DNA from: Candidatus Omnitrophota bacterium
GTDB lineage: Bacteria > Omnitrophota > Gorgyraeia > Duberdicusellales > 4484-171
Assembly (NCBI GenBank): GCA_024231025.1
Contig: JAAEQW010000139.1
Location: forward strand, 7,851-71,850
DNA length: 64,000 bases
Direction of reading: 5' to 3'
Shown here: positions 1 through 64,000 of the stretch, in pieces
How the letters are laid out: each line of letters opens with the position of its first letter
How positions within the stretch are numbered: position 1 is the first letter of the stretch
Position numbers and translations under genes: made by a program
Notes under the pieces: generated by a model
Told to the model about the DNA's origin: nothing
What the model saw: only the letters and a program-made list of their open reading frames with translations
Databases searched by the model: none

Positions 1-3000
1 ATAACGACTAAAAACATCTCTCAATAACCTAGTTCGATCAACCGCTTCATCATTTTTTAATTCAAATTCTACTAATTGATCCTGGTATTCAGCTATTATT
101 TGCCATGTCACAATTAATTCATCTAGTTTAGCTATTGCTATCTGCACCCGCCGCTGAGCCAAAATGCCATCCATATCCTCAACAGCACTCCACAGCCTTG
201 AAAGTAAATCTAAAATATACCCATACTCCAATTCTAATTTAAGATGTTCATTTCTAATCACACTTTCAATACTGCTCGCGGCTGCAGAGAAAAACCCATC
301 ATTAATTAAAGAATAAATTTCTCGCAGGCGCAAACCTAATTGCTCGTGACTTTTCTCAAAACGCCCCCTTAATCTAAGAAGCTCATCGTGATCCTGCGTA
401 ATTAGCTTAATTATTTCTTCCTCTTTAGTTGAGCGCCAACACTCTAATTTTTTGTTAAGTTTATTATAGGCTTGCATAATCCGCATCGAACCACCCTGTG
501 CTTGCTCTAGGCACACACCAATATTGTTGTATTTTCCATAATCTAAATCCCGACGCTGATAGAAGATAGCCTGACCATGCGTTTTGTTGTCTACTACTTC
601 CGCTCCCGCATGGCGGGAAATAATCCTCAAAACAATACGCCAAAGAATACGGCATACCGCCTTATCACTACAACTTGAGATAATTTTTCGCTCTAAAATA
701 CCTAAAGCAACTTGATTCATGTAAACAACAAGAAGGCCTCTTTTATAATTATATTCTGCAATTACAGTGGGTTCGATTTGCAATTTCATGTAAACTGGAT
801 TTCTTTTTATTTCCGGTAATGAAATCTCTGAAAAGGTCAAAGATCTAATCTCAGCATATCTACCCTGATCCCACTCAATCCCGCAGTCAATAATATTTTT
901 TTTACCGATCCCGCTTCGTCTACTACGAATCAACCTAAACGCTTCATCAACTTCTTCTTTACTCCAATTATCAAAAAAACTTCTCGAAATCTGATCCTTT
1001 TCTTTCACTCCTCCCCACCAATAATCAGAGCCATCACTATTTGCCATAAAATCAGGTAAATGGGACCACTCATCAGTGCTGGGTGCGTCATCTTTAAAAT
1101 ATTGCACATGGCAATAACCATCCTCATCTTTCGTAATATAAATATTCTCAAAATCCCAGCCTTTTTTCATGACACCTTCTATTGCATCTTGATTATGAAA
1201 ATAGAGCTTACCATTTCTAAATCGCATTCTTGCGCCTCTAAAAGCAGGTAAAACCTGTTTCGATCTTAGTTGATACTTATCCCGCATTGCTAAAACCACA
1301 CAATTTTCCTTACGGTGCCAATTTAAAAGATTCTCTTTAGCCTTAAGCGTTTTTTCATCTAATCTTTCAGGGACAGCGTTAACAATATCCTCAAAACTAT
1401 ATTTTTTTAGCGCTGGAGCAAAACCTTGTAATCCCTCAATATGATCTTTACATTCTTTTTTTCGCATTGACACGCCCAAACTACTAATAATTCGCGGATG
1501 CAACCAAGAGGACACCAGCAAAACATAATCACTGGCGGAAAGATTAGTTTTCGAATTCTCACCTAATTTTTCCGCTAACACTGCACTTGATAAATTCGCA
1601 TCACAAAGTTGAGCATCAATCTCTCGACCAAATATCATCCAGCGATTAATTAGCGAGTAAACTTCGTCGCGAGAAATCCCCTTTATTACCTCTTGAGAAA
1701 AAATTTCCGCAGGAGCCCTGCCCATGCCAGTTAACAACGCCGCCAAAAATACTACCGCAATCTTAAATTCAGTCTCATTTTTAGAATCAAGTAAAGATTC
1801 CTCTAAAAATAAACCGCGGTTGTCCAGAACAGCAGAAAAATTGCTCATACGACTAACTCGATAAAACGGTTTTCTATTAATTTCATCTAAACTCGCTGCA
1901 ATTCTATTCCTTTCATTGTCGCTACTTTTTAGAACCAACTCTTTAGTTTCCTTAACACACGCTCGATAACGTCTCGCTTCCCACTCAGGAATTTCCCTAC
2001 TTTCAGTGATTTCTTCCTTAACAAATTTCATCAGCGGCATTATCTCTTTAGAAAAAGATTTCTCCTCTTCAAGATGACGACGACAAACCACCAACGACCT
2101 CTGCGTTGTTCTTCGATAATCACCAAGAAACCCAATCCCTGCCAGAACTGTTCCGACTCGATCCTGAGGGCTTGCCTTAAATTTAAGAATCGGAAAAATT
2201 TCCCGACCAAGATGCTTTTGCGCATATTCTGCAAGTTCATTAAATAAAATTAAAACCGCATGATAAATGTTTTCTCCGGTTTTGAAGATGTAAATGTTTT
2301 CCGCGTCCCCGTCAGATAAAATTTTCTGAATGCGGCGTAAAAATATTGTATCCTTATCAATATCAATCTCTCTTAAACGATTAACTACCTTATTAACAAG
2401 CTCCGGATAATACAGCGCAAACAATTCCAAGAGGCAATTGTTATCATATAATTGCTTGCGACCTTGACTGCTAATAGCAAAAAGTTCACAGCTTTCCTGC
2501 GCGTAATCTTCTTCTATTGCGATGTAGTCGTTTATTTTTGCCAAGGCCTGAAGTATCGGCACCGCGCTACAAAACTCAATAGGGCTAGCATCAACCGCGC
2601 TTTTAGAAACAGTCCACCATAAATTATCCTTTTCTAATTTATAAATATAAATCTGACTAGCACAATCAACAAATGAAGGATATCTTGAAAAAATATCCTG
2701 AGCGCCTCGCAAGCGAATTCTTCCTTCGGTAATATCACAAGTATTAAGTAAGTTTAAAAATAATTGTTTTAACTCACTGGAAAGCTCTTTTATTAAAGGG
2801 TTAACTAACAAAATCTCAACGCTCGCATTTCGGATCGGTTGAGCATAATGATATGGCTGAGAGTACACGCGAAGTGCCTCTATCTGTGATAAGCTTTCCG
2901 CGTTCAATAAAGATTCACTTTCAAAAAGGGGCCTATTTGCGTATTTAGCGTAATCGAATTGTAAAAACCTTAATCCAAATCTACGCGCGGCATCGGAAAC

Positions 3001-6000
3001 TTCATTTCTTAAAAAACTAAAATTAATCTCCTCAAAAGGCACTCCAAAGGTCCGCATTATTTCGGCTTCACCCCACACCCCAACTCTAGAATCGATAAAG
3101 CGCCAAGTTAAGGGTAGCAGCTGGCGATTGCGCAAACTATTTAACAATTCTTCATCATCTGGATAATGACCATCTTCGTTAGAAAAAGCTAATCTTTTAC
3201 ACGCCTCAATCAAAAAATTAGAGGATCGCACTTGCCTCCACTGAGAAAAATCTTCTCCTAAATTATCTGGCTTAGATTTAAAAATCCTCCCCTTTAAAGT
3301 GTAGATCTGGCCATTAATTAGAATATACGCGTCACTAAAAAGAATATACGCATCATCTGAGTATTCAATGCCGTTTACGGCGTCGCACCATTGGTATTTC
3401 CCGCATAAAAAAACAAATTCTGCCTTCTCGTCATTTCGCCGGCTACCGCCTTTAACAAAAGAAACAATTTCCAAAACAGCATTAGAAAAATCCTCTTCAA
3501 TTTCTCCACCAAGGGATTGTTCAACCTTATAGCTATCGCCAAAACCACCATCCCAATCGGGAACTATGATATGTCTACTAATCAAAGCTAAAAACTCATC
3601 AATAAATCGCTCGACACCACCAAAACTAGTTGACATGCACTCTAGCGTTGATTCATTGGGGGCGTTAACAATGCCGGTAATTTCATTTTCGATCCATTCT
3701 CGACTCCAAACTGGAATTTGCTCTTCTTTCATTTTCTCAACCAGTTTAGAATAAACCCTATTAAATAAGTGTTTAAATTTCTTCAAACGCTGATTCACTT
3801 CGACTGAGCGAGGTTGCCAACCAACTTTCGCTAAATCACTAGTTTTCGCTCCTACCCGCCTTTTATCAAGATATTGTGGTGCCTCGAGTATTTTAAAAAT
3901 CTTATGTTTTTTTGGTAATTTCCCTAGCGCCAACCACTGCGCATATTTTTCCTTAGTAATCGCATGCAGTGTTTTTGATTTTTTATCTACAATAACAAGT
4001 ATACTCTCGGCAGCTTCCTCTAGCACTTCATCCGCACGCAAAATCTCTTTAGCCCGACCTAAAAGTATCCCCTCCTCTGATAAATCTTTGTATTGAGCAC
4101 CTGCCTCAATAAAACGATTCGCCGTAATGCTAATATTTTCATCACGCACCATCGCAACTGCCCCAACTAAACAATTCTTATCTAAATCAATTAAAAAAAG
4201 AGAACGGAGAGCAACAGTAAACCCATCAGCAAAAGGTGCATCTTCTGCTACTCGTATGTTTTCTTCTCTAAGCTTAATAAAGAATCCCACAATTGCCGCA
4301 ATAGCAACAACCCCAGCCCCCCAGAAAAATGATTCAATCGCCACACTCTGCTCAACGTTAACCAAATTAAGAAATAATCTCAGCAAGAAGCTATCTTCTC
4401 GAAAATAATGGGTTAAAGATTCAAGCACTTCACCAGGCAATCCCGCCCATAAAGGACAAAAGGAATTTAACTTAGAAGAGCACCCTTTGCCTCCTAAGTC
4501 TGGTACGCTCGCTAATTTGACATTTAAACCGCTTATATCGGATTTAAGCTGCTCTAGCCCCCCAACAAACTCAGCTATCCCCTTGTTGATAAGCGCTTCA
4601 AGCGTCCATTGCGTTAAAAAATAATTAACCTTATCTTCTGCCGCAGTATATTGACTTGCTTGAATCAAAACTTTCCAGGTTAATTCTATTAAATCTTTAA
4701 GTTGTGTTTTGTTGATGTCTTTATCTGCAGTATTAATAAATTCAACTAAAGTATCGATCAGAAGTTTTATATCTTTACCTTGAAACAATTTTTCATCTAA
4801 GTAGTGCCTCGCGCTGCTTCGGCTTTTATCCAATTCGCCGGCAAGAGAAAACTTAAATCTATTTCCTTTTACCATGATATTAGATAAGTTATACTTGCCC
4901 AATCCAAGTTCTATCACTCCAAGATAAGCACTATCTACCCCTACTTCCCTCCCTTGGGCAAGGAATCGCTTTCTTTCACACGGCATACTGCAATAGAAAT
5001 CAGCATCAAGTTTCCAAAGCTCATGCTCTGACCTCACCCCTTCTTCCGTAAAATGCATCAACTCATGACGCCTTAAGCCACCGGTTAATTGCGGTTTAGA
5101 AACCGCTAACTCACAACAAACCCAAGGATGATAAGAGAACAATTTTATTGGTACTAATTCATTATGTGCGCCATAAATGTGATTTTGCTTTGCCGCGGCA
5201 GCATGAATTTGCTTAAGATCCTCCGCTTCACGTAACTTTTCAGGATTCAATGTAGTTAAAAGAGCGAACCGATCAAACGGATAGTTGTGGCCTTCAAGCT
5301 CCATCCTCACCTTATTGGCAAATTGCCCTACCGCAATACTTAATAGCGGCGAATAATCGTCTACTAGCCATTCAATCGGGTCTAATTGCCAAACCCCATT
5401 TTTACCCTTATTAAATACCACCATTGCTAAATCACACTCTTCTCCCTGGCCAAGCTCATCTACTTTTCGTTGGTGAATTTTATCGGGAACTAAGAGAGGA
5501 AAACATTCACCATCGTCTTGGGTGTCACCTGTTTCATCTTTGTAACGCAGAACACAAGTTCTTGCTGATTCTCTTACATCAGTATCGAGATCATTAATTA
5601 ATTCCCTCGTCTGCGATAAAAAACGATCTGCAATATCGTGCCCTGTAAAACCAAAAGAATAAATCAACATCAGAGTGTGCCTGCGTACACAAGCCTCGCT
5701 ATCTTTAAGTCCATTTTCTAAAAAACCTAAATATTGATTGTTCTTCGGTTGATAATGCTCATAGCAGAAAACAGCATGAGTGAGAGTCGCCTTTCTAACC
5801 GCATCATTTCTAGAATCCCAAAGACGAGTTAATAAAGGCAGTGGAAATTGCAAATGAAACCCTACCCCTAAAGCATCATCCATTACCTGGGGATTAAGCG
5901 TTTTTTGCACTGCCGCAGTCAATATTGCCCAAGCTTTACCCAGTCCGATCTCTGCTAAATCCCGCGCCATACGAGATAAGACTTCCTCTTTATTGTTATA

Positions 6001-9000
6001 GCGGCTAGATTCATCGAGGGATAAGGAACTTATTAGGCTATCAATCACGCCTTCTTCAAATTTATTTTGCCTTAACAGATTAAAAGCAATATCTAATTGT
6101 TTTTGAAATTCTTTTTCTTTATCTTCGGGGTGATGAACCTCCGAGATGAATTCCTCTCCAGTAATAGGGAGCCGATATTCAACATTCACACTTTGCGGGA
6201 TGCCATAATCATTCTTCTTAGTGTGACGCTTCTCAATAAGTATTAACTGCTCTAAATCAACTTCCCAACTGATAATTAGTGTTTCGTTCTCATTTTTTTC
6301 TATAGCCATGGCATAACACACCCCGCCGGTTAAAGCTCTAGCAATACGCCGCATCTCACTAGGATAATGTTTAAGATGGCAAGTTGTATTACTAATTATT
6401 CGATATATTTCATCCTCAGATAAAGGAGCGCCTGGATTTATTGCGCTGTCTGGTCTGAGAATTATTACCGATGCTAAGCTGCTTTCGGATAATAATCGCT
6501 CTGCCTCGCCATGAGGATCATCAATATCAGCTAAGTAATATTCAAAATGTTCATGGGTAAGGGTTTCTTGAGTAAAGTTTAAATTTTCTGGGGTGATAGT
6601 TTCTAAACCATTGAGGGAATTCATTGTTGTAATATAAAGGATAGGACCGGCATCAGAATCATCAATTATTGAGCCAAAGTCATCAACAATATTCATTATC
6701 TGTACTGCCTTAACTGCAACAATTTGTAATGGCGGACCCCGAACGCTATAACTTACGCTACTAAGCGTTCTTCTTATTTGTGCATCTTCTATTACTAAAC
6801 GTTCATTTGCCCAAGGGATATTTATCGCTACTACTCTATTTGCTTGGCTAGCTTCGTCTATAATCTCCTGAATTCCTTTTCGCGTATGTCTTCCGTTTGA
6901 ACCGCGCCGACCAGTTGATTCGCTCTCTAAATTAAACTGATATTGCAATCTAATTAATTCCTCAACTTTGAATAAGAAGATATTAATGCCTGCTAAATCT
7001 TTCAACCCAATGCCCGCTTCGATAAACCGCATTAATGAGGCTAAACCGCTAATAAAAAAATCTCTATGAATTTTTCGACCACCCCTAATTCTTGAAAATC
7101 CCCAGCAACCAATCAATAAAAAAAGATACGCCAAAGTAAGCAAGAGCACCCCCTGCCAAAAATCACCACTGCCGCCCTTAGCCCCCATAGAAAGAATACC
7201 AACGGCTGAAATTATGCCGGAGCACCCTTCAGCCTTATATCTCCTTAGGAAATGAACAAAACGGCCGTATCGACTACTCTTTGCAAGAGCTTTTGCCGCA
7301 GCTTGTACTTTTCTTGTTACTACTTTTCTATCCAAATCATGTTGGGTGGCAATTTGTTTATGAGTTTTCCCATTAAACACCCCAAAAGCAGCCTCAACAA
7401 CAAGATCAGGATTAACAAGATTACGCTCTAAATACTCTTTCATGGCTTGGCGATTTTTCAACAAGAAATGCATATCTACTTTAGAAGGTTTGAAGTAAAT
7501 TCCCATAAGAGGCCCCAAGATATCAATCAAAGGCTGCCACTCAGGATGCTTATCAGAATCCCTTTTAAGACGCTTAAAAATATCTTTTAATACTTGCTCT
7601 ACCCTCTGCCTAGATAATGGTCTTGCCCATTTTTCGACAACCTCTTCGCCAATTTCTTCAAGCGTCATGGTAGTTAATATTCTTAATTTAAGTATCTTCA
7701 TATTGCGCGAGAAAAACTGTACGCGGAGAAATAATATTGGTTCACTCAATTTTAAATGTTCTTTTACACCTGACTCAAGCTCAAGCCATAAAAGCTTTCG
7801 CGCTTGACCATTACCCACCGCCTCTTCTGGTGAAAGCCCCCCTTGCGAAGAATCATCTATCAAAGACCCCCCTAGAGACCTGGGTCTCTCTTTTATCTCA
7901 TCATGCATTGGCCAAAAAGTACTATTCCATAAATGATTTTCTAATCCTTTCGCTAAAGTTTCTTCTTCGACTTTTGAAGATCTAAAATGCACCGCCCCTT
8001 GATCCAAACCTTCATACCCTATCTGCAACAACTCTTCGCGGGCAATTACTTTCGTGTCTAATTTACTGGCTGCTACAAAAAGAATATATAGGTAAAGGCC
8101 CATTACCGCCATCTTGGCGAATTCATCACCCAATTTAATTCTTCTCTCCAGGAAAAGAATCTGTTTATCGCTTAAGTCGGGCAGCTCTTTTGCTCTTTGA
8201 GAGGGATTAAACTGTTCCAACTGCCTTATATATTCATCTACACCTGGGATATTTTTTCGTGTTAGCTGAGGATTATATTTACTGGAATCCGCCTCCCACC
8301 GCGAGTAACGTACGTAGGGTTTATGCTCAGCTTCATTCTCAATGTCTAGGTAATCTTTGAGGCTTAATAACTGATCCCAACAGCTGCGGCCGGGGAAAGT
8401 AGGCAGTATCCCCTGCAAGGATCTTTTAAAACCCCCCAATAAAAGAAACCGACGGGAAAGATCCCACACCCTTAAATTCTCTAGAGTCTTTTTCTCTCTC
8501 TTTTTCCGAATAGCTACAGATCTCAGTCGATTCTCATTGATAACTCTTACTCGATCTTCTAAAGCCTGCCGTAAAGCCTGGCGAGAAATAATCGCCCAGT
8601 CAATCTTATGAGTTTTCTTAGTGCTGCTCATTTCTACACACTTCAAGACATATTTAAGATCTTTCTTTATCTTACCCTCATAACCATCAGTAAATCTAAT
8701 CCTTAAGCGAATCGCCCCTCTAGACAATTTGCTCAGTCTTGCACAATCCTTCTTGTAGTAACATGCGCTTTCATTCTCGGCAAGCTCGTGTGCTTGCCCT
8801 CTAGATAAATGCAAATTCTTCAACTCAACGGTTTCATGACGATTAATATCGCCGGTCAACTCTGCTCCAACATTATCCTGTGTAAGGGTCAGGTGAATTG
8901 TAAAGATAGCTTCCGCTGCAGTAATTCGATAGCGAAAAACTTTTACTCCTTTTTCTCCGGTAAATTCGATCCGCACTCTTTTACCCGCAACTGCCAAATG

Positions 9001-12000
9001 AGAGAAGATTGGCTTAAAGCGCCTCTTAATTACCGCTCTTAGTTTTCTCCTCTGATTAGAATCTGGCTGTGCGATCTCAACGATTGAGGTTGCCGGATAG
9101 GCTCCAGAGATCCACTCAGTAACATCTGCCTTAGAAATTGCTGCTTTTTTTAGGCCTTTTATTTGGGGTAGGTTATTTCTTATTGCATTGATTGCTGCTT
9201 TGGGATTATCGCAAGAAATAACGTTATCCAAAATAGTATTAATATCTTGAGAGGTTATTTGCGCTGCTTCGAGATCTTCAATAAATGAAAGTAAACCCTT
9301 ATACATCGTTTCGTTACTGTCTAACGAAAGCATTACCGCAAGAATATTGCCAAAAACATTCGCACTAACTTCATTGCGTTTAAGCGCATCCGTCAACCGT
9401 TTAAACTCTTTCCACTCTCCGGGCCAATAGACACAACGGTGCCAGCGAACACCAAAAGCCTCGAGTAAATCCTTAATGACTCTTACTTCCAAAAATCTAT
9501 ACCTCTTGTCAATATCATACAAAGCTCGTAACAGATAGGTAAATGACTCATGAATTGCTAAGCTGTGCGCTAAGCCCCCCTTGTATTGTTGCAATATATC
9601 TACTTTAGGTTTGGAAATCTTAAGGTAATGGCAATAAATTTCAGCGGGTTTAATAGTATAATTAACATTCTTATAGCCAAGAAATTTCAACGTATTCTGA
9701 AGCATCCGAGCGGTTAGGCGCGTGCCGTATATCGATTTATCCTTATCAATCAGCTCAATTAAAAGTCTGCAAACAGCCGCAGTTATACTTAGATCATCTG
9801 AAATAAGCTCACTGAAGCGCTGATCAATGTCTAACCCCAGTTTCCGATAATGCCAATAAAGCCAACAGCATCTGTCCATATATTCGACTTTGCAACCAAA
9901 CACCTCAACCAACACATCTTCTAAGCTAGCGGCGTTGATACCGGATCTTAAACTTTCTGACTGAAAGCCATTTGAATAAATACCTCTTAACTCACCAAGA
10001 GCAGCAAGAAAAGCTTTTAGTAAATTGTCTCTTGAAGAATAAGGACTAGCCTTAATGCGACTATAGCCTCTACGAATAAAATAAGGGCCAAGATAAGCAC
10101 CAAGCTGAGGAAATTTTGTTAGGTGTTTAGAAAACTTAACTTCCTGTACCTCTGGGTTACACTCAGATAATGGTTTTTCAAATTCTTTAAACAATGAAGG
10201 TAATTGATGATTCTCGGGAACACCCCTAACTAGTCTCATCCGCTGCCGCGTCCAAGGGTGCAACACTAAATAAGCTAAGGGTTTTTTTTGGGGAGTAGCT
10301 ACGGTTACAATCGCAAACGGTGCGGATTTATTTGAAGTAACCGCGGGAAGGTCTTGATCTATCTTAACCCTTCTTCCGGGGTCCAAACCAACAAAAAAAT
10401 CTTCTTCTTTAGGGATTTTCGTATTAAAGATATCATAAATATTTCCCTCCTTATCTTGCATCTGACGAGAAATTGTCGATAAGGCCAAATTATCGCCAAC
10501 TCGCTCATCGCAAGAACCAACATAATCCTCAGAAGAAAGATGCCCCATAACCGCATCTGTAAATTCACACAAATTACTACTATAAACTATTGACTGCCCG
10601 GCAATCTTTTCTTGCTTTCTTCTGATTATCTGAGCATGCCACCTACTTGTGCCGGGTTTTCTTTTGAGCAGAACGGTTTTTTTCTTCTTCCCATTTTTAA
10701 AGGCTACCCCTATTCTAAGTAATTGCCCCTCTTTAGAAAGACTATAGAACCCATCTGAAAATTTCCTATCAAAGTTAGCGCCAAGAACAATCTTAAATGA
10801 TTTTTTTAACTTAAGCAGGACATTATCATCATCTTTGGGCAAATTCAAATCGCCAAAATTAATTCCGTTTTCAATAAGAATTTGTGCCATCTCTAACTTA
10901 CTTATCCCTAAAGTTCTAGCAAAACTTCTAACAAAACACCGATTCTGACTAACCATATCCTTTAATACGTCCAAAGAACATCCGCCAATCAAAAATCCTT
11001 CCATATTTCTCTTTTTCACAGTCACCTCGTCCATAAGAGCAGTTAAAATGACTGAATCTTCTCGTGCTCTGGATGACACACAATAATATTTTTCTCCGGG
11101 AATTTTCCTAACATGCACCATATCAGATAGATGTCTTTTTTGCGCAAGCGCTACCGCCAATCCCATAAAATCAAAACAAGCTCTACCTTTATCAAAAGTT
11201 ACCGGCAAACACTCAAAACAAGAAACAATATCTGCAAAGGCAATCGGTAATTCTTGATAACGACAACCTTTTTCGATTACTCGAATGAGAGGGTGCTTAA
11301 TTCTAGCTCGAGTTATTGCCAAACTCTCATCAGGACCCCCACGCCTAGACGTTTGATATGCAATCCAAGCAATATTTTTACTAAATGAACCCCTTCCCAA
11401 AATATCTCTCGCCCATTTACCAATATCTCCATTCATCTTTTCAGCCCACCAATCAAAAGAACGAAGAACATTCTTCGTAGCTAATGCTATCTGATTTGCT
11501 CGGTAATAATCACGATTAGCGCGCAACCACGCTAAAGTTTGGCGATCCCCATCTTCTTGATTAAGCCCTCCAACATGACCAAATTCATCGCGCAAGGCAG
11601 TAACCAACAATCGATTAGCATCGGTGCCGGTAATTGAAAATAATTCTTCTAGGTATTTTTCATTTTCAATAAATATTGGATACAAGTAAATTTCGCCACC
11701 GGTATAGTGTGAAATTTTACGGCAGGCGCCAACGCGGGCGATATCTACGAGATTAGTATTGGGAGTAATCCAAATAATAATCTCGCCAAGCGAAGCTTTA
11801 AAAAGACGCTCATGCGCTTCTATCAATATATTCTTAAAAGTAGTACTCTGTTCAATAGTTAACGATCCCTCCAAAATACTGAAACAAGAAAGACCTGACC
11901 CCTTAAAGCTAACCAAAAGTTTTACCAGTGCCAAACCTTCATACCTAACCTGAGGTTCAATCGCAACTGCGTAATCAAATTCGTTATCACTCCTGTGTGC

Positions 12001-15000
12001 TGTGTTTGGTTTTTTTACTGGTTTTTTTTTTGATTTTTTAGCTTGAGCTCTAAATTCTTTTAACACTGCCTTAGCCATGTGTCTATCCTGCATACTCACA
12101 GGCAAACGAGCGGCAACGCTCTGCTGCCCAACCCACTCGGGTAATTTAGCACCACTAGATGGTTCTAGAAGATTATTTAAAGGAACCCACCCTACACGCC
12201 CTTGGCGAGAATAGCGCGCATGACAACAAGTTATGTCATCCTGGTCAAAAAGCAAATAGATATTATCAGTTGATAGCCCTCGCTCTTGGTTTTTCTCAAC
12301 AAGCGCTTCTAAGCTTAAGAAGATCTCGTCATTTCTACGACAAAAAGCAACACTCCCTATAATATCGACCGCCGCCACCGCTGCAACTTCTTGACCATTA
12401 GCCTCCGCCACAGCATCCATAAAAGAATTACCAATTAATCGCTCCTTTTTTTTATCTACCTGTTTTCGCATCACTGGAAGCGCATTTTTTGACTTTTCTG
12501 CCGTAGGCATTGGCAAAGCATTAACTAACTTTCTTTTACCAGCTAAAGCTGCCGCCATATGAATAAGAACTGCTTCCTTTTGTTGTTGCAAAGCGTTATT
12601 AAAGGCAAGCGATATATACAAAGTACCGTTTGAATCTTGATCATATAAAAATATCGCAGCAAAAAGCGATCTTTTCTTCGTTAAATACATCATTACCGGT
12701 AAAGAAGAAAGCTCCTCTAAAGCCTTGCGGATACCGCGGTCGTCAACGCTTGATATTAAACTATCGAAGGTACTATCTAGACGCCGCTGTTCACCTGGGT
12801 GCAATTTACGCTTCATCCTCAATTCACTTTCTATCTCTTGTTTTAGATTATGACTACTACTCGCCACATTAGTAAACTGATCAACAGGGCAAAAAACATA
12901 CGGCCGATCATTTCTTTTTTTAGGAATCAAACCACTGGCAGTAGTGGTTTGTCTTTCTTTGTGTTGGGATAAAAACTGATTAGTAATCTTTTCGGCATCT
13001 TCTTTGGCTATGCAACACGTTAAAAATATTAAAGTAGCCGCTAATCTAATGTTACTTGCTTCTTGATGTAAATGAATTTCTCCACTTCTGATTATCCCGT
13101 AAAAATAAATACTCTTGGTATAGTAGAATTCCATGGCACTGATACTTTTCAATAAATTTATGAGACAATCGCTTCCCTGTTTTTCTAAATATTCGTACGC
13201 TATTTTCATTGCCGCAGGAATATTGGAATTTTCTAATTCGTTACGACTCAAAACTTTTGCCCCACTGAGAGCAGCTTCAATTTTTTCTTGCGAAAAAAGC
13301 TGTTTCGCATCCCGAGGGCAATAAGCCACAACTATCAGCTGCTTTGGCCTTGCCCCAATCTCGCTACCGTCGACGATTGTTCCGTCTTCTATTGCTTTGG
13401 GCATATGGATCCAACTATCTCCCGGGGGAAGGCTTTCGAAGAATTCCGCATGAAAACGATTATCCCCTGCTCGCTCAACCCAAATATTTTCATGGTTTAA
13501 TTTTGCAAGATTTTTGTCAAACACCATCCATGTGCCATCGCCATCTTCATTAATTTCAGCAACAACAAAATCAGAAACAACTTCACTCATCTTTCGATTG
13601 GAATCTTTAGTCTTATCAAGATGAGCATTAAAAAGACAACAGCGCTTTAATTGGTCATAACTATGGCAAACAGCGATTTGATTTCTTCCTTTATCTTTAG
13701 CTTGGTAAAGCGCACGATCAGCATTTTCGCTAAGCGACAGGGCATTATCACCTAAAACAAGTTTGTTTTTAGAATCATACTGATAGATCTCATAAGCAGC
13801 CAAACCAACGCTCATCGTAATATTAACTGACTCACCCGCTCTTACAGGGATACCTTGCTTATCTAACGCATCTTTTATCCTACCTAGCACTGATCGAGCA
13901 ACTTCTTCAGTAGTGTCAGTTACCAGCAAAAAGAATTCATCACCACCCCAACGAGCAAAACGATCATTGGCACGAATATTTTTGCGTACTATATCTGAAA
14001 AAACAGTTAGAACTACGTCGCCGGCATTGTGCCCATAAGTGTCATTTATCCGTTTAAAATTGTCCAAATCGATTATAAATAAGAAAAGTCCCGGAGCCTC
14101 TTTCCTGCGTTGCGCCATCAACACCTCACTCGGAAAAAATTCCTTCTCAAAAGGTATCCGATTAAGTGCACCGGTTAAATGATCAGTAATTGACTGCTCT
14201 TTTAGCTGCTCATACAAGAAAAAGCTCCTCATTCTACCTGCCAAATGTTCTCTTTGCTGCAATATATCGTAATTAACCGCAGAAAGCGCCCAGATTACAC
14301 TGCGCACTTCTGTTTCGTTTCTACCAACAAGACAACGACGGCGAGGGCGCCTAGAACTTTTTGGATCATCCAGCCAATTATTAATTAAAAATGTTTCAAA
14401 CTTACCAAGGCGTTCACTGGGCAAAATCGAAAAAATCATTTCACCAACATCACCTTCGTAATCATGCTTATCTTCATTATAATTTACTGCAATTATATCG
14501 GGATTCTTGGGTAATTTCCTCCGATCATAAATATGTAAGCCAACCAGTGGTCTACCTTGGGCGTCATCATTAAACCACCAATTCCAACCAAGTTGCCCCT
14601 TTTTATCATATTCGCGCTCTTGCTTGCGAAGCCTCTTTGCAATACTTTTGCGCTGCTGGTGATCACAATTTAACCACTCTCTCACCACTGAAGAAAACCA
14701 CCCCTTTTCACTATGAGGATCGGCAATAATTGACTGATCATCGTTATCCTCGCTATCGCAATTACCTCCATCGTCAACCATAGCAAAGGCAGAATCACGC
14801 AAACCTTCAGTTTTCGCTTTATTAGCGAATCCACCACTAGCGAGATCTACAGTATAATTATAAGCTGAAGCTCGCTGGCCAATAAAGGCGTTAGTCACCG
14901 TGTGAGTTTCAACCTTCATTTTGTATTTCTCCACATTACGGCGCAGTTGTTTTTCGTCAACTTTACCTTTTCGATAAAGCTCCACTTGCCGATCAAAAAA

Positions 15001-18000
15001 CGAATCAATGTCTCGAATCATACCTGGTCTGGCACCAATAACCTGATAATGGCGATTTCTTTGCTGTTGGTTTTCTGCTTGCCTCACCCATTCCTGAATT
15101 GCAAATGGTATTAAAAGAATAAATGGCAGCGGAAACAACAAAACAACACCCAAAATATAAATAATAAAATGCAGCCCTAAATCAATGAGTCTTTTTAACG
15201 AAGCGTATGGTTTTGTTTCTTTCCAGTTTTGAGGAATTACCTTTAATGGAAAGGCAACTAATAAATATAATGGGTGACCCACTAAATGCAACAATTCATG
15301 AGGATACCTCAAAGTAAAAAACCACTTGTCTCTTTGGTTTTGCAGAGCTAGGCGATTAATCGTGACTCTTCTGCCGTCAAAATGACAGAATATCTGCTCT
15401 GATCCGCTTTTCTCAAAAGCCGTTCCCTCCCATTTCCCCAAGAGATACGATTCGCCCAATAAAATAAGGCCTATCGCAGCAAAAACCCCTATCACAGCAA
15501 AAACCCCCATCGCAGACTTAACAAACAATGCAAACCCAAGAGCAATTATAAGGCAGGTTGTTGCTGCCTGTCTTGCCCCCAAAGAAGAAATATTCTTTGA
15601 TTGGTCTTCGATTTTAGCGCCAATCCAAAAAGCAGAATCTCCTAATTGAAAAAGGGTCAACTCGCTATAACCGACAACATAACAAAAATAATTACCGGGA
15701 AGCTCACAATATATCTCTTGAAGTAAACCTGACGGTAATATGCGCCTGACCAATACATTGCTGATCGCTCGCACTCTCTCTTTGTCAAATTCAAAAACTT
15801 TAGTATCTTTATTTGGATCTAACCCCCAAACTAACTCCCCAACCAAATGGGCATATCCGCGATCAAATAGCTCTTCAATCAAAGAGTTCTGAGTAATTAA
15901 TTCAGTAACCGCAATAAACCGATCTATTTCCTCAGCACTAAGATTGCTCCTCATTAATCCAGACATTGAGCGTAGATCGCTCAACCTGTAAATTAAATTA
16001 ACTAACTTATCATTTACATTTTTTTTTGCCTCTTTAAAGAAAGGATAACCAAAACACTGGCCTAAAAGTTTGATGACCCCATCAATTGACTGCTTAAGTT
16101 TGTCGACTGATCCAATTGAAATTTCTATATTTTCCATGCGAGAACGTATCTTGCGACTATCTGGATAACGATCATCGACTACTTCAGACTCACTAGGTGG
16201 AATTGGATTCCCCAAAACCCGTAAATCAAAACCATCTCTAAAGCCTGAACGAGAACCAACCATTACGTTGTAATCCTCCTCATTGCTAATAATAACTACA
16301 AACCGTATCGCACCTGGATATTCGTGCCTTTCTGATACACTTACTAACAAGTCCAAAAACTCATTGCGGCCAAATTCCGATAATCCTGCCTCAACCACCA
16401 AAGGAATAATTATTTCCAGCTGGGTTACATCTTCGCCTTTATACCCCTCGCCTTCTACCTTAATCAAACCTTCTTCATCGATGGACACTGGTTGCTCCTT
16501 CTTGTTTTCTTCTTTTTGAAATGCTCGTTTATGCGAAAGTATGCTCCTAAGTAACCGTCTTTTATCGATACCGGTTAAATCAAGCGCAAGCGGTGAAGAA
16601 AATAAACACGCTCTTGATGACTGATCAACTAATGCCGCCGCAAAATCAAAAGGAGATTCAGTCAACACCAAGATACTTCTTGGTGACTCCACCTTACCCC
16701 ACACCGAAGCCATCCCCCCATCACCCCACTTATGTAGCTTTGCAATAACTACCAAGACATCTTCGTAAAGCGAATCTGCGCCGCCAACACGAATTTTCTT
16801 TTTTATCTCTGACAAACGCACCCAAGGTATTCCCGGATGGACTGAAAAGTATTCTGCGTGAAAATACCCTGATTCGTCAGTTGGTCGAACATAGACATTA
16901 TCTAAAGAAGATCCAAAATCCCTCCACAAAATATCTTTCAGGCAAGGATCGTAATCCACATAAACCCTACTCGAACCATCATTGGCGCATCTTAGCTCAA
17001 CTGTTGAATCAATTCCTAATCGTGGATCAGTAAAGTACTTTATAAAAGTGAATGCCGCCAAGCCACTAGCATCGCTAAAAGATTGGAAAAGACAACAGTT
17101 GTTGTTAAGGATAACGATCCACCCGGTAAGAATAAGTCTAGAAGCAACCTCGTCAGCTGATAAGACTTGCTCGTTGACTGCCCCTGCCTGCGCTAGCTCT
17201 TTCTCTAATAACTGCTCATAATCACGATCAAGCTCAAACTCAAAAGTGTCAATTGCAGTAAGAAAAATTACCAAAAGAAATGGATTTACTCGAAAATACT
17301 TGATACTATGCGCCAAAGCTTGCGAATGAGTAAAGCCATTAATAAATTCACACCATAAATCATGCAAAACAATATCATCAACAACAACACTAAAAAGGGG
17401 AGATTGATCATCACCCTCATCAAACACAGGCGCACGAGAGGCCGGAGTAGTTGATATTAGAAGTCTGCGGCTTAAACCTTCTCCAGCAATCTCAGCTAAT
17501 TTTCCACTGGGAGTTTTAAAAACAAACTTAACCTCTCCACTATCAACCAACCACTGAAACGAACCTCCTGATAAAATCTTACTAAAAGCAGCGCTGAAAT
17601 ATCTTTTGTAATTTTCTATTTCGCGATCAGTTGGCTCCTCAACCACCTCTCTTTTATCCTTGCCGGAGTAAGTTTTAGGCTTACAATTTACCGCTACAAT
17701 ACCTACCTTTTTTGCTTCCTGGATTACCGGCCAATCATGGAGCAGTCTTGCTATTTCTGCCTGGCGCGCAGCCATCGTATCTTCTAAAAGCTGATTTGTT
17801 TGCTTTTGTTCGCCTTCAAGCTGACGTATCTTCTCAGCAAGTTCTGATACCATAAACTCACTTACTCTGATTTTTCGATCTAACTCCCGCAATGGCAAAG
17901 ATGATTGTTCTGTCAATATTTTTTTGTGTTTAGTTAACAACTGATCATGATGGGTCTTTAAGCTCGTGAGTTTTAGACGCATTCGCCCTATTAACACCCT

Positions 18001-21000
18001 TTGCTTATGTTGTTTTGTTTTAATTCGGGTAATGGTTGGATTAAATTTCTTCTGTATGAATTTTTCGGCTTCCCTTAACGCTCTTCTTTCTTGTGCCAAC
18101 TTAAATGATTTCTTTTCTTCGGCTTTCCTTAACGCCTTTCTTTCTTGTGCCAACTTAAATGATCTCTTTTTTTCGGTTTCCCTTAACACTCTTCTTTCTT
18201 GCGCCAACTTAACCTCAATAACTCTTTTCTCCTCACTTAAACGATCAAACTCAACTTTTAGCGGCGCAACAAAACCTAATTCATCCCTTAAAGACGCCTG
18301 CATTTCTTTTAAGCTGGCAATTTCCATCAGACGAAATTCATGATCCACTTGATAAGATTCTAAATCTTCTATCGCCCTAAGCCATCCATCTTTGTAAGAG
18401 GCGCTATTTCTTACGTTTCTTTGAGTGAGCCTTAATTCTTCTTTTTTCTTGTTAAAGCCAATTTCATCAAAGCCAAAGGCCTGAGCCAACCTTAAAGAAG
18501 AGACAATCTCCTCTAGTTTTCTGTTGTAATCAAGAATCTCCTCTTCTTTACTTTCCAGTTTCTGATCAATCGCTTTGAGGCGCGAAATACGTTTTACTTT
18601 AGCTTGGATCAATTTTTCACCCTCTTGTTCTCCAGACAATAGCGACTCTTCCGGCTTCAGATTAGCCTCCTCCTTTAAGGCCTGATTTAGAGGTTCTTGC
18701 CGTGTCCGTATCGCAAGCGAACACTCACTAATTGCAAAGCGTAAATTTTCTAATTTCTTCTCTGTCTTCGCTAATAAAATTTCGCGGGTAAGCGCCTGTT
18801 GTTTGCTAAAATGTTTTTCTCGTTTGAATTTATCTAAAATCTGTTCAGCTAAAAACAACTTCTCATTAATCGAAGAAATAAGTTTTTTCTTATCACTGAT
18901 ATCTAAAGAAAGTTTAATAATTCTTTCCTGGATAGATTGCAAAGCGCGATCAATCTGTTCTTTCGCCTGTTTGACTGCAACAATCTTTTCTTCAATTGCA
19001 TTTAATACCTCTTTCGTCTGGACAATCAACATTTCCTGCTCTTGTAAACGTTGATAAATTGTACTGTCAAGCTTTTTGGAATGCATCTGAAAACCTAAAC
19101 TATTGTGAGCAGCAACGAACTGTGCTTTTTTATGCGCGCAATACGCGTTAGCTTTTTTCGCTCTTTCTGTTATCAAGGATATTTCTTGCTCAAGAAAAGA
19201 GTTTCTTATTCGAAAATTTCTAAACGGCTGCTCCAGCGCTACAAACTTGTCAACAGCAACTTCTACTGGTTTATCCTTAACTCGCATATACAGCTGTCTA
19301 ACATTTCGAGCTGTTTTTTGTATTTCTTCTTCAAGTAAAAGCAAACGATTCATCGCCGCTTGTTCTCGAAGGGCAAAAATCCTACTATAATGTTCGCGTC
19401 TTAAAGAAGCCCATTTTTGCTCTAAGGTGGAAATAGATTTTTTAATTTCGGATACTTTTCGAAGTTGGAGCTCCTCTTCGATAATCGCAGCCACCTCGAT
19501 AGTGACAAGATACCATTGCCTAATCGACTCGATATCCGGCTTACTGCAAATTTCCCCTCTCCATATGGCATTTTCGGACGCTAATTCATATCTTTCTTGC
19601 CTTAGAAGGCGTCTCCATCGCATAAACTCTGGACGATAGCGATAACTTTCAACAATAAAACTAAAATGATCAAGATCCCTTTTTCTCTTTTCTAATCCTT
19701 GTAAAACTTTTCCATTTGTTTGGTCCTTTAAGCTTCGTTTTCTTGCTTCTACCAAAGTTAAATTTCGTTCTTTAATACTCCTAAAAGCTAAATTATCTCT
19801 TTCTTGCGTCAATTGTCGCTCACACGCAATTAATGGTTCTTTAAAATCTTTAAACGCAGCAATACTTTCTTTCAATCTTAATCGTTTATCCTCTAAAATT
19901 CGCAACCGCTCTTGCGCCTGCACTAGAAGTTCACTATCCGCTCGCAATTCTTGCTCTAATCGCCAAGCACGCAAAGCTTTGTATTTATTTTCTAAATTTT
20001 CTCTGATTGCCGCTGCCCTGATTTTGGCTTTTTGCCAAGACAACTCCTTTTCTTCACATGCCATATAAGTCATAGAACAAGCGTCTAGACGAGCTTTACC
20101 AATCATTAACGCTCTCTTATTCTTTTTGCGATCGGCTAACGCAGCTTGGTGATTTTTTTGATCTTTTTGCAATCGAATAAGATCTTGCTCGATTTGAAGT
20201 TGTGATTCTAGCTGCCTGTCTTGTTCTTTTTTCAACTGAGCGCGTAACTGCTCGAGTTCAGAGAGAAGTTCCCCCTCGCTTATTTTTTTATTACTAAGAG
20301 TAATAACTTCTGATTTTTCTGTACTGATGGTACCATTTAACATTTTCAAGAAGTCATCAACTTCCTGATGCAATCGCCTTGATTCATCAACCTCGTGTTG
20401 AATCTGAGGCATATCATTCGCAAAGGAAGCTAACCTTTTTCTTTCTGCCTCAAGGCGTTCGGTAAGCTGCCTAACCCTGTTGGAAATTTCTCTTTGCTTA
20501 TACTCTCGCTGCCTGCAAACAGATTCAAACTGTTTTTGTTTTTCATTTTCTATTTTAGAAACTTGCTGATCTACTTCTAACCGCTGGCGAGCTATTTGCA
20601 GGTCTTGATACTGTTCGCGAAGGATTAATTCTTTTCGACTTGCGTGTCCAAGTACGTCAATAATAGTTTCTAGATCATTTTGTTTTTTTACCCGATTTTC
20701 TTTAAGGGAATTAACCTCCGAAACAAGAGCAGGCAAAACTGCTTCTTGTTCCTCCAACGCCTGAATCTGTTTATTAATTTTTTCTAATCGACGCCCTGTT
20801 TCTGCTAACTTCTCTTCACTCGATAACAGTGATTGCCTTTTAATTTCAACGTCTAGCCTTTCAATTTCCTTTGTAACTATATCCAACCTTTGAGCGGAAG
20901 GAGCCAAGTGCGCTAAACGTTCTGTTAACCCATTCTTGCGCGCAATAAGAGAGTCCACTCTACTGTACGATTGACTAACCTCAGCCATCCTCTCTGCTAT

Positions 21001-24000
21001 ACCATGCGGATCATTGGCATCAGCTAGGTAGTATTCATAGTGTTCATGAGTAAGAGTTTGTTGATCAAAGTTTAAATTTTCTGGGGTGATGGTTTCTAAA
21101 TTATTAAGGGGATTTGTTGTTGTGATATAAAGGATGGGGCCGGTATCAGAATCATCAATTATTGAGCCAAAGTCATCAACAGCGTTTTCTACCTGCATTG
21201 CCTTGGCTGCAGTAATTTGTAGTGGCGGACCTCTGCCGTTATAGCCTGCACTAGCAAGTGTTCTCTTTATTTGCGCGCCTTCTGCGACCAGGCGCTCATC
21301 TACCCAAGGGATACTTATCTCGACTACCCTGCCTAATTGGCTAGCGCTTCTTATGATCTTCTGAATCTCTTCCTTTGTGTGCCTTCCGTTTGAACCGCGA
21401 GGGCCGGTTGATTGCGGAAAAGTTTTCAATCCAAATGTATGTTTTTTTTCTTGATCAAAAGGACTAGCGGTTATCGAAGAAATTAGAAAAGGGGTTGTGG
21501 CGACAGGGAGCCTACAGCCACGGAAAGAGGCTACCACCGCCATCCACAACCTTTTATTTATTATACTACTAAATAATCCGGTTGTGTAGAAGATAAGTCG
21601 CCTACCCGCAAAAAAGACTATAAAAGCTGCAACTAAAATAGTGAAAATTTTTATACTAAAAGAAGCAACTGCAATCATTGCCAAAACGCCCAACGGCGCA
21701 AACCCATATTGATTAGCGGATGGGCCGCTCGGTTTTTTACGAATAGCTTTTAGTTTTTTGGTAATCATAAGTCTCGATAAAGGTTTTACACAAGTAGCTT
21801 TAATATTACCAGAAATATCCGAATCTATTCTAACGTTAGGTAATTTGGCAGTAAGCAAGATGTATGCTTGGGGATCAATTTTTAAAATTTCTCGCACTAT
21901 ATAAAATCTCATAAAGGGTGTTACCTTTACTGCAACGAAAATTGCATCAAAATTGCCGCCTTTAAATACTTCAATTGCACTAGATCTGTCTGTTGCCTTC
22001 TCCGCACTTTCAAGTGCACAAACAACTTCAATTGAATTATCTATTCTCGCTACTAATCTTTTGAATCTATCTAAAAAATTTCGGTTTTCATCGATAACTA
22101 GTATCCTTACTGAAACATCAGATGGCGGCAAACTTTCATTAAGTGAACCGCTTAATCCGTTCGTCTCATGAAGATAACCCCCGAATCTCTTCCATGCAAG
22201 AACGACTAACGCAAGAACAATACCAACTCCAGATGCAATCAGTATCCCAAGATCCCCATTTGCAATAAGAGGTATCAAAGGAGAAGCAGTCGCAATCGTT
22301 GCAAAAACACCTAACGGCGCAAATCCATGTTGCTTAGTAACTTGTTTTTCTGATGATTTTTCAGTAATTGTTTTAATTTCTCTCTCAAGCGCTCTCTCTT
22401 TGCTTTTTAAAATCTTTTTAGCCTCACGGATTTTATTCCCATATTCTAATATTTCACCTCTTAAATTAATCTTTGCTTGCTTTTCGATTTCACCTGTAGA
22501 ATTGCTTAACCGTTTTGCTGCTTTTTTACGAGATGCCTCTATACCCTCGATATCGCTTTTCAACGCAGTAATTTCGCGGTTTAAATTTGAAATGCTCTCA
22601 TTATCTTTAGTTACTGCGGCCAACTGACCTCTCAGTTCTTCTAGATGAGAATTTGAATCAATATCTTCTAATGCATACCCCGCGATTTTCAATTGCTTAG
22701 AGGTATTTTGCTCGCGGTCAAACGAACTCTGGTAATCACTAAAGGCTCTTTGAGCCTGGGTGGCAGCTGAGTATTGATTAATAAACTTAAGAGTATCGCT
22801 TCCTAATTTTCCTTCTTGTAGATGTTGCAAATATTGACGCGCGCTTTTCAGTTCAGCTTCTACTTCTTTAATTAACTCAAAAGTCGCAGAAGCTTCACTA
22901 TTGAGAATATCAATACGGCTATCAACTTGCGTAATCTCTCTATTTAAGCGTTCGACCTCGCGCTCGATGCCTTTTTTCTCTCTTAAAAGTTCTCTACTAC
23001 CGGCATCAATTTTCTCTAATTCTTCATACAGCTTTTTTTCTTCAATTTTTCTTAACTCTTCGCTTTTACTTGCGATCTCATTGCAAAGACTATTTACTCT
23101 ATTTGCTATTGTGCTTTCACCGAATGAAGAAAAACTATCATTAACAATTACCCGCATTATTGAAAAATCACCTCCAACATCTTTAGTAGTCTCAATTAAT
23201 AAACTGGTCATTTCTCTTTGTAAGCGTATGCGTTCATTTTCAAAATTCAATAATTGCTGGTTAGTTTTCTTCTGCTCTTCTTTAATGGACTCGCTAAGAG
23301 ATCCGATACCGTCTAACGTCAACATATTGCCCATAGGATCTTTTAATTTCCCCTTGATGCTTGCCACTCGGTCAATGAGCGGTTGCAACTTATCAAAAGG
23401 AGCGCTATCGCCGTGTTCCTTTCTAAGTGCTGCTTCTTCGTTTTCAGCCGTTTCGAGATCGGCAATAAGCTGGCGGCATCTAGCCTCCACTTTACTTAGA
23501 TTATTGGCAGTAGTCGAAAGTTTTTCGAGCTCTTCTTGCAACTGGATCTTCCTTTGCTTTAGAGAATCCATTTCCCCAAGTAATTCTTCTACTTTTTCTC
23601 GTTGAAAATTTGGATAAGTCAGGCACAATTCATCCACAACAGATTCATTTTTTAACACTCTAACCTCAGCCGCTAACTCGTGTTCAGATCTTTCATATTG
23701 GTCGAGATTGTACAGAAATTGAGCATTTTGAAAAACTAAACCCATTATCTCTTCGGTAACATCAGGATTTTCGTTAATCAACTTGATAAATTTTTTCCAA
23801 AGCGAAAGTTCACTATTGAGCTGTGCCCTTCTTTGCTCCTGTAATGTGAAAGATACCAGGGCTGCTTTTTCATTGGCGGGCAAATTATTCTGCAATTTTG
23901 GTAATTTTGTGAGTGCATCTTCTAAATCAAAAAGTTCTGTTTTTAATCGTTTTAAGACATTCTGATATTCATTTATTTCGTCAGCAAGTAAAAGCGCTTT

Positions 24001-27000
24001 CCCATCACAGATTTCCTTACGATGCTTAGAAAATTCTAGAATTTTTTCATCGAAACTGTCAATCTTTTGCCGATTTTCTCTGCGCTGGGTCGCCAATCTT
24101 GTTTTGCTCTCTTCCGCATTAGTTAATCGATCTTTCGCATTGCCTAGTGCATTTGTTTCTTGCCTGAAACCTTCTTGAAGTTCACTTACATAACTGCCTA
24201 AAGCATCAACTAAAGCTGCCTGCGCAGAGGATAAATCTTCTTTCACCTGATGAGAATCGCTTAAAGCAATTATCGTTTTCTCTAAATCACTTTTCTGATT
24301 AAGCAACTCACTCATTGCCTGTTTGATGCGCTGGCGTTGTTGATTATGTTGATGCAATGATAATTCAACCATACCATCTAAATTCTGTTTAACCTTTCTT
24401 GCCTGGTCTTCAGTATCTGATCTTTGCCTGCGTAATGTGTCTAATTGGTCGTTAAGCTTCTGTGCATCTTCTTTGGCTTTTTCTTTTTTCGCGTTAAGAT
24501 CATTTATCTGCCCGATTGTTAAAGATAAATCCTCTAATTCACTATCAATTGAAGGTACAGCTTCTAAATAATCGTTAACCTTTGACTGTAATGCTGTGGC
24601 ACGTTCACCATCAACCTTTAACTGCTGATTGTTTTCTTCGATATCACTCTCTGCCCTCTTTAAAGATCCTTTTAATTGTTCCTCTTCCTCATTAATGCGA
24701 TCAATCGTATCATCATGGGAGCGTTTCATTTCGAGCGTATCGGCATTGGCCCTTTCTATTAAGGTCTTATTGCTCTTAATCATCTCATTAAGCTCTTTTC
24801 TTATATTTTCCAATTGCTGGCTCTTGTCATCTAGAACCGCTCTTTGCTTTATAAATTTATTTTCTAACTTCTCTGTCGCATCAATTGCAACTAAAGCATT
24901 GCGGCAAACAGCAAACGCGTCTTCATCCATTGATTGCGCAGATGTATTTTCAAGATTTTCTAATCCCGCTTGCGCAAGCAAAACATCTCGTCTTAAAATT
25001 TCTAATTGCGATAACTTTTCCTCGCTCTCATTAACTATAGGCTCAAAAAGATCTGCCTGAATCTTACGTAAATCAGTAATTTTTTCACTTACATCAAGTA
25101 ACTCTCTCTCATTATCCCTTAATAATTTTTCTGCAGCTGTTAATTCTACTTGCAGTGAAGTTCGCAAAGTGCTAATTTCATTTTGTTCTTTTTGAGCAGA
25201 TACCAAATCGCTTTGCAAATTCAACTGACACGCTTGAGTTAAGGCAGGAAACTCATCTGCAACATTTTGCAGATGCTTTATTCTTTTTTGTCGTAGTTCA
25301 CACTCTAAGGCAGATAATGCAACTTTCTCTTCTTTAGTGCGTGCGGCCGTTAAACTTTTCTGATAATCATCTTCAAGGAGAAAGACCGTAGTGGTTTGCT
25401 CCGGTATTTTTACGCTTATCCCTTTTAACTCTTCGTTTTCAGCTAACAAGCGTTCACTCTGGGAGCCTTGAATCACTCGTGACATATCATCTACGCGCAT
25501 CTCTAAATCAACTAAACTCTCTAGCCTACTTGTGTATTGTTTATTTAATTGGTCTCTTTCTTCTTGCTTTGGGTCTAATTCGTCTTGGGCTTTTTTAAGT
25601 GCCTCTTCCAAAGGAGGCAGGCTTTCTTTTAGCTCTTGGCGAGTGCAAGTGTTTTTGCTTAATCTAGTTGCAATCGTCTCCCAGGCATTCACTAAAAATA
25701 ATACGGGGTCTTCGTCTGAGAGGTCTTTTTGATCATTCTTAATTTCATCGAATAAAAGTGCCCTTTTATCTTCTAATTTTTTCACTTCTTCATTTGAGCC
25801 TTTTATTTTATTTCCAACATCATTTACTTTTTCCTCGGCCTCTAAAAAGCTGTCCTCTATTGGAGATTCTTCTTTTTTGATTTTCTCTAGCGCAGTTTCA
25901 TTTTTTCTAAGTTGATTATTTTCATTGCTGAGCCTTTCCCTTAAAGAAGCTAAATCACTTTCATAACCACCTAAAATGCTTTTTAGCTCAGTTAATTTTT
26001 CTTCTAATTTATTCACTTCTTTTTGAGCTAATTGCTGCCAAGTTGAACAATCAAAATCTGCTGCTTGTGCGTCTTTGGCGCTTACCCCTATTGTTCCTAA
26101 TAGTTGCGATTGTTCCATTTTCAATCCTTCAATTTCCCTTTCTTTTTCCGCTGCTGTTACGACCTTGCGACGTCCGAATGCAGAAAGGCGCGGCGTAGAC
26201 CGCACTGACTGCCTTCTCTCAGCAATAATTAAATTATCATGTTCGTTACGTGCGATAAAAAGAGACTTTTCTATTTCTGATTTTCGAATAAGCAAAGCCT
26301 CTAAGTCCGGTGTTTGGCCTACTTGCCTACAACTATCGCGCAAAATTGCCGCTTCTTTCTCGCTTTGTTCTAACTTTTGCGTTATTTCTTCATATCCTTC
26401 GGTACATCTTTCTAGCTTTCTCTGTGCTAAAACAAACCCTTCCTCCTTTTGCTCAATTACTTCCGTTAATTGGTTGCGTTGTATTTCAAGTTGACGCCAT
26501 CGACTGCTACCCTGATCCTGGCCCATCAAAATTGTTTCTTGAAGGGCAATATTTTCTCGGATCTGATTAATTTTTGTTATTTTTTTACCTCTCTCTCCTT
26601 TTTTCGCATTAAGTGCACCCTTTAAATTCGTCAAATCACTTTCTTTTGGAACAAGTTTTGCCTCATTATCTCTAATTTTTTCATCAAGACTGCCAATATC
26701 TCCTTCGGTAGCCGCGACATCGCCTTCAATACTCTTTAGCTGCTCGTTTAGTTTTTCTACGCCATTATCTTCATCTTTTAAAAACGGTTTCTCAGCAGTC
26801 ATACTTTTTATTTCCAATGATAACCTTTTTCGCTCCTCTAATAGAAATCTATTTCGCGCTTTTGCTGATTCAACTTCCTCGCTATCGGAATCTAAATTAG
26901 CTGCCCGCAATCTATCCTCTTCCAATATATCGCTGGTTCTATTAAATTCCCCTATCGTTCGATTTAACTCCTCGAAATCAGCAATTTTTTCTCGCAATCC

Positions 27001-30000
27001 CCATCCTTTAAGCTGCAACTCGCTAAGCTCGCTAAGCTTAAGTGCGCTTTTTGCCTCATCTTCACTGATTATTGCAGATATCTCTTTCACTTCGCTATCA
27101 AGAGGATCATGATCGTTCTGAAGATTATCTATCTCATCATTAAGCTGCGACATGGTATCTTCTATTTTGCCCACACTTTCGCAATTTAGATCTATCTCAC
27201 GAGATAAAGATTGCACCTTTCTTTTTAGCTCCTCAAGACTCTCATCAACGCCCTCTCGTTGCTCTTGGTTTTCTTTTAGACTTTCATTTATTTCTTTATA
27301 AGTTTGCTTAGCTGCATTTAAGTCTTCGTTTGCCTTTGTTAATGCTTTTGTGTCTTTAGCAACTTCAAGCTCCTGCGTTCGAAGCACCAATACACTCTTA
27401 GCTATTTTCAAATCTTCATTGGTTTTATTAATTTCTTCCTCTTTGTTTTGTTCTTCTCTGCTTATCTCATCTTCCAAAAATGTAATACCTTGTTGCGTTT
27501 CACTGAGAAGCCCTTCTCCGCGTGCAATAGCCTCTTCGTGAGATTTTCGTTCATTTTTTACATCGCTACGCTCTGTGCCAAGACTTATTAATCGCGCTGT
27601 TGCCGCGGTGTATTCATCATCTTCATTTGATAACTCTTCCCTCAGAGAATTTAAGGAACGCTCGATCTCTTCTGCGGCAGAAATAAACTTTTCAATTTTT
27701 TTAACCCGACCTAAATCATCAATTGTACGTTGTTTGTTATTTATATCTGTTTCTATTTGATTTCGCGCTTCTTCTTTTTGTTCAATATCAAGATCTAAGA
27801 GCCTAAGATCATTTTCATCGGTTTCTTTTTGCTTAAGCATTTCAGAAAAATTTGCCTTAACAGTTTCTAGATCTTGCTTCAAAGTTGCCAAAGCTTCTAG
27901 ACGCGCTGGAGTAACCGTTTGCGTTAATTCGCTGTGCCTAACATTTAGTTGTTCTAGCTTTTGAGAAGCCGCCGTTAATTCATTGTCTGATGTTTCAAAC
28001 GCTAGCCTCAATTCTCTTAATTCTTCCCTGGCTCGGTTTAACAACGCCTCACCATCTGCTTGCTCTTTTTCTAAAACCACTAGCCCATCTTGCCAAACTT
28101 TACGTTGCCTTAACTCAGCAATCTCTTCTATTTTAGCGCGAACTTTATTTGACCTTTCTGTTAGTGTTAGTGTTAGCGAGTGCGCCTTCTGCTCTAATTC
28201 TGCACGCTTCTTCTTAGCAATATTTTTTTGATGTTTGCGATCAGCAGCTGCTAGATTAGAAAAAGAAATTTCAAAATCGCATTCACCCTTGACGTCAGTT
28301 TTTAGCTTGGCTATTTCTGAGAAAGGTAAATTGCTCATAGACTTCTCATAATCGGTTTTGATTTTCGCAACCTCTTTTTCTATTCTATCAATTTCATCAG
28401 TAAGTTCTTTTTCTGAATTCCAAACAGTAAGATATTCTTGTTCGGCATTCGATTTGTCCGTAGCTTGCTGATCGCGCATCGTTTCTATTGACCGTTCGTT
28501 TTTAGCAACAGTATCGTGTTTTGATAATGCTGTTTGACGTAATTCTGCATTAAGAATTTTTACAGCTTGACTTGTTCCTTCGTTTTCAGCTTTTGCGGTG
28601 CTAATTTGATTTTCGCAGTCAGAAAGACTTTCTCTGGATAAACCCAAATTATTTTGAAGTGTTTGGCGTTCTGCAGTTAAGCTTTCAATACGCGTTTCGA
28701 CACCTTTTGGATCGCCAAGTTTTTTGGTATCGTCACCAAGGGAAGATATAGATCGCAACTTATCGCTCACGTCTTTGTCAAAAGAAGTAATTTGCTCTTT
28801 TAGACCTTCACTCTGATGTTCTAATCTCCTCTGATGATCACCTAGAAAAATGCAATTTTCATCAACAATCGGGAAACGTTCCCGCTGAACACGTTCTAGA
28901 TAATCTTTAACCATACCCGCTTGTTTGATTGCCTCACTATTTTCTGCCGCATTGAAAGATGCAACTTGCCCAACGAGAAAGCTTTCCATAACAAAAATTC
29001 TTCTGGAAACATTTCGATATAATTGATAAAGACTTTCACGTAAATCGTATAAGCTATTTTCATCTAAAATACCATCTGCCACTACCGCGCGATACGCTTT
29101 CATCTCACGGGCATGATTGGAGAGTAATTCTTTCAAATCCCCGATTACACTTTCATCCAATTGGCTCAATTGTGAAACTTCAATGTCTAGCCCTTCTTCT
29201 TCGGTAGCTTCTTCTAAGGTAAAGTCCCCTTCCTCGAAGTCATCAGCGCCTAGGGCATCTTTTTCTAATTCAAAGTCCCCTGGTGCAAAGTCGTCAGCGC
29301 TTAGAACATCTTCTCCTAATTGAAAGTCCCCTTCCTCGAAGTCGTCAACAGTTAGTGTTTGGCCGCTTTCTTCTTCATTATCGTTACCACCATTGCTGCC
29401 TAGAATTCCTAAGATTCCACCACCCAAACAAATTGTAACAGCAAGTGCTAAAGAGCTTGGGGTTGTTTCTTGTGAAAAATAATCTGCTACCTTCTGAAAG
29501 TCAAAATATGGCAATATATTACTAACAAAGAAGCTGACTGCTTTTACAGCCATAAACACAAGCGGAATAATTGCAAATGGAATAAGGCCACACAATGGCA
29601 TCGGCTTAGTTCTATTTAATAATTCGCCAACAACGTTATAAAAATTCTCACCTTTAATAATTGTTCTTGCAAATAATTCCCAAGCCTCTTCGCTATTGCC
29701 AAAAAGCCTTAGCGTTATCCCGGCAAATAATTCTCCCTCATAACTGGAAAAAGTTGCTTTTATGGCATGCGACTTACCTTGACGCTGGCTTACAAGTTCA
29801 AGGGTAGTTCTAGATAAAGCGCCTTCTTTTGCCGCAAGAATTACATCCAACGCAATACCGTTTAATAGCATTTGTCCGATATCTTTCCCTTGGTTAAAAG
29901 CTTTCAACCTAGGGGCATCTTCTGCACTGTATGCGCCGTCACTATCTGCGTCAAAGCCACCATTTGTGTATTTATCAGCCAAACGTAACCTCGCATAATA

Positions 30001-33000
30001 AGCACCCATTGCTTCTTTATGGTGAGGAGTTCTTGGCAAAATCCCTTCAAAGCACAAAAAATGAGTTAGCTCTTCAGGGAAAACAGCTTCAAGTTGCCGA
30101 GGCGTTTGCGCCGCGCTCATCGCAATTGTTGAACCTTTTTTTGTAGAAGAAGTTAAATCGTTAATGAGGCCGGCCTCTTTCATCATTCTGATCGTTTCAG
30201 GTTTAATTTCTTCATTTGGCATCTCTTGGGGGAAAAGATCACTAAATGTTAATGGCTTTATCGCCTTGTGTATAAACCTTTTTAGAGTTTCTTGCGTAAA
30301 CCTTTCTGATTTTATATATGGCCAAAACTTCCTAACAAAAAATCTAATATTTTCGTCAAAAACTATTCTCTGAGCATAATAAAAACTCAATTCTGCTCCG
30401 AGATTAATGATCATTCTGAGCTGCCTTACCAAAACAGCAAACTTTATTTCCGAAATATCAGACGCAAAACTGTGCAAATTTTCGCCATCAACTTTCAAAT
30501 CTTTAAGATATCCGGCAGAAGTCACAAGGGCAGTTTCTAATTCCGCACGCTTTGTTAGGCGTTGACTGCTATCATCCTCAAACGCTCTTACGACTTGGCT
30601 ATGTGCCTTATCAAGCTCGACTAAAGAAAGAATTAGTTGAGCGATTTTATTACCTCTTTCACAACATACCTGGGAAGCACTTACATCAGGCGCTAAATTT
30701 TTTTCCGCCTGAGACGTCACGTTAGCCTTACCTTTGCGCATCGCTTCAAGTTGACGCTTCTTTCCATTTGCGTGGCGTTCTAGTCGATCCCTACCTGGTG
30801 CGGTTTCGTGCACAACCACTTGTTCAATAAATGTATCATAGCGATAATCTCTATTGGCACCAACCAAAGCTGTTCGAATTTCACTATAAGATAGGACCAA
30901 GCTCATCTCGCCGCCATTACTTTCAGCAATTGGTAAAACTCTTCCATGCTTTTTAAAAATCGCACCATTAATGATTTCAGTATCTTTAATGAGTTCTTCA
31001 ATATCATTGAAAATGTCTTCGTTGCGTCGGTCGATAAGCCATAACCTCATTTCCGCAATTGCAGGGAAGTTGTGGCTTCTAGAAAGTTCTGCTTTGAGCT
31101 CTTCTTTTAATTTACTAATTACTGGTTTTACGCTTTTACCCGTTAGCAATTTAAGTACTTCTTCAACATATAAACGCTCAAGAATGCTAAAAACGTGTTT
31201 GGTCGCGTCAACATTATATATTGCCTTATTATCCTGCCCCCAGGAGTATTCACCCGACCAAAACCATTCTGACACTTTTACTTTCTTCTTATTTTTTTCA
31301 TCGTACTCTCTTCGTTTACCCTTAGTAGGCCTTCCGGTTAAATCCACGACGAGTTTTCCGGCGTCAAATTTCCGACAAGCTTTACGACGAATTCTTCGGT
31401 TAGCTCTGCGACGAGTTTTAAGGTGAATTCTACGGCGAGCTTTCCGACAAGCTTTACTGCGAGATTGTCGCTGAATTATACTAGATTCTATAGTAACCGC
31501 GGGTTCTACGGAAACAAAAACAATATCTTCCAATTGTAAAAAAGCAAACCCTACCTTTCTGGGGTCCATCTCATCATCTAAAGACAAGAAACACTCCAAA
31601 CCGAATCCGGTTCTTTTAGCCATGTCTCTAACTGCGGCTGCCTTATTCACATCAGCCCTTAACACATCAACGCTGGTAGTACCGCCCTCAGTCACCACCA
31701 AACTAGCGTCTGAAGGACCTAGTGCTACCTTGCGGTTGATATTATTAACAATATCCTCAACAATTTCACCTAAAATTTCTCTCGCTGATTTTTCATTGAG
31801 TATTTTCTTGCTAGGATATATTCGCGTAAAAGTATATCCAACAATTGCTCCTGCGGAATCTTTTCTTGTATCAATCAACGGCCAATCATCCGGCAACGCA
31901 GATAAAGGATCGGCTGCGTCACACGATAATTGCTTTGTTAAATTTTTTACATTTTTCGGCTCTATATTCGAACCATGTAAAACTTTGTATAAATCACCAA
32001 TAATTTTAGGTAGGTTTTCTTCTATTCTTTCTGACACCCTCACCTCTTTGTAGTGCTTATTAAACCAATCCCTGTGCGCTTTACTTGAACTACCACTTAA
32101 AGAGTGTTTAATTTTCCCAATGAGATCACCGTGCTCATCTTCATTATCTAATAGCGATCTATTTTTTGCGATTGTGATTATAATTGTTTCCCAAATCCCG
32201 CAAATACGTTTTAACGAGCTTTGCAATAAATGTTCTTGGTCGTCATTAAACCCTTTGGTATAGCGGGTGTCATCCTTAAAACCTCTGCCGGCCTCGTCAA
32301 TAACCCTTCTGACTCCACCGCTATAAGCATAAATGCTGAAACGCTCAAAAAGACAATCAACAATAAATTCAGTTAAAGAACGACCCTGCTGACGGTCAGG
32401 TTGATTACCGGAAATAACCGCATAATGAAGACCCCACAAAAGAAACCTATTTTTATACTCAACAATCTTAAAATCTTCCGGATCATTACGCAAAGCGGTA
32501 GTTAAATCCATATCCGTGGCAATCACTCCTCGGTTGATACGCTTGATCCCTCTCAATACTTTTTTATCAATTACTAGTTTTCCGTAACTATCAAATTCTA
32601 TTCCTTCAAGCGGCTCAGTAGTGTCTTGCAGACGGAACTTATAGCCTGAGTCATAAACAACTAGTTCTGCCTTTTTGCGAACTAAAATATCTAATAGGCT
32701 TCTTCCTTCGATAGTTTGAGCTTGGGGCCCTAGTTTCTCGATTAACGCTAGGAATTGACGGCAGACTAAAACAGTTAACATGCTTTTACCTTCGATCAAA
32801 CTTGGACCATAACCATTTTGCTTTATTTGCCGGGAGAACTCTTCATCCTCAATATTATTTCTCGAATGAAGCGCTATAAGATTTTGCCAAACAATTACCG
32901 CTAAAGCCTTTCGTTCTAATTGATCTAATTTTTTTCTAGGCTCTTGAAACCGACGCTCCACAAGCTTAGAGTCTGTTAATTCGATACCGGCAAAATTATC

Positions 33001-36000
33001 GCCTTCAGTTTGCCAGGTTTGCCTTTGGTTAGCTATCATTTTGGCAGTTCTAAGCATTGCTTCAAATTGCAAATAAGAAAAATTAAAATCTTCAGCAGGA
33101 TTACGCTCTATATATTCAAACTTCTTTTCTAAAGCATCATAAATTCTTCTTCTTAACTGTTCAATGTTGCTGAGACTACTAAGCAATTGCAACGGAGTGC
33201 TGGAATAATCGTTAGGATTATTTTTAATATCCTCAATGAAATCTCCTAACAACACTCTAGAGGACTGTCTGTTTTCTCGAATTTCTTGCGAATTAAGAAG
33301 ATAAATATAAACGCGAACATATTCCCAATTATAATCTTCACTCGAATAACAATGAAAAATGCCCTTTTCATCATAATGAGGCTCTCCGTTAAAACTATTT
33401 TTGCCAATTTTTTGGTTTCCTTTGCTTAAAACACCCAAATGATGTAGCCGATTTTCATCAACCGGAGAAAGTTCGATTCTTTCTCGAAGCAAACGGCAAG
33501 CCGCTTCTTTGTAATTCTCAATTTTAGGTTTTCCTTGATTGTCTTTTTCGCAACGAAGATGACCCGTCGCAGAAAGATCCTTTCTTCCATGATCCCGCAC
33601 TGGAATTATGACCTCGCCAGTTTGCCAATCTAAAGCTAATACCGCAACAACACCATGGCAGCATAAACCTTCCGATGATAATTTGTGCCCATCTATCCAG
33701 CTACTTGGCTTTGGATCATTACTATATGAAACATTTCGGTCAATATTTCCATTTGCTTGATTAACCCTAACAAGATCGTGCCTGCGTTCATACATCAGAC
33801 CAGTATTACCTTCTCCAATAGCAATTACTGTCTTATTGATTTGCGATACTAAATTATCCAGCTGGTCTTTTGATCCTTTAGGAGCTCTCTCGATAATATC
33901 ATAAGGCAGCTTTTTGTATTCTTCATAGTAGTAAATCAAGGCATTAATAAAAATCGGCCAAGCCGAAAGAGCACTGCCTTCATCATCATCCAATAAATCA
34001 CCCTCAATTAAACGCTTGCGCCCTTCTTGATATTTCGCCTTAACACTTTGATAAAGAGTTCTAATTCGCACACGGGGGGCTCTTAATAACTCTAATTGCG
34101 CTTGTTTTCCGTCTTTACACTTGGCGCAAGACTCATGCGTCTCGACCTGCTCAATCACAAACTCCGCATCAGAAGGCGATAAAAGGTTTTCAATCCCACT
34201 TGGGCTAGTTTGCCAAGCAATTGTGTAGTCATTTTCTGCTTCTACTCTTTTTGCGATTGACCGACCGTTGGTCTCCCGCTCTAGTTGTTCAACTAAATTA
34301 GCTAATCTGATTATTTGGTCGGCAATATCGGCATTGTCTGAATTATTAGCCCAACTGCGAATTTCACTGCTCTTGGGGAAGTTGTGGCCGCGGTCTTCTA
34401 CCATGCCAAAAACATACGCTGCAAGTTTATTCTCATGTTGAGAAACAGCTTTTTTTGCTTTTACTAATTCACGCATCAGGTCAAACTGAGCTTCAATCCC
34501 ATTTTCATGACGCTCTTGACCATTTTCACCTGGCGCTAATTCATGGATTTCTACTTGTTTAATAAAAAATCTATACCGATGAGCTCTTTTAGCTTTAGTT
34601 AATGCTTCTTCCATATCCTTAACGGATAACGCCCAATTTAAACCCCAACATATGTCGTCGCCACTCCACCGCGCAATCGGCAAGTGCTTCTCATATCTTC
34701 TAAAAATCTCACCATCAATAATTTTAACATCCTCAATAAGCTCTCTTAGCTGCTCAACAATATCCGCGTTCTTCGCACACCACCCTGAATCATTAAGATA
34801 TTTTTCTAGATCCAAGGCTGTAGGGAAGTTGTGGGAAGATCCACGCCTTAGCGTCTTAGCCACTAGCTGATAGACTTCTTTCCATTTTGACTTGCGCGAA
34901 TGATCGCGCAAATTCATTACTCGCGAAATCACACCTAAAGCTACACCAAAACAACCAACTAATATTACTATAAAATCCTTCGTATTCTCTGCATAATCCA
35001 TGCTCAACTGCCATTGGGCGAGACGGTAAATGCTTACGGAGAAGGTAGCTGCAAGAATATAATGTCTAAACTTAGAAACAGATCCATTAAGCATCCTAAT
35101 AAGCATTATAGAATTCATAATTACAAGTGCAATTAGCGCATTGTCTCTCGTGAAAAGTGAAGACAGGATATTATTTATTGAGACAGTTTGCGCAGTTGCT
35201 GAGGCAACTAAAGTGCTAGTGCTTGCTTCTGCTGAGCTGCAACCAAAAAGAAACGCTGCTAAACCACCAAAGAATAAGATCACGCTAGACCCTAACCAAT
35301 GTCTTCTAAACGCTGGTGTCGTGCGGGTGTTAACATCAACAAAGTTATATATTGCAAACACCATCGCTGCTGAAACAAGCGCTACCAACCCACATTCTTG
35401 AATGAAAGATGAAGGCAACAGCCTATCCCCTACTGTTGCAAGCCACCCCGCGGCTTCCTGCGCCCGGGCGGAGATGCTGGCTAGGGTAAAAATTGCAAAG
35501 GATAATAAGATTGAATAAGTTTTATTACCGCTATTTGCACCGATTTTCAGTATAGATAAGACAACCATACCCAAGCCAGCAAAAATTGCAGCAGGCAACT
35601 CACCTGTGAGAACATCCACAGCCAAAACGGTGCCAATAAATAGGGTTATTCTTTTCAATAATCCTAAAATTATATTGCGAGGGGTTACAGACAGCGCCTG
35701 TTTTACCAGCCTTTCCCACTCAGGCAAAGGCACAAGCCCAATATCATTATTCGTTGTTATGTAGGTAAGGTGAGTTTCTAATAAATCGTTATTATTTAAG
35801 TCTCTTATGGTTAAATTGCATACTTCTTCTTCGGATAGGTTAGGATCGCGTAAATGATAGAATTCGTGGAAGCGGAAAATAATACGTAGTTGCTCCGGCG
35901 GTGCACGTAGAGTAAGTGGATTAATATATAGTCGGCCGTCAATTATTGCTGGTGCACCAAGCGATGGTGAGATGAGTATATCATTATTGGTAAATTCTAT

Positions 36001-39000
36001 CCCCTGACTCTTTAGATAATCACGCCCGCCAAAAGCAGTATAGATAATTTTGAGTTCGTCATCCGTTGCATTACGATCAGGAAGATTTTCGGTTGGCATG
36101 GTGGCGGGAAAGTTATGGCTGCCTTTTTCCTTGGTCAACTGCCCAGCCACTAATTGATAGACTTCTTTCCATACATTAAAATACTGACCACTTTGTGCGG
36201 CATAAGAGATTATAAAAGACCAAATAACAAACACACCGCTTTGCATAAGGAAAATATGTTTAGGAAAATATACAAAAGCAATTAAGTTAATTATCCCCCA
36301 AATCGGAAGAATAGTAATAACAAGTGTTGTTGGGATCTTTAAAAAACGCCTCCATCCAGAAACTGAAGAATTAATAAAAGGTTCCTTGCCACTTTCTTCT
36401 AACGACTTTCCTTCAACCAAAAATTTATTCAGAAAAACATCAAACCAAAAACTACCGCTAAGGCCCCAAAGTACTAAGTCAATAGCCCACATAATAAGAG
36501 CGGGATGATTACCAACCAAATTAGAGGTGAGGTTAGCGTAATAGGGCAAAGCCATACCAAGCCAAGCCATTCCCCAAATCGGACCAAATATAAAAATCGC
36601 GGCCAAAGCCACGCGCAATAGTTTGCCCGGAATAAGTTTTGCCTGTTTATTTTTTATGTTTATAGCAGTAAGCTGGGCAAAATAGTTTCCCAAAACCCGT
36701 GAAGAAACAGCAACCACTATAATCCGAGAGATACTATTTACATAACTAAATTCAGCGCTTGCAGTCCCAAACCAAAATAAGCTGATCAACGCACCATGCA
36801 CCAAAGAAACTGCTAAAACCACCTGTTTCGGATATTTTGTGAAAATCCGATTAATCTTACCTTGAATAGCTTCCAGCCTAGAAGTGCCGCCTCTTGCGTC
36901 TTCAGTCAACTCCGCTCGATATGCTTGGTGCTCACTTGCTCCGCTATTACTATTCGCACCACGCGCTGTGTCTTTTACAGAAAGAGCATCTGTAATCTCT
37001 TCAATACTTGCAGCAGGATCTTGCGGATTAAACTGCACCACCTTCATTCCTGCTTTACGCGCACCATCGATGTTAACCTCAAGATCGTCAACAAACAAAC
37101 ATTGATCAGGGGTAAACGAAACTGAATCAAGCACCGCCTGATACATCAACGGATCTGGTTTACGTGCACCAATATTCTGAGAAGCAAAAATATCGCACTC
37201 GGCTATTTCTAAAGAACGAAACGTCGGGATAATCCTACGGTAAAACATCGGATTGTTATCAGTTAAAATCCTAATTGCATAACTTCTCTGCTTTAAATCT
37301 TTAATCAAAGTTGATATTTCCGGAATAAGATCGCCACAAAGATTATCGTTAATAACCTCAAACCCTGCTTTGCTTACTCTACTCCCTGAGACACCTCTTT
37401 GCTCAAACCACTTCTTAGTGGCCTCAACTAACTCTTCGTCTGTCGCAATTTGCCCTCTATCAAACTTATAAAACGGATTGTTCACATCATCAATCCTTCC
37501 GCTCCAATACTGCCCTGCTACTTCTGGCGAACATCCAAATTGTTTACTAATGTCATCAACCACCTCTTCTTCGTTGTGACGGACAATCACATTTCCCACA
37601 TCAAAAATAACGCATTTGACCACACTATTTATATCTTTTATCACTCTTGTTTTTTTGCCCTCGGATATACTTTCTACACTATATTGAGCAATCTTGGTAG
37701 TAAGACTATCAAAATGCTCATCCAGCTCATTAACACCTGGCAGAAGACTGAACATATGGTGGAAGTGCTTGCTGTTGACACTAGCTCCAGCCCACAAACT
37801 TTGGTATATAATTGCTCCATTTGTTCGGTAGGCTAAATCAACGAATGCGAAAGCGTCTTTAGCTTCGAAATATTGTCTTTCTCTCTGGGCTAATACAAAT
37901 GTTGCGTAGTAATCCTCAGATGGCTTAGCATTGGGAATAATGTGCCAGCGAGATTTTTGTTCAATAAAACCATCTAAGTCCATGACTGCTAAGGCTTCTA
38001 TTATTTCCTGCTTGAGAACAACAAATCTATCATTATCTAAAGTTACCTCCGCAATTGCTGCACGAATTTGGTCTTGACTATAGCGATGGAAATCTTCTTC
38101 TGAGAAAGAAAATCTCCTCATCACCTCATGCGCCCCCACACTCCGTCCGTCAAGAATATCTGATTCACCTTTTTCTCTTGGAACTACAATAAGTGAATCC
38201 TTGCGGCCCAAAAGATCAAAAGGGATATCTTTGCTCTGAAGAACATCGATTATTGTATAAAATATCAGTGCGCTAACTTTTTGATCAAGCCCTTTTACCA
38301 CAAAACCATTCGGTTCTTTTAATTGTGCTAAATCAACTGTAACTGGCCTAACTCTTGCATCCAATCTTTTAATTTCGCCAAGTTTTAACCCATAGCTAAT
38401 TGCGTTATCTGCAGTTACAACATCGGCAAAGAAAAACTTTGGCTCCTGCTTAAGCTTAATCTCGGAAAGATCGAGCCACTCTGCTTTTTTCAATTTGCTT
38501 CCTCCGGGCCATATACCACATAAAAAAGGACCCTTCCACTCTAAAATCTTCAGCTTTTCTCGGGCCTTGCTAGAAATAGCAAAACCGATTTTTTTCTTCC
38601 ACAATCTCTCCCAACGAGTTTTTATTTCGGATGCTAAATCATGGGTGGCCCAGCTATTTATGCCCTGCTCTAAGATGCTGAGCAGCCTAAAGATGGTCTT
38701 TGCATAATTGTACTCGCTCTTTTTAACCGCCGCCAAAGCAGCATCATTTAATAATTGAGACAGCTTTTCAGCCAAATCAGCAGGTTCTTGAGTTTGCCAA
38801 TTCTCCACAACATAATCAGCTTCTAATCTATACGGATAACTAAATTTTGCTGCACGTCGCCGAATTCTCGACCACCGACGCACACTAGATAAAACTGAAT
38901 CACCGTTTTCTAAGCCCCGGTTAATATATCGCAACAACCTTATGTCGGATGGTGCTCGAAAATACACCTTCAATGTTTTACGATTCAAGCTAGCAATTAT

Positions 39001-42000
39001 TTCTCTGACTTGATTACCGAACGCATAAATAGAATCCAGTAATAAAATATCAGAAGATGTTAGATGCAATTGCGATAGAGCCTCTTTTACCCGATACCAA
39101 TCAATCGCATCAGGATGATTAATATCTGGATTGCCCTTACCTGTCAACGGCCATTCTTCCTTGGGTTTCAAATATCGATTAACTTGAAAATGCTTAAACC
39201 TTTCGAGCTCAGAAGCTTTTCTTGCCCATTTGCTCTTTCCCGAACACTTTTCTCCCGCAACCAAAACAATACAACCTTCCTGGCCATCCATTAAAGTTTC
39301 CCTTAAGCTATTTAATGAATGTAAAACCGCTCTAGAGTAAGCTAATTCCACAGCCTCATTCTCTTGATGGGTTCGGCCATTCAACTCATGTACAAACACC
39401 GCAGTAAGATTATATTTAGGATTATTGAAGGCTGGTTGTTCAATATATAGGGCATTATTGGGTTGGTCATAATAGGCAGCAAAAGTAATTTGTTTACTCG
39501 TAATAACTATTACTTTAGGCGGACCACGTTTTGGATCAACTCTATCTTCTCTTTCTAGAAAGCTTATTGCCTTTTCCCGTGCTGGATTAATTAACTTATT
39601 TTCTTCTGCGATTGGCGCGCGAAATTCAACACTTCCGGTACGGTATTTATCCAACTGCGTTTGGGTTTGAGCCAAAGTATAGCCATTGTATCCGCCGTCT
39701 TTTGAGGAAACAGGATCATTACCATCCTTAGACCTATACTTAATTGCACCGCTTAGCTTGGCATAAAATGCCTCGATAGTTTCTTGCACAACAGCGTCTA
39801 ATTGCCCCTCTCTATTCGCAACGACAATAAAATCTCTTTCTTTGTAGTGCGCTAAATCTTTTGCGTCTCTCCTTGCGTTTACCTCGATCGCCCGAACGAT
39901 ATTTTCCTCGCTAACCGATTCACCTAACTGCGTTAGAGCCCAAATGGCTCTATCTCGAGACTGCGCACGAATGAGAAAAGAAAACCTTGCCTCAGGATGC
40001 TTATTTCGTCCCACCACAATAACCGGAGAAGAAAGAGACATTTCCTTAATTTGATCCTTCATACGGCTTGCCAATTTAGTCGCAACGGCTCTGTTGCTCC
40101 TCCAAGCAACATTAGCTGCACTAGTGATTTCTGGCTGCTCAATATCTTCGGTTACGTCTACTCCGTCAACAAACACTCTTTCTTGCACCATAGTAAAAGT
40201 TGTATTATTAATTAGTCTCAGCATTCCTGATCTGTCTGTTAAGCTAACCCCTTCGTTGAAAGCCTTATGGGTTATCGCCCGATATATCTTACCACGGTCA
40301 AAAACCTGACCGCTAATGCGTGCAGCAAACGCCCAAGCAATAGCAGATTTACCAGTATTACTCTTTCCGCAAACCGAAACAATTATGCCACGACTGCTCT
40401 TAGCACTATGTAAAGGCATATTGAACTGCTCAGGAGTAATCTTCCCCTCTAAAGTGCTAATCAATCCACAAACAACTTGTGCATATCTGTATTTACTTTT
40501 TTTAATCACCCTATCAGCTGTTTTACGCATCAGAGACATTAACTTATCGCTTAAAGAAACAATTTCTTCTGGCTGCCAGTTCTCCACCATATAATCAACG
40601 TATGATTTATAAGGCTCAATAAATTCGACTGCACGCCGCTCAATTCTTGGCCAAGCACGCACGTTAAAAAGTACAGAATCGCCCATCTTCACACCTCGGG
40701 CAATCCGCCGTAGTAATCTAATCGCTAAAGGCGCCTGAAAATAAACCTTAACAACCTCACGCTCTAGTCCGCAAGCTATCTCACCTGTCTCCTTACCAAG
40801 GGCATGCAAAGAATCTAACAATAGTATGTCACTGGTTCCAAGTTGTAGCATTTTTCCTGAACGCCTTGTTGTTCTATTGTTTACCTTGTCATAATTTGCC
40901 ATTTCTACAAAACCATTCTTAGATAACGCCTCTAAGTCTTCCTTCAACCATTCCCAGTTAATCGCACGAGGATGATCAGCATCTGGGTTACCGCTACCAT
41001 CTATAGGGCGATCTTCCTGGCATTTAAAATATCGATCGACAGGAAAATGCACAAATTCATTACGTCCATCAAGACTCCTTGCCCAGGTAGTTTTCCCTGA
41101 ACAGCTGCTTCCGGCAACTAAAACAATGGCGCCCTTATGGTCAACAGCTAAAGAATTCGCCAAGCTCTGCTGTGAATGCATTACTGGGTTATGTGGCGGT
41201 CTGATTTCGTGCAACCGCCCAATGAATGACTCTCTATTTTTCAAAAAGAGCTCTCGGAACGAAACAAGGTCATAAGAACCAAACAACTTTAAAAATGCAG
41301 CTCTTAGCTCTTGGGGAGTATACCCATCCGTAGGATTAGTGTCGATTCCGGCTAATTGTGTAGTATGATCATATAGCCTTTGATCGAAAAACTCTATCAT
41401 TGCCGGGATTATATCTTCTAGCTGCCGACCCTTTGAAATCACTACATCCTTGCGCGCATGTCTTACAATTGTTGTTCGAATATCACCATCAACCACCAAG
41501 ATCTCTCCGTCATCTTCGCTAACACCAAAACTCGCTAATGATCCAGGGTAACGATTCGGGTACATATCCGATCCTAGCACAACAACCGAACCCTGCCTTG
41601 CCTGTCTATCAACAGAATCGTTATATCCTGCCTCAAAGCTACTACTTAAATCAATTATTTTAGCGTCAATAATTCTTGCTAACTCATCAGCGATCGCTAG
41701 CTTTGCATTTTGTGAAGAACCGTAAATAGACACTATGATTCCTGTATCTAAAATGTTTTCTACGGCAGCAACTCCCAATCTAGTCATTTGTTCAATCGGT
41801 AGTTTTCGCCGTAAGGCACTAACCAATCTCGAAGCTAACCCTAAAGACTGCCGATCTCTTTTGGGATCCATTTTAGAAATCGCATCCTCTAGCAAAAGTC
41901 TAGCCGGCTCAGACCATTTAGATAATTCATCCTCACTCCAATTCTTTATTAAATAATCTGCAATATCCTTGCCTGGTTCAATAAACTCTGCGGCGCGATG

Positions 42001-45000
42001 CTCAGCCACAAAGAACTGGCTTAAAACAATCTGCGGCTTCATTGAGCGCTCTTGCGCATTTCTAACTACTTTTCTAAAAAACTTAATTTCCGAAGGAAGA
42101 TCAAGATAAACCTTAACGACTCTGCGCTTTAACTTAGAAAGTAAATCAACTAGCCTCCGATCAAAGGCATGAATTGAATCAATAACCAAAATGTCATTGG
42201 AACCCAATCGCACTTTTTGTCCTGTGCGTCGCTTCTTAAAGCTTGCAAAATCTACCTCGCCAGTCTCAATCAACGCAGTTACATCCGTACAAAACCATTC
42301 CCAATTAAAAGCATCAGGGTGTTCATGGTCTAACAAACCATCCCACCTCTTAGGGTGTTTAAAATAACTATGAAAATATTTATCCCCAATGAAACGCTTT
42401 ATCGTTGGTACCGAAGCACACCATGTTTTTACACACCTACTCTTACCTGCCGCACTAGAACCAACCAACAATACAACCGTTCCTGCTGGTTGCCCTGCAA
42501 TAGCCTTCGTTAACTGACTAATACTAGAAAACCGATGATCATCTCCAAAGGTCTGCCTAGCCAGGCTTGCCTCAAAGCATGCCTTCTTGGCTGTAAGCAG
42601 TTTTGACTGCTTTTTGCTTAATTTACCATCTTTAACCTCAGCTTTAGGGAATTTCCAATGTTCCCTTGAAAAAGCTTCACATGGTGTAATATTAGATTGC
42701 TCAGAATATTTATTGCTTAACTCCTTTATTCTGCTAAACATCTCACTGTAAAGTTCTACCAATAACGCTGAATCCGACGATAAACTTGTTGCGCTCTTGC
42801 GGAAACTTGCAATTCCCTGCAACGCTGCTATCGTAACTGGGTACATTGCTTCAGACAATAGTCTATCCGTACCCTTGCTAAGCTCTTCCTGTGTTCTTTG
42901 CCACTGACCATTCCAAAAATCTATAATCACCGTTTCCTCATAAGGTCGAAACAATATTCGTAACTCTCTTATTCTTTGGGAAATCTCAATCTCTCCTTTT
43001 AATGCTGAATTAGCTAACTGCCCAATAAAAACCATATATCCACTGGCATCGACAAAAGAGGCAATGTTTGGCCGAAGATATTCATGCACAAACAAATCGG
43101 TAACAATACCATCAACCGAACCGCAATTGATCATTTCCGGAAAAGCATAACTACCCTTATCTTTTATATCAATCAGTAAGCGAGCAATTTCACCGATCAA
43201 CTCTTGGGAAGCTGGCACATTAACATATGATTTAATTTGCATAAGCAATAATCGCAGAAGTTGTAAGTACTCCCCATAATCAGGGTGATTACTGTTTGCT
43301 GCCAGGGCACGGTCTGCTAGACGGATCTTTTCACTATCAAAAGTAATCGTTTCAAGCTGATGTGGACCAACCTCTTGATAAGCAAGTATTGGCTCCATCT
43401 CCTGCCAATCTTCAGGGATTTGAGACCAAGAAGATCCGGCAATAAAAGCATCCGCCGGAAATCTACTGCCATCATAAAAAGGCACAAAAGCAAAAGGCAT
43501 TTGAGAATCAAAGGCTTGATGGACTATTTTAGCCGGAATAACAACTCCACCAGTCTTTACCCAATCTTCGATAAACATAACCCCGCTTCCTTTAATCTCC
43601 TGACCAGTCCTGGTATAAGATAAAAGTTTTCGTAATAAAGGTAAGGTTGAATATTCAACCGGATTGTGTGCAAAATAAGCATTAGCTTTTTGTTCTGCGA
43701 TATCGGCAATCCTCCTTGCTTCCTTAATAGCCCTAATAACATTTATTTCTCCGCCTTCAACATCATTGAGGGCATCCTCTATCTTTTTATTCGGTAAATC
43801 TAGTTCTGGATAATTCAAGCATAAATCGTAAACACGATTAAGCCAGGTAAGCACTTCTTCTCTAAGTGTTGCATCAGCTATACCATTTTGCATTCTTCGC
43901 TTAACGGTTTGAATACTACAACCCCCTGTATCTCTAGCAGGAGAGGCAATTAATTGAGTGATTTCAAAGAAACGTCGGTCAATTCTACCATGCTCAACTA
44001 ATAATCTGACCGCTTCTTCTACACTGATACCAACTAAATCAGATAACTCAATGTCTAGCTCCCCTAATTCTTGTAGGCTGACCGATGAAGTAATATCGCC
44101 TGCCATGTCTTCGGTAACCATAATTGCCCGATCTTCTTGAGTAAGAATTTCATTTAATGCCGGAGCAATCGATGTGAATCTACCCAACTTAACATGAGCA
44201 ATATCCTTCTCTTTCGGCAAATACATTCCTAATTTTTCCTCAATCGTTTGCTTCAACTCACTTTCACGTAAAAACTCCAAAGCTTTGATGATTTTACTAT
44301 TTCTGGAAACAACAACTAACTTGTGACTCCTGCGCATTCTCAATAAAGAAATAATATAAAGCGGCAACTCCTGAGGTGTAACATATAATCCCCAGGCGCC
44401 TTTTTTAATAGCCTTATCAAGGGAAAAATCAGGATTTTTCATCTTATCTCTTATAAGATAATCTATGTAGCGAACTATTCTTTCTTGATTAGGAAAGGTG
44501 GATAAAGCTGTCCGACGGAAAGCAACTACTTCTTCTTCGCCTAACTTAAAAACTACCTGCAATCGAGTAAACGCAGCCTTAAGGCGTCTGTCAAGATCTT
44601 CAAATACCCTAACAAGAGGAACCTGCACTCGATCTTTAGCGATGTCTCTACTGTCTTTGGCTTCGGTGTTAACCTCAATCAACTCACCCTTACTATTAAA
44701 TCTCAATGATCTCCCCTCAGGGTCAAGAAAAATACTTTTCTTAAGCAATACTGCTGTCTTTGCCATGCCTAAGCCTTTTACTGAGTAGGCACCCGCAGCA
44801 GTGAGTATTGTTCGATCGTGCCCATTTGGCTGATCGCCAGCAATGAAAATATTCTCTTCCTCAGCTTCAACACCGCGAATTGCAGTTAACTGTTCTTGGA
44901 AATTAATTAATCCTTTTCTTTTAGCAGAACAAGTTATGTCTAAACGCCTAGATCTCGTCATGCGATCTCCTCGATGAACAAGAAAGTCAATAGTTATTCC

Positions 45001-48000
45001 CGGAAAGCCTTGGCTTATCAAACGCTGCCGAATAACATCTCGTAAATATTTAACATAGCTACGATTGTGCTCGCGACTTTCTGGTTTTACTATCCAGCGG
45101 TATGGCTTCTTATGAACTATTTTAAGCTCTAATCTTTTTGTAATCTTCAATAAAGCATTTTTTTCAGAAGCAGAAAATTCACTTCGACCATACAGCTTTC
45201 GCCCGCTGGCAGTAACTCCTTCGTTAGAATTATCCGGATAGATAAACATATTGTCGGCAGCGGCAGAATATGCATCACTTCCCATTATATGCTTCATTGG
45301 TTCAAGAAGAACATGCTTAGCTCCTTCAATCGGCCTAGCTGTATTGAACGATAATAATATTCCATGGTTTGCCAACTCTACCAAAAATCCTAGAATTTCA
45401 TGTGAAGGATAAAGAGTGCCGTCAATATCGCAATGCAAGGCAATTTTAGGTTTTGATAAAGCATCATGGGTATAGTTTATCTTCATAAATTCTTCAGTGA
45501 ACACCTCTATATCTCTAGTAAACAACTCTCCGCAAAAGCGTAAACCGTAAATGTCTATCATTCGTCGAAGCATCGCTTTAAAATCTTCGTGGTCAACATG
45601 TTTAATGCTATGAAGGAAAAATTGAAAAGTGTAAGGTTGATATTTCCGCGCAATGCTCACACAGTCACTACCCAAAAGTTGAATGGTGCTGCCTATATTT
45701 AAAACCGTATCCATCCTAATGCCATCAAAAGAAGTCGAAATATGTCCATTACAAAATTTTACCGTTTTCCGCCAACACGATTGCTCTCTATTGCTAACCT
45801 TCTTGGTAGGATCCAAATTGGCAACATGACGCACGAAAGAAGTAAAGGCATTTCGACCATTATCAGCGACTGTGAGCACCTCCACATCATTGTTAACCGC
45901 TGCCACAACCTTTACCTCCTTGCTCTCGCTCTGGGCATAGTCTGAAACTGCATTTATTATCATTAGCTCTCTTAAAAAAGCTCCCAATTGTTTAGCTGGA
46001 CTCGAATGAAAAAGTTGTCCCTTCTTTTTATTGTAATCTATGCGATGGCCAAGATTATGAGCACCAAAAGGATTATGAGGAGTGAAAATCTGTGCAGCCA
46101 TAAGTCTCAGAAAATCACGAAGTTCTTTGTCTCCTTTCAACTGCGGCGGCTCCGTTCCCATCTTCTCATACCAACCTCTTACTTTATCCAAAGTAAGTGC
46201 GGAATTCCTCCAATCAACTGAAGGCACTATTCCAACTCGACTACGAATTGCACGCCGCCTTCCACCTAACAAAGATGGTATTTTCCACCAATTATCATTA
46301 GATCTAATTAGTTCTTGAGGATCAAGATGCATAGCCGAAGCTACCCTAGTTTTATGATCAGCAGCAAAACACTCTACCTGAGGTCCTTTGTTGTTGTCGC
46401 ATCTTCGAAACACTTTATCACCGATTACACCATATTCACCGAAAAACCTAACTAGGCTAGCCAAATAATACACGATTGAACCAGCCGCCCAACTATCAAT
46501 AAATCTTATCTTAGAATGTGAGAAAATACCCGACTCTTTCAACTCCTCATAAAACTCTACCGCCCTCTTTTGAAAACTAATTTGACTAGTCATTAAAACA
46601 ATAAAATCACGATAGATTGACTCTCTAAATGCATCCTTGTTTTTAGCACGATGATGTTTTCGAATTATCTTCCTTATGTCATGGTATATAAAATCCATCT
46701 TGGCCCTGCTCAAATAATAAATCATTGAATCATTAGGAAAAATATCTAATTGATCCATCAAATACGCGGCAGTAAAATCTCGTCCACAATCTCTTGCCAG
46801 AAATACATTTATTTGGTTAGGATCAACTATCTGCTCAACAACATAAGGCGCCACACCAAACATCCCGATCAATGCCCTAGCTAAATTATCATTAGGATCA
46901 GAAAGCATCTTCACGAAAGAGTTTGCCGTAAGATTTAAAAGAACACTATCTAATTTTCCTAAGGGTTGGGATAAATCAATTTCCTTTGCCAGAGAACCGG
47001 CCTCGCGAACTACCTCACTTATTAACGCTTGTCGATTGCGAAATGAAAAAGACGCTTGCGGATAATAAAATTTGTCTACTCTGGAATCGCTGATTGGACG
47101 AGCATAAAATTCACTTTGAATATCGCTTTTAACGCCATGAAACTCTCGTAATAAACCAGCCTCAAATATTGCTCTCTGAGCTTCAATAGCAGTTAAAGAT
47201 ATTGAATCAATATTTTTATCTATACCTGGGGCAAATTTCAAATGGGCCTTATTTCGTGTTCGACACGGTAAAATATTAAACATCTCGTCATAATTCTGAG
47301 CTAATACCCCTATTGCCCCCATCATCTCGCCATAAGCCACTTTTAATCTCTCCGATTCAGTTGAAGAATCCGCTGCTAAATTACGAAACTCAACGATTGC
47401 TTCAATAGTTTTAATTGTAAACTCGGACATATTAATCTCCGTTAACCTACTAGCTCCTAGATTAATCTCTTTCGTCGTTTTTTGCCACTCATCTCGCCAA
47501 AAATTCACAATCGCCAGTTCTTCTTCGGCTCGGAATGATCCTCTCAACTTAATTAATTCTTGAGAAATCTTAATCTTATCGGTTAACACCAAGTTAACCA
47601 ATTTCTCGATAAAAGCTGTATAGCTAATAACATCTTTAAAGAAAGACACATTGGGTCGTAGATACTCTTTGATAAAACGAGCACTAATAAATCCATCTTT
47701 AATTTTTGCCCCAATTATCATTTGCCCATCATCACAGCTGCCCTCTTCCTTAACATCAATTAAAAAACGAATAATCTCAACCAAAACATCTTGCGCAACC
47801 ATCACATCAACTAAAGAGTTAATCTGCAATAAAACACTATAAATAAGCTCTAAATACTTATAGTAATCAAAGTAATTATCTAGGGCAACAACGTTCTTTG
47901 CGAGATATTTTTCTTGATTTTCGATGGTAATTTCCTCTAACTGATCTTTTTCAACTTCACGATAGGCAATAATTGGTTCCCAATCCTGCCAATCTTCTGG

Positions 48001-51000
48001 CAATCGCACTTCAGGAGCCGCCCGAAGGAAAACATTAGCAGGAAATCTGCTGCCATCATAGAAAGTTGCGAAAACAAATGGTATTGATGAATTGAAAGCT
48101 TGAGCAACCAATTTAGCGAAAGTGAAAACTCTTCCTTTGACTACGGAATCCTCTAAAAACATAACCCCATCTCTTTTTATCTTCTGCCCGGTTTGAGTAT
48201 AACCTAATAACTTCTGCAGCAAAGGTAAAGCCGAATACTTAACGGGATTATAGGCAAAAAATCTATTACCTGCCCTAGCAAGAACCTTGGCAATGTGGTT
48301 GGCTGAATGCAGTAAATCTTTAATATCCGAATCTCGTGCTTTAACGCGCTCTAAAACGCTGTCGATATCCCGAACATCTAACTCTAATTCTTGATACTGC
48401 AAAGCTAAAGTCCTAACTTCGTCGCACCAAACTTCCAATGCCGTTCGAACGTTCTCTGCCGACTCATCGCTCTTAAACATTGCCATAATTCTATCAATTC
48501 CAGATTGATCGTTGCCTTTTGTTGACTGTCCGATCAATCGGAAAATTTTAACAAAACGTTGATCAATCTGACCACGATCAACCAATAGCCTAATCGCTTC
48601 TTCTACACTAGTACCAACCAAATCAGATAACTCAATGCCTAACTCTTCTAATTCTTGCAGGCTGACCGATGAAGTAATATCGCCTGCCATGTCTTCAGTA
48701 ACCATAATTGCCCGATCTCCTTGAGTAAGAATTCCATTCATCGCTATGGCAATTGATCTAAGGCGGTCAATCCTAATATGAGGAATATCGCTCGCTTGGG
48801 GTAATGTCACCCCGAGTTGCTCCTGAATCATTCTACCAGCATCGCTACAACGCAAAGCGCCCAAAGCTTCAATAATCTTACTATTGCGAGAAACAACAAC
48901 TATTTTATGGTTACGATACGACCTTAATGCAGCAAGCATATAGGCTACAACTTTCCCTGGCGCAATATATAATCTTTTTTTGCTATCCTTCACCGCTTGT
49001 GCAAAAGACCTGTCACTATCTTTCACTTGGCTATCAATCAAGTAATCAATATAACGAATTGCCCTCTCCTGATTAGGAAAAGTAGACAGAACTTTTTCAC
49101 GAAAGGCGGTTAACTCTTTTTTAGTTAATCCGAAGACTAGGCGTAATTTAGTGAAGCTGTCGTCAATGCGCTCTGGGGTTACTTTAAAAACTCTTAAAGA
49201 AGTACGCGCAAAATATTTAGTTTCAATACTCTGATTCTCATCGTGAGTTTGGCCATTTAACTCATGAACAAGCACCGCATTAAGATTATACCTGGAATCG
49301 GTGAAAACCGGCTGTTCAATATATAGGGTATTATTGGGTTGGTCATAATAGGCAGCAAAAGTAATTTGTTTACTCGTAATAACTATTACTTTAGGCGGAC
49401 CGCGCGTTGGATCAACTCTGCCTTCTCTTTCTAGAAAGCTTATTGCCTTTTCCCGTGCCGGATTAATTAACATATTTTCTTCTGCGGTTGGTGTGCGAAA
49501 TTCTACACTTCCGGTACGGTATTTATCCAACTGCGTTTGGGTTTGAGCCAAGGTATAGCCATTGTATCCTGCATCTACACCCTTTGGACCATCATCCGCC
49601 TCATCCGCTTTCTCGCACAATTGCTTAAGGAATGAGCTTCTATTTTTCAAGAAAAGATCTCTAAAGGAATCGATACCGTAAGAGTCAATCAATTTTAAAA
49701 AGGCAACTCTTAATTGCTTACCGCTGTATCCATGTGTTGGATCAACGCCAGCGCCACCCAATTGAATTATATGCTGATAAAGACGGCTATCAAAGCATTG
49801 TAAAACAGCATCAGTTATTTTTTCAAATTCATCTTTGTTATTTCTTGCAATTACAACATCTTCAGTCGCACAATTCACAGTTTCTAATTCAATATCGCCA
49901 TCAACCACCAAGATCTCTCCGTCATCTTCGCTAACAACAAAGCTCGCTAATGACCCCGGGTAACGATTCGGGTACATATCCGATCCTAGCACAACAACCG
50001 AACCCTGCCTTGCTTGCTTATCAACAGAATCATTGTATCCTGCCTCAAGGCTACTACTTAAATCAATTATTTTAGCGTCAATAATTCTTGCTAATTCATC
50101 AGCAATCGCTAACTTTGCATTTTGTGAAGAACCGTAAATAGACACTATGATTCCTGTATCTAAAATGTTTTCTATGGCAGCAACTCCCAAGTGACTCATG
50201 CTTTCAATCGATAATCTCTTGTCTAGGGCATACGCTAATCTCGATGCCACTCCCAAAGCTTGCCGTTTCTTTTGCTTGTGCATTCTGTTAATGATATTCT
50301 CCAGCAATGGTCTTGCTTTCTCGTTCAAAGAAAGTAATTCTGACCCACTACTCGTTTCCATCCAGTAATCTGCATCAACTTTAAGGGGCTTAATAAATTC
50401 TGAGCCATGATATTCAATCATTGGATATTCATCAACAGCAATCCAAGCTTCCATATTGCGCTGGTGAGGATTTCTAACTATTCTCCTCAATAGCTCAACC
50501 ACCACAGGAGCCTCAAAATAAATTTTAACAACGTTGCAGTGCAAATCAGAAGCTATTCGATCCATTCGTTTATCAAAAGAATGAAGCGAATCAACAACTA
50601 AAATATTACCTGGATTAAATTGCACTGTGTATCCACTGCAACGTTTCCCAAATTCTGCGGTATCTACTCTTCCATTTTGAATAAGCGAAGCAATATCTTC
50701 TCCAAGCCATCTCCAACTGAATGCATCAGGATGTGCATGATTAAGTAAGCCATCTGGTCTCCTGGCAGAAGGTAAAACATATCTATCTCCTGGAAAACGT
50801 ACTGCATTGAGCAAAGAATGATTTTGCCCTATCCATCTACTTTTACCCGCAGCATTGCAACCGCAAAGTAATACTATGGTACCAGCAGGTTGCCTTATGA
50901 CCACTTCGTTCAACTGCCCAACGGTAACTTTTCTCGGACCAAGATTAACTCTTGATTTAAGGGCTTTCTTGATCGGTGAAACTGCCAAATCATAAGGGAC

Positions 51001-54000
51001 CTTAACATTACGTTTGCGCTTTTTGCCTATTCCCGGTGTTAACTTGTTAAGCGTATATCTGTGGAAATCACTACCGCCAGAAACCATCAGCCCATGTCTC
51101 TGCGCGAAACCTGACCAGTATTCATTGCTTTCTGCATTATGCTCAGAATGAAATGCTTCAATACCATCTAATCCGGCAGGAATCAATTTATCAATAATTG
51201 TCTTCCCCCACATCATCTTACTTAAACGCAATATCTCACGTTCCTCCAAACCCTGTCTGTGCCTTCTCTGAGAAATAAATCCTTTTTCCACCGCCCATTT
51301 CCAAACAAAATGCTTATCCGCCGGATGAGCAAAGAAAGCAAGACCTCCATATTTCTTAATCATTCTTATAACATCTACCGCAGGCCTAAATCCTTGCTTT
51401 GACTCTATCTCCTCTCTAATCCTAACCAACTCTTCTTGGAACTTCTGGTTTTGCCAATCAATACCATAACCTAAGATATGCGTTTCCCCACCATTGAGTT
51501 CTGCATGAAGCTCAACACCAGGGATAATTTCAACACCACATTCTTCGCCAACAACAATTGCCTCTTCAATAGAATCAACACTATTATGGTCAGTAATTGC
51601 GATTGCTTCTAACCCTAAATATAAAGCTGCCCTCACAAGATCTGTTGCGCTAAATCTACCATCGCTTGCAGGAGTATGGAGATGAAGATCAACACATCCT
51701 TTTCTTGCATTTCTATCTTTAGGTATCCTTATTTTCATCTTTCGTAATACATCAAAGGAACCTAATTTTCGATATAAAGCTGCTGCTTCTTGCTTCTGCG
51801 CATACGCTCCTGGAGCAAATTCAACAACAAACAAACGCACAAGATCAAACTTAGGATCATCTAAGGTTTCTCGTTTAATATACATTCTATTTATAAACTG
51901 ATCGTAACAAACAGCAAAAACAACTGTTTCATTCTCAATAATTATTGCTTCTGCCGGTCTGACATCTTGAGAAATTAAATCTACACCCCTTAGAAACGTT
52001 AAGGCTAAATCTTGAGCCAAATCAATCAATCTGCCTTCTCCAGCAGTAGGCTCCCGTAATTTTATTCCATCCTTGAAAAATAGCGCACGCGAAAACTCGT
52101 CTGTATCTTTACACCCAACCTTCTCAATGTGGCCTAAAGAAACTGCGGAGTTAGAGAAGTCTGTTGCTGCCTTTTGCATAAAAGGAATCGGACCAAAGAC
52201 AAGTTGAAACTGCCTGCTATTGTTGGTAGTGCTACATCCCGCATGCAAACTTTCATAAGTAACAACCCCGTTAGTTTGACAGGTCAAATCAACAAAAGCA
52301 TAGGCATCTTTGCGCTCAAAATACTGCCCCTCACCTTGAGATGAAATAACTGAAGAGTGGTAATCCTCCATTGGTTTATTCATTGGAATAACATGCCACT
52401 CAGATGGCAGCTCAATGCCATCGCTATTTAAACTCACCAAAGATAATGCTTTCATTACTTTAACTTTTAATTCTTCAAATTTCTGATATCCAAAAACAAC
52501 TTCCTCTATCGCTCTATCGGCTGTGCTTTGATTATAAACATCGTACTCTTCTCTAGTAAAAGCAAACCGCCCCAACAACTCGTGCGCCCCAACACTTCTG
52601 CCATTAAAAACGTCAGCTGTTTCTTTCTCTCGTGGAAATACAAAAATTTTATCTTGATAGCCACAAACATTAAAAGGAATATTATCATCCTGCAAAACAT
52701 CTACTATTCTATAAAGAATAGCCGCTTTAAGGTTGGGGTTATCTCCACTTATAACAAAGCCGTTAAGACCAGAAAGGCAAAATAAATCAACCTGACTAAA
52801 ATCATTTTTTGTTTCTCGACCGCTATTAGCACCTAGCTTTAACCCAAAAATAATTGCATTATTTCTATTAACTTTATCGACAAGACTTGACAATAATGGC
52901 CTTCTAAGTTTAATTGACTCTACCTTTTTCTTTGGTTTACGACTTCTAGAGCCAATACCAAAAATATGAGATCCGACATGCCTTGTATTTTTGAACCTCA
53001 TTCTATGACGCGTTGCAATAGCAAAACCGATTTTCTTCTTCCACAACCTCTCCCATCCAGTTTGCACTTTAGCATCAAAATCATAACTAGCCCAATTATT
53101 CGCCCCATGTTTCAAAGACCCGATCAACCGGAAAAATCTTTCTGCTCTATCAATCTCATTTTTTTCAACCGCACTAATAGCAGACTGATACAGTACAGGA
53201 AAACTTGTCGCTTCTATTAAACTAGCTTCAAATGCTGCCTTCTCTGTATGGATTTGGCTAAGTTGCTCATCCGTTAAATTATGATTAGTGCCCGGTTCAA
53301 ATTTTAAATAATCGTTTCTAGGACATCGACCTTGCCAGCTACCAAATTGTTGACTATACGTTTCCACCAACTCGCCCATACGACCTCGCATCTTCTGATA
53401 AAGCATGCCTGGATTCTGCGATTGCTCAAAGGAAACTCTCGCTTGTTGACGAAAATCAGCAATCGCCTGTAGCGTCGCGGTTGTAGCCGGCAACATCTTC
53501 TCAGATGTTAATCGCGCCGCGCCTTTTTCAAACTCCTCAATTGATTTATGCCATTCTTTTCTCCAAAAACGAATAATTTGTATCTCCTCATAGGCACGGA
53601 AGGTATTTCTTAATTCAATTAACCGCTGTGGAACTTCTATCTTCCCTTTTATTACTAACTTAGCTAATTTCACAATACATTTCACATACTTAAGTGAGTA
53701 ACGGGGATAAATTATATTCGGGCGAAGATATTCGCTTATAAACCTATCAGTAACCAAACCCTCAGGAATCTCTCTATTAACCATTGTCGTATCATACTCA
53801 AAATGTCCCCTTTGCTTTATGTCGATTAAAAATCGGGTAATTTCGCCGACTAATTGCTCAGAAAGATAAGCGCTGACTCCTCCCTTCACCTGATCAAACA
53901 GATTCCCTAAAAGCTCAATATATTCCCTGTATTCATCATCTTCACTATCAACGGTAATTTGTTTTTCTAAGCGCTTCTCCTCGCTATCGAAAGTTAACTC

Positions 54001-57000
54001 CCTTAAATCATAGCCTTCCCTTTCCGTAACTTCCTGATAGGCAATAATCGGTTCTAAATCCTGCCAATCTTCCGGTGGCCGCACGCGATTGCCTCCTTCA
54101 ATAAAAACATCAGCAGGAAAACGGCTATAGTCATAAAAAACTGCAAAGGCAACCGGTCCCGGCGAATTAAATGCCTGAGCAACTAGTTTGGCCGAAGCAT
54201 AAAGCCCACCGGTCCTTACCCAATCGTCGATAAACATAATTCCGCTTTCTCTAATGTATTGATAAGTCTTAGTATAACTTAGTAATTTTTGTATCAAAGG
54301 CATTGTCGAATATTCAATGACATTGCGGGAACAGTAAGTCTGACCTTGTCTGGTCACAATTTTCGCAATTGGACGAAGCAAGTTAAAAGAATCTTTAAGC
54401 CGTTCTACATTCGAAAAGCTAATCTCTTTATTAATTTCACCCACTCCCCGAATAGTTTCCTCTATATCTTGCTCAGCTAAATTTAATCCCGGATAACTAG
54501 TGGCTAAACTATGTACTCGCTCTAACCAAGCGCTCATCGCCTCTTTGGCTGCTTCTATTTTCTTTGTTCTTTTTTTCCTACTGCCCTTAGCGTGGACAGC
54601 ATCGTTTTTAAATCGATCAACGGTTTCAATACTGCTTCCACTGGAATCTCTACCTACAGTAGCAATCAAACATGTAAGCTCAATTAACCATTCCGGCATT
54701 GTACCCCGCGCGTCTAAAATATTAATTGCCTCTTCTAAGTTAAGACCAACTAGTTCTTGTGCGTTTATTGCTAATTTTTGCACACTTACTGCAGACATAA
54801 TATCTCCTACCATCTCTGCGGTAACCTCCTGCTTTCTTTCCTCCTCAGAAAGAATCCCATTTAAAGCCACAGCCAAAGGCAAAAATCTAGCTAATCGAAC
54901 GTGAGCAATATCTTTCCTTTTGGGCAATTTTACTCCAAGCTGATCCTCAAACATCTTTCCGGCTGCACTATTACGCAATGTCTCAATAATCTCAATTAAA
55001 GCTGTATTTCTTGAACAAATAACTAACTTTTGTTTGTTGTATGTCCTCAATAAAGAAATAAGATAAAGTGGCAATTCCTGATGCGCAATATAACTATTTT
55101 CAAAACCCCCATTTACTTCCTGCTCAAAAGGGCTTTCAGGTTTCTTGCGATGACGAAATAGTAAATAATCTAAATAGCGAATCAACCTTTCCCTGTTGGG
55201 GAAGTTGATCAAAGCCATATCACGAAAGGCAGAAAATTCTTCTTTGCCTACCGTAAAAGCATCTTGCACTCTTATAAAGGCCGCATTAAGAACATTTTCA
55301 CTAGCATCAAAAACCCTAGTTAAAGCCGGATCAGGATTAACATAGCACCCCTTGACCTTGGCCCCAATTTCATACTGTGCCTGGGCAACTTTATTCTCTT
55401 CAAGAGTGCCACCATTTAGTTCACGCACGAATACAGCGGCAAGGCCATGCTCTGGCTTATCAAAGAATGGCCGTTCTACATACAAAATATTACTAGCCTG
55501 ATCGTAACAAACAGCAGAAGCAACTTGCCTAGTCTCAATAATCACAATTTCCGGTAATTCATCAATCAACATCTTCCCTGGCAAAACTTGACGGCTTCTC
55601 TGCATGAACCTTAAAGCAAAGCCCCATTCCCGAGAAATTACTTTATTTTCGCTTTCACTAGCCGGACGAAATTCCACGATAAATCCGCGCAATAAATTTT
55701 GAAAGGCAGAATAACCGTAAAAATCAAATGTGTAATTAATATTAGTTACAAATTCACCCCACTCTCTAGATGTTGCCAAACCGAACTCATCACCTAACAT
55801 GTTTCTTAAACGAGCGTAAACTCCACTGCCTAAATATGCTAAAGCATCATTCCCCGGCCCAAAGACAGCTTCCCATGGCATAAATTGATCGCTCTCCATC
55901 TTACCTTTAGGCTCACCAGAAATAAGCCGCACACCTTCGTAATCTTCAACAGGAACTTCCACTAATTGACCATCTCGATTAAACCTTAAAACTTTACCCG
56001 CAGGATTAATAAAGGTAGTTTTACGGAATAAGGCTATCGTCTTGGCTGGACCAACACCTTCAACAGAATAGCCACCACGAATTGAAATTATTGGGCCATC
56101 ACTTCCTTGGGGATCATCGCCAGCAGTGAAAACATCTTCGTCATTGATACTGCGATGGTGATAACCGCTCAATCTTTGTTTAAAATCATTTAAGCCATCA
56201 CCCTTATCATTGCAAGCAACTTCAAGATATACTGTATCTTCTTGGTTATTACGGATTAAATTAACTCTCAATCTATCAAACCCTTCTTGATTCAATCGCG
56301 CATTCACTTCTGTTACTAATCGCAAAAGAGGCGCTTTATCTGCTTTTCTGCTCTTTTCGGCAACTTTTGCCAAAGCTCTATTGCCAGGACCAAGAATAAA
56401 CATACTAGGGAGGTTGCCTTCTCGAGCAAGATTTTTCAAAAATCGTGTTTCTTCCTCTGAAAATTTATCCTTAGGATAAATCCGCTCACCGGTAGCCAGA
56501 TAACCACTATTAGAACAATCCGTGTAAAAAAACATGCCCGGTGCTTGGCCATCATTAATCCTTTCTGCATCAGCCTTGCGTAATCTCTCAACCATTGCTA
56601 ATTCCTGCACCATCTTACATTCGTTAAAACTACGACCAGTATTAAAAGACACGCTTATGCCCTGATTAATTAACTGTTTTAAAAAGTTCTCTATTATCAG
56701 TGATGAATCGCAAGTTCCATCAATATCAAGCATCACCCCTCGTTTAGGATATTGTAGATCTTGATACAATTGTGTAATATTATTTGCCTCGCTAAAGAAT
56801 CTAGCAAACATTGGTCTCAATAGCGTAATGCCATAAACTTTGGTCATACGCAAGAAATTGGCTCTTAATTTATTCCAATCATACCTACTACCCAAACTAC
56901 CTTCAAAAATCGCCTTTTTCTCCATAAGCTCATCAACTCTATTTGGACTTAAACTATGATCACTACCAACTTCAAACTTTAAATAAAGTTTAGAAGGAGC

Positions 57001-60000
57001 CTCAGCCGGTAAAATATCAGCAGATTCAGTGTAACGGTCCACTAATCCTTTTATCTGGGCCATCATTCCAGAATAACTCTCCTTTAATCGACTCGGCTCA
57101 ATCGAGAATGTTTTTGCTTGCTGGCGAAAATGCGCAATCGCCTGCAACGTTGCGGTTGTAGCCGGCAGCATCTCCTCAGATGTTAATCGCGCCGCGCCTT
57201 TCTCGAACTCTTCGATTGATTTATGCCACTCGCTTCTCCAAAAACGAATAATTTGTATTTCCTCATAGGCACGGAAGGTATTTCTTAATTCGACTAGCCT
57301 TTCGGAAATTTCAATCTCCCCTTCCAGCAATAAATTAGCTAATTTCGCAATAAGCCTTACATAATCAGAAAGATGCTGGCGAGTAACTATGTTCGGACGA
57401 AGATAATCATTTATAAGAAGGCTGGTAATTGTTCCTTCTTTTGCTTCGCCATTGCCTATCATTTCAGCATAATTAAAACTCCCCTCGTTTTTAATATCAG
57501 TTAAAAAGCGTACGATTTCACCAATCAATTCCTGTGAAGCCGGTATATTAATAAGATTAGCAATCTGCTTTGATACAATCTGTATTAATTCCAAGTATTC
57601 ACCATATGCCTGATCACTGCTATCAATACTAGACATGGCTCTCAAACGCTTCTCCTCACTATCGAAAGTAACTGCCGCTAAACTATGCTCGGAAACCGGC
57701 TGATAAGCCAGCACCGGTTCTAAATCCTGCCAATCTTCAGGAATTTGAGCCCAAGAACAACCTTCAACAAAAGCATCAGCTGGAAAACGGCTGCCGTCAT
57801 AAAAAAGCGCAAAAACTAACGGTAAAGATGCACCAAAGGCTTGAGCAACAACTTTTGCCGGAACAAAAACGCTTCCGGTTCTTACCCAATCTTCCACAAA
57901 CATAATTCCGTTATCTCGTATATACTGTCCAGTTTGCGTATAAGCTAACAACTTCTGCAACAAAAACAATGTTGAATATTCAATTGGATTCCGAGCAAAA
58001 TAACTATTACCTTCTTTATTTATAAGCGAACTAAAACGTTTAATTTTCTTAAAAATTTTGCTAAACTCTAGGCTACCTTCATTAAGCTGATCGGAAAGTT
58101 GTTGAATTTGACAAACTGACAAATTCAATTCTGGATAATTAGCTGCTAAATTGCCTGCTCTTTTTAACCATTTTGATAAGGCATTCAATGTATCTTGCTG
58201 ATCCACATCGCTCCGTGTCATTCTATCAATTGCCTCAATACTTCCTTGATCCACACTTCTGTGTGACGGTTCAGTTAATTCTGTAACTTCAATAAAGCGT
58301 TGATCAATCTGACCACAATCAACTAACCGACCAACAACCTCAGCAAAACTAAGACCGATTAAATCTTCTGCGCATAGCCCTAATTCTGCTAATTTTTGCA
58401 TGCTTACTGCAGATACAATATCCCTTGCCACCTGCGCGGTAACTTTACTTTCTCTCTCCTCTTGTGTAAGAATTCCATTGATAGCCCAAGAAATCGGCAT
58501 AAATCTACCAACCTTAATATGGGCAATATCTTTTTCTTTAGGCAAAGTTACATTTAATTTCGTTTCGACTAATTGCCCAAGTCTACTGTCACGCAAAACA
58601 TTCAACGATTGTATTATTTTGCTATTTCTAGCAATAACAGCCACCTTATGATTTCTGTATGCTCTTAACAACGGCACTAGATAAACCGGAAATTCTTGAG
58701 GAGTGATACACAATGTTTTCAAGCTATCCTTTACGATTCGAGCAAAATTCCGATAAGGAAAATTTATCTTATCCTGGATCAAATAATCCAAATAACGCAC
58801 AAGTCTCTCTTGATTCGGAAAAGTAGATGTTACTGACTGACGAAATTCCGCCAATTCTTCTTCGTTCAATCCGAAAACTACTTTTGATCGACTAAAGCAA
58901 CTTTCGATTCGTGCCAAACTAACTTCAAACACTCTACCAACCGCGGCTTCACAATCTTTAACCTTCACTAGCTGATCTTCTTCGTTAAACCTTAATGCAC
59001 TCCCTTTTCGATCGATAAAGGTAGTCATCCTCAACAATGCAGCAGTTTTTACTGGGCCACTTCCTTCAACAGAATAGGAGCCGCGAGCTGAAAGTAACGG
59101 TCTATCATTTTCGTCCGGTGCATCAGCAGCGATAAAAATATCCTCGTCCTGGATACCGCATTGATGATCATCACCTAATATTTTTTTGAAATTCCCTAAA
59201 CCTTGAGATTTGTCATAGCAAGCTATTTCAATATAGGTTATTCCTTTAACTGACGAACCAAGTGAATTTACTTTAAGATGTCGAAATCCTGCCTCTTTTA
59301 ACTCGCGCATAAAAAACTCTTTCAAGGCTGATAAATATAACTTTTCACTCTTTTGCGAATATTTTGACAAATACCTGTATTTTAATAAATACTTATACCT
59401 AGTCGCATATGACACTCCCAAATCGAATCGCTCACTGAGTTCTTCAATAAAATGACTTTCCTCTTCAGTCAATAAAGGTCTAGGATAAAGGCGATCCCCC
59501 TTCCACCATTGGTTAGCGCCAATTACACAAGCATCATTAGCGCCTCGACCATAAAAAAACAAGCTCGCTGGTATCCCCGTAGAAATAGCTTGACTCTCTT
59601 TCTCCATAAGTTCCTTGATTATTGCTAGCTCTTCCTTTGTGCGGCAATCATCAATGCTGCGTGCCGTATTAAAAGCCACGGGAATAGCCCTTTTTTGCAA
59701 CTCAAACAAAATAGTCTTTAGTTTGCCACTGGGCACTGATGTTCCATCAAGATCAAGCATCACGCCCCGTTTAGGATGCTTCAACTTTTCAGATAGTTCA
59801 TCTTCAACCAGTTCATCCTTTTTGTTAAATCTGACAGCTTTGCCTTCAGGAGTAACAAATATACTCCGCCGCAATAACATCGCGGTTTTTATCGAACCAA
59901 TCCCTTTAACGGAATAGGAGCCACGAGCTGAAAGTAACGCTCGATCATTCCTTCGCGAATCATTCCCTGCAATAAAAATGTCCCTTTCATAAATCCCCAA

Positions 60001-63000
60001 TCTATTCTTTATATCATCTAACACTTTACTCGCATCATAACAAGCAATCTCAAGATAATCTGAGCCATTGTATACATCACGAAAAACATTTACTTTTAAA
60101 TCACTAAATCCTACTTTTTCTAATTCGCCACTAATAGTTTTTCTTAATTCAAATAAATCAGCTTCATCAATCGCCTCGCGTGGCCGCAACATATACTTAT
60201 ATTTCGTATGATGCCTCTTCTTAAAATTAAACCTCTCTACAAGATCTTGAATAAAATCATCTTGTATTTTTGAAAATTTTGGTTTGGAATAAAGCTTCCC
60301 ACGACAAGCATCCGAAGCCTTATTCCCTCCACGACAATAAAATAATACGGCAGGATTCTCCCCCTGAGAAACTCTCTCTTTTTCCCTATCTCTTAAATGG
60401 CTCATCATTGAACATCTTGGATCATTCTTAAACTCAGAAAGCCCACGCACCGTAGAAAAAGCCAAAGGAACGCCTCTCTCATGCAAAGCTAATACGAGGT
60501 CTCTCACCGTTGAAGATGATGTGCTTACTCCGTCAACACCAAGCAGAACCGCCTGTTTAGGCTGATTTAATTTTTCATCTATCTCTTCTATCTGCTCCCA
60601 TTCTCTACCAATTTGACAAAACAATCCCTCTTGCAAGCAATTTGAGCCGTAAATATCAAATGTAAGAGCAAGCTTGCCTGCAAACTCACTCAAATCCTTA
60701 AACGTACTCAAGCCAAACTCATCAATTAGCAAGCTCTTTAGACGCGTGTATGTTGCAACATCTAATAATTTTAAAACATCATCTTCTGCACCAAAGATAA
60801 TTTCCCATGGAATAACTTGGCTGTTTTCTGCATTACCATTACTTTTTTGAGAAATACGTTGAATAGCTTCATCCTTTGTGGTAGCAACCTCTATTAATTG
60901 ATCATCTCGATTAAATCTTAAAACTTTACCCGCAGGATCAATAAAAGTAGTTTTACGTAATAAAATTGCCGTCTTGGCTGGACCAACGTCTTCAACAGAA
61001 TAGCCACCACGAATTGAAATTATTGGACCATCACTTCCTTGGGGATCATCGCCAGCAGTAAAAACATCTTCGTCATTAATGCTGCGGCCGTGATGAGCGC
61101 TCAATCTTTGCTTAAAATCAACTAAACCTCTACCTTTGTCAAAACAAAGTATATCGAGAAGCTTGCTTGTTGAATCAACCATAGCATCCAGGGTCACTTT
61201 TAACCTACCGCACCCTGCCTGGATCAATCTGCCCTTAACTCGATCCATTAACTCATTTAGGCGCTCTCTGTCTTCTTCTTTACCCGATGCTGGAACTCCA
61301 GCCATCCATCTGCAATCAGTAATAAAGATCTGCGCAAGGCCAAGCTCCCTGGCAAATCCTTTTAAAAACAACGCTTCATCATCGGTGAATACATCTGAAT
61401 CATAAAGACGTCTGTGTGCAGCATCATGTGCCCGATTAGAACAACTAGTGTAGAAATATACCCTTGGTGTTTCTCCTTCAGCAAGCCTAATTTTTTCCTC
61501 ATTGAGTAATCTTTTAGTCATCGCAATATTAAACCCGCCTTGCCCCCTACAATCATCAAAACTGCGACCAGTATTGAAAGATACCGGTATATTATGGGTA
61601 ATTATTTGCCGTAAGAGAGATTCTATTTCCGGTGACGGTATCGACGTTGCATCGAGATCAAGCATCACGCCCCGTTTAGGATATTGTAAATTTTTATGCA
61701 ATTGAGTAATATTGTTTATTTCAGTAAGAAACTGAGTAAATATCTTCCGTAAAAGCGTAATGCCATAAACCTTAGCCATTCGTAAGAAGTTCCTTCGAAA
61801 CTTGCCCCAATCATGCCCATAGATTATTTCCATGATTTGGTTCTCGTGATGCGTTGCGCAATTTAACTCATGCACGAATACTGCGGGAAGATTATATTCA
61901 GGATTATTGAAGATTTGTTGTTCGATGTATAGGGCATTATCGGATTGGTCATAATAGGCAGCAAAAGTAATTTGTTTACTTGTAATGATTGTTACATTAG
62001 GCGGGCCGCGCGTTGGGTTAACTCTACCTTCTCTTTCCAAGAAGCTTATTGCTTCTTCTCGTGCTGGATTAATTAACTTATTTTCTTCTGCAGTTGGTGT
62101 GCGAAATTCTACACCTTCGATGCGGTATCTACCCAACTGCTCTTGGGTTTGAGCCAAGGCATAGCCATTGTAGCCTGCATCAACTTGGGTAGAGCGTGTT
62201 GGCAATGTATCTGAAGCTCTTACTATCTTGGCCTCAAATGTTGCTTTCTCAAAGGCAAGCTGGGCGAGTTGATGGTCAGTTAATTTGGAACTGGTGCCAA
62301 CAGCAAATTTTAAATGACGTTTTTCTGGACAATATCCCGGTAAAATATGAAACGTATCGCGAAATCCGCTGACTAAATCATCTATCTTAGCAATCATTTG
62401 CTGATATGGTTCAGTTAAATCAGCTGACTCTCCAGGTAAAACGCTTGCTTGCTGGCGAAAATGCGCAATCGCCTGCAATGTTGCGGTTGTAATCGGCAAC
62501 ATCTCCTCAGATGTCAATCGCGCCGCGCCTTTTTTGAACTCTCCGATTGATTTATGCCACTCGCTTCTCCAAAAACGAATAATTTGTATTTCTTCGTAAA
62601 CACGAAACAAATCTCTTAGCTCAATCAATCTCTTAGGAATACTAACCTCATTTTCAAGAGTTAGATTAATAATCTTAAAAACAAGTTCCATGTATCTATT
62701 AAAATATTTAGGGGCGGTTAAATTAGGGCGAAGATACTCATCAATGAAACGATTGGTGACAAATCCTCTTGGTGTCCCATGACTACCAATTATCATTCCA
62801 TGATATTTAAAACTTTCTTTCTTTTTTCGATCAATTGCGAAACGAAGGACCTCTCCAACAAATTGTGGTGAAACATATGTCATATTAATAAATCTTCTCA
62901 ACTCCTCAACTTTAGTCTCCATGAGATCTAAATATTCCAAGTAATCAGAATGGGTATTATCTGCTGTCATTTTTCCTTCTAGGCGCTTTTCTTCTGTGTC

Positions 63001-63984: not shown

Positions 63985-63990
63985 TTTTCG

Positions 63991-63996
63991 CTCCTT
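63991..63996 (-). promoter_or_regulatory. Shine-Dalgarno-like AAGGAG, 6 nt upstream of the candidate ATG start at 63984.
   Basis: Reverse complement of ctcctt at 63991-63996. The spacing to the ATG is canonical. However, the upstream in-frame codons still align with the repeat unit found at the starts of modules 2 and 3, so the ORF may continue 5' beyond the window. Confidence 0.45.
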
Positions 63997-64000
63997 AGGG

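Follow-up and report, generated by a model that had tools for sequence, protein, structure and literature searches.

Dispersed repeats in a giant gene, probably of the Omnitrophota multi-enzyme type, best explained as patches of gene conversion between ancient modules

Giant modular genes and their repeats

In spidroin (spider silk) genes, non-reciprocal recombination makes the repeats within one long gene resemble each other more closely than their age predicts (e.g., PMC3933166), as would also hold at the locus described here. Repeats of Gram-positive surface proteins show comparable behaviour. In spidroins and surface proteins, whole tandem units are near-identical, which is true concerted evolution, whereas the units of the present locus were dispersed, shuffled, and highly diverged, with small patches homogenised, apparently some time ago.

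Previous work has reported duplicated regions of >80% identity, including GRINS, in 93% of 203 PKS clusters (Nivina et al. 2021, PMC8256042). The window, by which we mean the whole 64,000-nucleotide stretch of DNA that was analysed, resembled these assembly-line PKS genes in having dispersed direct repeats of >80% DNA identity that link homologous modules of a single huge modular coding region; in each case the paralogous sequence around the repeats is more diverged, and gene conversion is the explanation offered. The duplicated regions of PKS genes are mostly 0.3–1.4 kb and often whole domains, whereas those of the window measured 0.15–0.34 kb and were sub-domain in size. The host gene was neither a PKS nor an NRPS; it carried kinase-like, HAD-like, PHP, and GGDEF domains together with mostly unannotated sequence. 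The tracts fell outside the definition of GRINS.

The "archaeovorins" and "multi-enzyme metabolic cluster" giants of Omnitrophota (West-Roberts et al. 2023, 10.1101/2023.11.21.568195; Nielsen & Lui 2026, 10.64898/2026.06.07.730766) likewise have an ORF of tens of kb, many TM-like segments, scattered enzyme domains (HAD, GGDEF, and P-loop kinases) amid mostly Pfam-dark sequence, and repeated domains with largely decayed nucleotide similarity. GGDEF, HAD_2, and P-loop AAA-type NTPase are among the 20 commonest domains of Omnitrophota giant proteins (10.1101/2023.11.21.568195), and a kinase/phosphotransferase cluster has been described in the longest multi-enzyme giant (10.64898/2026.06.07.730766). 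In contrast to these giants, SecA-DEAD, C39, and dockerin were absent from the window, though the window omits both gene ends. A phmmer search with aa 4401–5600 against 1.84 billion representative proteins yielded only 32 matches. Ten of the best were looked up, and six were labelled Candidatus Omnitrophota/Omnitrophica, two just "bacterium", and two were nameless. The six Omnitrophota-labelled homologues were partial proteins, most of them nearly filling short contigs, with one (P0011, 5,669 aa) not flagged as partial; the few homologues of the window thus include giant-protein fragments from Omnitrophota MAGs. Searching did not find an orthologous gene from a related genome. Judged by the carriers of its few homologues, the window is probably an internal piece, at least 64 kb long, of a multi-enzyme-type giant gene as described in Candidatus Omnitrophota.

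One reading frame and its mosaic of modules

The minus strand was free of stop codons from position 63999 to position 1 (21,333 codons, open at both window ends), and this ORF was the sole stop-free stretch of ≥300 aa in any frame. All repeat families were located in this unbroken frame, as the first-pass annotation had proposed in placing the repeats within the same ORF. Pfam matches were sparse along the ORF (PHP, PRK/uridine kinase, cytidylate kinase, HAD, and GGDEF). The hydropathy scan detected 16 hydrophobic TM-like segments, all within aa 9059–19910, and none in the mosaic region at aa 1–8754.

1..63999, minus strand: giant ORF, internal to a giant gene, with its frame running off both ends
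37738..63999 (aa 1-8754), minus strand: mosaic region of shuffled paralogous modules (chunked self-blastp and hydropathy scan)

Chunked self-blastp yielded 57 off-diagonal pairs with 26–76% amino-acid identity. The mosaic contained five E-X scaffolds, five B domains, five or more C/D HAD-like units, three G uridine-kinase-like units, and F and H units. As wholes, the paralogous modules shared 30–55% amino-acid identity, and dS was saturated. This 5′ portion of the coding sequence in the window, 26 kb long (37738-63999), would have been assembled long ago from a few kinds of module that were duplicated and shuffled again and again, namely a helical E-X scaffold, HAD-like C/D units, uridine-/cytidylate-kinase-like P-loop units, and a small zincin-like junction domain (B), after which the paralogues would have drifted to the divergence given above. 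Nielsen & Lui (2026, 10.64898/2026.06.07.730766) judged the repeat architecture of Omnitrophota giants to be old and diverged, a view that fits the bulk of the mosaic region but not the converted patches. In another organism, one super-module of the giant gene is split into separate genes.

The B junction domain, which carries one of the tract families, was zincin-like by predicted fold (pLDDT 88.6). Its top Foldseek matches were selecase (4qhi/4qhf), abylysin, jannalysin, the M48 protease BepA, and Wss1; the best E-value was a weak 7.5e-3, with TM-scores of 0.45 (query) and 0.62 (target). As in the minigluzincin-type metallopeptidases (selecase, proabylysin, and projannalysin), a conserved H-E lay at the C-terminal end of the helix after a three-stranded sheet, but the motif was HELNGxTHxEN instead of HExxH. 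The B domain had no sequence match in Pfam or PDB. The fold comparison weakly suggests a zincin-like domain.

Repeats and the divergence of the tracts

Self-blastn of the real sequence yielded 31 off-diagonal HSPs at E<1e-5 (up to 488 bits), whereas 10 codon-shuffled versions of the ORF yielded 0, with a best score of ≤39 bits. The off-diagonal DNA matches were therefore far beyond chance, which confirmed the existence of dispersed repeats. Every repeat was direct, every offset was a multiple of 3, and inverted repeats were absent from the window. The matches joined 41479-41863 with 49891-50274 (88.6% over 386 nt), 39355-39693 with 49231-49569 (90.0% over 339 nt; a third copy at 61841-62175 matched this pair at 84% and 81%), 43961-44318 with 48545-48902 (76% overall), and 6509-6920 with 21002-21413 (77.5%). 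At least two families were new to the list (57106-57308, 62437-62618, and 53441-53633 at 87–90%; 56008-56189 and 60940-61121 at 89%).

The first-pass annotation had claimed four families at 88–95% identity between modules tens of kb apart. At the coordinates it proposed, the copies were out of register and only 23–32% identical, and shifts of 1–27 nt restored the register. The claim held for three families (89–94%), which needed shifts of just 1–6 nt: 49310-49570 with 39440-39700 reached 94.3% (the third B copy, 84–87%), 49870-50210 with 41460-41800 reached 90.0%, and 48575-48735 with 43990-44150 reached 88.8%. It failed for the fourth, 20990-21430 with 6470-6910, at only 74.4% after shifting (74–77% in all, with a core of 84–86%). 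The distance was slightly generous, as the copies were 4.6–22.5 kb apart. Exact runs of 25–72 nt were present among the repeats, which makes a role as RecA substrate plausible. No exact repeat in the window was longer than 72 nt, which is less than a 150-nt read and less than the larger common assembler k-mers, so the warning that short-read assemblies would be unreliable was overstated. The tracts and their weaker relatives were as follows.

49875..50213 (core 49891-50190, aa 4604-4703), minus strand: tract G copy 1, module G1, immediately C-terminal to the PRK-like kinase part
41463..41801 (core 41479-41778, aa 7408-7507), minus strand: tract G copy 2, module G2
49295..49581 (core 49300-49569, aa 4811-4900), minus strand: tract B copy B4, within zincin-like junction domain B4 (49171-49605)
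39419..39705 (core 39424-39693, aa 8103-8192), minus strand: tract B copy B5, within domain B5 (39295-39729)
61886..62186 (core 61906-62175, aa 609-698), minus strand: older B-family member, copy B1, within domain B1 (61768-62211)
48580..48747 (aa 5085-5142), minus strand: E/X-boundary tract, E-X4 copy (codon-aligned divergence)
43996..44163 (aa 6613-6670), minus strand: E/X-boundary tract, E-X5 copy (codon-aligned divergence)
57106..57308 (aa 2231-2298), minus strand: X scaffold tract, copy X2, absent from the earlier list
62437..62618 (aa 461-521), minus strand: X scaffold tract, copy X1 (blastn and codon-aligned divergence)
53441..53633 (aa 3456-3520), minus strand: older or weaker X-family member, copy X3, with weak synonymous signal
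56008..56190 (aa 2604-2664), minus strand: HAD-like D module tract, copy D4, absent from the earlier list
60940..61122 (aa 960-1020), minus strand: HAD-like D module tract, copy D1 (codon-aligned divergence)
20986..21444 (aa 14186-14338), minus strand: fourth family, copy 1, a module with a predicted TM helix (segment aa 14098-14139) about 50 aa away on its N-terminal side
6493..6945 (aa 19019-19169), minus strand: fourth family, copy 2, likewise with a predicted TM helix (aa 18947-18969) about 50 aa away on its N-terminal side

In codon-aligned sliding windows, nucleotide identity rose from about 0.55–0.6 outside the tracts to 0.92–0.95 inside, and dS fell from >1 or saturated in the flanks to 0.13–0.25; tract-wide, dS ranged from 0.18 to 0.35 against saturated (>1) flanks. 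These profiles bore out the earlier observation that tract identity is much higher than that of the surrounding paralogous sequence. The G cores were 95.0% identical (15 differences in 300 nt; dS 0.18, dN 0.017), compared with 44% amino-acid identity and a dS of 1.95 in the flanks. The G alignment was gap-free across both tract edges, which indicated an equal-length replacement and not an insertion. The B4 and B5 cores were 93.0% identical (19 differences in 270 nt; dS 0.21), and the B1 core was 85% identical to each (dS 0.42–0.44). Identity was 90.2% over 153 nt for the E/X core (dS 0.35; flank dS 2.0), 90.6% over 159 nt for X2 and X1 (dS 0.25), and 88.5% over 183 nt for D4 and D1 (dS 0.26).

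Identical codons at same-amino-acid positions were compared between tract and flanks by Fisher tests. For G, the codon was identical at 87/98 such positions in the tract and at 67/123 in the flanks (p=2.6e-8), and the same test gave p=6e-5 for E/X, p=1.5e-5 for X (X1–X2), and p=1.9e-5 for D. The proportion was 83–89% in these four tracts and 40–57% in the flanks, and drawing codons at random according to their usage in the gene gave an expectation of 0.41. B4–B5 yielded p=0.037; a strong contrast was precluded here by flanks that were short or lacked homology. The synonymous signal for conversion was weak in X3 (87% identity to X2; dS 0.54–0.68, dN 0.05, p=0.14) and in the fourth family (tract dS 0.43 versus flank 1.45, p=0.06; a core of about 60–100 nt with 84–86% identity at 21019-21204). 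In other paralogues (X4, X5, B2, B3, and G'), the tract segments had 29–52% amino-acid identity with dS of about 1 or more or saturated: only 44–52% with saturated dS for X4 and X5, and only 30–34% for B2 (55330-55758) and B3 (51730-52116). The tract similarity is therefore not that of a universally constrained core, and each patch was confined to certain pairs or trios of paralogues. Transitions made up 73/85 mismatches inside the tracts, compared with 197 transitions to 162 transversions in the G flanks, and such a transition-rich spectrum is typical of sequences whose divergence is young and not yet saturated. The G, B, and E/X tracts joined the same two regions on three diagonals (offsets 2804, 3292, and 1528 codons) in permuted order, and thus they are not remnants of one colinear duplication.

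Origin and age of the homogenised patches

We consider it quite probable that gene conversion patches over ancient, shuffled paralogous modules of the giant gene best explain the tracts. The same mechanism had been proposed in the first-pass annotation, and it stood in view of the fall of dS from saturation to about 0.2, the sharp gap-free edges, and the lack of conservation of these segments in other paralogues. Later, stretches of 150–340 nt in one module would have been replaced by their homologous counterparts from elsewhere in the same gene, at no fewer than five pairs of sites, with frame and length kept at each replacement. The process would be gene conversion (non-reciprocal homologous recombination), probably seeded in locally similar sequence, and the patches would since have gained 5–12% differences, mostly third-position transitions.

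A rival explanation, in which small domain cassettes were recently duplicated and inserted by illegitimate recombination, would apply mainly to the B junction domain, whose copies were found after X, D, F, and kinase modules. The sequence just outside B4/B5 was unalignable (~20% amino-acid identity), and B1, B4, and B5 formed a young subgroup relative to B2 and B3. However, the G, X, D, and E/X tracts were nested in longer colinear paralogous alignments with edges free of indels, which argues for replacement, and identity within the B domain itself stepped down towards either edge (dS 0.5–1.0 in the outer 15–30 codons), the profile that a tract embedded in older homology should give; we regard cassette insertion as unlikely, although less so for the small B domain as a whole. 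Protein-level purifying selection on module cores, perhaps with codon bias and without recombination, would agree with the tract dN/dS of 0.2–0.4 and with the motifs also kept by outside homologues (FWRxEW and the RLTS region in X; ITFAAYYD and VFVHELN in B). Such selection leaves dS unlowered, yet tract dS dropped 5- to 10-fold; the excess of identical codons over flanks and expectation and the divergence of the other paralogues also speak against it. This explanation appears largely refuted already and is extremely improbable.

An assembly or polishing artefact, in which reads of one module were misplaced onto another to create false similarity, deserves mention given the probable metagenome source and the difficulty of assembling giant repetitive genes (10.1101/2023.11.21.568195). 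Collapse or mis-polishing would give identical copies, whereas the copies differed by 5–12%, mostly by third-position transitions; the frame was intact across 21,333 codons, and exact repeats of 72 nt at most offer little to mislead an assembler. An artefact is therefore very unlikely. Diversity-generating retroelements (DGRs) are common in small-celled uncultured bacteria, and paired tracts of a few hundred bases inside a large protein gene could resemble the template and variable repeats on which a DGR, or some other system of targeted mutagenesis, depends. The mismatch spectrum led us to reject this reading, to which we give almost no probability: mismatches had no adenine bias in either copy, and 86% were transitions across all four bases. 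Moreover, both copies were in-frame coding parts of the same ORF, the tracts belonged to several unrelated families, and Pfam found no reverse transcriptase within the window.

Returning to gene conversion, pS was 0.16–0.28 and statistically homogeneous across all five young tracts, and no tract exceeded 95% identity. The tracts thus bore no sign of ongoing conversion, and an old conversion episode would fit these values better than ongoing homogenisation. The earlier description of the conversion as recent is apt in relative terms but not in absolute ones, given the same values. The accompanying claim of concerted evolution of modules went too far, as just 50–110-codon patches were homogenised while whole modules kept their low identity and saturated dS. 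Neither of the two Omnitrophota giant-gene preprints compared here (West-Roberts et al. 2023, 10.1101/2023.11.21.568195; Nielsen & Lui 2026, 10.64898/2026.06.07.730766) mentions gene conversion or recombination. The patches would represent an ordinary mechanism, gene conversion, which is well known in other systems, at work in an unusual host gene.

The giant reading frame and its modules

On the minus strand, a frame of 21,333 codons ran from 63999 to 1 without a stop and was open past both ends of the window. It was the only frame open for at least 300 codons in the 64,000 bases. The first-pass annotation had placed the repeats in one ORF, and this was borne out by the single stop-free frame spanning the whole window. 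On the plus strand, just two ORFs of at least 150 aa were observed (22901-23605 and 30971-31426); both were antisense inside the giant ORF and were probably spurious. The GC content was even across the window (0.37-0.42), and the coding strand was G-rich, with a GC skew of about +0.2. Tandem repeats were also observed in frame inside the ORF.

Tandem repeats in frame inside the giant ORF
18064-18212: period 54, 2.8 copies, 88% matches
29221-29347: period 51, 2.5 copies, 77%
15470-15515: period 18, 2.6 copies, 89%, within a hydrophobic segment

Pfam matches on the 21,333 aa were very sparse, and the GGDEF and partial PHP domains sat amid otherwise unannotated sequence. A Kyte-Doolittle hydropathy scan, which is crude compared with a dedicated predictor, returned 16 TM-like segments, all within aa 9059-19910 (window 4270-36825). 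Eight of these were clustered at aa 9059-9697 (window 34909-36825). The scan found no TM-like segment in the first 8,750 residues, the part rich in repeats, suggesting that they form one very large soluble region on a single side of the membrane.

Pfam matches in the giant ORF
51499-51690 (about aa 4104-4167), minus strand: PHP domain, N-terminal part of the phosphoesterase domain
aa 7200-8450, minus strand: PRK/uridine-kinase, cytidylate-kinase and other P-loop kinase matches
aa 8795-8990, minus strand: HAD hydrolase
13678-14190 (aa 16604-16774), minus strand: GGDEF diguanylate-cyclase domain, E 4e-35

Chunked self-blastp indicated that aa 1-8754 (window 37738-63999) was a mosaic of paralogous modules with 26-57% aa identity, in which a few short segments reached 62-76%. 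The order of the modules varied between super-modules; therefore, the modules had been shuffled, beyond mere tandem duplication. Past aa 8754 the ORF was essentially unique, except for the similarity of aa 9722-9887 to aa 10975-11144 and for a repeat family listed in the first-pass annotation as its fourth (aa 14186-14338 and aa 19019-19169), each copy of which lay about 50 aa past a TM-like segment.

Paralogous modules in aa 1-8754, minus strand
E-X module: about 700 aa, mostly helical, five copies
C/D module: HAD-like, with a DLDGT-type motif, five or more copies
G, G' and H modules: P-loop nucleotide-kinase-like
F module: two copies
B module: about 145 aa, five copies

Pfam searches of single modules at E up to 0.1 left D, F, the J module, the G tract and aa 5599-6204 without a match; for the E module, the one match was at chance level (E 0.07). 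The AF2 model of E-X was of moderate quality (pLDDT 69, pTM 0.48), and Foldseek found no meaningful match to it in the PDB (best E=0.2). The word "modules" in the first-pass annotation had suggested an NRPS or PKS identity, and Pfam found such domains to be absent from the window.

Extent of the repeats

Self-blastn of the window yielded 31 off-diagonal matches with E<1e-5 and scores of up to 488 bits. As a control, 10 codon-shuffled versions of the ORF gave no off-diagonal match at this threshold, and their top score was at most 39 bits. An ungapped scan indicated that all repeats were direct, with offsets in multiples of three, and that the window held no inverted repeats. Four families at 88-95% identity had been proposed, with paired coordinates that proved to be 1-27 nt out of register. 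After shifting, three of them were right (94.3%, 90.0% and 88.8%), but the fourth, 20990-21430 with 6470-6910, was overstated and reached 74.4%. The third copy assigned to the B family showed 84-87% identity after its register shift. The list was also incomplete, as the X and D families were missing from it.

Repeat tracts, all on the minus strand, named after the host module
49891-50190 and 41479-41778: G tract core, 95.0% identity, 300 nt
49300-49569 and 39424-39693: B core, copies B4 and B5, 93.0%, 270 nt
61906-62175: B core, copy B1 against B4 and B5, 85%, 270 nt
48580-48732 and 43996-44148: E/X core, 90.2%, 153 nt
57106-57308, 62437-62618 and 53441-53633: X family, from the ungapped scan
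56008-56189 and 60940-61121: D family, from the ungapped scan

Gene conversion and its alternatives

Paralogous modules were codon-aligned, and Nei-Gojobori dN and dS were calculated in sliding windows. In the pair of modules G1 and G2, the flanks showed 33-53% aa identity and a pS of 0.4-1.0, and in most windows dS either exceeded 1 or was saturated. Over aa 4601-4700 and aa 7405-7504 of the same pair, the aa identity was 93-97%, the nucleotide identity was 93-95% and dS was 0.13-0.23. B4/B5, E/X, X1/X2 and D1/D4 gave the same pattern. Synonymous divergence was a dS of 0.18-0.35 inside the tracts versus 1.1 to saturated outside, which confirmed the claim that tract identity stands well above that of the surrounding paralogous sequence.

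The effect of protein conservation was removed by a codon-identity test, in which only positions where both copies share the same degenerate amino acid were counted. If codons were drawn independently according to the codon usage of the gene, a codon identity of 0.41 would be expected. The synonymous signal was weak for copy X3 and for the fourth family (p=0.14 and p=0.06, respectively).

Identical codons at shared degenerate amino acids
G: tract 87/98, flanks 67/123, Fisher p 2.6e-8
E/X: tract 38/46, flanks 17/42, Fisher p 6e-5
X: tract 42/49, flanks 67/131, Fisher p 1.5e-5
D: tract 60/68, flanks 52/91, Fisher p 1.9e-5

The G, X, D and E/X tracts were embedded in alignments of 40-55% aa identity that were gap-free at the tract edges. 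Because the G alignment had no gap at either edge, a homologous stretch of equal length had been replaced. Such gap-free replacement contradicted the possibility that the tracts of these four families were inserted as a mobile cassette. The B tract was embedded only partially in a longer colinear paralogous alignment, and for B a cassette retains some probability. It was further observed that 73 of the 85 mismatches inside tracts were transitions (86%), as against 197 transitions and 162 transversions in the G flanks, a pattern typical of young divergence that is not yet saturated. In X4, X5, B2, B3 and the paralogue G', the same columns showed 29-52% aa identity with dS about 1 or more, high or saturated, so the tracts are not cores that every paralogue is constrained to keep. 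The regions at 47-51 kb and 39-45 kb were linked by the G, B and E/X tracts alike, on three different diagonals and in permuted order, so no single colinear duplication explains these tracts. With low dS in the tracts, gap-free edges and pair-specific similarity in its favor, the repeats are best explained as gene conversion among the old paralogous modules that make up a giant, probably Omnitrophota gene.

Other repeat systems were also considered. GRINS, the gene-conversion repeats of polyketide synthases, are defined as regions of >500 bp with >80% identity within the same gene cluster and mean absolute GC and TA skews of >0.15 that stand out from the remainder of the gene (PMC8256042). The tracts here differed from them in length, at 150-340 nt; no region of at least 85% identity was longer than 339 nt, and the longest blastn HSP above 80% was 386 nt. 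On whole-tract values, no tract passed both skew thresholds (GC and TA skews of 0.30 and 0.00 for G, 0.02-0.09 and 0.18-0.21 for B, and 0.05-0.09 and 0.04-0.07 for D), and these skews were ordinary for the ORF, whose means were 0.22 and 0.12. The template and variable repeats of a diversity-generating retroelement were rejected as well: the mismatches fell on all four bases in both copies without adenine bias and were mainly the transitions described, and Pfam found no reverse transcriptase domain in the 21,333 aa of the window. An assembly artefact was unlikely to have produced the tracts, since the copies differed by 5-12%, mostly at synonymous positions, and the frame was intact. Short-read assembly of the locus had been called unreliable, a concern that did not hold up. 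The window held just five exact repeats of 45 nt or more, and even the longest, at 72 nt, is too short to confuse assembly of 150-nt reads at large k. Repeats of this length and divergence do not endanger a modern assembly and give no reason to doubt the locus.

The first-pass annotation had gone further and proposed recent conversion with concerted evolution of modules. We found that just patches of 50-110 codons were homogenised, and whole modules were not evolving in concert. As to recency, no tract exceeded 95% identity. The pS values of the five youngest tracts (0.16-0.28), located at 39.4-50.2 kb and 56-62.6 kb, were statistically homogeneous (chi-square p=0.68). Together with the lack of any near-identical tract, these values suggested a single past conversion episode rather than a steady process; one older episode, or rare events, would fit them better than continuing homogenisation. 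About 25 bp is the generally quoted minimum for RecA-dependent recombination in E. coli. The tracts include exact runs longer than this. At the direct repeats, which are in frame and share identical stretches of up to 72 nt, recombination could remove or duplicate module blocks while the frame is kept.

Relatives, the B junction domain and unfused genes

An exhaustive phmmer search, for which aa 4401-5600 served as the query and 1.84 billion representative proteins as the database, returned only 32 hits. Ten of the best were looked up: 6 were labelled Candidatus Omnitrophota or Omnitrophica, 2 just "bacterium", and 2 had no name. Five of the 6 Omnitrophota-labelled hits were partial proteins that nearly filled their contigs and are thus giant-gene fragments; the sixth (P0011, 5,669 aa) was not marked partial. 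For aa 4401-4940, neither a word-index homologue search nor the GTDB genome contigs gave a match, and GTDB genomes, JGI metagenomes and protein libraries yielded no orthologous locus. A narrower B alignment matched one GTDB locus, on the contig of protein hit P0004 (locus L001), and one JGI metagenome locus (L002). The two B copies of the GTDB locus were only 68% identical over 153 nt, and hence offer no independent example of conversion.

The gene is probably a giant Omnitrophota gene, judging from the carriers of its few homologues. At 21,333 aa or more, the ORF exceeds the 10,000 aa that mark giant genes, and the 16 hydrophobic segments from the crude scan correspond to the numerous TM segments of the class. 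Its domain content agrees with that of the Omnitrophota giant genes described previously (10.1101/2023.11.21.568195; 10.64898/2026.06.07.730766). Pfam found no divergent SecA DEAD-like domain and no N-terminal C39 or S8 peptidase in the window, which does not exclude the class because both termini of the protein fall beyond the window. Available giant-gene surveys treat internal repeats as ancient and fully diverged. Nielsen and Lui concluded in favor of an old repeat architecture with decayed nucleotide similarity (10.64898/2026.06.07.730766); this holds for the bulk of the present ORF but not for the converted patches. Neither gene conversion nor recombination is mentioned in the two giant-gene preprints (10.1101/2023.11.21.568195 and 10.64898/2026.06.07.730766).

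The B domain is typically located between enzyme modules. The window holds five copies, and about 17 other proteins among the hits carry the domain too; all 6 Omnitrophota-labelled proteins that were looked up are among these. Among the search hits outside the window, it was present only in large proteins, and those with a phylum label came from Omnitrophota MAGs.

Copies of the B domain, minus strand, about 145 aa each
61768-62211
55330-55758
51730-52116
49171-49605
39295-39729

The B alignment had no sequence match in Pfam or the PDB. Its AlphaFold model was confident (pLDDT 88.6), and every top Foldseek match in the PDB was a small zinc metallopeptidase (selecase, abylysin, jannalysin, BepA and Wss1), with weak scores (E=7.5e-3, TM-scores 0.45-0.62). 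B is a candidate for the zincin fold, in which helices and a three-stranded sheet precede the active-site helix. Unlike zincin/minigluzincin metallopeptidases, B does not carry the HExxH zinc-binding motif; its conserved motif is VFVHELNGxTHxEN, with the second His at i+7. This motif was kept in the homogenised copies B1, B4 and B5 and was degenerate in B2 and B3, where the histidines were missing. It may be speculated that B is a processing protease that cuts the giant polyprotein.

A stand-alone 677-aa homologue of E-X (P0003) was found on a 70.7-kb ENA metagenome contig, KELL22-1 scaffold_527. There, at L003 8011-12034, three consecutive separate genes were colinear with aa 5757-7116 of the giant protein (window 42652-46731), so that the super-module looks like a fused, iterated small operon. 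Locus L004 is the same region from another assembly and adds no independent context. Neighboring genes at L003 encode methyltransferases, PhyH, HAD and NTP_transf_5.

Separate genes on the ENA contig
287-aa gene: matches giant aa 5757-6025
361-aa gene: matches giant aa 6086-6400 and all C/D modules
677-aa gene: matches every E-X module

Implications for giant genes

Bacterial genes of this size were discovered only recently and are poorly understood, and the present window shows that non-reciprocal recombination has also acted inside one of them, on sub-domain patches. Because of this patchwise conversion, module phylogenies from giant genes can mislead locally. Polyketide synthase and silk genes are well-known cases of the mechanism, and it is the host gene that is unusual; since the mechanism is textbook, the conversion finding is a useful annotation and no surprise. 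The B junction domain and a fused-operon origin bear more directly on how giant proteins are built and used.

An overall reading, which we regard as a long shot, is that giant genes are fused iterated operons whose modules are cut apart by B, while conversion keeps the junctions and sub-domains alike and the genes functional. A cassette of 2-3 genes, unfused in another organism, may have been iterated along the ORF. The previously undescribed B, zincin-like according to its model, would separate the modules and could free working enzymes. Conversion would then keep those junction domains that are still catalytically intact, and certain sub-domains, similar to one another. If this were true, conversion would be the counterpart of the role proposed for GRINS in polyketide synthases, and it would be part of how giant genes stay functional and keep evolving, not a mere footprint.

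Follow-up and report, generated by a model that had tools for sequence, protein, structure and literature searches.

What might a PHP domain do inside a giant bacterial protein, and how far do its neighbours reveal its substrate? The question is raised by a 64 kb stretch of a Candidatus Omnitrophota contig (64,000 nt, hereafter the window), for which a TrpH-like PHP domain had been predicted from the sequence within a megaprotein, next to a uridine-kinase-like domain. The PHP family is well known and identifying one of its members is routine. Overall, the best explanation for this one is that it is an active phosphoesterase and belongs, as one module, to a tethered block of nucleotide-handling domains, a reading to which we give slightly less than an even chance. 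Here, we set out the evidence for the domain, its metal site and its neighbours, and weigh the alternatives that compete with this explanation.

A single reading frame spans the window. Minus frame 2 contains no stops in 21,333 codons (six-frame count), with 779-2498 stops in each of the other five frames and only two ORFs of at least 150 aa outside it. As this uninterrupted frame (1..63999, minus strand) is open at both window ends, it is part of a giant gene encoding a protein of at least 21,333 residues, and the PHP domain does sit inside a megaprotein as proposed (residue i corresponds to window position 63999-3(i-1), counting downward). The frame fits the Omnitrophota multi-enzyme type, with more than 10,000 aa, diverged internal repeats, scattered enzyme domains and transmembrane (TM) clusters; its architecture (repeats, scattered enzyme domains, TM clusters and GGDEF) matches the published 'Archaeovorin'/multi-enzyme giant proteins (10.1101/2023.11.21.568195; 10.64898/2026.06.07.730766). 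The PHP domain would be one enzyme module of a membrane-anchored giant protein of this type. A Kyte-Doolittle scan of aa 1-9059 found no strong hydrophobic segment, and the PHP domain, four Udk-like domains, a Cmk-like domain and a HAD domain share one stretch of at least 9,000 residues that lacks a convincing membrane helix.

For most of the 21,333 residues, homologues are not detectable. The PHP domain is among the few modules with predictable, isolatable chemistry, which makes it a practical probe of activity and of cooperation between neighbours in Omnitrophota giant proteins. Directly N-terminal to it lies a linker/scaffold module, Y (51724..52068, minus strand, aa 3978-4092), found by self-BLAST and without Pfam or NCBIfam matches; diverged copies recur at aa 582-744, 2775-2876, 4787-4945 and 8069-8246, with 28-76% identity among copies. 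Further upstream in the protein is the first copy of an orphan module, Z (52183..53226, minus strand, aa 3592-3939), which shares 40% identity and long invariant motifs with a second copy just before the HAD domain (37738-38781, minus strand, aa 8407-8754). Module Z has no Pfam match, and an AF2 model built from its two-row alignment was of low confidence (pLDDT 39.9) and was set aside.

The PHP barrel and its metal site

The PHP domain is a (beta/alpha)7 barrel of the TrpH clade at 50947..51702 on the minus strand (aa ~4100-4351), delimited by profiles, alignment, AF2 and Foldseek. The seven motifs of the original prediction are present in the order given, all on the minus strand within 51061-51696: CVDLHLHT starts at aa 4102 (51694-51696), AITDH at 4134, PGVELH at 4160, LGYG at 4176, AHPA at 4224, FHSEH at 4283 and GGSDFH at 4308, its final His lying at 51061-51063. 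The predicted span of 51060-51700 runs from the first to the last motif; the domain continues to ~50947, since it includes the C-terminal TrpH helix (VKVPYDLAVSPIKKAL, with the conserved Pro4335).

Sequence and structure agree on this assignment. Pfam PHP (PF02811) scores 44.8 bits against a cut-off of 26.4 (E 2.3e-11), in an alignment that covers only the N-terminal 67 of 164 profile positions, as is usual in TrpH-type members. The top NCBIfam families are NF041577 (3',5'-nucleoside bisphosphate phosphatase, E 2e-28) and NF047791 (RNase RNM / RNase AM, E 1.6e-26), and sequence matches in the PDB are 3e0f, 9etk, 2yb1 and 7ug9 (E 1e-16 to 1e-10). The AF2 model (pLDDT 91.9, pTM 0.90) shows seven strands alternating with helices. 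Its best Foldseek match is 7ug9, the PHP domain of E. coli RNase AM (E 2.6e-17, target-normalised TM 0.82); the top five are all TrpH-type structures (E 2.6e-17 to 5e-15), DNA polymerase III PHP domains follow at ~1e-9, and all 36 matches at E<=0.001 are PHP structures. Identity to 115 TrpH-clade members is 35-46% over aligned columns, and the nearest neighbours by both sequence and structure belong to the TrpH/YciV clade (COG0613: RNase AM, Cv1693, BAD_1165). We regard membership of the domain in this clade as practically certain, and the predicted RNase AM / Cv1693 fold is borne out. An anti-phage reading, modelled on the PHP-AAA proteins TrlF/Ppl, was rejected, since the NCBIfam and PADLOC matches were weak and confined to the N-terminal part of the PHP domain.

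Nine residues are predicted to bind metal: H4106 (51682-51684), H4108 (51676-51678), D4113 (51661-51663), H4138 (51586-51588), E4163 (51511-51513), H4174 (51478-51480), H4225 (51325-51327), D4311 (51067-51069) and H4313 (51061-51063), all on the minus strand. The columns that they occupy are invariant across the 115 free-standing TrpH homologues, so that the His/Asp motifs do fall on PHP metal-ligand columns and the ligand set is complete, as had been proposed. They align with His13, Asp20, His45, Glu72, His83, His198, Asp255 and His257 of E. coli RNase AM (PMC9410882) and map onto the motifs of 2yb1, and in the AF2 model each lies in or just after successive beta strands. Invariant non-ligand residues are likewise kept (D4104, S4112, D4137, G4276, G4279, E4281, G4308 and G4309). 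All seven motifs had been described as metal-binding, which is correct for the six that carry the nine ligands and incorrect for FHSEH, which carries none: this is a family motif adjoining the invariant E4281, its His residues are conserved only in the majority of members, and they fall outside the ligand list of the RNase AM crystal structure (PMC9410882).

Judged by these residues, the domain is probably catalytically competent, a barrel that would hold three divalent metal ions and hydrolyse phosphate esters. It could instead have become a structural or binding module of a giant scaffold, a fate suggested by two dead PHP copies in its closest relative (P0121, below), by the loss of the catalytic Asp from Udk-like domain 4 of the same protein and by the disappearance of the substrate-recognition sub-domain of the PHP domain itself. 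Retention of all nine ligands and of the invariant non-ligand residues, in a barrel predicted with high confidence, makes such a loss of catalysis very unlikely.

The lost insertion domain

The original prediction equated the domain with pAp phosphatase / RNase AM, and this equation is not supported, on two counts. Firstly, the scores fall short of the equivalog cut-offs by a factor of four (NF041577, 99.4 bits against 400; NF047791, 93.2 bits against 375). Secondly, the insertion domain of these enzymes is absent. At 51382..51414 (minus strand, aa ~4196-4206), EEIESKQGFRP replaces ~75 residues, leaving an alignment gap at columns ~131-204; the missing insertion measures about 65-75 residues. 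Ile4198 and Lys4201 take the place of a nearly invariant Arg pair, and there is no GRPHxA motif. The beta4 and beta5 His residues are spaced 51 apart, whereas the median for 243 free-standing relatives is 115, and only two of these relatives share the deletion; in this regular-expression count, ~15 sequences with a misassigned beta5 His (their spacings sum to a normal ~132) were not scored as insertion-less. In E. coli RNase AM, the insertion comprises residues 107-176, where Arg107, Arg110 and Arg141 bind the 5'-phosphate and Phe161 stacks on the base (PMC9410882).

While one element has been lost, another has been gained. After the beta5 ligand lies a private basic/aromatic insert of ~33 residues (51214..51318, minus strand, aa 4228-4262, DKHFVWKWAVEKGFISQRRHRQGLEEREILRLSKM), which is predicted to be helical (model residues 135-144 and 157-181, pLDDT 72-85) and brings the spacing between the beta5 His and GxxGxE to 51, compared with a median of 17 in the free-standing relatives. 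A similar lengthening is seen in two other PHP domains of Omnitrophota giant proteins (P0149 and P0121). The domain is in this sense a stripped variant: it has lost the helical insertion with which RNase AM and Cv1693 hold the 5'-phosphate and base of their substrate, and it has grown a helical insert after beta5.

Comparison with the solved structures shows the same exchange. E. coli RNase AM (YciV/TrpH, 7UG9) and V. cholerae RNase AM (9ETK) share the barrel, the nine-residue trinuclear site and the C-terminal helix with the domain described here; they are free-standing proteins of ~290 aa with a ~70-residue insertion and no extra ~33 residues after beta5, whereas the present domain has the reverse arrangement within more than 21,000 residues. 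Chromobacterium violaceum Cv1693 (2YB1), which we take to be a 3',5'-nucleotide bisphosphate phosphatase, and BAD_1165 (3E0F, the best PDB sequence match, E 1.5e-16) align over both barrel halves, every ligand motif included, in an alignment that skips chain residues ~100 to ~187, the AMP-binding insertion that is absent here.

Could the domain nevertheless be a functional TrpH/YciV, that is, a pAp 3'-phosphatase and/or an RNase AM-type 5'-to-3' exonuclease on 5'-phosphorylated short RNAs? Its top NCBIfam families, nearest structures and identical metal site all point that way, and the basic/aromatic insert could in principle rebuild a 5'-phosphate pocket. Set against the missed cut-offs, the loss of the domain that carries Arg107, Arg110, Arg141 and Phe161, the replaced Arg columns and the rarity of the deletion among free-standing relatives, we consider this quite improbable. 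Since the nucleotide-recognising part is missing, assignment of a nucleotide substrate rests on clade membership and neighbours, and the substrate cannot be read from the characterised relatives. A nucleotide-type substrate is a tentative assignment, a shade under evens.

Two free-standing proteins with the deletion, P0196 (215 aa) and P0124 (242 aa), are metagenomic, TrpH-like and intact in their ligands; they differ from the present domain in being single-domain proteins without the post-beta5 insert (spacing 22 against 51). A clade in which every characterised member captures its substrate through the insertion can lose it and yet keep a perfect metal site, which would point to an uncharacterised specificity class of TrpH-like enzymes.

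Neighbouring kinases and candidate substrates

The predicted uridine-kinase-like neighbour does adjoin the PHP domain, beginning about 5-20 residues past the last PHP helix. This Udk-like P-loop kinase domain 1 (50302..50934, minus strand, aa 4356-4566) matches udk TIGR00235 (E 5.9e-9) and Pfam PRK (E 0.006), the former over positions 7-185 of 207 and at 36 bits against an equivalog cut-off of 220. Its P-loop GCNAAGKS (aa 4380-4387), catalytic-Asp motif GDRY and lid RRIVRN..QRN are all present. As a single-sequence query of the PDB, the domain gave no match; a profile of the four Udk-like copies matched T. thermophilus uridine kinase (3asy, E 9e-19) and UCK2 (3e-16), and phosphoribulokinase at about 1e-9.

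More enzymes of this kind follow further along the protein, all on the minus strand. Udk-like domain 2 (41923..42534, aa 7156-7359; Pfam PRK E 4e-22, uridine kinase E 2e-20) is 44% identical to domain 1, and Udk-like domain 3 (40564..41163, aa 7613-7812; udk E 6e-22) matches T. thermophilus uridine kinase 3w8r (E 8e-8). A CMP-kinase-like domain (39835..40386, aa 7872-8055; Cytidylate_kin E 4e-18, cmk TIGR00017 E 9e-20) has the P-loop GKSNTGKS and scores 71 bits against the TIGR00017 cut-off of 135. Udk-like domain 4 (38800..39318, aa 8228-8400; udk E 1.6e-12) is shortened and has Asn in place of the catalytic Asp (VNRY). An HAD-IA phosphatase domain (37030..37620, aa 8794-8990) is nearest to the YihX-type glucose-1-phosphatases (8pno, E 4e-9).

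In the reading that we prefer, the PHP domain would hydrolyse phosphate mono- or diesters at the 3' side of ribonucleotides or of short oligonucleotides, with no need for a 5'-phosphate. ATP-dependent kinases next to it could then re-phosphorylate the resulting nucleosides or 5'-OH species, and PHP domain and kinases would together form a tethered nucleotide-recycling block. The coupled phosphate removal and addition of the original prediction would be in keeping with a setting of four Udk-like domains, one Cmk-like domain and one HAD domain. Domains of Omnitrophota giant proteins may, however, be neighbours without being functionally coupled, and a coupling of the PHP domain to its adjacent kinase is, in our estimation, doubtful. 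A more elaborate version would make the PHP domain and Udk-like domain 1 a '3'-to-5' phosphate relocation' unit in a membrane-tethered salvage line of a predatory or episymbiotic Omnitrophota cell: 3'-phosphates or 2',3'-cyclic phosphates would be taken off nucleotides released from prey RNA by RNase T2/RNase I-type enzymes, after which tethered Udk-like and then Cmk-like kinases would rebuild 5'-NMPs and NDPs. We regard this version as a long shot.

The kinase itself raises a doubt about the substrate. Udk-like domain 1 has AHPDAF in place of DHPDAF, Phe in place of a Tyr and a gap at a His position. The DHPDAF Asp presumably binds ribose and the Tyr and His presumably read the base in uridine kinases, as in the UCK2 structures. 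With the ribose-binding Asp and base-reading His missing, the acceptor of this domain may not be a pyrimidine nucleoside. The PHP domain could then act on a non-nucleotide, for instance a ribose cyclic phosphate or some sugar phosphate, beside Udk-like neighbours that are PRK-family kinases of small molecules or sugars. Its clade includes a phosphoribosyl 1,2-cyclic phosphate diphosphodiesterase (NF041661, E 1e-16 to the PHP domain), the HAD domain is nearest to glucose-1-phosphatase YihX, sugar-phosphate enzymes (RpiB, GH3, PGI, ROK) abound in the related Omnitrophota fragments, and we also count in its favour the sugar-metabolism clusters reported in Omnitrophota giant proteins (10.64898/2026.06.07.730766; 10.1101/2023.11.21.568195). 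On the other side, the kinase profile fits uridine kinase better than phosphoribulokinase, a CMP-kinase-like domain lies within the same block and 5-phosphoribosyl compounds are the substrates of all characterised TrpH-clade enzymes. On balance, we judge a non-nucleotide substrate unlikely.

The direct fusion of a 3'-phosphoesterase-type domain to a P-loop kinase also invites comparison with polynucleotide end healing. In T4 Pnkp and similar enzymes, a domain that removes 3'-phosphates and a P-loop 5'-kinase share one polypeptide. Similarly, the PHP domain could remove 3'-phosphates or 2',3'-cyclic phosphates while the kinase phosphorylates the 5'-OH of broken RNA or DNA; the PHP domains of PolX and PolC are nucleases or phosphoesterases at polynucleotide ends, and loss of the mononucleotide clamp would have opened the site to polymers. 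The analogy is functional only, however, as Pnkp-type enzymes combine HAD- or calcineurin-type domains with PNK-family kinases and the giant protein combines PHP with Udk-family domains. The alignment of the kinase with uridine kinase is full-length, the PNK-type AAA_33 profile matches the P-loop only (E 0.034) and neither a ligase nor a nucleic-acid-binding domain was detected nearby, making an end-healing pair highly improbable.

Relatives in Omnitrophota giant proteins

Searches for an orthologue of the giant gene in genome and metagenome contigs (peptide-pattern, profile and word-indexed) found none. The peptide-pattern scan returned one unrelated Clostridia TrpH (24% identity) from the genome contigs and nothing from the metagenome contigs, where a Udk-profile scan gave two ordinary loci (53% GC, ~497-aa ORF) that are not giant genes. 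Word-indexed homology searches with a 550-aa scaffold repeat and with the 1,251-aa kinase block gave zero matches; the second of these results probably reflects the limits of word indexing, given that homologues of Udk and Cmk are certain to exist. PHP and uridine-kinase domains are not mentioned in the main texts of two reports on Omnitrophota giant proteins (10.1101/2023.11.21.568195; 10.64898/2026.06.07.730766), and their supplements hold no PHP/Udk entries.

For the PHP and the kinase domain alike, the nearest relatives are fragments of Candidatus Omnitrophota giant proteins, from MAGs; the window itself contains no marker gene. P0149 (MCX5708765.1) contains PRK/Udk, Cmk-like and ligand-intact PHP domains together, as found here, its PHP domain having a different, ~190-residue insertion of its own. 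Among 1.84 billion representatives, P0121 (MDD5439168.1) matches best (E 1.3e-45), its similarity extending over the insertion-less domain in full. Direct PHP-Udk fusion occurs in neither, and the order of the two is not conserved: the PHP domains of P0121 lie beside GH3, and in P0149 about 1,500 residues separate PHP from Udk. P0121 carries two tandem insertion-less PHP copies with replacements at most or nearly all of the ligand positions, whereas those of the present domain are intact. At the level of sequence, P0121 shows ligand decay within the Omnitrophota giant lineage, from which the domain described here has been spared, and the two proteins together make a natural comparison between a decayed and an intact state.

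The PHP domain and its metal site

The minus strand of the window carries a single stop-free frame of 21,333 codons, which in six-frame translation spans all 64 kb (window 1-63999) and is open at both ends; stops in the remaining five frames number 779-2,498 each. Since the frame runs off both ends, the window must hold only part of the gene. Purines predominate in the coding strand (A 20,233, G 15,239, T 18,442, C 10,086), and overall GC of the window is 39.6%. Outside this frame, the window holds only two ORFs of at least 150 aa, both on the plus strand and antisense to it (234 aa, window 22901-23605; 151 aa, window 30971-31426), which are most likely chance ORFs.

Seven motifs had been taken to mark a TrpH-like PHP domain at 51060-51700. 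Each is found once on the minus strand, in the predicted order and from window 51696 down to 51061 (numbering residues along the giant frame, where the codon of residue i starts at window 63999-3(i-1) and runs downward): CVDLHLHT (aa 4102), AITDH (aa 4134), PGVELH (aa 4160), LGYG (aa 4176), AHPA (aa 4224), FHSEH (aa 4283) and GGSDFH (aa 4308). The predicted coordinates are accurate for this motif span. Beyond this span, the domain continues into a C-terminal helix (VKVPYDLAVSPIKKAL) bearing a nearly invariant Pro4335, and therefore ends near window 50947, past 51060.

The TrpH-like fold itself is borne out by family profiles, PDB sequence matches and structure prediction. Pfam PHP (PF02811) matches with E 2.3e-11 (44.8 bits, cut-off 26.4), and the top NCBIfam families are 3',5'-nucleoside bisphosphate phosphatase (NF041577, E 2e-28) and RNase RNM (NF047791, E 1.6e-26). 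PDB matches to 3e0f, 9etk (V. cholerae RNase AM), 2yb1 (Cv1693) and 7ug9 (E. coli RNase AM) range from E 1.5e-16 to 1.7e-10, and a search of 5.8 billion proteins yielded free-standing TrpH proteins of ~270-300 aa with 30-37% identity to the domain. An AlphaFold2 model of aa 4095-4352, built from an alignment of 115 free-standing TrpH homologues (pLDDT 91.9, pTM 0.90), has seven strands alternating with helices. Its first Foldseek match in the PDB is the RNase AM PHP domain of 7ug9 (E 2.6e-17, target-normalised TM 0.82), followed by 9etk, 3e0f, 2yb1 and 3o0f; DNA polymerase III PHP domains appear only from about 1e-9.

RNase AM coordinates Mn-alpha through His13, Glu72 and Asp255, Mn-beta through Glu72, His83 and His198, and Mn-gamma through Asp20, His45 and His257 (PMC9410882). 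Invariant alignment columns of the window domain include H4106, H4108, D4113, H4138, E4163, H4174, H4225, D4311 and H4313. In HMMER alignments to 2yb1 and 3e0f, its residues fall, motif by motif, exactly on the published ligand positions, and in the model every ligand lies in, or just past, a successive strand. The His/Asp motifs superimpose on PHP ligands, so that the original prediction of a full metal-ligand set stands. FHSEH, included in that set, holds as a family motif beside the invariant E4281, but not as a metal-binding one: its His residues are only majority-conserved and are absent from the published ligands. What is shown, then, is a TrpH-clade barrel with a complete predicted trinuclear site, fused to a Udk-family (uridine kinase) domain.

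Departures from TrpH and RNase AM

The more specific assignment as a pAp phosphatase / RNase AM fails on two defining features, the equivalog cut-offs and the insertion domain. Equivalog scores reach a quarter of the curated cut-offs (99 vs 400 bits for NF041577; 93 vs 375 bits for NF047791), which the alignment explains by the missing insertion domain: between beta4 and beta5, roughly ten residues (EEIESKQGFRP) replace the ~75 of every ordinary TrpH. The insertion domain of E. coli RNase AM (residues 107-176) and the barrel enclose the 5'-phosphate of the substrate's leading nucleotide, to which Arg107, Arg110 and Arg141 bind; Phe161 provides the stacking surface for the base (PMC9410882), a role that falls to Phe154 in Cv1693 (PMC11528712). 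In contrast to TrpH, the window domain has Ile4198 and Lys4201 in two nearly invariant Arg columns and lacks the GRPHxA motif. Its beta4 His and beta5 His are 51 residues apart; in 243 free-standing relatives the median distance is 115, and the deletion recurs in only two of them (the metagenomic TrpH-like proteins P0196, 215 aa, and P0124, 242 aa).

From the beta5 His to GxxGxE, the domain spans 51 residues, against a median of 17. Basic and aromatic residues characterise the extra segment of ~33 residues (aa 4228-4262, DKHFVWKWAVEKGFISQRRHRQGLEEREILRLSKM), which is helical in the prediction and should lie on the active-site face of the barrel, because it exits at the C-terminal end of a ligand-bearing strand. 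The domain is an insertion-less TrpH-type PHP domain with a lineage-specific post-beta5 insert inside a giant protein, and stands for a TrpH specificity class not yet characterised. Although the PHP family is commonplace and giant proteins of Omnitrophota have been reported before, few modules of such a protein lend themselves to assay, and this domain is among them.

The closest free-standing TrpH (P0001) is encoded at 6001-6825 of ENA ERZ27247228 k141_1068070 (locus L004), in a housekeeping neighbourhood of uppS, cdsA, dxr, rseP, ispG, queD, queE, TrpH, HAD hydrolase, smpB, phosphoribosyltransferase and pyrB, with the HAD hydrolase gene directly downstream of TrpH.

Relatives in Omnitrophota giant proteins

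Giant, membrane-anchored multi-enzyme proteins with repeats are documented in Omnitrophota (10.1101/2023.11.21.568195; 10.64898/2026.06.07.730766), and the main texts of both reports leave PHP and uridine-kinase domains unmentioned. When 1.84 billion representatives were searched exhaustively with HMMER, the best match overall was P0121 (MDD5439168.1, 4,856 aa; E 1.3e-45), and the kinase part matched P0149 (MCX5708765.1, 3,528 aa) best. These two partial proteins fill entire contigs of Candidatus Omnitrophota MAGs.

P0121 carries two tandem insertion-less PHP copies (aa 2721-3170) that have lost most or nearly all of the nine ligands to substitution; in the second copy, for example, the motifs read DLHCYT, SIG, TDRD, CLIGYG, ARPG and GGSGFAD. 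A GH3 domain adjoins the pair on its C-terminal side. Ligand decay thus occurs in this lineage, and since none is seen at the window domain, a catalytically dead PHP domain is the less likely reading here. Further P0121 domains are RpiB, DUF362, radical SAM, ARMT1-like phosphatase and B12-binding. P0149 unites PRK/Udk, Cmk-like and PHP domains; its PHP domain (aa 2918-3310) keeps all ligands, has a different insertion of ~190 residues after beta4 and a lengthened post-beta5 segment similar to that of the window domain. An apparent HAD motif (DIDDT) follows it, and PGI, ROK and CofD domains are also present.

Kinase neighbours, proposed function and layout of the frame

That the PHP domain sits immediately upstream of a uridine-kinase-like domain proved correct. 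From the end of the PHP helix, at about aa 4351, it is <30 residues to the P-loop GCNAAGKS (aa 4380-4387); aa 4353-4570 match uridine kinase TIGR00235 (E 5.9e-9, profile positions 7-185 of 207). Self-comparison revealed three further copies on the minus strand (Udk-like 2, 3 and 4: aa 7156-7359, 7613-7812 and 8228-8400). A profile of all four plus an Omnitrophota homologue finds T. thermophilus uridine kinase (E 9e-19) and human UCK2 (3e-16), with phosphoribulokinases only near 1e-9. Udk-like domain 1 (aa 4356-4566) retains the P-loop, the lid arginines and, in GDRY, the catalytic Asp. The DHPDAF motif of uridine kinases reads AHPDAF in this domain, and their base-reading His is missing; judged by the residue roles known from UCK2 structures, the acceptor of domain 1 may therefore not be a pyrimidine nucleoside.

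Two cassettes (aa 4356-4796 and 7156-7598, minus strand) each pair a Udk-like domain with a 146-aa module behind it; the modules are 64% identical. On the same strand, a dense kinase block (window 38800-42534, aa 7156-8400) consists of Udk-like 2, Udk-like 3, a CMP-kinase-like domain (aa 7872-8055, cmk E 9e-20) and Udk-like 4, which is probably inactive, given its shortening and an Asn at the catalytic Asp position. A minus-strand HAD-IA phosphatase closest to YihX lies at aa 8794-8990.

In TrpH-clade chemistry, a metal-activated water attacks the phosphate ester at the 3'-oxygen of a 5-phosphoribosyl compound (RNase AM: PMC9410882, PMC11528712). Known substrates, partly taken from NCBIfam family names, are pAp, pNpN... 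and 5-phosphoribosyl 1,2-cyclic phosphate. With its 5'-phosphate clamp lost, the PHP domain may no longer need a 5'-phosphate; nucleoside 3'-phosphates, 2',3'-cyclic phosphates or 5'-OH oligonucleotides would be plausible substrates, and the products could serve as acceptors for a 5'-kinase. The domain's block is rich in pyrimidine-nucleotide kinases. Phosphate removal by PHP and addition by the kinase, a more specific form of the coupling originally proposed, would be consistent with the evidence. Three observations count against confidence in it: Udk-like domain 1 has an unusual acceptor site, the PHP-Udk junction is not conserved in P0121 or P0149, and sugar-phosphate enzymes are abundant in such giant proteins, which makes a non-nucleotide substrate a possible alternative.

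A hydropathy scan found no strong hydrophobic segment before aa 9060, which places the PHP, kinase and HAD domains in one compartment; we infer the cytoplasmic side, solely because kinases require ATP.

The region aa 1-8750 (window ~37750-63999) consists of diverged internal repeats (25-76% identity in self-comparison), for which no external homologues were found. A ~550-aa unit recurs on the minus strand at aa 2-594, 1847-2369, 3053-3598, 5095-5618 and 6622-7148, with zero matches in a word-indexed search of 5.8 billion proteins, and a ~115-160-aa unit occurs five times. An orphan module, Z (window 52183-53226 and 37738-38781; aa 3592-3939 and 8407-8754, minus strand), has long invariant motifs (WERLWKKKIGFAI, GRSVGAHE and QYFExKDAxAFVDL) and no Pfam match; its AF2 model from a two-row alignment reaches only pLDDT 39.9. 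The two copies precede the PHP phosphoesterase and the HAD phosphatase, respectively, at a short distance.

In the hydropathy scan, clusters of hydrophobic, TM-like segments lie at aa 9060-9694, 11467-11534, 13895-14123, 16142-16297, 18627-18968 and 19890-19908. Far downstream of the kinase block is a minus-strand GGDEF diguanylate cyclase domain (window 13678-14190, aa 16604-16774, Pfam E 2e-35). Its GGDEF motif (aa 16685) is intact, with an RxxD site five residues before it, and two strong TM-like helices (aa 16163 and 16279) lie N-terminal to the domain.
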